Below the pieces are notes generated by a model. The model did not search any database. It had not been told where the DNA came from and saw only the letters and a list, made by a program, of their open reading frames with translations. A stretch of DNA of 64,000 nucleotides from Magallana gigas. Its lineage: Eukaryota. Made by a program: the position numbers and the translations under genes. The stretch lies in NCBI RefSeq assembly GCF_963853765.1, contig NC_088857.1:54064001-54128000 (forward strand). The letters run 5' to 3'. Each line of letters begins with the position of its first letter. Position 1 is the stretch's first letter. Shown piece by piece: positions 1 through 64,000 of this stretch.

Positions 1-14000: not shown

Positions 14001-17000
14001 ATCAAGAGAGGCATCAGCACTCAAAAGATATGTGATATAACGGCTTTTATTCGGTTTTGTAATGATCCTGGTGTAAGAAAGATGGTTGCTGCCGATTGGA
14101 CATTCCAAGCACTATAAGGCTTTTCCTATCCTATCTTTTTGGACATATATGTTGAATGTTAATGTTAATGTTGAATGATTTTTCTTGTAATTTAACAATG
14201 TCCATAATTGTTTGATTTTTTATTCTAAGGTTTGGTGGTTGCTGTGAGGGACCATGAACACTTCCGGTTAAAACTTCTGTACACACAGAAAAAGAAAGTA
14301 GAACAAGAAAACAAACAGCTTCGTCAAGATAAAGACAAGTATTCAGTAAGTGTCACAATATGACGTGAACATCTTCGTCAAGATAAAGACAAGTATTCAG
14401 TAAGTTTCACAATATGACGTGAACTTAATCACATTTTTCAAAAACAACAACAAACATGTTCTAGATATCGCTGATGAAAGCAACATAATGGTTGTTGTTT
14501 TCGCTACAACTAGTGCATAACAAAAAGTTAGAGATCTCCGTAAATAGGTCGCTTTTCCTCGGTTTGCTACGTACATTGCTGTCCCTATGGTCATGTCCTA
14601 AATCCATGGCCATTGTTGTGTCATTGTCGGTCCGCCCTGACAATCCTACTGATTACACCCCAATCAGATCATCATTGGAGATCAATGTTTCACACACTAT
14701 GTCAGAGCTATAGGTACATTTGTGATATTCAAAGCATCACCTTGATGACCTAGAATAACGAAAGCTCCCTTTTTCACTGTGACCTTAGGGACTCGGTATC
14801 GAAACAATTCAGATTCACCAGCTTACTCAGTAACTGTACTGATTCTACGCTTGTTTACAATAATAAACGCGTAATCAATATTTGGAGTCTTCACTGTATA
14901 TTAGTACATACAATTTGATGGGCAAAAATATGGTTAATTTGTATTTTCATTTTCCATCAAACGAAGAGATACCGGTATATTTTGCGGAAACCCCATGTTT
15001 CATCCTTGCCGCCATTGACTTATTTTGACCCAGCTAACCCTAACTAAAAGATAACTGATGTTGTTTACCAAGCTACAACACCGAAACAGAATACATTTGC
15101 CAGATTTCAGTTCATCTGAAATGTGACAGTTTTCGCGCGCCGGTTGTTCCATTGACAGGCGGCTTGCACTATCGACACCGTCCATATTGTCTTGATACCA
15201 AGGAAATTGATTCCGCTTCAAGCATTCTCACGATATCAAGGAAATTGATTTGACTTAAAGTTTTCTGGCCACCCACAAAACATCCCTGGAACTTTGGTTT
15301 TTGAATATTGTTTACCTATCAATTAATTACTGCTATTAAGTGCTTTAGATATTTATTTGCCGCTTACAAGAAAGAACACTTAGGGGGGCAACCGAGGAGT
15401 GCGCGCGGCGCCTGGGAAACCGTAGCTTCAGATCCAAGATCAGACAACCCAAGTATTACAGATAGCACTGATTTATAACTACAATTATTAACATCAATTT
15501 ATACTAGGTATCAACTCAGAAAGATGGTAATGACTCAAACATGGCAAGAAAAGTTAACTCAAAGTTACCGATATTAAATTTTTTTTTTTTACAAATTGAT
15601 GATATTTTTATTACTAGGAGCAATTGGATTCAATGCGAAGGCTTTGTTTGGCGGAAGGAATAGAAGACTGGAAGATCCAACAAACCATAGGTGAGTGTGT
15701 TTCTCATAATGAATATTTTTCATTTGTAATTTTGGTAGAAATTAAATCAGACGATTATACTTGAAGTTTACATACATCTGTCAAATAAATTATTATAATG
15801 TTTGCTTGTAGCTCGACAACCAATGAAATCGGGAAAAGGAATAATGGGTTCCTTTGCTAGCCTCGCTTTGGGAGCTTTAGGAGGACACAAGTCAAACGGG
15901 TCTAGTTTCTGGAATCTACTGGCGACCCCAAAATTACGACGAGGTAAATCAGAGGAATGGGAAGGAAAGACCGGGGTCCAAACCAAGGAGGATACAAGAT
16001 CACTGAGGTACACGGACAGGGTCTGGACCGTGGCTGGAACCTCCGACCTTCACAAGAAAAACAAAAAAGCAAGGTCACTCTCACACCAAAGTACTGTGGA
16101 CAGTGATCCGGGAACACCGACCATTATCAAGGGGAGATTGAAGGCTATCAAACGATTTCTGCGGCGTCAGGACCCGATAGACAATGCGTCGTTTTCTTCC
16201 ATAGACACCGCTGAGAAAGACTCCAAGTGCTCGTTGAATAACATCACACCGTCAGAAAACTCGTCCCCGCCCATCAGTTTTGAATTCGATAGCATGGACG
16301 ATATTGATCATCACGTGTCATGTTCCCCAGCATGCGAGATCATAAACGAGGTTTCACGAGAAGTGAGTTACACTGACAGCCATTCTTATTGTGATCGAAG
16401 AGAAAGCACGAAGTCGTGCTCAGAGCCGAATGAAGAAGAGAGTGCGTACATGCGCAGAAACAGTAGTAAAAAGTCAATTCGAGAACCGCGCCGGGCGAGC
16501 TCGAAGAGACGTAGAGAAGGACTGAGCATGCGCCGCTGTGAGTCTAATCCAGAAGAGGACTCTGGAACCACAGTGGAGAGGATTATATATGACATTCCTG
16601 ATGAATCAAAGGAAGAAACGCCAGAAACCAGTAGAAAAGTTTTATTTTATAACAATAGCGATGACCTACTGGAAAACAGAAGCACTGAAACAATCATCGC
16701 GCATTCAGACATTGAAAGTGAAACTAACAATCGGGATACTTCCGCAACACACGCATGCCCACTAAAACAAGTCAGTCATTCTGTGAGCGAAAATGTAACA
16801 AAACCAAATGAAACAGCAATTACTGATCATCATAAAAATAAAAATGCAGACGATAAAACAGAAGAGAACAAAATTGACTCTAAAGAAAAAAAGTTGTTTG
16901 AATCAAACTTTGAGAAAGTCCCGCATGTAAGCGAGACAAGCTATAAGCCAAAGTTTGACAGGAGACTTATTCCAAATGTTCCCAGAACTTTAAGCATCAA

Positions 17001-17457
17001 ACCGTATTCAGCACTGAGAACTCCACACTCGGTGTTTTCCAAAATCAAAAGGAATGAAAACAATGCAATGTGCAATGGTCACGTACCGTCAATTAAACAA
17101 TCACAGATTGTGAACAATAACAACCAAGTTATCAGTGATACCGACATTCAGACAGTCGTGAAACACAAGCTGCAACGGGGGAGGAGTGTCAATGAAGAAA
17201 ACACACTTAATAAGGAGTCCTCTGAGCATAGTTTATGCAGGGTGTGTGGGAAGTGCAAAGAACCGGAAGCTCGTGGATACGACGCCACGTGTACATGTAC
17301 CCAGGATATCGTACTTCATTCCGACAGTGTTCTGTGCAAAGAAACCGGAGGTGAAATAAATCTCACCGGTGACTGCAGTTCAAAAACCGGAAGTAGTTGT
17401 GACGATGTTGACGTGTGCGATGATGATGACGTTTTGCATCCTTTGTTACAACAGTAA
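8082..17457 (+). CDS. HVCN1-like: Voltage-gated proton channel, molluscan LPW (Hv3-like) type; 5'-partial, about 860 aa assembled
   Basis: Exons 8082-8206, 8418-8848, 9816-9869, 12972-13110, 14230-14345, 15618-15690 and 15812-17457 all have AG/GT boundaries with compatible phases. S1 LNIVDCALVLGELVLDL resembles Hv1 VLDALLVLAELILDL and keeps the selectivity Asp. S2 is AFHGLSLFIVVVLLTE, S3 is VFDACIVLASFTVD, S4 is FMLPWGVIRVVNS, followed by a coiled-coil-like segment (KLLYTQKKKVEQENKQLRQDK) and a long polar tail. Confidence 0.85.
10287..10790. mobile_element. Degenerate poly-G/poly-C non-autonomous DNA element hosting a nested MITE
   Basis: Starts CAGGCGTCGGAACC and has G/C runs. Its internal sequence ctttgcaAAGTTatacataacc is interrupted by the element at 10353-10727. 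The right end is eroded, so the end coordinate is approximate. Confidence 0.4.
10353..10727. mobile_element. 375-bp MITE with 15-bp TIRs and 5-bp TSD
   Basis: Left end CAGGCACGTAGCATC; right end reverse-complements to CAGGTACGTAGCATC; AAGTT duplicated at 10348-10352 and 10728-10732. Confidence 0.8.
11802..12685. mobile_element. 884-bp foldback element (two ~440-bp inverted arms with 21-bp minisatellite arrays), TA-flanked
   Basis: Left TGGTGGCATATCTCTGCCCCTTGTGTGCAAGTTATTTT is mirrored by AAAATAACTTGCACACAAGGGGCAGAGATATGCCACCA. The internal 21-mers (ATGTTGACATGCAACTTATTT type) flip orientation at ~12240. TA at 11800-11801 and 12686-12687. Confidence 0.85.
14319..14426 (+). repeat. 54-bp tandem duplication spanning an Hv exon end and its splice donor
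   Basis: CTTCGTCAAGATAAAGACAAGTATTCAGTAAGT(G/T)TCACAATATGACGTGAAC occurs at 14319 and 14373. Confidence 0.95.
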
Positions 17458-20400
17458 CACCACATTTGAATCGATAATGAATGTTGTTTAATGCATAATC
17501 ATTTCTTTATATATGCAATGCATACAGGTCATTTTCAAATACACTATATTAAAACTTGATTGTGTGTATGTCATGTGAACAAACAAAGCTCACATACCAA
17601 CAGTAAACAAATCTATACTTATAAATTAAGACATTTGGCAAATAAACTGCACCAGAGTAACTGCTTATACCTTTGGTATTTCAGCACGTGTGGGATGAAG
17701 CTCGTCGTAAGCTATATTTGAATTTTAACTGTTAAGTAATTATTGTAAAATTAATCAAAAACCTACTTTTATTTTCGATAAACAAGCTCGAAATGGCAAA
17801 TATGAGAGTAAGTCAAAGCGTGTTTATGTACTTGCAATGAAATGAAATTGAATGATTATCTAAAGAACGAATATATTTATTGGTAACTTATTTAGAGTAT
17901 ACATAGAAGTTTTAAAGTGCATCGATTACTTGCTTATAAAATTAAACCAATGTCATGATCAAACCTTCATGCATTTAGGGAGCATACGAGTTATTTATAT
18001 AATGGTACTCTATATGTCATTTTGGCCAGAAGCAAAATGTTTTAATGTCGTTGCTATGGAAACTGAGTATGAACTGTCAAAAATATACCCACAGAGAGTC
18101 TTCATATGGAACACTCTTTCAAGTCAGAGAGATAAAATTCAATTCAATGATAGTGCGTGGCCACGTATTTTTGGTGTTTACAGAGAATTGATGTTAAGAT
18201 TTGACAAATGTTGAACTAATAAAATGAGCCAATTCGTTTCTTGAATGCGCGATTTTAGTTTCAATGGATGGAACGCTTGCGAAGCACGACCTCTGGTGAG
18301 AGAGTGGGATAGAACTTTCCAAAACGGTTATCTATAGTCTGTCCCAAGATATCTTGGATTCACATTTTGCTTAATTGCTTGATATTTATAAATACCTCAG
18401 GGTTCAAACGATGTTCATTCAAAAGCATAAAAAATTTCCAAGATTTCTCAGTCGAAACGCCCCTGTTAGCATATCAGGTTTCAATACAATGCTAAAAAAA
18501 TGTGATGTCTACGGAGATTTTGTATTACAGCAAGCCCGGATGATAACGTTGAAAAATTGCACGATGTATTCCGAGTGTATTCCGAATGGAGTAAAGATGT
18601 AAACATTCCCCATTATAAATCTCCGTAAGGAATCTGTTTTCGTTCCTGTGAATTTTTCTGAGTGACAGTTGATAATGTGTCAATGATATTATCTTGGAAA
18701 TTATCCCTTTTAACTATTACAAGTGCACTTCTTTCACAGGTATGTGTATTTTTTTTTTAAATCGTCCAAATGTGCTGCATAAATATCTTGGGACAGACTA
18801 TAATTAACGTCATGGCGAAAAGTGTAGGACGAGTTTATCATGCATCGTTGGCAGATACCTTGGATGGGACATTTGTGATTAATACGAAAATGTTAATGAA
18901 TAAAATGGAATAATTTAGAGCGATTTTTAGTTTTGATGGATAAAAAAAAGTTTTCAAAACCGTGAGAATTGGGTGCATCTGGAACGCGGGTTGACTAACT
19001 AACGTCAAGGCGGAAAGTTAAGAGCGATTAACCATAGGGTAGATACTTTGGATCTGACGACTTTGGTTTAAAATATGCAAATAAATATGCTTTTTTATTT
19101 TATACATCTTATATAATGACAGATTGGTAGTGGACCTTAGACATTAATTTGTAAACAATGACCAGATTTGTTGTGCATAAAACGGGGAAATTGATTGGGT
19201 GGGACCTCTCCCCATATTTTTAAAAACATCTTTTATCTGAAATTCATATTTGGAGCAATGATAAAAATTATAATGTAATGTGACCTAAAGAATAAAATTT
19301 AGAGATAGGACGCTCTAAGTACCTACTCAAAAGTTTGAAATAGAATAAAAAAGTTTTATTTTTTCAATCCTGTAAGAAATAGAATTAAAGCCACGTATAT
19401 AACATCAATATTAGTTGAGATTTTCATCCCTGTCCGCTCCTCTGAATATCCAGGCATGCAGTTTTTTTATTTTAATTCTAAAGAAAAGTTTTTTTTTTTA
19501 AAAACTGGACACAGTACATACAACAATTAACAAAAAAATATGGTTCAACATATTAACATTGTATTGTATTAATGTATTTATTCCCGCGCTTGCGTGGGAT
19601 ATCATGTAGTTTCAATAAAAAAAAATACTATATTTAAAATTTGCTATCTTTTCGACAAAAAAAGATGACAAATATGTCGGGCACCTATTTCATACGTTTT
19701 ATGATTACATTTAAAACGCTGAATAAGCGACTGGACAATAATCATTAAAATCAATTTAAAACAATAATTGCCACATTTGAAAGAGAATATCTCCCATTTG
19801 CCCCTCTCCAGCGCTTTTTTCTGTTGAATGGGTACTGAAATCTTTCTTAAATAATCGGGGAAACCACGATTCGTGTGCATTTGTAAGATTTTTTAACTAT
19901 AACACCAAAGGGTAGGAAATATATGATTTTATCTAAAGAGATGAGTCTTGAAGAGGGTGAGTTTGGAAGAGGTCTACTTGTAGGACTTATATACCGTATA
20001 CGGCAAATACTATTGCATTGATAACCACGACTGACACCTCTTTTAATTGACTAATGTCCGGAATTTTGCAAACATCGGGAAAAAATTAAATGTACAAAAA
20101 AGATACAATCCAACAGTCACTGAAAATTATGTACTCAATTAAACTGTATTATACGTATCAAAAGTTTGGTCATAGCTGGCAAAATCATAGAAATTAAGGA
20201 GTGCAGTAGCGATCCTCTCCCCCCCCCCCCTTTTTTTTTTAGTCAAGTAACTTTCCATCAAGTTTTTGGACATATTTATATTTTTTCCTCTACCTTGGAA
20301 AAATATGAGCAATATATTTGTACTGAAGCCACTATACTTGTACAATACTTAACAACAAATATTTGTCATCTAAAATGATCATTGATGTGCGCAGAACTAT

Positions 20401-21905
20401 AACCGGACATTGATTACGTCGTCTAAAAAAGAACCGAACAAGAACGGACAAGAACACTGTGGTGAATTCCAGTGGTATCTCTTTGCACTTAAATTAACTT
20501 TTTTAACATCTCGCGTGATTTCCATATCAGTTGTCTACAGAGAGTGCAGAACAATAATAATATGGATTTAGGGGTTTTTAACTTACACTATTTAATAATG
20601 GAGAAACTTTCAATAATCACTTCCTGCAAAATTCAGTTTTAGATTTTTAAGTTTTAATTAGTATACCTTTGTGGTAAAATTTCTATATCAGTATTCTGTT
20701 TATCACAACTAACGTTATTTTAACTGCATTTTTTGCTCTAACTTATTTATTAAAAGTCACTAATTGCTTAGCATAACTAAACGATTTAAAGTAAATAAAC
20801 AAAAAATATGAAAGTATCATATTAATTTCTTCTTTCATTTCAAATACAAAGAATAAACTCTGTACCTAATGTGACCGAGTAAATAATAAAGGCAAGGTTC
20901 TTTGTTCAGGATGTTTAAATATGTACAAAAAGGTGATTCTTGTGCGAGGTTTCACCGGATCCATAGTGAAACAAAATCAAAAGTTACCGGGTTTTATAAT
21001 AATAGAAATGATCTGATTCGATAATACTAGCCAATGTGAACAACGGCCAATGGAAAAGTAAAGAAAGAGTTCACCAACTCAATCCACTTGCGCACAAGAA
21101 CTAGCGTAACTTAATTCATAATAAGATATTGTAAATTTGAAACTATATGATATGCATTTGAAAGTAACAAATTTTGTTCTATAATAAATAATTGATTAAT
21201 TTTAAACATGCCCGCATATAACATGCTAACGTTCTTGTAGAAAGACTGGAATTTTTTTCTCACTGTGAAGTAACATTCTCACTAACTGTTATAGTGACAC
21301 CACCTTTAACCTATTTACACTCTTACTTTTTCATCTATTCAGCAAATGTTCTGCAGATTTTATTGCCGGCATTGAACATTGTTAAACAAGGCAGACAACT
21401 CATTCACAGTAGGATGGATACGAAAGTGAAAATCGAGATTATCAATAACTGTCTCTATATCAACAATTATATATCTATAACATGAATTATAATATCAACA
21501 TTTCCAATACTTGAGATAACCAATATCATACACGGCATATTGGCTATATCGTGTTATCAAAAACATGAAATCTTTCTCTATTAAGTATCAGTAAATCAAC
21601 AGCTGTTTACACTGATTAAGATTTTTAAATTGTGAAAGAGTCCATGATTTAGTCTTCAAGATTCGATGTAAAGCTCAACGGTTATAACGTTAATATATTA
21701 AAATGCAAAACAAATATTATTTCAAATATTTTTTATTACAAATAGGATTTCATTTATAGGTATTATCCTTACAACAAACATACAGAAATATCACAGTAAA
21801 ATTTGGGCAAATGAGACCGTCCTCCTATAAGTACAGTAAAGTCAGTCAATGAATTATCGAACACTGTGCTGTTTCAAAAGGGGTGAAAGCTCTACAATTG
21901 GTTAA

Positions 21906-22761
21906 TTAGGGTCCAAATCGTCCGCCATTTTGATTACCGAACTGATCTATGTCACCAAGACCTCCAATGAAACCACCCTGTCCAAATCGCCCGCCGAACT
22001 GTTGATCTGTGAACAGTCCTCCGTTAATTTGAGAATCGATTCCACCAGGAACTAAAGGAATGTCTGAGCCAAACCTTCCTCTAGGTCCAAAAAGTCCCCT
22101 GGGTCTGAGACCATCGCCCCAGACTCCTCCACCCCCGGGGGTCAATGGTCCACCTCCTACACAGATGTCCATGTCACAGTCTGGACATTGGATTCCATTG
22201 TATGTGAAGAACTGTGTTCTTCTGCATTCTTGTGGGATGAACTGTTGTGTCTGTAGGCAGTGTCTGGGGGGACACACTACCGGCTTTTCTAGAAGCAGTC
22301 CTTTTCCTCCCGGATATACATTGTCTGTCTTGATAATTGGCTTTTTCAGTCCTTTCTTTGATCCACCAATGAATCCCCTGTTATGAAATCCGTCCAAAAA
22401 TCCTGACTTCTTTTTACCTATGATTCCACCGCCAAGCTTAGGCCCGTACACAATTTCTTTCTTTATCGGAATTCTTTTCTCGCCGTATCGCCTACCTAAA
22501 TGGTCAAAAGACGAATCATTACAGAATATTTATGAAAGATTATTGTCAAAACGGTTCATAGTCTCATACAATACCTTGCTCATTACATTTTTTCAGAAAT
22601 AGAACTTTCAAACAGTCAATGAGTATACCACCAAAACCAATACTTTGCAAACATAGCACAACTTTATTAGAGACTTTGCCTCATTTAAGCATGAACATTA
22701 ACATACCTTCAGTGGCAGCAATGGCGATGATTAGAGCAGCAGCTAGGAGAAAACACTTCAT
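21906..22761 (-). CDS. Secreted Gly/Lys/Arg/Phe-rich protein with 6-Cys domain, copy 1 (214 aa)
   Basis: Exon 1 at 22707-22761 encodes signal peptide MKCFLLAAALIIAIAATE with a phase-1 GTATG donor. Exon 2 at 21906-22495 encodes GRRYGEKRIPIKKEIV...CPPRHCLQTQQFIPQECRRTQFFTYNGIQCPDCDMDIC...GGRFGP*. Confidence 0.85.
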
Positions 22762-22809
22762 AGTGGACAGGTAGTGTAGTGGTGTGAAGAATCCTAGTCG
22801 GACTCCATG

Positions 22810-22964
22810 TATAAATACACAATCCATGTGACGTAATCATTTCAGAAATCAAATGCATGGTCATTTCTATTGGTTCAAATCCTTATACGTAAATAGAACG
22901 ACTCTTCCATATCAATACAGGTTTATTGCCTGAAGGTGCATGCACGGTAGCCGTTGTGACGTCA
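22810..22964 (-). promoter_or_regulatory. Proximal promoter of copy 1 (TATA-like TATTTATA, TGACGTAA, full CRE TGACGTCA); repeated before all six minus-strand copies
   Basis: TATAAATA at 22810-22817 (+ strand), TGACGTAA at 22829-22836 and TGACGTCA at 22957-22964. The same order is kept before the divergent copies 5 and 6. Confidence 0.55.
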
Positions 22965-23347
22965 ACTGTTGACAGTTAAGGGGGATTTCCCTATCTTAAG
23001 ATAGTGTTCGTCTTGTGAGCAAAAACTGCAACGAAGGAAGTTTTACTATAGTAATGTGTACTTTTTGGCAGTGCTTTGAAGTTTTTTGATAAATTAATCA
23101 TTAAACAAATTGAGACAAAGTTCACTGCGCATTGATTATTAAATTTGCGTAAAAAATAATTGTTTAAACGTTCAACACACGCTCAGTGATTATCATATCA
23201 ACAAAATTATTGATATCGAGATGAGTTAAGATTTTACCTTGAGATATAATTTGCAAAATAAAGCACCTTCAACCATCAATTTTCAACTGAAACAGCCATA
23301 TGAAATATCGTAAAATTTACAAACAAGTGAAAAGCTGTCAATGTGAC

Positions 23348-23669
23348 AACAAACCGGGTTTTCTTTTATGTAAACTGTATCCATAATCTATGTCAACCCT
23401 GAATTGATAAACACTACCTACCGTATCCAGTGAAATGTAGTTCCCTATATGAAATATTTGGCAAAAAATTGACTAAGTTCAAAAGCTGGGTTTTTTTAAA
23501 GAATAAATTATCAAAAATCAAAATCCTAGCAATATGCACACCTCTGATATATGTACAATTGATCTGCAAAAGAACAACTTCCTATCTTAAAAACTGTAGG
23601 AGGAGTTATCTGTGCCATTTTCACCATTTTAATAACCGGATTTTTCCGTTAGAAAAACCCGGTTAAAAA
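23348..23669. mobile_element. Helentron/HINE-like non-autonomous element (also at ~29304-29663, ~36160-36519, ~44554-44908)
   Basis: Subterminal inverted repeat AACCGGGTTTTCT / AGAAAAACCCGGTT, a 3' short stem-loop region, a (GCCC)n microsatellite in the unit 2-4 copies, and one core monomer. The architecture matches oyster HINE-type elements; family assignment is inference. Confidence 0.5.
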
Positions 23670-24654
23670 TGAAGAAAATATACAATGTGTGGTTTTATAT
23701 ACAGTAGCATTGGTGATAATTTTCATGATATTTTGGAATGTCCGTATTTTGCTAACAAAAAAGTCTTTGAACAAGAAATACAGTGAACTTTAAATAAGCT
23801 GATCAATTATATAAATATATAATGTAGAAAAACTCAATTTAAAACTGATATAGAAGTTATAAGGAGGTTTTCTCTTCCTCGAACCTTTACAATATACTTT
23901 TATAATGAACTTGTGATACTTGCCTGTTTGTTGTTTATTTACAGATATATTTTAATATGTACCTTCATATATCAGTGGCCTGGTTTTGATTGAATAAAAA
24001 TAAAGATGCATTTCCGTCGGTGGTAACCCAATAACTCAGTTCTTATATATACATGTACATCTATTTATGTTTAATGACGTTAAGATAGTTGGGTCAGTGT
24101 ATTTATAGGTAACAAGGACATGGTGTCTCGGTCAGTGACGTAATGACCTTAGTTACAATGTAAGAGTAGTATTGTCATATTGGTGACAGCTCAGACACTG
24201 GTAATAATGATACGACAGGTAACTGTTCCAATATGCTTTAGAATCAATTACACCAAAGCTGATTGGTGCGGTTGTATTAATATTTCATGGAACATGTAAA
24301 AAAAAAAAAAAAAAAAAACCTTTTACTTCCCATATGTTATAAAATATTTTTTCTCGATATTTGAATAAAAGAAACATAATTATACGAAACACGATTTACT
24401 TAACTGAGAAGAGTACATGAATATTTAGAAAAAAAACGTGTTATTTAGTCCTTTATGATAATTTGTTCTAATAAGCCATTAATGTATATAAAAAATGCTG
24501 GATTTGCCGTAAGAAAATTACATGTATTTCCAAAAATGCTTTAGATAATGAAAATAAAATGTTATTGTCTCATAACTGCAACAGCGCGTGGATACAAATT
24601 GAATAATAGCGCCTTATGAAAATTTGTTTGCACACACCGTTGCATTTATGAGAC

Positions 24655-24748
24655 TCTTTGTGGTCCGAATGACCCCTTAGGTCCCAGACTTCTCCACCCC
24701 GGGGGTCAATGGTCCCCCTCCCACACATAGGTTAATGTCACAGTCCGG
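24655..24748 (-). pseudogene. Truncated relic of the Cys-domain gene family (unit 1)
   Basis: Minus strand reads PDCDINLCVGGGPLTPG then frameshifts. About 875 bp present in unit 2 (30648-31522) are missing here. Confidence 0.75.
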
Positions 24749-25289
24749 TCTCCTTTACGATACCCTATACCCTACCGTAGAAAAGCGGTTTAACAATTAA
24801 TTGAATCCTAATTTGTGTAAATTTATATCTTATTTTTAGTATGTACCTCTCTCTGATCCCACTCTCCCAATATATCGTTTGACAGTTTGGTTCATATATA
24901 ATATATACCGATACTTAAGGTGTATGAAAAGAGTTTTAAATTGTCACCCTCTTCAAGAACGTCAGCGCTTTTTTAAAGATGATAATTCCAGGATTTCAGT
25001 CAAATAAAAAACTTTTGACTAAAAGTATATTATTCGGCGTGTTTGAAAAAAGTTTCCATTTATAACAGTTAACAAACTTATTTTGCTTTTTTACGATGTT
25101 GTAAAGCATATAATTACATGTAAAAAGTGTAATAAAATCATGAAATGGTTATTCAAACCAAATCAGCTAAACAAAAAGAAATTAAAAGGTATAAATATTG
25201 GAGAAGAATTGAAATTGTGAATGAATCCATGACTTCGTCCTCAAGTTTAGACATTTAGGAAATGTAAAGATCATCGGATATAATAAACA

Positions 25290-25510
25290 AAATCAAAAAC
25301 AAATATTAATCCAATCATATTTTATTACAAATAGGAATTCACATACATTAGTATAAACTTTATAAAACAACAAAAATATCACTGTTTGTAAAGTTACATA
25401 AATACAATATTTCCAGGAAATCTCCAAATTTCCAACATTCCAGTGTTCTGAAGGGGGGGGGGGGTTCAAAGTTTCTTTAACTCTTAGCATTTGGTCTAAA
25501 TCGTCCGAAT
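25290..25510 (-). pseudogene. 3'-end relic of a family gene at the duplication junction (also ~32160-32370, ~40380-40600)
   Basis: Matches the 3' flank of copy 5 (47150-47330) and the copy-6 tail (WNVGNLEISW versus WNTGNVGDFGNSW), and ends at GGTCTAAATCGTCCG. Confidence 0.65.
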
Positions 25511-26861
25511 CTTAATCGTCCCATTTGTCTTTCTCCAGCGCTTTTTATTTTTAATGGGTACCGAAATCTTTCTTAAATGATAGGGGAAATCATGATTTGT
25601 AAGCTTTTGTAACACTTTTTAACTATTACACCCAAGGATAGGAAAGATATGATTTTATCTAAAGAGGTGAGATTGGAAGAGGGCTAGTTGTAGGACTTAT
25701 ATACCGTGTACGGCAAATACTGATGCGTTGATAACCACGACTGACACCTCTTTTGATTAACTAAGGTCCGGAATTGTGCAAACATCGGGAAGATTAAATG
25801 TACCAAAAAGATACAATCCAACAGAACGGACAAAAACACTGGAGTTATCTTAAATCAGCTTTTTTAACATCTCGCGTGATTTCCAATTCAGTTGTCTCTC
25901 TTTGCACTGCACATTTTGCTAACAGAGAGTGCAGAACATCAATAATATGGATTTAGGGTTTTTTTAACTAACACTTTTTAATAATGAACTTCCAATAACC
26001 ACAATCTGCCAAATTCAGTTTCAGATTTTTAAGTTTTAATTAGTCTACCTTTGTGGTAAAATTTCTATATCAGTATTCTGTTTATCACACCCAATGTTCT
26101 TTTAACTGTGCATTTTTTGTTCTAAGGTCATTTTAAAAGTAGTTAATTGCTTTGTATAACCAAACGTCTTAAAGTAAATAAACAAAAATTATGAAAGTAC
26201 CATATTAATTACTGCTATAATTTCGAAAACAAAGAATAAACCCTGTACCTAACGTTCTTGTAGAAAGACTGGAATTTTTTTCCTATTCTGAAGTAACATT
26301 CTCACTAACTGTTATGGTGACACCACCTTTAAACTATTTACACTCTTACTTTTTCATCTATTCAGTCAATGTTCTACAAATAGTATTGCCGGCATTGAAC
26401 ATTGTTAAACAAAGCCGACAACACACCCATAGTAGGATGGATAAGAAAGTGAAAATCGAGATTATCGATAACTATATCTGTATCAACAATTATATCTATA
26501 ACATTAATTCTAATTTCAACATTTCCAACTCTTGAGATAACCAATATTTTACACGGCATAATGGTCAATATTTAAAATATGCCAATATTGACATGTACAT
26601 GGGTGTCATAATAATCTGGAATGGCGTCCTCCATTAAAACACTTGTGCTGGTTGTTTTATAAAGGGGATATTTGTAGGTATGGGTCCAATTGACAATTAC
26701 GATAAGAAGTTATATTTTTTCAACCTGTTTTAAACAGCCCAACTGAAAATACATTGTAGTTGGCAAATATAGTTTCACTATATCGTGTGATCAAAAACAT
26801 TAAATCTTTCTCTATTAAGTATCAATAAATCAACATCTGTTTATACTGATTAAGATTTTTA

Positions 26862-27588
26862 AAGAAGATGGGTGAACAAGCTTAAGGCGTGTAAAATGCA
26901 ATTTTTTCAATAATAATTAAAAAACAGTGTATATTTAATGTAACATCGGTTTGTAACCCTTAAATATTTTAATTACATTTAATAGGTTGATTTAAACTGG
27001 CGTGTACGTGTCAAAATCTCCAAATAGTGTTATTTTTATAACTTCAATGCCGTTTCTTTTATAGAATGGGTCGGAGCTCCATATGTTTGTCATAGTCTAA
27101 ATGCGGTTTGATGGAATTTAAACAGATTTCCATCAACAAAAAATGTGGAGAGATGACACACTATAATTTTTCAAATGTCATTTTGTAGCCTAACAATTGA
27201 ACGTTTTGGTGAAATAACCAAAGTCCGTAAATCCGTAGCCAATGTCTCATATACCATTTAAACAACGCACTTTGTTGTGTATGAAATGGCTCAGTGGTTA
27301 GAGCACCAGACAAAATAAAAGATAAAAAAAGAGCACCAGACATTAGGTAAAATAGAACTTGGGTTTTTAGGCTGTGGGTTCGATACCACCAAAACGTAAG
27401 GATTAATTTTATTTTTCTTATCTTTTTTTTTAAATATTTCAAAGTGAATATATTAAAAAAATTACCCTTTTGTAAACTTATATTATAACATTTTAAATAT
27501 ATTTAAATGAAAAAAATGTTAAATTTTAAATTGTATTTTACGACTAAACCAAATGGGCAATTGCGCCATCTTATTCCCCCATATTCTT
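26862..27588. mobile_element. ~727-bp imperfect-TIR element in units 2-4 (also ~33715-34439, ~42112-42833), absent from unit 1
   Basis: Left AAGAAGATGGGTGAACAAGCTTAAGGCG versus right-end reverse complement AAGAATATGGGGGAATAAGATGGCG. Empty site gatttttaaattgtg at ~21620-21634. Confidence 0.65.
27287..27387 (+). other. Degenerate tRNA-derived (SINE-like) head with pol III A and B boxes
   Basis: A box TGGCTCAGTGG at 27287-27297 and B box GGTTCGATACC at 27377-27387. No intact cloverleaf. Repeated in units 3 and 4. Confidence 0.55.
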
Positions 27589-27865
27589 ATTGTGAAAGAG
27601 TCCATAATTTAGTCTTCAAGATTGGTTGTAAAGCTCAACGGTTATAACTTTTACATTTCATAATGCAAAACAAATATTATTTCAAATATTTTTTATTACA
27701 AATAGGATTTCATATATAAGTATTATCCTTATAACAGACATACAGAAATATCACAGTAAAATTTTGGCAAATGAGACCGCCCTCCTAGGAGTACAGAAAA
27801 GTCAGACAATGAATTATCCAACATTGTGCTGTTCCGAGAGGGGTGAAAGTTCTACCATCAGTTAA

Positions 27866-28716
27866 TTAGGGTCCAAATCGTCCGCCATTTTGAATACCGA
27901 ACTGATCTATGTCACCAAGACCTCCAATGAAACCACCCTGTCCAAATCGCCCGCCGAACTGTTGATTTGTGAACAGTCCTCCGTTAATTTGAGAATCGAT
28001 TCCACCAGGAACTAAAGGAATGTCTGAGCCAAATCTTCCTCTAGGTCCGAAAGGTCCCCTTGGTCCGAGGTCATCGCCCCAGACTCCTCCACCCCCGGGG
28101 GTCAATGGTCCACCTCCTACACAGATGTCGATGACACAGTCTGGACATTGGATTCCATTGTATGTGAAGAACTGTGGTCTTCTGCATTCTTGTGGGATGA
28201 AATGTTGTGTCTGTAGGCAGTGTCTTGGAGGACACATTACCGTCTTTTCTGGAAGCAGTTCTTTTCCTCCCGGATATACATTGTCTGTCTTGATAATTGG
28301 CTTTTTTAGTCCTTTCTTTGATCCACCAATGAATCCCCTGTTATGAAATCCGTCCAAAAATCCTGATTTCTTTTTACCTATGATTCCACCGCCAAGCTTA
28401 AGCCCGTACACAATTTCTTTCTTTATCGGAATTCTTTTCTCGCCGTATCGCCTACCTAAATGGTCAAAAGACGAATCATTACAGAATATTTATGAAAGAT
28501 TATTGTCAAAACGGTCCACAGTCTCATACAATACCTTTCTCATTACATTTTTTCAGAAATAGAACTTTCAAACAGTCAATGAGTACACGACCAATACTTT
28601 GCAAATATAGTACAACTTTATTAGAGACTTTGCCTCATTTAAGCATGACTATGAACCATACCTTCCGTGGCAGCAATGGCGATGGTTAGAGCAGCAGCTA
28701 GGAGAAAACACTTCAT
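27866..28716 (-). CDS. Secreted Gly/Lys-rich 6-Cys-domain protein, copy 2 (214 aa)
   Basis: Exon 1 at 28662-28716 (MKCFLLAAALTIAIAATE) and exon 2 at 27866-28455; intact frame and splice sites. Confidence 0.85.
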
Positions 28717-31329
28717 AGTGGACAGGTAGTGTAGTGGTGTGAAGAATCCTAGTCGGACTCCATGTATAAATACACAATCCATGTGACGTAATCATTTCAG
28801 AAATCAAATGCATGGTAATTTCTACTGGTTCAAATCCTTATACGTAAATAGAACGACTCTTCCATATCAATACAGGTTTATTGCCTGAAACGTGCATGCA
28901 CGGTAGCCGTTGTGACGTCAGCTGTTGACAGTTAAGGAGGAATTCCCTATCTTAAGATAGTGTTCGTCTTGTGAGCAAAAACTGCAACGAAGGAAGTTTT
29001 ACTATAGTAATGTGTACTTTTTGGCAGTGCTTTGAAGTTTTTTGATAAATTAATCATAAAACAAATTGAGACAAAGTTCACTGCGCATTGATTATTAAAT
29101 TTGCGTAAAAAATAATTGTTTAAACGTTCAACACACGCTCAGTGATCATCATATCAACAAAATTATTGATATCGAGATGAGTTAAGATTTTACCTTGAGA
29201 TATAATTTACAAAATAAAGCACCTTCAACAATCAATTTTCAACTGAAACAGCCATATGAAATATCGTAAAATTTACAAACAAGTGAAAAGCTGTCAATGT
29301 GACAACAAATCGGGTTTTCTTTTATGTAAATTGTATCCATAATCTATGTCAACCCTGAATTGATAAACACTACCTACCGTATCCAGTGAAATGTAGTTCC
29401 CTATATGAAATATTTGGCAAAAATTTGACTAAGTTCAAAAGCTGGGTTTTTTTAAAAAATAAATTATCAAAAATCAAAATCCTAGCAATATGCACACCTC
29501 TGATATATGTACAATTGATCTGCAAAAGAACAACTTCCTATCTTAAAAACTGTAGGAGGAGTTATCTGTGCAATAAGGGTACCCTTTTGGCAGCCGCCTG
29601 CCCGCCCGCCATTTTCACCATTTTAATAACCGGATTTTTCCGTTAGAAAAACCCGGTTAAAAATGAAGAAAATATACAATGTGTGGTTTTATATACATAT
29701 GTACAGTAGCATTGGTGATTATTTTCATAATATTTTGGAATGTCCGTATTTTGCTAACAAAAAAGTCTTTGTACAAGAAATACAGTGAACTTTAAATAAG
29801 CTGATCAAGTAGATAAATATATAATGTAGAAAAACTCAATTTAAAACTGAATAGAAGTTATAAGGAGGTTTTCTCTTCCTCGAACCTTTACAATATACTT
29901 TTATAATAAACTTGTAATACTTGCCTGTTTGTTGTTTATTTACAGATATATTTTAATATGTACCTTCATATATCAGTGGCCTGGTTTTGATTGAATAAAA
30001 ATAAAGATGCATTTCCGTCAGTGGTAACCCAATAACTCAGTTCTTATATATACATGTACATCTATTTATGTTTAAAGACGTTAAGATAGTTGGGTCAGTG
30101 TATTTATAGGTAACAAGGACATGGTGTCTCGGTCAGTGACGTAATGACCTTAGTTACAATGTAAGAGTAGTATTGTCATATTGGTGACAGCTCAGACACT
30201 GGTAATAATGATACGACAGGTAACTGTTCCAATATGCTTTAGAATCAATTACACCAAAGCTGATTGGTGCGGTTGTATTAATATTTCATGGAACATGTAA
30301 AAAAAAAAACAACCTTTTACTTCCCATATGTTATAAAATATTTTTTCTCGATATTTGAATAAAAGAAACATAATTATATGAAACACGATTTACTTAACTG
30401 AGAAGAGTACATGAATATTTAGAAAAAAACGTGTTATTTAGTCCTTTATGATAATTTGTTCTAATAAGCCATTAATGTATATAAAAAATGCTGGATTTGC
30501 CGTAAGAAAATTACATGTATTTCCAAAAATGCTTTAGATAATGAAAAAAAAATGTTATTGTCTCATAACTGCAACAGCGCGTGGATACAAATTGAATAAT
30601 AGCGCCTTATGAAAATTTGTTTGCACACACCGTTGCATTTATGAGACCCATCTTTCAAATAATAATTGTTCATTGCTTTTATTTAAGGTTTTAAAAATTT
30701 ATTCACTTTCCGCAGTTATGACTAATTTTTAAAATTCTCTGCCTTATTCAACGAGTAATACGCAATTAACGAAAGAGCCACTGGAAGAACCCAATTATGC
30801 CGACAAAAGTAGTGCACAACGCTTTAAATTCTCATAACACAATTCTATTTCCCATTCTGTAATTTGATGAATTTGCTTTTGGTATACAAAAAAGTTAGAT
30901 ATTTAGATTCATTTAACTGTTGAAAAATATTATATCGAATCGGTATATGTATAAGTTAGTCATGTTCTTCGAGAAATATTGAAGGAAGATTGAATGCATT
31001 TATACGCACCAGATTTGGTGATTGGGTCTTATAAGTTATGCGTTAATATCACTCAAATGAATGCAATTTAATAGGGGAAAAGAAAGAGATTGTAAATATT
31101 CATTTTTAAAATGTTTTCAATCAGCTATCGTTCACTAACCATTCATTTTCACTAAAGTTTAAAATCTATTAAAGTATATTTGTATATCTCTCCTGGTGTT
31201 CAAAGAGGGAGTTTGCATTGTGTTAGGAGAAACAAAGGGAAGTGTGTTATCAGTGTTTCTCAAGACCCCCATCATATCCGGTGTCTGGTGTTTCAGGAGA
31301 GGTAAATTTCATAAACATGTTGAATTATG

Positions 31330-31616
31330 GCTCAAATTGTTTCCATTTTAAATACCGAATTGATTGAAGCCACTCATATCTCCATTGATACCACACTGAC
31401 CGAATCGCGCGCGCAGTTATAGATCAGGAACCAACCCTCCGTTTTCCTGGAATCGATTCCGTTTGGGAACAAAATAAACATCTGAACCAAACCTTCCTTT
31501 TCAATCCAGACCCCAGGATGGTTCTTTGTAGTCCGAATGACCCCTTAGGTCCCAGACTTCTCCACCCCGGGGGTCAATGGTCCCCCTCCCATACATAGGT
31601 TAATGTCACAGTCCGG
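31330..31616 (-). pseudogene. Degenerate relic of a copy-6-type gene, 3' half (unit 2; also ~39550-39838 and ~46300-46600)
   Basis: Minus strand aligns to PDCDIDICVGGGPLTPG...GTIPG...GRFGSD...NGG...RFGQ...NGD...FNQFGI with frameshifts and stops. There is no exon 1, and it begins mid Cys domain. Confidence 0.75.
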
Positions 31617-34600
31617 TCTCCTTTTCGATACCCTATACCCTACCGTAGAAAAGCGGTTTAACAATTAATTGAATCCTAATTTGTGTAAATTTATATCTTA
31701 TTTTTAGTATGTACCTCTTTCTGATCCCACTCTCCCAATATATCGTTTGACAGTTTGGTTCATATATAATATATACCGATACTTAAGGTGTATGAAAAGA
31801 GTTTTAAAATGTCACCCTCTTCAAGAACGTCAGCGCTTTTTTAAAGATGATAATTCCAGGATTTCAGTCAAATAAAAAACTTTTGACTAAAAGTATATTA
31901 TTCGGCGTATTTGAAAAATGTTTCCATTTATAACAATTAACAAACTTATTTTGCTTTTTTACGATGTTGTAAAGCATATAATTACATGTAAAAAGTGTAA
32001 TAAAATCATGAAATGGTTATTAAAACCAAATCAGCTAAACAAAAAGAAATTAAAAGGTATAAATATTGGAGAAGAATTGAAATTGTGAATGAATCCATGA
32101 ATTCGTCCTCAAGTTTAGACATTTAGGAAATAAATTTAGGATATAATAAACAAAATCAAAAACAAATATTAATCCAATCATATTTTATTACAAATAGGAA
32201 TTCACTTACATTAGTATAAACTTTATAAAACAACAAAAATATCACTGTTTGTAAAGTTACATAAATACAATATTTCCAGGAAATCTCCAAATCTCCAACA
32301 TTCCAGCGTTCTGAAGGGGGGGGGGGGGTCAAAGTTTCTTTAACTCTTAACATTTGGTCTAAATCGTCCGAATCTTAATCGTCCCATTTGTCTTTCTACA
32401 GCGCTTTTTATGTTTAATGGGTACCGAAATCTTTCTTAAATGATAGGGGAAATCATGATTTGTAAGCTTTTGTAACACTTTTTAACTATTACACCCAAGG
32501 ATAGAAAAGATATGATTTTATCTAAAGAGGTGAGATTGGAAGAGGGCTAGTTGTATGACTTATATACCGTGTACGGCAAATACTGATGCATTGATAACCA
32601 CGACTGACACCTCTTTTGATTAACTAAGGTCCGGAATTGTGCAAACATCGGGAAGATTAAATGTACCAAAAAGAACGGACAAAAACACTGGAGTTATCTT
32701 AAATCAGCTTTTTTAACATCTCGCGTGATTTCCAATTCAGTTGTCTCTCTTTGCACTGCACATTTTGCTAACAGAGAGTGCAGAACATCAATAATATGGA
32801 TTTAGGGGTTTTTTAACTAACACTTTTTAATAATGGACGAACTTCCAATAACCACAACCTGCCAAATTCAGTTTCAGATTTTTAAGTTTTAATTAGTCTA
32901 CCTTTGTGGTAAAATTTCTATATCAGTATTTTGTTTATCACACCCAATGTTCTTTTAACTGTGCATTTTTTGTTCTAAGGTCATTTTAAAAGTAGTTAAT
33001 TGCTTTGTAAAACCAAACGTCTTAAAGTAAATAAACAAAAATTATGAAAGTACCATATTAATTACTGCTATAATTTCGAAAGCAAAGAATAAACCCTGTA
33101 CCTAACGTTCTTGTAGAAAGACTGGAATTTTTTTCCTATTCTGAAGTAACATTCTCACTAACTGTTATGGTGACACCACCTTTAAACTATTTACACTCTT
33201 ACTTTTTCATCTATTCAGTCAATGTTCTACAAATAGTATTGCCGGCATTGAACATTGTTAAACAAAGCCGACAACACACCAATAGTAGGATGGATAAGAA
33301 AGTGAAAATCGAGATTATCGATAACTATATCTGTATCAACAATTATATCTATAACATTAATTCTAATTTCAACATTTCCAACTCTTGAGATAACCAATAT
33401 TTTACACGGCATAATGGTCAATATTTAAAATATGCCAATATTGACATGTACATGGGTGTCATAATAATCTGGAATGGCGTCCTCCATTAAAACACTTGTG
33501 CTGGTTGTTTTATAAAGGGGATATTTGTAGGTATGGGTCCAATTGACAATTACGATAATAAATAATATTTTTTCAACCTGTTTTAAACAGCCCAACTGAA
33601 AATACATTGTAGTTGGCAAATATAGTTTCACTATATCGTGTGATCAAAAACATTAAATCTTTCTCTATTAAGTATCAATAAATCAACATCTGTTTACACT
33701 GATTAAGATTTTTAAAGAAGATGGGTGAACAAGCTTAAGGCGTGTAAAATGCAATTTTTTCAATAATAATTAAAAACAGTGTATATTTAATGTAACATCG
33801 GTTTGTAACCCTTAAATATTTTAATTACATTTAATAGGTTGATTTAAACTGGCGTGTACGTGTCAAAATCTCCAAATAGTGTTATTTTTATAACTTCAAT
33901 GCCGTTTCTTTTATAGAATGGGTCGGAGCTCCATATGTTTGGCATAGTCTAAATGCGGTTTGATGGAATTTAAACAGATTTCCATCAACAAAAAATGTGG
34001 AGAGATGACACACTATAGTTTTAAAATGTCATTTTGTAGCCTAACAATTGAACGTTTTGGTGAAATAACCAAAGTCCGTAAATCCGTAGCCAATGTCTCA
34101 TATACCATTTAAACAACGCACTTTGTTGTGTATGAAATGGCTCAGTGGTTAGAGCACCAGACAAAATAAAAGATAAAAAAAGAGCACCAGACATTAGGTA
34201 AAATAGAACTTGGGTTTTTAGGTTGTGGGTTCGATACCACCAAAACGTAAGGATTTATTTTATTTTTCTTATCTTTTTTTTTAAATATTTCAAAGTGAAT
34301 ATATTAAAAAAATTACCCTTTTGTAAACTTATATTATAACATTTCAAATATATTTAAATGAAAAAAATGTTAAATTTTAAATTGTATTTTACGACTAAAC
34401 CAAATGGGCAATTGCGCCATCTTATTCCCCCATATTCTTATTGTGAAAGAGTCCATAATTTAGTCTTCAAGATTGGTTGTAAAGCTCAACGGTTATAACT
34501 TTTACATTTCATAATGCAAAACAAATATTATTTCAAATATTTTTTATTACAAATAGGATTTCATATATAAGTATTATCCTTATAACAGACATACAGAAAT

Positions 34601-34716
34601 ATCACAGTAAAATTTTGGCAAATGAGACCGCCCTCCTAGGAGTACAGAAAAGTCAGACAATGAATTATCCAACATTGTGCTGTTCCGAGAGGGGTGAAAG
34701 TTCTACCATCAGTTAA

Positions 34717-35572
34717 TTAGGGTCCAAATCGTCCGCCATTTTGAATACCGAACTGATCTATGTCACCAAGACCTCCAATGAAACCACCCTGTCCAAATCG
34801 CCCGCCGAACTGTTGATCTGTGAACAGTCCTCCGTTAATTTGAGAATCGATTCCACCAGGAACTAAAGGAATGTCTGAGCCAAATCTTCCTCTAGGTCCG
34901 AAAGGTCCTCTTGATCCGAGGTCATCGCCCCAGACTCCTCCACCCCCGGGGGTCAATGGTCCACCTCCTACACAGATGTCGATGACACAGTCTGGACATT
35001 GGATTCCATTGTATGTGAAGAACTGTGGTCTTCTGCATTCTTGTGGGATGAAATATTGTGTCTGTAGGCAGTGTCTTGGAGGACACATTACCGTCTTTTC
35101 TGAAAGCAGTCCTTTTCCTCCCGGATATACATTGTCTGTCTTGATAAATGGCTTTTTTAGTCCTTTCTTTGATCCACCAATGAATCCCCTGTTATGAAAT
35201 CCGTCCAAAAATCCTGACTTCTTTTTACCTATGATTTCACCGCCCAGGTTAGGTCCGTACACAATTTCTTTCTTTATCGGAATTCTTTTCTCGCCGTATC
35301 GCCTACCTAAATGGTCAAATGACGAATCATTACAGAATATTTATGAAAGATTATTGTCAAAACGGTTCATAGTCTCATACGATACCTTGCTCTTTACATT
35401 TTTTCAGAAATAGAACTTTCAAACAGTCAATGAGTACACCACCAAAACCAATACTTTGCAAACATAGCACAACTTTATTAGAGACTTTGCCTCATTTAAG
35501 CATGAATATTAACATACCTTCAGTGGCAGCAATGGCGATGATTAGAGCAGCAGCTAGGAGAAAACACTTCAT
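34717..35572 (-). CDS. Secreted Gly/Lys-rich 6-Cys-domain protein, copy 3 (214 aa)
   Basis: Exon 1 at 35518-35572 and exon 2 at 34717-35306; intact. Confidence 0.85.
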
Positions 35573-37245
35573 AGTGGACAGGTAGTGTAGTGGTGTGAAG
35601 AATCCTAGTCGAACTCCATGTATAAATACACAATTCATGTGACGTAATCATTTCAGAAATCAAATGCATGGTCATTTCTACTGGTTCAAATCCTTATACG
35701 TAAATAGAACGACTCTTTCATATCAATACAGGTTTATTGCCTGAAACGTGCATGCACGGTAGCCGTTGTGACGTCAACTGTTGACAGTTAAGGAGGAATT
35801 CCCTATCTTAAGATAGTGTTCGTCTTGTGAGCAAAAACTGCAACGAAGGAAGTTTTACTATAGTAATGTGTACCTTTTGGCAGTGCTTTGAAGTTTTTTG
35901 ATAAATTAATCATAAAACAAATTGAGACAAAGTTCACTGCGCATTGATTATTAAATTTGCGTAAAAAATAATTGTTTAAACGTTCAACACACGCTCAGTG
36001 ATCATCATATCAACAAAATTATTGATATCGAGATGAGTTAAGATTTTACCTTGAGATATAATTTACAAAATAAAGCACCTTCAACCATCAATTTTCAACT
36101 GAAACAGCCATATGAAATATCGTAAAATTTACAAACAAGTGAAAAGCTGTCAATGTGACAACAAATCGGGTTTTCTTTTATGTAAATTGTATCCATAATC
36201 TATGTCAACCCTGAATTGATAAACACTACCTACCGTATCCAGTGAAATGTAGTTCCCTATATGAAATATTTGGCAAAAAATTGACTAAGTTCAAAAGCTG
36301 GGTTTTTTTAAAATATAAATTATCAAAAACCAAAATCCTAGCAATATGCACACCTCTGATATATGTACAATTGATCTGCAAAAGAACAACTTCCTATCTT
36401 AAAAACTGTAGGAGGAGTTATCTGTGCAATAAGGGTACCCTTTTGGCAGCCGCCTGCCCGCCCGCCATTTTCACCATTTTAATAACCGGATTTTTCCGTT
36501 AGAAAAACCCGGTTAAAAATGAAGAAAATATACAATATGTGGTTTTATATACAGTAGCATTGGTGATAATTTTCATAATATTTTGGAATGTCCGTATTTT
36601 GCTAACAAAAAAGTCTTTGTACAAGAAATACAGTGAACTTTAAATAAGCTGATCAAGTAGATAAATATATAATGTAGAAAAACTCAATTTAAAACTGATA
36701 TAGAAGTTATAAGGAGGTTTTCTCTTCCTCGAACCTTTACAATATACTTTTATAATGAACTTGTGATACTTGCCTGTTTGTTGTTTATTTACAGATATAT
36801 TTTAATATGTACCTTCATATATCAGTGGCCTGGTTTTGATTGAATAAAAATAAAGATGCATTTCCGTCAGTGGTAACCCAATAACTCAGTTCTTATATAT
36901 ACATGTACATCTATTTATGTTTAATGACGTTAAGATAGTTAGGTCAGTGTATTTATAGGTAACAAGGACATGGTGTCTCGGTCAGTGACGTAATGACCTT
37001 AGTTACAATGTGAGAGTAGTATTGTCATATTGGTGACAGCTCAGACACTGGTAATAAAGATACGACAGGTAACTGTTCCAATATGCTTTAGAATCAATGA
37101 CACCAAAGCTGATTGGTGCGGTTGTATTAATATTTCATGGAACATGTAAAAAAAAAAAACTTTTTACTTCCCATATGTTATAAAATATTTTTTCTCGATA
37201 TTTGAATAAAAGAAACATAATTATATGAAACACGTCTTTACTTAA

Positions 37246-38599
37246 GGTAATGGTCCATACCCCACTAGATAAATAAAATGCGTACAGAATTTTTTATATT
37301 TTTCAAACGTGTATCTGAGGATATGTTCTTGTCAAATTTTACCCTGTTGGCTGGTCCATCGGTATTATAAAAGCTAGGGCCGTTGCTAAAAATAGAACCG
37401 ATTGCGGAAATGGCGCTTTTCTCATACACAAAGAATATAAGCCTAAGCCTGAAATTTGACTTTTACAAAATCTTTTTTTGACTTATATCCTATGTAAAAT
37501 AAAGGAATTATTATTTAAAAACAAAAATTTTTATGTTACACTTGCTTATTTATCAAAAAATAGATAAATCTGCATACAAATTAGATAAAATGAATAAATT
37601 TTCAAAGAGAATATAAGCTCTTATGATTTTATTTACCTACAGAATTCTCTAAAATTTTGATATTATTTACATCTTAACGCCATTAATCAATTGGAAATAA
37701 AATTACCCAAGGGACCGGCCTTTACAGGATCACAATTGGCATATTTTTGGTAAAATCATTAAAATATATATTTTGAAAAAAGATCCGTAAAAATAAAACT
37801 GTGCATAGGTTAATTATTTCATAACTCTAAACAAATATGTTTTTATTATTGTTAAATAGAAAATATGATTTAAACAAACTGTAGATTAATCTGTATCATT
37901 TAAATCGCAAAAGATGGTTTCTTTGGATATTGGTTTGTATTATGGATCGAGATCGGTATTTAGAAATTGCGGATGCATGCGTGGATAATGCTAACTACCT
38001 GATATATGCCTTCAAGACAAAACCTCTATTCAAACTTTTTTTTACTGGTTTTAAAGACTGTTCTTATAATGAAATAACTTCTCTTCAGCGCATGGTTTTT
38101 AATTCTAAAAACATTTTTTTGTGGAAAACAAATCTATGCTCGTTGCTAAGCGAATAGGATAAAGATGATATAGGTCAAATTATTTCCCCTTGTGTTTTTA
38201 TCTCCCTTATGCACTGAAATATAGATCTCGATCAGGATTTCATTTTGGATGTTTATGGACTTTCAGGGATTAATGTTAAAAGAATTTGATCAAATTCAAC
38301 CTTATAATGGATTGATGTTTATGCAGCACAAAAGTAAGCGGTCTTATATTTTCAAAACGAGTACACAATCGACACAACCCAGTCATGTTATTTCGCTGAT
38401 TAATACCCCGGTGGGCCTAATTGATTGCAGTGGCCAGGATTTTTGATATATTTGTTTTGAATCAATTTCTATGTCAGCTTGATTTCTTTGTTTTGAAATA
38501 CGCCTTTTAACGTTAGGTCTCAATTAGATCGGGCACGGATAAGACGTAATAACGCGTGAATTACGTCAGACGTTGTTTTGTGACGTATGGATAATTACC
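37246..38599. mobile_element. 1354-bp non-autonomous Kolobok-like DNA transposon with TTAA TSD
   Basis: TTAA-GGTAATGGTCCATAC...GTATGGATAATTACC-TTAA. Units 1 and 2 show the empty site tacTTAActgag. GG termini with TTAA fit Kolobok better than piggyBac, which has CC termini. Confidence 0.85.
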
Positions 38600-41077
38600 T
38601 TAACTGAGAAGAGTACATGAATATTTGGAAGAAAAAAAAACCGTGTTATTTAGTCCTTTATGATAATTTGTTCTAATAAGCCATTTATGTATATAAAAAA
38701 TGCTGGATTTGCCGTAAGAAAATTACATGTATTTCCAAAAATGCTTTAGATAATGAAAATAAAATATTATTGTCTCATAACTGCAACAGCGCGTGGATAC
38801 AAATTGAATAATAGCGCCTTATGAAAATTTGTTTGCACACACCGTTGCATTTATGAGACCCATCTTTCAAATAATAATTGTTCATTGCTTTTATTTTAGG
38901 TTTTTAAAATTTATTCACTTTCCGCAGTTATGGCTAATTTTTAAAATCTCTGCCTTATTCAACGAGTAACACGCAATTAACGAAAGAGCCACTGGAAGAG
39001 CCGAATTATGCTGACAAAAGTAGTACACAACGCTTTAAATTCTCATAACACAATTCTATTTCCCATTCTGTAATTTGATAAATTTGCTTTTGGTATACAA
39101 AAAAGTTAGATATTTAGATTCATTTAACTGTTGAAAAATATTATATCGATGAAATATTAATCAGTATATGTATAAGTTAGTCATGTTCTTCGAGAAATAT
39201 TGAAGGAAGATTGAATGCATTTATACGCACCAGATTTGGTGATTGGGTCTTATAAGTTATGCGTTAATATCACTCAAATGAATGCAATTTAATAGGGGAA
39301 AAGAAAGAGATTGTAAATATTCATTTTTAAAATGTTTTCAATCAGCTATCGTTCACTAACCATTCATTTTCACTAAATTTTAAAATCTAATAAAGTATAT
39401 TTGTATATCTCTCCTGGTGTTCAAAACGGGAGTTTGCATTGTGTTAGGAGAAACAAAGGGAAGTGTGTTATCAGTGTTTCTCAAGACCCCCATCATATCC
39501 GGTTTCTGGTGTTTCAGGAGAGGTAAATTTCATAAAAATGTTGAATTATGGCTCAAATTGTTTCCATTTTAAATACCGAATTGATTGAAGCCATTCATAT
39601 CTCCATTGATACCACACTGACCGAATCGCGCGCGCAGTTATAGATCAGGAACCAACCCTCCGTTTTCCTGGAATCGATTCCATTTGGGAACAAAATAAAC
39701 ATCTGAACCAAACCTTCCTTTTCAATCCAGACCCCAGGATGGTTCTTTGTGGTCCGAATGACCCCTTAGGTCCCAGACTTCTCCACCCCGGGGGGTCATT
39801 AGTCCACCTCCCACACATAGGCCAATGTGATAGTCCGGTCTCCTTTACGATACCCTATACCCTACCGTAGAAAAGCGGTTTAACAATTAATTGAATCCTA
39901 ATTTGTGTAAATTTATATCTTATTTTTAGTATGTACCTCTCTCTGATCCCACTCTCCCAATATATCGTTTGACAGTTTGGTTCATATATAATATATACCG
40001 ATACTTAAGGTGTATGAAAAGAGTTTTAAATTGTCACCCTCTTCAAGAACGTCAGCGCTTTTTTAAAGATGATAATTCCAGGATTTCAGTCAAATAAAAA
40101 ACTTTTGACTAAAAGTATATTATTCGGCGTGTTTGAAAAATGTTTCCATTGATAACAGTTAACAAACTTATTTTGCTTTTTTACGATGTTGTAAAGCAAA
40201 TAATTACATGTAAAAAGTGTAATAAAATCATGAAATGGTTATTAAAACCAAATCAGCTAAACAAAAAGAAATTAAAAGGTATAAATATTGGAGAAGAATT
40301 GAAATTGTGAATGAATCCATGACTTCGTCCTCAAGTTTAGACATTTAGGAAATGTAAAGCTCATCGGATATAATAAACAAAATCAAAAACAAATATAAAT
40401 CCAATTATATTTTATTACAAATAGGAATTCACATACATTAGTATAAACTTTATAAAACAACAAAAATATCACTGTTTGTAAAGTTACATAAATACAATAT
40501 TTCCAGGAAATCTCCAAATCTCCAACATTCCAGTGTTCTGAAAGGGGGGGGGGGGGGTTCAAAGTTTCTTTAACTCTTAACATTTGGTCTAAATCGTCCG
40601 AATCTTATCCGTCCCATTTGTCCTTCTACAGCGCTTTTTATGTTTAATGGGTACCGAAATCTTTCTTAAATGATAGGGGAAATCATGATTTGTAAGCTTT
40701 TGTAACACTTTTTAACTATTACACCCAAGGATAGGAAAGATATGATTTTATCTAAAGAGGTGAGATTGGAAGAGGGCTAGTTGTATGACTTATATACCGT
40801 GTACGGCAAATACTGATGCATTGATAACCACGACTGACACCTCTTTTGATTAACTAAGGTCCGGAATTGTGCAAACATCGGGAAGATTAAATGTACCAAA
40901 AAGATACAATCCAACAGAACGGACAAAAACACTGGAGTTATCTTAAATCAGCTTTTTTAACATCTCGCGTGATTTCCAATTCAGTTGTCTCTCTTTGCAC
41001 TGCACATTTTGCTAACAGAGAGTGCAGAACATCAATAATATGGATTTAGGGTTTTTTTAACTAACACTTTTTAATAA

Positions 41078-41370
41078 TCATAATGGACGAACTTCCAATA
41101 ACTACAACCTGCCAAATTCAGTTTCAGATTTTTAAGTTTTAATTAGTCTACCTTTGTGGTAAAATTTCTATATCAGTATTCTCTTTATCACACCCAATGT
41201 TCTTTTAACTGTGCATTTTTGTTATCATAATGGACGAACTTCCAATAACCACAACCTGCCAAATTCAGTTTCAGATTTTTAAGTTTTAATTAGTCTACCT
41301 TTGTGGTAAAATTTCTATATCAGTATTCTCTTTATCACACCCAATGTTCTTTTAACTGTGCATTTTTTGT
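41078..41370. repeat. ~147-bp tandem duplication private to unit 4
   Basis: TCATAATGGACGAACTTCCAATAAC... starts at 41078 and again at 41225. Confidence 0.85.
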
Positions 41371-43110
41371 TCTAAGGTCATTTTAAAAGTAGTTAATTGC
41401 TTTGTATAACCAAACGTCTTAAAGTAAATAAGCAAAAATTATGAAAGTACCATATTAATTACTGCTATAATTTCGAAAGCAAAGAATAAACCCTGTACCT
41501 AACGTTCTTGTAGAAAGACTGGAATTTTTTTCCTATTCTGAAGTAACATTCTCACTAAATGTTATGGTGACACCACCTTTAAACTATTTACACTCTTACT
41601 TTTTCATCTATTCAGTCAATGTTCTACAAATATTATTGCCGGCATTAAACATTGTTAAACAAAGCCGACAACACACCCATAGTAGGATGGATAAGAAAGT
41701 GAAAATCGAGATTATCGATAACTATATCTGTATCAACAATTATATCTATAATATTAATTCTAATTTCAACATTTCCAACTCTTGAGATAACCAATATTTT
41801 ACACGGCATAATGGTCAATATTTAAAATATGCCAATATTGACATGTACATGGGTGTCATAATAATCTGGAATGGCGTCCTCCATTAAATCACTTGTGCTG
41901 GTTGTTTTATAAAGGGGATATTTGTAGGGGTGAGTCCAATTGACAATTACGATAAGAAGTAATATTTTTTCAACCTGTTTTAAACAGCCCAACTGAAAAT
42001 ACATTGTAGTTGGCAAATATAGTTTCACTATATCGTGTGTTCAAAAACATTAAATCTTTCTCTATTAAGTATCAATAAATCAACATCTGTTTACACTGAT
42101 AAAGATTTTTAAAGAAGATGGGTGAACAAGGCGTGTAAAATGCAATTTTTTCAATAATAATTAAAAACAGTGTATATGTAATGTAATATCGGTTTGTAAC
42201 CCTTAAATATTTTAAATACATTTAATAGGTTGATTTAAACTGGCGTGTACGTGTCAAAATCTCCAAATAGTGTTATTTTTATAACTTCAATGCCTTTTCT
42301 TTTATAGAATGGGTCGGAGCTCCATATGTGTGTCATAGTCTAAATGCGGTTTGATGGAATTTAAACAGATTTCCATCAACAAAAAATGTGGAGAGATGAC
42401 ACACTATAGTTTTAAAATGTCATTTTGTAGCCTAACAATTGAACGTTTTGGTGAAATAACCAAAGTCCGTAAATCCGTAGCCAATGTCTCATATACCATT
42501 TAAACAACGCACTTTGTTGTGTATGAAATGGCTCAGTGGTTAGAGCACCAGACAAAATAAAAGATAAAAAAAAAAGAGCACCAGATATTAGGTAAAATAG
42601 AACTTGGGTTTTTAGGTTGTGGGTTCGATACCACCAAAACGTAAGGATTTATTTTATTTTTCTTATCTTTTTTTTTAAATATTTCAAAGTGAATATATTA
42701 AAAAATTACCCTTTTGTAAACTTATATTATAACATTTCAAATATATTTAAATGAAAAAAAATTTTAAATTTGAAATTGTATTTTATGACTAAAGCAGATG
42801 GGCAATTGCGCCATCTTATTCCCCCATATTCTTATTGTGAAAGAGTCCATAATTTAGTCTTCAAGATTGGTTGTAAAGCTCAACGGTTATAACTATTACA
42901 TTTCATAATGCAAAACAAATATTATTTCAAATATTTTTTATTACAAATAGGATTTCATATATAAGTATTGTCCTTATTACAGACATACAGAAATATCACA
43001 GTAAAATTTTGGCAAATGAGACCGCCCTCCTAGGAGTACAGAAAAGTCAGACAATGAATTATCCAACATTGTGCTGTTCCGAGAGGGGTGAAAGTTCTAC
43101 CATCAGTTAA

Positions 43111-43966
43111 TTAGGGTCCAAATCGTCCGCCATTTTGAATACCGAACTGATCTATGTCACCAAGACCTCCAATGAAACCACCCTGTCCAAATCGCCCGCC
43201 GAACTGTTGATCTGTGAACAGTCCTCCGTTAATTTGAGAATCGATTCCACCAGGAAACAAAGGAATGTCTGAGCCAAATCTTCCTCTAGGTCCAAAAGGT
43301 CCCCTTGGTCCGAGGTCATCGCCCCAGACTCCTCCACCCCCGGGGGTTAATGGTCCACCTCCTACACAGATGTCGATGACACAGTCTGGACATTGGATTC
43401 CATTGTATGTGAAGAACTGTGGTCTTCTGCATTCTTGTGGGATGAAATGTTGTGTTTGTAGGCAGTGTCTTGGAGGACACATTACCGGCTTTTCTGGAAG
43501 CAGTCCTTTTCCTCCCGGATATACATTGTCTGTCTTGATAATTGGCTTTTTCAGTCCTTTCTTTGATCCACCAATGAATCCCCTGTTATGAAATCCGTCC
43601 AAAAATCCTGACTTCTTTTTACCTATGATTCCACCGCCAAGCTTAGGCCCATACACAATTTCTTTCTTTATCGGAATTCTTTTCTTGCCGTATCGCCTAC
43701 CTAAATGGTCAAAAGACGAATCATTACAGAATATTTATGAAAAATTATTGTCAAAACGGTTCATAGATTCATACAATACCTTGCTCATTACATTTTTTCA
43801 GAAATAGAACTTTCAAACAGTCAATGAGTACACCACCAAAACCAATACTTTGCAAACATAGCACAACTTTATTAGAGACTTTGCCTCATTTAAGCATGAA
43901 TATTAACATACCTTCCGTGGCAGCAATGGCGATGATTAGAGCAGCAGCTAGGAGAAAACACTTCAT
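43111..43966 (-). CDS. Secreted Gly/Lys-rich 6-Cys-domain protein, copy 4 (214 aa)
   Basis: Exon 1 at 43912-43966 and exon 2 at 43111-43700; intact. Confidence 0.85.
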
Positions 43967-46900
43967 AGTGGACAGGTAGTGTAGTGGTGTGAAGAATCCT
44001 AGTCGGACTCCATGTATAAATACACAATCCATGTGACGTAATCATTTCAGAAATCAAATGCATGGTCATATCTACTGGTTCAAATCCTTATACGTAAATA
44101 GAACGACTCTTCCATATCAATACAGGTTTATTGCCTGAAACGTCCATGCACGGTAGCCATTGTGACGTCAACTGTTGACAGTTAAAGGGGATTTCCCTAT
44201 CTTAAGATAGTGTTCGTCTTGTGAGCAAAAACTGCAACGAAGGAAGTATTACTATAGTAATGTATACTTTTTGGCAGTGCTTTGAAGTTTTTTTAATGAA
44301 TTAATCATAAAACAAATTGAGACAAGGTTCACTGCGCATTGATTATTAAATTTGCGTAAAAAATAATTGTTTAAACGTTCAACACACGCTCAGTGATCAT
44401 CATATCAACAAAATTATTGATATCGAGATGAGTTAAGATTTACCTTGAGATATAATTTACAAAACAAAGAACCTTCAACCATCAATTTTCAACTGAAACA
44501 GTCATATGAAAACTCGTAAAATTTATAAACAAGTGAAAAGCTGTCAATGTGACAGCAAACCGGGTTTTCTTTTTATGTGAACTGTATCCATAATCCAAGT
44601 CAACCCTGATTTGAAAAACACTACCTAACGTATCCAGTGAAATGAAGTACCCTATATGCAATATTTGGCCAAAAAATGACTAAGTTGAAAAGCTGGTTTT
44701 AAAAAAAAATATCAGAAATCAAAATCCTAGCAATATACACACCTCTGATATATGTACAATTGATCTGCAAAAGAACAACTTCCTATCTTAAAAACTGTAG
44801 GAGGAGTTATCCGTACAATGAGGGTACCCTTGTGGCAGCCGCTTGCCCGCCCGCCATTTTCACCATTTTAATAACCGGATTTTTCCGTTAGAAAAACCCG
44901 GTTAAAAATGAAGAAAATACACAATGTGTGATTTTATATACAGTAGCATTGGTGTTGAATTTCATAATATTTTGGAATGTCTGTATTTTGCTAACAAAAA
45001 AGATTTTTGTACAAGAAATACCGTGAACTTTAAATAGGCTGATCAAGTAGATAAATATATAATGTAAAAAAAACCTCAAATTAAAACTGATATAGAAGTT
45101 ATAAGGAGGTTTTCTCTTCCTCGAACCTTTACAATATACTTTTATAATGAACTTGTGATTCTTGCCTTTTTGTTGTTTATTTACAGATGTATTTTAATAT
45201 GTACTTTTATATATCAGTGGCGTGGTTTTGAGTAAATAAAAATAAAAATTGGTAACCCAATAACTCAGTTTTTATATAAACATGTACATCTATTTATGTT
45301 CAATGCCGTTAAGATACTTGGGACAGTGTATTCAATAGGTAACAAGGACATGGTGTCTCGGTCAGTGACGTAATGACATGAGTTACAATGAAAGAGTAGT
45401 AGTGTCATACTGCTGACAGCTCAGACACTGGTAATAATGATACGACAGGTAACTGTTACAATATGCTTTAGAATCAATTACACCAAAGCTGATTGGTGCG
45501 GTTGTATTAATATTTCATGGAACATGTAAAACAATGCTTTTATTTCCCATATGTAATGACATATTTTTTCTTGATATTTGAATAAAAGAAACATATTAGA
45601 AACACGTTTTTACAATACAGCTTTACTGAGAAGAACACATGAATATTTACAGAAAAAAAAGTGTGATTTAGTCCTTCCGCAATTATGACTAATTTTCAAA
45701 AATCTCTGCATTACTCAATGAGTAATGTGCAATTAACGGAAGAGTCATTGGAAGAGCCGAATTATGCTGACAAAAGTAGTGCACAACACTTTAAATTCTA
45801 ATAACACAATTCTATTTCCCATTATGTAATTTGATGAATTTGCTTTTGTTATACGAAAAAAATAGTAAATTCAATTCATTTAATGTTGAAAAATATTAAC
45901 ATCAATGAAATATTAATCAGTATATGTATAAGTCAGGCATGTTCTTCGAGAAATACTGAAGGAAGATTGAATGTATTTATACGCACCAGATTTGGTGATT
46001 GGGTCTTATAAGTTATACGTTAATATCACTCAAATGAATGCAATTTAATAGAGGAAAAGAAAGAGATTGTAAATATTCTTTTTTAAAATGTTTTTAATCA
46101 GCTATCGGTCACTGTAACCATTCATTTTCACTCAAGTTTAAAATCCAATAAAACATACATGTAAATCTCTCCTGGTGTTCAAAGAGGGAGTTTGCATTGT
46201 GTTAGGAGAAACAAGGGAAGTGTGTTATCAGTGTTTCTCAAGACCCCCATCATATCCGGTGTTTCAGGAGAGGTAAATATTATAAAATTGTTGAATTATG
46301 GCTCAAATTGTTTCCATTTTAAATACCGAATAGATCGAAGCCACCCATATCTCCATTGATACCACACTGACCGAATCGCGCGCGCAATTATAGATCAGGA
46401 ACCAACCCTCCGTTTTCCTGGAATAGATTCCGTTGGGAACTAAATGAACATCTAAACCAAACCTTCCTTTTCAATTCAGACCCCCCCCCCCCCCCCCCGG
46501 GATGGTTCTTCGTGGTCCGAATGAACCCTTGGTTCCAGACTTCTCCACCCCCAGGGGTCAATGGTCCACCTCCCACACATAGGTCAATGTCATAGTCCGG
46601 TCTCCTTTACGATAACCTATACTGTACCGTAGAAAAGCGGTTTTACAATTAATTGAATCCTAATTTGTGTAAATTTATATCTTATTTTTAGTATGTACCT
46701 CTCTATGATCCCACTCTCCCAATATATCGTTTGACAGTTTGGTTCATATATAATATATACCGATACCTAAGGTGTATGAAAAGAGTTTTAAATTGTCACC
46801 CTCTTCAAGAATGTCAGCACTTTTTTTTAAGATGATATTTCAAGAATTTCAGTCAATTAAAAAACTTTTGACTAAAAGTATATTATTCGGCGTGTTTGAA

Positions 46901-47299
46901 AAAAGTTTCCATTTATAACAGTTAACAAACTTATTTTGCTTTATACGATGTTGTAAAGCATATAATTACTTTTTAAAAAGTGTAATAAAATCATGAAATG
47001 GTTATTATAACCAAATCAGCTAGGTAAAAAGAAATTAAAAGGTATAAATATTGGAGAAGAATTGAAATTGTGAATGAATTCATGATTTCGTCGTCAAGTT
47101 TTGACATTTAGGAAATATTAAGCTCATCGGAAATAATAAACAAAATCCTAAAAAAATATTAATCCAATCATATTTTATTACAAATAGGATTTCACATACG
47201 TTTAAATTTTATAAAACAACAAAGATATCACAGTTTGTAAAGTTACATAAATACAATATATCAAAATGCAAAACAAATATTATTTCTTTGACTGTTAAC

Positions 47300-47895
47300 C
47301 TATGGTCCAAATCGTCCGCCATTTTGAAGACCAAACTGATCGAAGCTACCCAGACCTCCACTGAAATCATTCTGACCGAACCGCCCACCAAACTGTGGAT
47401 CCGGGAACAGCCCTCCGTTGATCTGAGTGTTAATTCCACCAGGAACTAATGGAATGTTTGAGCCAAATCTTCCTCCGGGCCCAAAACGTCCCCTGGGTCC
47501 GAGTCCTTTATTTGATCCACCAATGAATCTCCTGTTTTGAAATCCGTCTAAGAATCCTGATTTCTTTTTACCTATGATTCCACTGCCAAGCTTAGGTCTA
47601 TATACGATTTCTTTCTTTATTGGAATTCTTTTCTCGCCGTATCGTCTGCCTGGAAGGTCGAAAGAGCAGAACTTATAGAAAGTTTGTTGAAGGCAAATAA
47701 TCATACATATAGATCAACGACAACATTTTAAGAGTATCATACCACAATATTCTTACTAGCATTACATTTTTCATCAATTGCGCTTTTTTGTACCTTGATT
47801 TTGTAAATTCAGTAATATGAACCATGACAATGAACCGTACCTTCAGTGGCAGCAATGGCGATTATTAGAGCAGCGGCTAGGAGAAAACACTTCAT
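47300..47895 (-). CDS. Family copy 5 lacking the Cys domain (134 aa)
   Basis: Exon 1 at 47841-47895 (same signal peptide, GTACG donor) and exon 2 at 47300-47649. GGSNKGL joins directly to GPRGRFG, an 80-codon in-frame deletion relative to copies 1-4. Confidence 0.75.
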
Positions 47896-48643
47896 AGTGG
47901 ACAGCTTGTGTGATGGTCTGAGGAATCTAAGTCTGACCCCATGTATAAATACACAGTCGACATGACGTAATCATTTCAGAAATTAAATGTACGGCAATTC
48001 TGTTGGTTAAAATCTTCCTACGTAAAATTAACTATTTCCATCTCAGAATAGTTCATGACCTGAAACGTGCATGCACGGTAGCCGCCGTGACGTCAACTAT
48101 TGACATTTTGAGGATTTTTTATAATTTTGTGTGTTATGTTAAGCAAAGCTAAGGAGCATTTCATTTATAAAACAAGACAAAGATTATTGTAACATGAGAC
48201 CGAAATGACTGGATCCTTAATATATATCGATATAATTAATGGTTAATTTAACTTGTGTTGCGGGTTTAGTTAATGCTCAGGGGGTTTTTTTCCATGTCAA
48301 CAACATTACCTTTTATTTAGTTGTGATTTTTAATTTTGATATTGGAAATAATTTCAAAAAGTAAAAAGAATGCTTTCTTTTGATAAAAGTAAAAAGAATG
48401 CTTTCTTTTACAAAATATCTTTTTATATTTTTATTAATGACGTTAAGACAATGTGGGTCATCGTATTCAGTGGTGACCAGCCAAGGACAAGGTGTTTCGG
48501 TCAGTGACTTTATGACCATTGTCGCGATAAATGTGTAAATGTTGTAACATCCAATGCCTAAGAAATATTTAACTGACAATGCTAAATGACAACGTTAAAA
48601 ATTAATTTTTGGAACAAAGTTATAATTCAACTATTCGCACACT

Positions 48644-49260
48644 GTTTGTAATTTCAAAGGAATACTCTCTATAGAAATACTCGGTTTATAATTTTATAGG
48701 AATACTCTGTTTAAAAAGACTCGGTTTAAAATTTTAAAGGAATACTCTCTTTCAAAAGAATCGGTTTATAATTTTAAAGGAATACTCTCTTTAGAAAGGC
48801 ACGGTTAATAATTTTAAAGGAATACTCTCTTTAGAATACTCTCTTTAGAGAGACACGGTTTATAATTTCAAAGGAATACTCTCTTTAGAAAGACACGGTT
48901 TATAATTTTAAAGGAATACTCTCTTTAAAAAGACTCGGTTTATAATTTTAAAGGAATAATCTCTTTAGAAAGACACGGTTTATAATTTTATAGGAATACT
49001 CTCTTTAAAAAGACTCCGTTTAAAATTTAAAAGGAATACTCTCTTTCAAAAGACTCGGTTTATAATTTTAAAGGAATACTCTCTTTAGAAAGACACGGTT
49101 TATAATTTCAAAGGAATACTCTCTTTAGAATACTCTCTTTAGAGAGACACGGTTTATAATTTCAAAGGAATAATCTCTTTAAAAAGACTCGGTTTAAAAT
49201 TTTAAAGGAATACTCTCTTTAGAAAGACTCGGTTTATAATTTTAAAGGAATACTCTCTAT
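48644..49260. repeat. 40-bp minisatellite, ~15 copies
   Basis: Unit AAGGAATACTCTCTTTAGAAAGACTCGGTTTATAATTTTA; two units carry an internal GAATACTCTCTTTA duplication; no unique spacers. Confidence 0.92.
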
Positions 49261-50779
49261 TGAATCGTTTGCTGGTCTCCTGTATTGTGTTGTTTATTGG
49301 TCAACAGCTGAACAGCTCATAGACATATACAAGACAATTGAGATACACATGATAAATAAATATACATATAAACGGATCTTTGTATCGGTATCGCTGAATT
49401 TGGCGATTACTGGTCTGGGTGCGCCCCTACCCCCTACCCTACCTGGAATTAGATGGAGGGCTTAAATATCGGCTGTTGATAGGTCGACGATCACCATCTC
49501 TTTTGTGATGCGGCACAGTATTAAAACTCTCATTACAATATTTCCTCAGAGCATTCATACATTGTAATGACAATTGTTTTTGAGTAACATGAAATTTGCC
49601 ATTGTAATTCAACAGAAGTCTGAGATAATAAAAACTGTTCCCTACTTGAGTCTGTTCGCATTTATAAAACCATACATCGTCTTTTCGTAAAATTACCAAA
49701 TTTCTGCAAACCATTATTTTTGTTTTCTTTACATTAACCGTTAACGACTATTTCTCTGTATAATTTTCTAATGCATTCAACATTGACTTTAAGTCATAAA
49801 CAGACAAAGAATGAATAACCATGTCGTTTGCGTAAAAATAAGGAGAGCTCTTATAATTCAATTGGTGAATCGCCATTACTGAAAAATTCCATTTCACAAA
49901 CATTGTCACAGAGAGAAAAAAAGAAATTCGTCATTCGAGCATTACACGTATCAGTTTTATCATTATTGGTACAGTACGTGGTGAGTTATAGAAGGATTTT
50001 TGATGTAACAATTTTATTGCTGTTAGATATTACGCATTGAGTAATTTTTATTTACAAACACCAGGTACATGTATATCATAGTTTAATTTGGGGTATTCCA
50101 AATCATCTTTTATAACTTGGTTGCAAAAAAGTAAAACACAAGTTATAGGGAACAGATCTTTGTCATAAAATATTTCTATCTTTGAAGGAGGGATTCCTAT
50201 GACACCATCATTTTAATGTATAGCGGGTCTCTTCCGGGTATTTGAACCATTAGCTGACTTAAAATATTCCGACAAAATAATAATTTAACGAATTAGTTCA
50301 TCTTTTGTTTATTTTCATTAAAATCAGTTTTTAGTGGTAAAAAAAATATTAAATTGTTTCGTTGTTAGTATCAATATGATTTGTATTGTATACATATTTC
50401 TATTGTTGTTTATCAACCAGTATACATGTAGTTTATATATCAAATGTCAAAAAAAGTTAAATATAAATCAAAACTCATCCGTTGACTTAAAAGCAGTTAA
50501 CAAAAAATGTTACAGTAGATTTTCATCAATGAACTGAACTGAATCGGCGTTCCAAATAGCATCCCATCTTTTTGTTTTATAACCAACGTGTTGTTATATT
50601 AAAAACAATACCTACGCTTTATGTAACGTTTATGTTATATTGATGTATACACTATAATGTCATACACTATAAGATCACAAATTTAAAGCAGTAATTAGAT
50701 CATCAATATTTTATTATAAAGGGATTTCATGTGCATTTTATACAAACAAGCAAATATAAATATCACAGGTTTCAATAAG

Positions 50780-51789
50780 TTAGACAAAACTAGACCGCCT
50801 GTTTAGACGTAGAGTATTGTCATTCCAAGAATTCCCGAAATCCCCAACATTTCCTGTGTTCCAAGAGGGGTCAAAGTCTCCGAAACCTGTATTGAGACGA
50901 TTAACAAGTCCATTTCTACCATTGTTAAATGAGGGTCCGAACTGTCCGCCATTTTGAATACCGAACTGATCGAATCCGCCCAAATCTCCATTTAAACCTC
51001 CCTGACCAAACCGCCCACCCTGACCGAACCGCCCACCGAACTGTTGATCTGGGAACAGTCCTCCGTTGATCTGAGAATCAATTCCACCGGGAACCAAAGG
51101 AATATCTGAACCAAATCTTCCCTGCCAGCCGAGATCTCCAGGGATGGTTCCTCTGGGTCCGAAAGGTCCCCTGGGTCTGAGACCATCGCCCCAGACTCCT
51201 CCACCCCCGGGGGTTAATGGTCCACCTCCCACACAGATGTCGATGTCACAGTCCGGGCATTGGATTCCATTGTGTGTGAAGAACTGTGGTCTTCTGCATT
51301 CTTGTGGAATGAATTGTTGTGTCTGTAGGCAGTGTCTGGGGGGACACATTACCGGCTTCTCCGGAAGCAGGCCTTTTTCTCCTGGTATTATTTTGCTTTC
51401 TTTGATAATTGGCTTTTCAAGTCCTTTCTTTGATCCGCCAAGGAATCCTCTTTCACGAAATCCGTCCAAAAAACCTGACTTCTTTTTTGTTATGATTCCA
51501 CCGCCAATCTTAGGCCCGTGAACGATTTCTTTCTTTATAGGAATTCTTTTCTCGCCGTATCGCCTACCTAAAAAGTTGAAGGGGAAAAATAATGGAGAAT
51601 GTATCGAATGCAAACCTGAATGCACATCAGTCAATATGCACAATTACGAAAACGAGCACTTGGCTAATATCGCACAACGTCTTGATTCTTTAATGCTTTG
51701 ACTTTGGTATAAGCAGCATGACTATGTAACATACCTTCAGTGGCAGCAATGGCGATGATTAGAGAGGCAGCTAAGAGAAAACACTTCAT
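50780..51789 (-). CDS. Family copy 6, long form with 50-aa C-terminal tail (280 aa)
   Basis: Exon 1 at 51735-51789 (MKCFLLAASLIIAIAATE) and exon 2 at 50780-51567. Same 6-Cys domain, with an extra GTIPGDLGWQ segment, an extra GGRFGQ repeat and the tail SFNNGR...RRSSFV. Confidence 0.87.
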
Positions 51790-52579
51790 AGTGGACAGCT
51801 GGTGTACTGGTGTGAAGAATCCTAGTCGGACTCCATGTATAAATACACAATCAATGTGACGTAATCAGTGCAGGAATTAAATGCATGGTCATTTCTATTG
51901 GCTGAATATTTTTCGACGTCAAATAGAGCGAAGTCTTCTTTCTCGAAATAGGTTAATGGCCTGCACGGTAGCCACTGTGACGTCAGCAGTTGACAGTTTT
52001 GTGGAAATCCCAAACGTTAATAGTCTCTGTGCTGACCACAACCTGCAAAGCAGAAACAATAGTTTGGACATGTTCTAGATGTTGATCAAAGTTTTAGATC
52101 ATTGGTGATTAGAAGACCAACAGTGTGATACAATACTTTGTGTTGGTCACTGGGACCGGGCATTCAACTTTTATAAACAAATAATTCATTAATCACGTGT
52201 TTCAAGATCAGCGCATGCTCTGAATTTGTCTTGTTAAAAACTTTATTTTTACTTATTTAGGTGTGTTTATTTTTGCTATAAATTTGAAAGATTTTTCCTA
52301 ATATGCAATATTGAACATCTTTTTAACGTTCGGACAATTGGAAACTATATTCAATAATTGCAAGCGAAGGACGAATTGTCTCGGTCTGTGACTTTACGAC
52401 CTTGGTCTGCAGGAAATTAATTTGTCTTGTGACGTCACGTTGGCCATCATTTCTATTTATGACATTTTTTATTTTTGGCTGCGGTGTCAATGTTTTTTCA
52501 GTAATACGTAGGATAACATAAAACGTGTTGAGTTGTCCCGTATTTTTATTTCCTGCTGCATAGAATAGATCTATTGACT

Positions 52580-53144
52580 ATGAATTACGGAGTTATTTTG
52601 ATTGTCTTGACTTTAGTGTCCACAAATTTAGTACATGGTAAGTAAACGAGGTTTTTTTGGAACATGTGTTATTGTTTTATTCATTTGATCAATATTCTTC
52701 GTTACAGCAGCAACATTACATTGTTGTTTTTCACATTTAAAAAAAAAAGTTATTGGTTTTTTTAAAAATTCGAAAAATGCTACTCTTATTTGCACAAAAA
52801 CCTTCTTTTAAACTATATGAAAAGCGTAAATTTATGATTCAGTCAATCAAATTCTGATCCTTTACGCGGTGACATTTCTAGGTCAGAGTTACCGACCCAA
52901 TGGTTACGCTGGGAGTAACTACGCCGGGGGCAGACCCAGTGGGCGCTACACTCAGGGCGGCAGGTGCCCGGCCCAGGCCTGCACCCTCCAACTGATCCCC
53001 CCGGAGTGTCGCCAGAGGCAGTTCTTTGCTTATAACGGCAGGATGTGTCCCGGATGTGACGTCGATATCTGTACCGGAGTCAACACCGGAGTGGGCGCCC
53101 AATTCAACAACTTTCCCTCAAACTCTCTACCGCTCGGATTCTAA
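52580..53144 (+). CDS. Divergent secreted paralogue with the same 6-Cys domain (106 aa)
   Basis: Exon 1 at 52580-52637 (MNYGVILIVLTLVSTNLVH, phase-1 GTAAGT donor). Exon 2 at 52882-53144 encodes GQSYRPNGYAGSNYAGGRPSGRYTQGGR-CPAQACTLQLIPPECRQRQFFAYNGRMCPGCDVDIC-TG... Confidence 0.82.
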
Positions 53145-53517
53145 ATCACTGCCTGCTTTGCATTGCTATGACTAAACCACAGAATTCGTCAATTTCGAAT
53201 CGTAATTGTAAATTTTTAGATTTCAAAAAAATACGTCTGAGTATTTAATTTCTTGATTTTCGTGTATATGTAGTTCACGACAATATCTTTTAGCGGAAAT
53301 GAATAAACAGTTGACGGTCTATCTATTTTTCCTGTTTTCTTTTTAAAAGATAAAATCGTGATGATATTCCATTTAGAGTGTATTTGGTTGTGTGTTTACG
53401 TGTGTATGTGTATCGACACATACATTATCTACACTTTGTCCAGCACACCGATAAGAACTAGGGACAACCAGTGCTCTGTTAGTCCTCACACACACCGACG
53501 TATCCCGAGCAAGAAAA

Positions 53518-54479
53518 ATGAAGACAATCTGGATTCTGGCTATTTGTTTTGCCACAGGTAATATAACTAATGTCTGATAATCAACAAAATACTTCCGTTT
53601 TTTAATTCAAATTTCCTAAGATCGGAATGATTTCAAAGCCTACAAATCAAATAAATTTATAGTAATTCGGTATTATGCGGCCTGTTGTTTTTATTGCAGT
53701 ATTATGCCGCTATCATTTAGTCTACAGTTTACCCTACAAAGATTTAATTTAATGTTAAATTATGATAATTATGTTACAGAAACTGTAGATCTACAGTAAA
53801 TTTAGAGTATAGATGACGGTCAGCTGAATAGTTTTTAAGTTTTTAACTTGAATATCTGCCCCTGCCCCCCCCCCCTCCCCCCAATGTAATTACGTACAGT
53901 GATATTCTGTAATTACGTACAGTGATATTTTGTAATTACGTATAGTGATATTTTGTAATTACGTACAGTAATATTTTGTAATTACGTACAGTAATATTTG
54001 ATGTTTAGTCTGATTCGTTACAGTGTACAGTGAATCGTGTCAGCATGACGATGATTGTCAACTGGTTCACTGCTCAACTGGTTCCGTCAACTGTATCCAC
54101 CATATATGTACCTGTACCGAAAATACCGGACAAAGTAAGACATTTGACAAATCATTCCAAAGCTGAGGTATATTGCTTATGATTCAACTTATTTAAAAGA
54201 CATTTAATGTGTTATTTTAAATTATAGCAAAAGTTGGCATGACGTCTTTTAGTTAGTGCTTTATCGGTATAAAAAAGAATGTTGATCAGACCCCATATTT
54301 TTTGGTCCAATTAAAGACATTCGTATTTCACAATTCCGAGACTGGTTGTTTGTTGCTTTTTCAGTATGTTGAATTTTTTGTATTTTTCAGCGTGTACTGG
54401 GAAGGACGACTGCAGCTTCCACTGTTTCCACGGTAAACCTCATTGCGTGGACGGTCTCTGTCACTGCTACGGAGATTAG
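53518..54479 (+). CDS. cvSI-2-like: Serine protease inhibitor of the oyster cvSI (MEROPS I84) type, 79 aa, 12 Cys
   Basis: Exons 53518-53557, 54024-54134 and 54391-54479, with phase-1 introns. Product MKTIWILAICFATVYSESCQHDDDCQLVHCSTGSVNCIHHICTCTENTGQTCTGKDDCSFHCFHGKPHCVDGLCHCYGD has two 6-Cys repeats with the CVDGxCxC motif. Confidence 0.82.
53885..53999. repeat. 23-bp minisatellite, 5 copies, intronic
   Basis: TGTAATTACGTACAGT(G/A)ATATT(T/C) x5. Confidence 0.93.
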
Positions 54480-54628
54480 AGGCAGCATCACAACTGATAA
54501 AATCCTATAGTTGATCACAATCACATTAAATCAAAGAAATTTGTTCATTAAATGTGTCCTCCTTTTACCGTTAAGAAAGGTCTAGAGGCTAAATCTGGCC
54601 GAAACTAAAGGTTACGTTGATAGATATG

Positions 54629-54694
<66 letters not shown>
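54629..54694. repeat. (CT)n microsatellite
   Basis: CT run with one interruption. Confidence 0.95.
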
Positions 54695-54697
<3 letters not shown>

Positions 54698-55641
54698 CAA
54701 AAAACCAGCGTTATGGCACTTCGGTGAAACTTAAAGATTCAAGATTAATTTTAAAGGTCAATATTTATTGATTAACTACGCAAAGGATTCTCGACATAAT
54801 ACGTATGTTTTGGACTTATGTTCTTTTGTTTTTATTTTGTAAACATGTTTCTAAAGCCGTTAATCTCATAGTTAATAGATGATACAACATGTGCACAACA
54901 TATTTTTGACGAGAAGCAATATATCCGGCTTTTAAAAAGGCTCACAAAGTTAATTTTTCTATGTCTTCTTTATCAAAATTTGTCAGAAATTGATTGTCAG
55001 CAGTGATTTTTATCATATTGGAGCTACCACGAATCTGTTTCATACAAATAAAGAACATTCCAGAGAGCCCAGTCCGCCATGATTAATGTCGCAGTGATCT
55101 CGTCATTTGTTTTACCGTCATCTTCTATAACGTTCCCATTAATTAACAAGCAGATAGACCTAACAAAACATACGTATTCAGGTAAAATCCTACCCATACT
55201 AGTGTAGCAAAAACCATATTTATCAATACGGATATGAATTAGAAACGGTTTGTATGAACAAAAACAATATTACATATTTCACTCAGGAGGCACAACAGTA
55301 TGTAAACATCATATTTATTGGATGGATTTCTCATGTTTTACAATCTTATATTTAAACTTTATGAGTCGATTTATATGACTCAGACCTTGTAAAAAAAAAC
55401 TTGTTATACAATGAGGGCGCAGACTCAAATCTCACTAAACTCCTTAAAAAAATCAGTTTTCCCTAACTCAAAAATCCATTACATCAGCAATACAATCCTG
55501 CCCTAGTTTTATCTTCCCTCAGAGCAAATATGTGGTGGATGGGTAGGGTAATTGAGAGTAACCAACGGGTTTTCCAAGAGGTATGGTCAAATTTCAAAAT
55601 CACAGTCATCTAGACGCCAAGCTAGATGAAAAATAAACTTC

Positions 55642-58600
55642 TTAGTACCCAAAAAAAACTACAGAAACCGTTATAATAAATAATAGTGCGATATGCTGGG
55701 CAGTGATCATTTCTCCTCCACTGGATTTATCACGTGATGCACCATTGTCTATGGAGCCACCAATCCCTGTGGGCGTGTCCCCAGAGTTACCGGAATCTCC
55801 AGTACTTGGTCTTTGTACAGAAACCTGCGCAGTAGACGTCTGAAACAACTCACGGCCTTTGGAGTCAAAAATAAATCTGGAGGTAGATTTGGTGTCCATG
55901 GATACGCTAGCGGTAGTTTGGGTATGTTTAACACTGGCCCGGGTTATTCCAAGGTCTGTGAAAATGAAACCGGGGGTTGTAAGGGCTGTTGGTGTGCTAG
56001 GAATTTCTGTTACCTCCGATATAATGTCACCCCTTCTACTTTCGTTACGTTGATATATTTTCAGCTTGTTTCCTTCATTTACCAAATTTTGAATTGTGGT
56101 CATCCATTCTTGGTCCAAGGACTGCGGGGTCAGTGCATCGTCTGTCGTAGTCTCGTTTTTATCTCGTGATCGGAGGAATGCAATACATTTCCCGCCAAAT
56201 ATTAAGTTATACGCGCCAATGTAGTCCCTGAGGTATGCCCTGCATGAAGAGACCTTTTCTCTAAAGCAAGTAGCCGTGGCGGCTGAAATCCTGTGAATAA
56301 AATCAAAATAGAAAAGTAGACATAACATTTTGATGCATAAATATCTGTGTATACATTTATTTGAGCACAGTGTATTTAAATCAAATACGAACACATTAAT
56401 GGGATATTTTACGACATACTGGTATATGTATTTGTTGATTCAAGAACACGCATCACTACTTGTATATGAATTCTATCGAGCCAGAGGAGTTTGACACTTA
56501 CAGACACGATGCCTTCTGGGCGAGGTCCACCATGGACATGTTGGTGAGGTAAATTTTCATCAGGGCCTTCTTGATCGGCTTGGTCAGAGAATCCACACAC
56601 CTCAGGGCCCGCAACTCCTGGGCCTTCCTCATGCATCGCAACTTCCTCCCAAACTCTGAAAATGGGTAGCACGGTCAAAACAATGTAACACTAAACGAAT
56701 CCAAATTGTTTTTTAACATTTTGATCAGGCGTGGCACTTACTGCTAAGTTTCTGGCATATAGTAGAGGACGTGTGATTTGCTATGGAGGAATTGAAAATC
56801 AGAGAGAAGAACCAGTCAGAGGGGCTCCGAAGAGGATTCGATTTGGCGGAACTCTCAGCACAGGGCAGCACGGCTTCATAGACACTGAAAGCATAAGGGT
56901 CACAGTTCATAAATGTATTAGTTTATTATTTCTGTCAAAGGTTTATTATTAAGTAAACGGTTCTCTGAAAAAAAATATCTGCGCGAATTCATGAATGAAT
57001 TCATTAATTGTTGGTTTGCATCTCTTCGTAGACGTTTTGCTTTAAATTCTTGAAGGAATCCATGGAAACTACAATGTTCAGATATGAAAAAAAAAACGTT
57101 GTTGTTATTGATATAAAGACTTTCTTTTTTTTTCTTTTTTTTGAAGAGTTGCAGATAATTTTAATGAGAGGATTCGGACTCCTGACGATGTGAGTACCCT
57201 GCCTACCTGCACCACCTGTGGACTGCACTGGCGAAGTCGCTGTTGTAGTGGGCGGGTGAGTCTGTGACGTTGTAATAGCCCGCGTGGACCAGACAGTCCC
57301 TCAGGTTGGGGTTTGGGGAGGAGGGTGTGGACCCCGGCATCAGCACTGACCCCACAGGGACGGTAGAACGACCCCCGGCCAACAGCAAGAGGACGACTGA
57401 AACCAAGATGTGTAAAGGTTCTATTTGGTAAGCATCGACTGCGTTTCATTTCTAAGAGGGTACAACGAACTTAATTGCATAACACCTCTCGTGCTGAACT
57501 TCTAAATTTAATAGAAAAAATATTTTCTTAAAAACTGAAATATAGATTTGTTCTAGCATGTGAACATTATTGGACATAAAGCGGACGTGTTTAAAATTCT
57601 TTTTTACTATTACTGCGTATTTCTGTCAAATTGATTCACGTGTATTGCACAAGGAGATGTGTTATGTCAATTTGTACATTTTAGCTATTTTACGCTTCAA
57701 ATTTTTGTTTTGTTCTTTCTGTAGTATGGATGTCACAAATGGAGATTATTTGTCGCCTGTCATCCGTACGCTCATTCGCTAATCGTTCATTAACCCAGTG
57801 TCATGTGGCGTGTTTTATTAATTAACAACCGGGGACAACCATGTTTACAGAACATTTATAATTTATTGTAATCTTTATTACTTCAGCCATAAAACATTCG
57901 TAAAATTGTACACTTCAAACACACGGTGTTGAACTGTAGTAATGACTTCACTCAAATGTTTTCTTCAGATCTTTCCAGAAAATTGTCTAAAATTTATAAA
58001 GCACATATAAAAGAAATAAAACAATACCGGATTCAATTAATAATAGATTTTAGCTTTAGAGCTGTAATATGTAGAAGTTTAAATAACAAAGAATAAAAAA
58101 AACCTCTGTCTGTAACTCATTTTTGATCCATTATTTATAACTTTCTTTTATATGTCTTTATTTGAAAAAATGTGAAGTCCAAATTCGTCCTTAATCCTTT
58201 ATAGATATCACAGTATATATGAATGATTTTTCAAAATTACTCATGAATGAGCCTTATAACGCTCATAGACTTCTTACGCATCTACAAAGTAAGAGCAAAA
58301 AGAGAAGCCCTCTAGTCACTTGTCATAATTGACCTTGAATCAAAGATGATGGACCGGGATGAGTGATGGAGACCCCCAGGAAGGTGGTCAGTCACGGACA
58401 ACGCTACTCATAGCTTTATTAACCATTGTATGAAAAGATTACATAAAAAGAAATGTGTTCTTTAAGATTAGGATTTTCACGAATATTGTTAAATCTCAGA
58501 TGAAAAGAGGATTATTTTAGGAATAAGAATAAAAAAAAATATGTAATTAAATATTGGAATAATGAAGCCTTCCGTTATGATTTTAAAAAAAACAACAATA

Positions 58601-58833
58601 AAAATATATCACAGAACAAAATATTAAAATCTTAACAATGGCTCATCTAGTGCACGTGCATTACGAACAAAAGTAACGGGAGAGAAATGACAAGTCTTAC
58701 CTGTAATTAAGTTGTGCATTTTATGATCCAGTAGTTTACTCTGTGACGGACCGCCAGGTGTCGCTGTGTGTGTCAGTGACGCCGGGGTCCCGGGTCCTGT
58801 CACCCCTCCCGCCCCTCCTCCATCTTGCTCCAT
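55642..58833 (-). CDS. Membrane- or GPI-anchored protein with Cys-rich helical domain (DUF19-like pattern) and Ser/Thr stalk, ~436 aa
   Basis: Exons 58701-58833, 57207-57438, 56742-56884, 56502-56655 and 55642-56290 splice in frame. Features: hydrophobic LHILVSVVLLLLAGG, repeated C-x7/8-C pattern (WCSVYEAVLPC, SCLISAATATC), a Thr/Ser-rich stalk and a terminal HIALLFIITVSVVFFGY. The start codon is uncertain. Confidence 0.7.
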
Positions 58834-60696
58834 CACATCCGCTCACCTTTCTATGGGTCACGTGCTATCTTTGACATTGTAAATTTTTTTTTTCCTTTTT
58901 TATATCAATTACTTTGAAAACTTTCAATACTCTCTAATGTAATATACAAGGATTTTGTTTGTCAAATTTTAGAGAACATTTATCTTATATGTGTAATTCA
59001 AAATAATGATTTCGAAGTGGATTTCATCTTTAAAATTTCATTTTTTGCAGAAATGCAAGCAATTTTTATAACATGAAGGAATCAATAGCTGTCTGAAGTA
59101 AAAAAAAAAAAAAATAAACAAACTTATAAAATGTTAGCGTTTTAATGATTACAAATCTGATGTAGGTCTGTTACTAACTGATCGGTTGTTAAAGAAGTCT
59201 ATAGATGTCAAGGCGAATATAAATCTAAATAAACGTTGCTTTCTTTGATATGCTGAGTCCATAAATTATCGTGGAGGACCGATTTTAATTAGATTGGAGG
59301 AAAATAATTGCCAATTATTTTCTTACTTTCAAACAATCGTATTGTCTGTATATAAATACATAGATAATAAAGAAAATTAACACAAAAACAAAAAATAGGT
59401 TTCCTGCTTACATTTATAGCCAATAAAAATATAGCTTGCAATCCTTTCGACTAACAAAAAGCAATATTCTCTGGGCTCTTCTAGAGAGACACGAACCGAT
59501 TTATGGTCCGACGTAAAACGTTTGTTTGCCGAGAATCAATTGGAAATAAAGTATTTCCATGAAATTTACAAAGGACTGGACAAATCATATAATATTAGCA
59601 CACACATGCAAAATGACAAGTGTAAACATTTGCTAAGAAAAGATAACACCTTTTTTCGTAATTCTGAGCATGCGTATTGGTTTCCAAGAAGCCAACGTAG
59701 GTCTTTAGAAGCTCGATAAAAAAAACCAGCTTGAATTTTCACCATGATAGAGTGAAATATGTTATTTTTTAGATATGTTTTTTGTTTTAAATACCTCGTG
59801 CGGTTTCTGTTAGTTGTTAATATAAATAGAGTTTCGCTATGAATGTACCCTCAATCGGGGTTGTCTTTTTAAGGAAACGAACGATAGGACACTTCCACAT
59901 AGTGACACATGTGATGTAATATTCACCCTTCGTCTTTTATCTTCTAGGGGTATTTTCAAAACCTTGTTGTTTTACAGGAAGCTTCAATCGGTTAATTAGG
60001 TTCAGATGTATAATGATCTGTTGACATGTTGGGATTTTACAACTCCTCCCTTTAAGATAATATTGTTATCAAATACTGTAGATCTAAATTCTTGAAATAT
60101 TTGAAACGGTGGTTTTACTTTGAATATGATTTACCTTTACTTCTGTTAACTATTTTACTTCATATTTACCATCCGAAACGGGGTTTGTTTCACTCTGTGT
60201 ATTTCTCGTACCGTATACACTTACTTGGTAACTTTCACTGTTCACGAAGAACTGTTGAGACTGATAAAAGAAAAAAAAGTTTAAGATGTTTACATGTGTT
60301 ACCCGGACACTTCGTAACACCTTTAGACAAGTTGAATCAATTCCTGATTACCTTCATATCGTTTGCAATGCGCATAAACTTTATCTCTGTCTTATGATCG
60401 GAAGGATAAGAGTTTTTGCAAAGAAGTAGTCGTTGGCTTTGCCTCAGTATCGATTTCAATTGTATTTTATCTATAAAGAAAATTGCGTTAAATTAAATCC
60501 TTAGAAATATTGTTGATATATAACTAAAACATTAAAAGCTTGCAGTTCAGTGGTAAATTTTATTTACTTAACAGTTTTTACAGGTATCCAAGTTGTTCTG
60601 AGAAAAACTGAGTTAAGATTATCATTGAGAGATCTAACTTCGTACTTCCAGAGATTTGGGTACCCTGTAATGTAATGTTTATTACCATCGACTATA

Positions 60697-62359
60697 GATG
60701 GGGTCAATTACATTCGAAAGTAATTGATTAAACTACAATTACTTGTTTAAAATCCTCAATTAAAACTACCATTATCATTACAGTTCAGTTTAGTTTATTC
60801 GTTCTAACTAAATACAAGTGGAACATATACAAGTAGAATACACAAAATTACAAATCGTCAGAGGTATTCATACAGGTACATTTTCAAACAGGAAAAAGAT
60901 ATGAATAAAAAAGGACAGATTACAGAATCAATACTGATGTAAGACTGTGGTATAAAGGATCAAAATAGGAAAACAACGAAGGGGAACAGACAGCATCGAA
61001 AATATTTCAAAATGAATACACAACATTTTCTTAGAGATTTAGAGTTACATTTAATCATGAGTTCAGAGAACTTTTTAAAAAAATTGGTCTTTTCCAGTAT
61101 TTTGTGCATGGATATTTTTTCCTTATTTCTTCTAGGCCCAAACAGTCAAAAATATAGTGAAATTCATCGGCAATGAGACCTTTATTACACAATAAACATA
61201 ATCTCTCATTTACAGGAGTGTAATACCATCTGCCTTTCCTTACAGGGAGACGATGGTTTGATGTACGAAATTTAATTTTTAATCTTCTTTCTTAGTTTTA
61301 CAGGTAAAATATCGAGATACTTCTCAAAGCCAAAATTTTATACACATGAACTTTGGAATAACAATTATATATCATTGGACCATATTTGACCAAATTTGTC
61401 TTTTAATCTTTGATTTACAGTAGCAGTTAACCATTTTAAATTGACAAAATTATGGTTCTGCCAGACATATTGTAGCCCGCCCATGTTCAAAATTCTTTGA
61501 ATACAATCTATCCGTGGACTTTTACAGTTGTGAAAATTAATATATGTACACTGTATATACAATTTTGTTTAGAAGGATTTAAAAGGATTTTCAAATGTAA
61601 CTAATTAGATTACAATTAATTTGCAATTGTAATTAATTGAATTACACATAAAATTAGATAAAAATACATTTTTTGCATTAAAGCAGATATGAAATGTACA
61701 AACTAAACATTAATCTCCTCTTTCCTCTTTATAAATTGGGAAAATACAGATAAGGTGAATCTGGGGTGGAGAGCAGACTTGCATTTGAAAGCATGACTTA
61801 ATAGTTTGTACAGTTCAAATAACATTTATTTTATTTGTAAAAAAAAAAAATTGAAGTCAATAAATATTTGGAAATATTAATTTCCCCAATAAGATATTTA
61901 AATTTTTGAATAAAAGAGATTGAGCATACCATCAAAATTATTTGTCCCTAACAAATTCATAAATAAAAGAGACATTGATATTCATATTTGATTAATTAGG
62001 AACTTCATGATTAGATAATATGTAAGTGAAAAAGTTTATATCATAGAACTACACGTATGTTTGGTAAAAGTGCATTTAAGTCCTCTTCCTAATTTGATCT
62101 TGTATTGTTTTATACTTTTGTACTATTGGAAGTGTGGGGGACAATTGACAGTGGACAGCTTCGTTATACATATTTAAATGTAAAATCATCACTGTGTAAT
62201 TGAAAGTAATTTGAATTACATACCTTCTTTGAAAAAAATCATTAAATTACCATTATATGTAATCAAAAAAGGGTCAATTACACATTAATTTTAATTACAC
62301 AAAAATTTATAATTAATTACACTGAATTATCATAAAAAATTACCATTACCCCATCCCTG
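60697..62359. mobile_element. Old DNA-element remnant with AATTAC-rich subterminal repeats, interrupted by a LINE fragment
   Basis: Left GATGGGGTCAATTAC and right end reverse-complementing to CAGGGATGGGGTAATGGTAATT; many AATTAC/GTAATT motifs near both ends; no TSD seen. Confidence 0.4.
60781..61560 (-). mobile_element. 5'-truncated, decayed non-LTR retrotransposon (3' end of ORF2)
   Basis: Minus strand gives ILNMGGLQYVWQN...VNQRLKDKFGQIWSNDI*, NFGFEKYL and FRTSNHRLPVRKGRWYYTPVNERLCLLCNKGLIADEFHYIFDC (a CCHC-type ORF2 C-terminus). It ends in AATAAACTAAACTGAACTG. Confidence 0.8.
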
Positions 62360-63111
62360 CCATCGCCCCTACTCGATAACACAGGTGAGAACATATTTTT
62401 GTGCATACTATTTATTATCAACTCGTAACTTTCAACAAAAATTTTCAACTAATAAAAAAAATCTGAATTCACAGTTTGTCCCTCTACTTGATATTTAGTC
62501 TTTTGTAAATTTGCATTCATATGTTTTGAAAAATTTCTTATACGCGTTTTTTTTCTGATTTCTAAACTTTTGCTTTCTTGGAACACCCACCACTCCTGTT
62601 TGGAGAGCTGTATTGGGTTGACATTGATTAATCTGTTTATCCGTGTGGCTGTCAGTGGGGATAGGACGACAGTCTCTGTCACAGGCCCTCCATGTCTGGT
62701 GTACCTACCGCTGACAGTACCGCCATTTGTTTCTTACTGCGGTGTTACCCACTTGATTTATCGTTTCTGCACAATGACGAGATATTAATCTTACCTTCAA
62801 CACTTTTATCTCGGGTACCTGTGGTTCGTGCACTTTAAACATTGCATCTCAAATAAATCAAACACTTGCACGTCTTCTTATCTGGCTATGGGCTAAAGTA
62901 CTTATGTATCGCAGAAGAAAAACATTTTTGAGTAACAATCTTTTTGTAAAAAAATGGATATATTTGTTCAACTCTGCAGGATTCTTTGAAAAAGAAGTAA
63001 TATAAACGCTTGATAAGACCTTGTAAATCATGCATAGGTGTGACCGTTCTTTGCTTATAAAAGACACTGAAATTTAATTCAGAGATACAACGATAAAAAG
63101 TGCACTAGAGA

Positions 63112-63938
63112 ATGCCGACATTCGCTTTATTTTTGTTGGGATGTTGTGTTCTCTCAGTGAGAAGTTTCCTGCCTTCCAAAGAGAGCACTGATGGAAGACA
63201 AGATCACACACATGCCAGCATCACACAGGCCGCCATTTATCACGCTACTTCTGACGTCATCGCCAACGTCATTAGTCCAGGAAAATACAACGCGTCAGAT
63301 CCCGATACGACAATTACAACGTACTTCGGTAATGTACAAATTCTCCGTATGGTGTTAAGGTTTTTTTTAACTTGTTAATTCGATTTTTATGTTTAAGCGC
63401 ATTTGAATGTCTTTGAATGAAAAAAAAATTCTTATTCAAAAGATCACGACGCACTCATACATTTCGCTCAGACGATAATAGATATCGTGAACAAAAACAA
63501 CTTGGCTCAGAGAACTTATAGAGATGACGCCTCCAGAACAATGAACTGTGAACAAATTGTACCAGGTAAATTGGATTTTGGTCTTCAATTTTCAACAAGC
63601 AGAACCCTAGTGTAGAAATCCCCATATAGCTAATTTCTAAAAAAAAAAAATCTCATGATTATACTTATAAAATGTACATAAAATTTGATAAATATCAGAC
63701 CAAGCATCTTTAACTTTTTTATAACTAGTATTCAAATGTAATATTATTATCCATTTCTTTTAAGGACATCTGCTTCTTCAGACCCTTAGGGATAAGATAA
63801 TCCACCAATCACAAACCGCCAACCCGAACTGGGACGCTGTGAGAGATCTGATTGGACAATATCTCTTCACATTGCAAGAGTTTTACAGCAACACAAACTG
63901 GGTGGAGATGTTTGGAGACCGCGTGTGTCGAGAGCTAG
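63112..63938 (+). CDS. VWA7: von Willebrand factor A domain-containing protein 7-like, first three exons (3'-partial)
   Basis: Exons 63112-63328, 63443-63565 and 63765-63938 are in frame. Signal peptide then FLPS...DHTHASITQAAI, and GQYLFTLQEFYSNTNWVEM matching the VWA7/HET-C-like GxxLHxLQDFYSHSNWVE block. Confidence 0.8.
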
Positions 63939-64000
63939 GTCAGTTATAACTACGCTGTTATCTAAGTTGACGTCCTGTTGCACGGTAGAACGATATAGAT

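What the first reader, a model, noticed from the sequence alone, without database searches (positions are those of the whole stretch)
21906..53144. Expanding cluster of secreted cationic Gly/Arg/Phe-rich proteins built around an unassigned 6-Cys domain
Seen: seven intact two-exon genes (signal-peptide exon plus phase-1 intron) and at least seven relics. Six genes share C-x4-C-x9/10-C-x12-C-x2-C-x4-C with IPxECR and QFFxxNGxxCPxCxxDIC. In the minus-strand copies it is flanked by a Lys-rich N-terminus and GRFG/GGF low-complexity repeats. I cannot match the domain to a named family; the spacing only loosely recalls antistasin. The locus shows modular variants (domainless, long-tailed, short Tyr/Gly form), shared promoter blocks and recent amplification. 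Inference: a co-regulated extracellular material or defence system (shell matrix, cement or adhesive, or antimicrobial), with Arg/Phe-Gly sticker-spacer regions suited to coacervation and a disulfide module for cross-linking or binding.
Basis: partly seen in the sequence, partly recalled or inferred. Interest (0 to 1): 0.85.

Follow-up and report, generated by a model that had tools for sequence, protein, structure and literature searches.

The report
Oyster secreted six-cysteine gene cluster
Seven neighbouring Pacific-oyster genes encode small secreted, mostly floppy proteins; six carry an unnamed six-cysteine mini-domain found only in bivalves, whose loop recalls protease inhibitors. They probably help build or protect a shell-type extracellular matrix, but their tissue and function are untested.

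Summary
Observation confirmed with small corrections. The window is Magallana gigas (GCA_963853765.1). Seven two-exon secreted genes are intact; spliced transcripts exist for two gene types. True spacing is C-x4-C-x8/10-C-x12-C-x2-C-x4-C. Only the N-block is cationic; the GRFG tail is net neutral and Tyr-free. The seven relics are passenger copies of two fragments.

The domain has no Pfam, PDB or fold match. It is bivalve-wide, as single copies with low-complexity tails, 2-3-domain proteins and 10-16-repeat proteins. In most relatives the loop after Cys2 (P/T-L/R/M/K-I/M/E-L/Y/F-I-P) recalls Kazal-type reactive loops. The expanded oyster copies have a two-residue insertion there and an almost invariant loop.

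The F+G head-to-head pair is ancestral in oysters; copies A-E were seen only in Magallana. dN/dS is below 1 throughout, every gene has an upstream CRE, and no amphipathic helix was found.

Best reading (about 0.5): matrix proteins amplified for dosage, carrying an inhibitor-derived module. Tissue is unknown and no shell-proteome hit was found. The scan may have met this domain before on this chromosome (s1-382410, not checkable); similar clusters are common in this genome.

The parts
22707..22761 (-). Gene A exon 1 (signal peptide, phase-1 donor)
   Evidence: spliced contig L018 98%
21906..22495 (-). Gene A exon 2: Lys-rich block, 6-Cys domain (22161-22274), Gly/Phe/Arg/Asp tail; 214 aa in all
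   Evidence: identical to RefSeq model P0015 from its second Met
27866..28716 (-). Gene B (exon 1 28662-28716, exon 2 27866-28455; domain 28121-28234), 214 aa
   Evidence: spliced contig L019 99%
34717..35572 (-). Gene C (exon 1 35518-35572, exon 2 34717-35306; domain 34972-35085), 214 aa
43111..43966 (-). Gene D (exon 1 43912-43966, exon 2 43111-43700; domain 43366-43479), 214 aa
47300..47895 (-). Gene E, domainless internal-deletion form (exon 1 47841-47895, exon 2 47300-47649), 134 aa; intact in M. angulata too
50780..51789 (-). Gene F, ancestral long-tailed form (exon 1 51735-51789, exon 2 50780-51567; domain 51233-51346), 280 aa; orthologues in C. virginica and Saccostrea
52580..53144 (+). 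Gene G, short Tyr/Gly form with family-type x8 loop (exon 1 52580-52637, exon 2 52882-53144; domain 52965-53072), 106 aa, head-to-head with F
   Evidence: spliced contigs L003, L004
51790..52579 (.). F-G divergent intergenic region with full CRE sites at 51978 and 52430; two blocks conserved with C. virginica
22762..22990 (-). Shared promoter block (full CRE about -203, CCAAT -112, half CRE -73, TATA -56), repeated upstream of B, C, D, E, F (CRE at 22957, 28913, 35769, 44163, 48088, 51978)
24683..24748 (-). Relic: truncated fragment starting inside the domain
31286..31616 (-). Relic: 3' part of an F-like exon 2 with stops and indels
39507..39838 (-). Relic: copy of the same fragment
46260..46600 (-). 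Relic: copy of the same fragment
25209..25443 (-). Relic: decayed end of an F-like tail plus 3' flank (limits approximate)
32077..32306 (-). Relic: copy of the decayed tail end (limits approximate)
40299..40547 (-). Relic: copy of the decayed tail end (limits approximate)

Best explanation
A-F are secreted, largely disordered block proteins (Lys-rich basic block, one small disulfide-bonded domain, neutral Gly/Phe/Arg/Asp tail) that act as components of an organic extracellular matrix: shell framework, periostracum or cement. Shown: secretion signal, splicing of A/B- and G-type transcripts, order only in the domain, purifying selection, shared CRE promoter, tandem amplification in Magallana. 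Inferred: the basic block binds acidic matrix partners, the conserved aromatic tail motifs drive self-assembly, and copy gain raises dosage in a stage- or tissue-restricted burst. The domain probably descends from a canonical serine-protease-inhibitor module. It may still inhibit in G, protecting the matrix, and likely serves as a binding or assembly module in A-D/F, whose loop has a two-residue insertion.
For: Only residues about 70-118 of mature A are ordered. The low-complexity tail is conserved in sequence across three oyster genera (dN/dS 0.13-0.15). A relative has its linker expanded to about 300 aa of Pro/Gly/Ile/Lys repeats (P0062). A domainless copy (E) is intact in two species with dN/dS about 0.2 against D and F, so the flanks have a function of their own. 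Copies A-D are near-identical with dN/dS 0.28-0.62, which fits dosage rather than diversification. All real relatives with a known organism are shelled bivalves. No reads fell on the exons in two RNA runs of 1.9 Gb each, so expression is restricted.
Against: The tissue or stage of expression could not be determined (run identities coded or untraceable). No peptide or accession was found in three shell-proteome supplements or one extrapallial-fluid supplement; these are weak negatives because identifiers may differ. The tail has no Tyr, unlike shematrin or DOPA-type proteins. Restricted, CRE-driven expression also fits an inducible defence gene.
Confidence: 0.5

Rival explanations
1. The main function is protease inhibition. 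The domain is a new canonical serine-protease-inhibitor scaffold, and the disordered blocks only tether it in mucus or matrix.
For: In 88 family domains the residues after Cys2 read P43/T18, then L25/R18/M10/K7, then I27/M14/L12/E8, then L17/Y16/F13, then I81, P82. Glu/Gln at the third place occurs in 12 of 23 domains with Thr/Ser first and in 0 of 43 with Pro, though from only about 3-4 lineages. From my own knowledge this mirrors Kazal P2-P4' loops such as ovomucoid third domain. Proteins with 10-16 repeats and varied loop residues resemble multi-domain inhibitors. The C1-x4-C2 start, Gly hairpin and C-x2-C end recall antistasin. A cvSI/I84-like gene lies next door.
Against: No Pfam Kazal or antistasin hit for any of 114 domains. 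A loop-only profile finds no PDB inhibitor at E up to 10. A-D/F have a two-residue loop insertion and a nearly invariant loop across three genera. E lacks the domain yet is kept.
Confidence: 0.22
2. Antimicrobial or defence proteins organised like crustins, penaeidins or hyastatin (cationic or Gly-rich arm plus a cysteine module), induced through CRE elements.
For: Signal peptide, net charge +9 to +13, Gly-rich arm and six cysteines; recent copy gain; dibasic sites in the N-block could release cationic peptides.
Against: No amphipathic helix above shuffled controls (p 0.90-0.99). No positive selection. The domain is neutral. No reads in two unrelated RNA runs. No AMP family hit.
Confidence: 0.15
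3. Secreted proteins of another restricted secretion (egg coat, seminal fluid, larval mucus) or precursors cut at dibasic sites into signalling peptides.
For: Restricted expression, KR/KK/RR sites, CRE-rich promoter.
Against: No repeated amidated peptide cassettes; slow evolution is atypical of gamete-recognition proteins; the linker expands into Pro/Gly repeats in a relative.
Confidence: 0.1
4. The fourfold amplification of A-D is an assembly artefact (uncollapsed haplotypes) and only A, E, F, G are real loci.
For: Unit divergence of 2-5% is near oyster allelic levels (own knowledge); the M. angulata reference shows one annotated A-type copy.
Against: No gaps in the window; units differ in length and have staggered breakpoints; four distinct proteins; earlier independent M. 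gigas annotations list at least two A-type loci (K1QMI2, K1PDR3; LOC105336566, LOC117681718).
Confidence: 0.05

Closest known systems
Kazal-type serine protease inhibitors (MEROPS I1; PF00050, PF07648)
   Same: Six cysteines, tandem multi-domain forms, and a loop after Cys2 whose residue preferences match Kazal P2-P4' (comparison from own knowledge; counts).
   Different: Cys2-Cys3 spacing is 8 or 10, not 7; no central helix or GSDGxTY motif; the model is a single beta-hairpin; no HMM or fold match.
Antistasin-type domain (I15; PF02822)
   Same: C-P-x3-C start, aromatic residue followed by an Asn-Gly hairpin, C-x2-C near the end, six cysteines, tandem repeats; inferred 1-4, 2-5, 3-6 pairing would be the same.
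   Different: Spacing is x8/x12/x2/x4-6 instead of about x3/x10/x2/x1; invariant Ile-Pro insert; no Pfam hit in 114 domains.
Low-complexity shell-matrix proteins (shematrins, KRMP, prismalin-type; Lustrin A and perlwapin as inhibitor-domain matrix proteins)
   Same: Signal peptide, basic and Gly-rich blocks, lineage-restricted tandem amplification, pairing of disordered blocks with a small cysteine domain.
   Different: No detected sequence similarity; tail is Phe/Arg/Asp-rich and Tyr-free; presence in shell not shown.
Crustin type II, penaeidin and hyastatin antimicrobial proteins
   Same: Signal plus cationic or Gly-rich arm plus cysteine module.
   Different: Different cysteine frameworks (WAP, penaeidin); domain central and neutral; no diversifying selection.

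Membership tests
Kazal (I1) | Match to Pfam Kazal_1 or Kazal_2 | tested here: not met
   0 of 114 domains at E 0.1 or better
Kazal (I1) | C2-x7-C3 spacing and central alpha-helix | tested here: not met
   x8/x10 spacing; hairpin-only model
Kazal (I1) | Canonical P3-P4' loop sequence pattern | tested here: inconclusive
   Pattern present in x8 members (Kazal pattern from own knowledge); altered in A-D/F; loop profile finds no PDB inhibitor
Antistasin (I15) | Match to PF02822 and its cysteine spacing | tested here: not met
Antistasin (I15) | Disulfide pairing 1-4, 2-5, 3-6 | not testable with these tools
Canonical protease inhibitors (any) | Tight-binding inhibition of a serine protease | not testable with these tools
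   Needs an assay
Shell-matrix proteins | Signal peptide and low-complexity disordered regions | tested here: met
Shell-matrix proteins | Peptides detected in shell extracts | tested here: inconclusive
   No hits in the supplements searched; two key papers had none held
Shell-matrix proteins | Mantle or shell-field expression | tested here: inconclusive
   Spliced transcripts exist but the tissue of the runs is unknown
DOPA-type adhesive proteins (mfp-like) | Tyr-rich cationic repeats | tested here: not met
   Tyr 0.4-2.6% in A-F, none in the tail
Linear cationic or crustin-like antimicrobial proteins | Amphipathic helix or WAP/penaeidin domain | tested here: not met

The most novel reading that the evidence does not exclude
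The domain is an undescribed, bivalve-specific canonical serine-protease-inhibitor scaffold (a Kazal-like loop on an antistasin-like frame), used as arrays of up to 16 heads in clams, and in oysters duplicated, disarmed by a loop insertion and co-opted as the folded hub of a self-assembling shell or cement protein that was then amplified.
Probability: 0.2. Interest if true: 0.65.

Novelty: new variant of a known kind. Interest (0 to 1): 0.42.

Why it matters
It defines an unnamed 36-38-residue disulfide domain spread across all major bivalve groups, small enough for chemical synthesis, with a direct test (protease inhibition by G versus F). If the matrix reading holds, the cluster shows how bivalves build shell or cement proteins by joining an inhibitor-derived module to low-complexity blocks and raising copy number. 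The general kind (secreted low-complexity protein plus small cysteine domain in a tandem cluster) is common in molluscs and recurs many times in this genome, which limits the surprise.

Tried and rejected
Pfam on exons, whole relatives and 114 domains: only scattered zinc-finger-level noise. PDB sequence searches with three profiles: noise or nothing. Foldseek, VIA-align and Atlas shape searches: nothing; this is uninformative for a 40-residue domain. ESM Atlas features: blank. Literature searches by accession, motif and run id found no paper on these genes. The pediveliger gene list of PMC6337334 could not be mapped because I lack the CGI ids. HMMER hits P0063, P0064, P0068, P0071-P0074 and P0080 were rejected as repeat-inflated noise. 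A zinc-finger reading was rejected: the proteins are secreted, with six invariant Cys and no His ligand. The RefSeq 236-aa N-terminal extension is doubtful: its ATG lies upstream of the TATA box and is absent in F and in contig L018. Exons were joined only inside local scripts for translation, composition, dN/dS and BLAST against fetched DNA. Relics were read with their stops and not repaired.
Full report
Source. A locus fetched for a RefSeq protein is 100% identical to the window over 20.9 kb: Magallana gigas assembly GCA_963853765.1, chromosome OY970749.1. The window has no N. The genes are already in RefSeq and UniProt as uncharacterised proteins, and no paper on them turned up by accession or motif.

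Observation. Seven genes splice cleanly with one phase-1 GT-AG intron after a signal-peptide exon: A, B, C, D (214 aa), E (134 aa, internal deletion removing the domain), F (280 aa) on the minus strand and G (106 aa) on the plus strand, 790 bp from F and head-to-head with it. Six hold the domain; the spacing is C-x4-C-x10-C-x12-C-x2-C-x4-C in A-D/F and x8 in G. A-D sit in units of 6.0, 6.9 and 8.4 kb that are 95-98% identical. Seven relic pieces exist, but they are copies of two decayed parts of an F-like gene that travel with the unit. Charge is blocky: N-block +11 to +15, domain 0 to -1, tail 0 to -2 with no Tyr.

Expression. Spliced contigs exist for G (SRR24489147, SRR21843891) and for A- and B-like genes (SRR4419965, SRR4419967), and one low-depth exon junction appears in run X1. 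Two 2026 RNA runs, 1.9 Gb read from each, gave no reads on the E, F or G exons, so expression is restricted. The tissue could not be established.

History. C. virginica has only F and G, head-to-head. Saccostrea echinata has F, G and a separate G-like copy lacking Cys2. M. angulata has E, F, G and one annotated A-type gene, with a 4.1-kb stretch I could not see. The oyster F/A and G domains form one supported clade (97/91; short alignment, rough values). So F and G most likely arose by an oyster duplication, A and E in Magallana (dS to F 0.33-0.52), and A-D very recently (dS 0.03-0.07, below the 0.08-0.13 to M. angulata A), or they were homogenised by conversion. dN/dS is 0.28-0.62 among A-D, 0.23 for A versus F and 0.13-0.15 between genera; domain dN is about 0.1 at saturated dS. 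There is no sign of positive selection, though counts among A-D are small.

Promoter. A full CRE at about -200, a CCAAT, a half CRE at -73 and a TATA at -56 align between the M. gigas copies and C. virginica F. Full CRE sites precede all seven genes and both C. virginica genes; Saccostrea has half sites only. Co-regulation is inferred, not shown.

The domain family. HMMER over 1.84 billion proteins gave 32 hits, 24 of them real on inspection. They are proteins with 10-16 repeats (Mactra, Mercenaria, Mya, Potamilus), small 2-3-domain secreted proteins (Ruditapes, Mercenaria, Potamilus, Mytilus, Mactra) and single domains with Arg/Asn/Asp/Gly/Trp-rich tails (Mytilus, Pecten, C. virginica). Every named source is a bivalve; several hits are unnamed. 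The Mytilus gene has the same plan of signal exon, basic linker, domain and tail. No Pfam family matches any of 114 domains meaningfully. AlphaFold gives a compact model (pLDDT 84) with one beta-hairpin and flanking bridges, and no structural match, which means little at this size. In mature A only the domain is ordered.

The loop. In 88 family domains the residues after Cys2 are mostly Pro/Thr, then Leu/Arg/Met/Lys, then Ile/Met/Leu/Glu, then Leu/Tyr/Phe, then Ile-Pro. Thr goes with Glu/Gln two places on (12/23 against 0/43 for Pro), from only a few lineages. From my own knowledge this is the signature of Kazal reactive loops, and the rest of the frame loosely recalls antistasin; both are canonical protease inhibitors. 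The tools did not confirm the link: a loop-only profile finds nothing in the PDB. G keeps the family-type loop, shared with clam repeats. A-D and F have two extra residues and a loop that is nearly invariant across three genera, which argues against a diversifying inhibitor role in the amplified copies.

Mechanism. Most likely (0.5) these are matrix proteins made in a regulated burst: a basic block for acidic partners, a conserved aromatic tail for self-assembly, and a disulfide module of inhibitor origin. The retention of domainless E, the sequence conservation of the tail and the Pro/Gly repeat expansion in relative P0062 favour a structural role. Rivals are a tethered protease inhibitor (0.22), an antimicrobial protein (0.15; no amphipathic helix), another restricted secretion (0.1) and an assembly artefact for A-D (0.05). 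Which matrix is involved is not shown; searches of four supplements were blank and weak.

Comparison and novelty. The domain is not a member of Kazal or antistasin by the tests run, though it may work like them. The proteins fit the known kind of lineage-restricted secreted low-complexity proteins with a small cysteine domain. The domain family itself seems undescribed. An earlier scan note (s1-382410) describes a roughly 35-residue six-cysteine bivalve domain at 22 or more sites on this chromosome; it may be the same domain, which I could not check. Several other notes list similar clusters in this genome. Verdict: real, new variant of a known kind, interest 0.42.

Procedure. Searches used exon references or stored protein ids; the joined model was not typed into any search tool, and exons were joined only in local scripts. 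Relics were left unrepaired.

Noticed in passing
window 53519-54479 (+): Three-exon, 79-aa secreted gene with two six-cysteine halves, conserved beside G in C. virginica, M. angulata and Saccostrea. Pattern resembles the oyster cvSI/I84 protease inhibitors (own knowledge); last exon gives a weak scorpion-toxin-fold hit, E 0.005. Contig L004 runs from G into this gene with correct splicing, so read-through is possible.
   Followed up: partly
L025 13670-13801 (-), Saccostrea echinata: Independent G-like duplicate whose second cysteine is replaced by Phe; not annotated.
   Followed up: partly
RefSeq models P0013-P0016, P0019: The 236-aa models add 22 residues from an ATG upstream of the TATA box; probably mis-started. 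The M. angulata E orthologue is misnamed 'fibrillarin-like'.
   Followed up: partly
window 11844-12638 and 48639-49265: A 21-bp-period tandem and inverted repeat block, and an approximately 85-bp-period satellite between genes E and F.
   Followed up: no
window 55642-59900 (-): Multi-exon gene of about 390-400 aa ending in a Thr/Ser-rich stalk and a C-terminal hydrophobic segment; syntenic in three oyster genera; no Pfam hit for the last exon.
   Followed up: no
P0055-P0060, P0065, P0069 (Mactra, Mercenaria, Mya, Potamilus and unnamed): Uncharacterised proteins made of 10-16 tandem copies of the domain with varied loop residues; best candidates for a multi-headed inhibitor test.
   Followed up: partly
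P0062 (JGI, 533 aa): F-like protein whose linker has expanded into about 300 aa of Pro/Gly/Ile/Lys/Asp repeats, elastomer-like.
   Followed up: no
L024 655-6395 (M. angulata): A 5.7-kb insertion without counterpart in the M. gigas window interrupts the duplicated unit.
   Followed up: no
L016 2077-2923 and 10001-11088 (Mytilus trossulus): The mussel relative is also a recent tandem pair with the same two-exon plan.
   Followed up: partly
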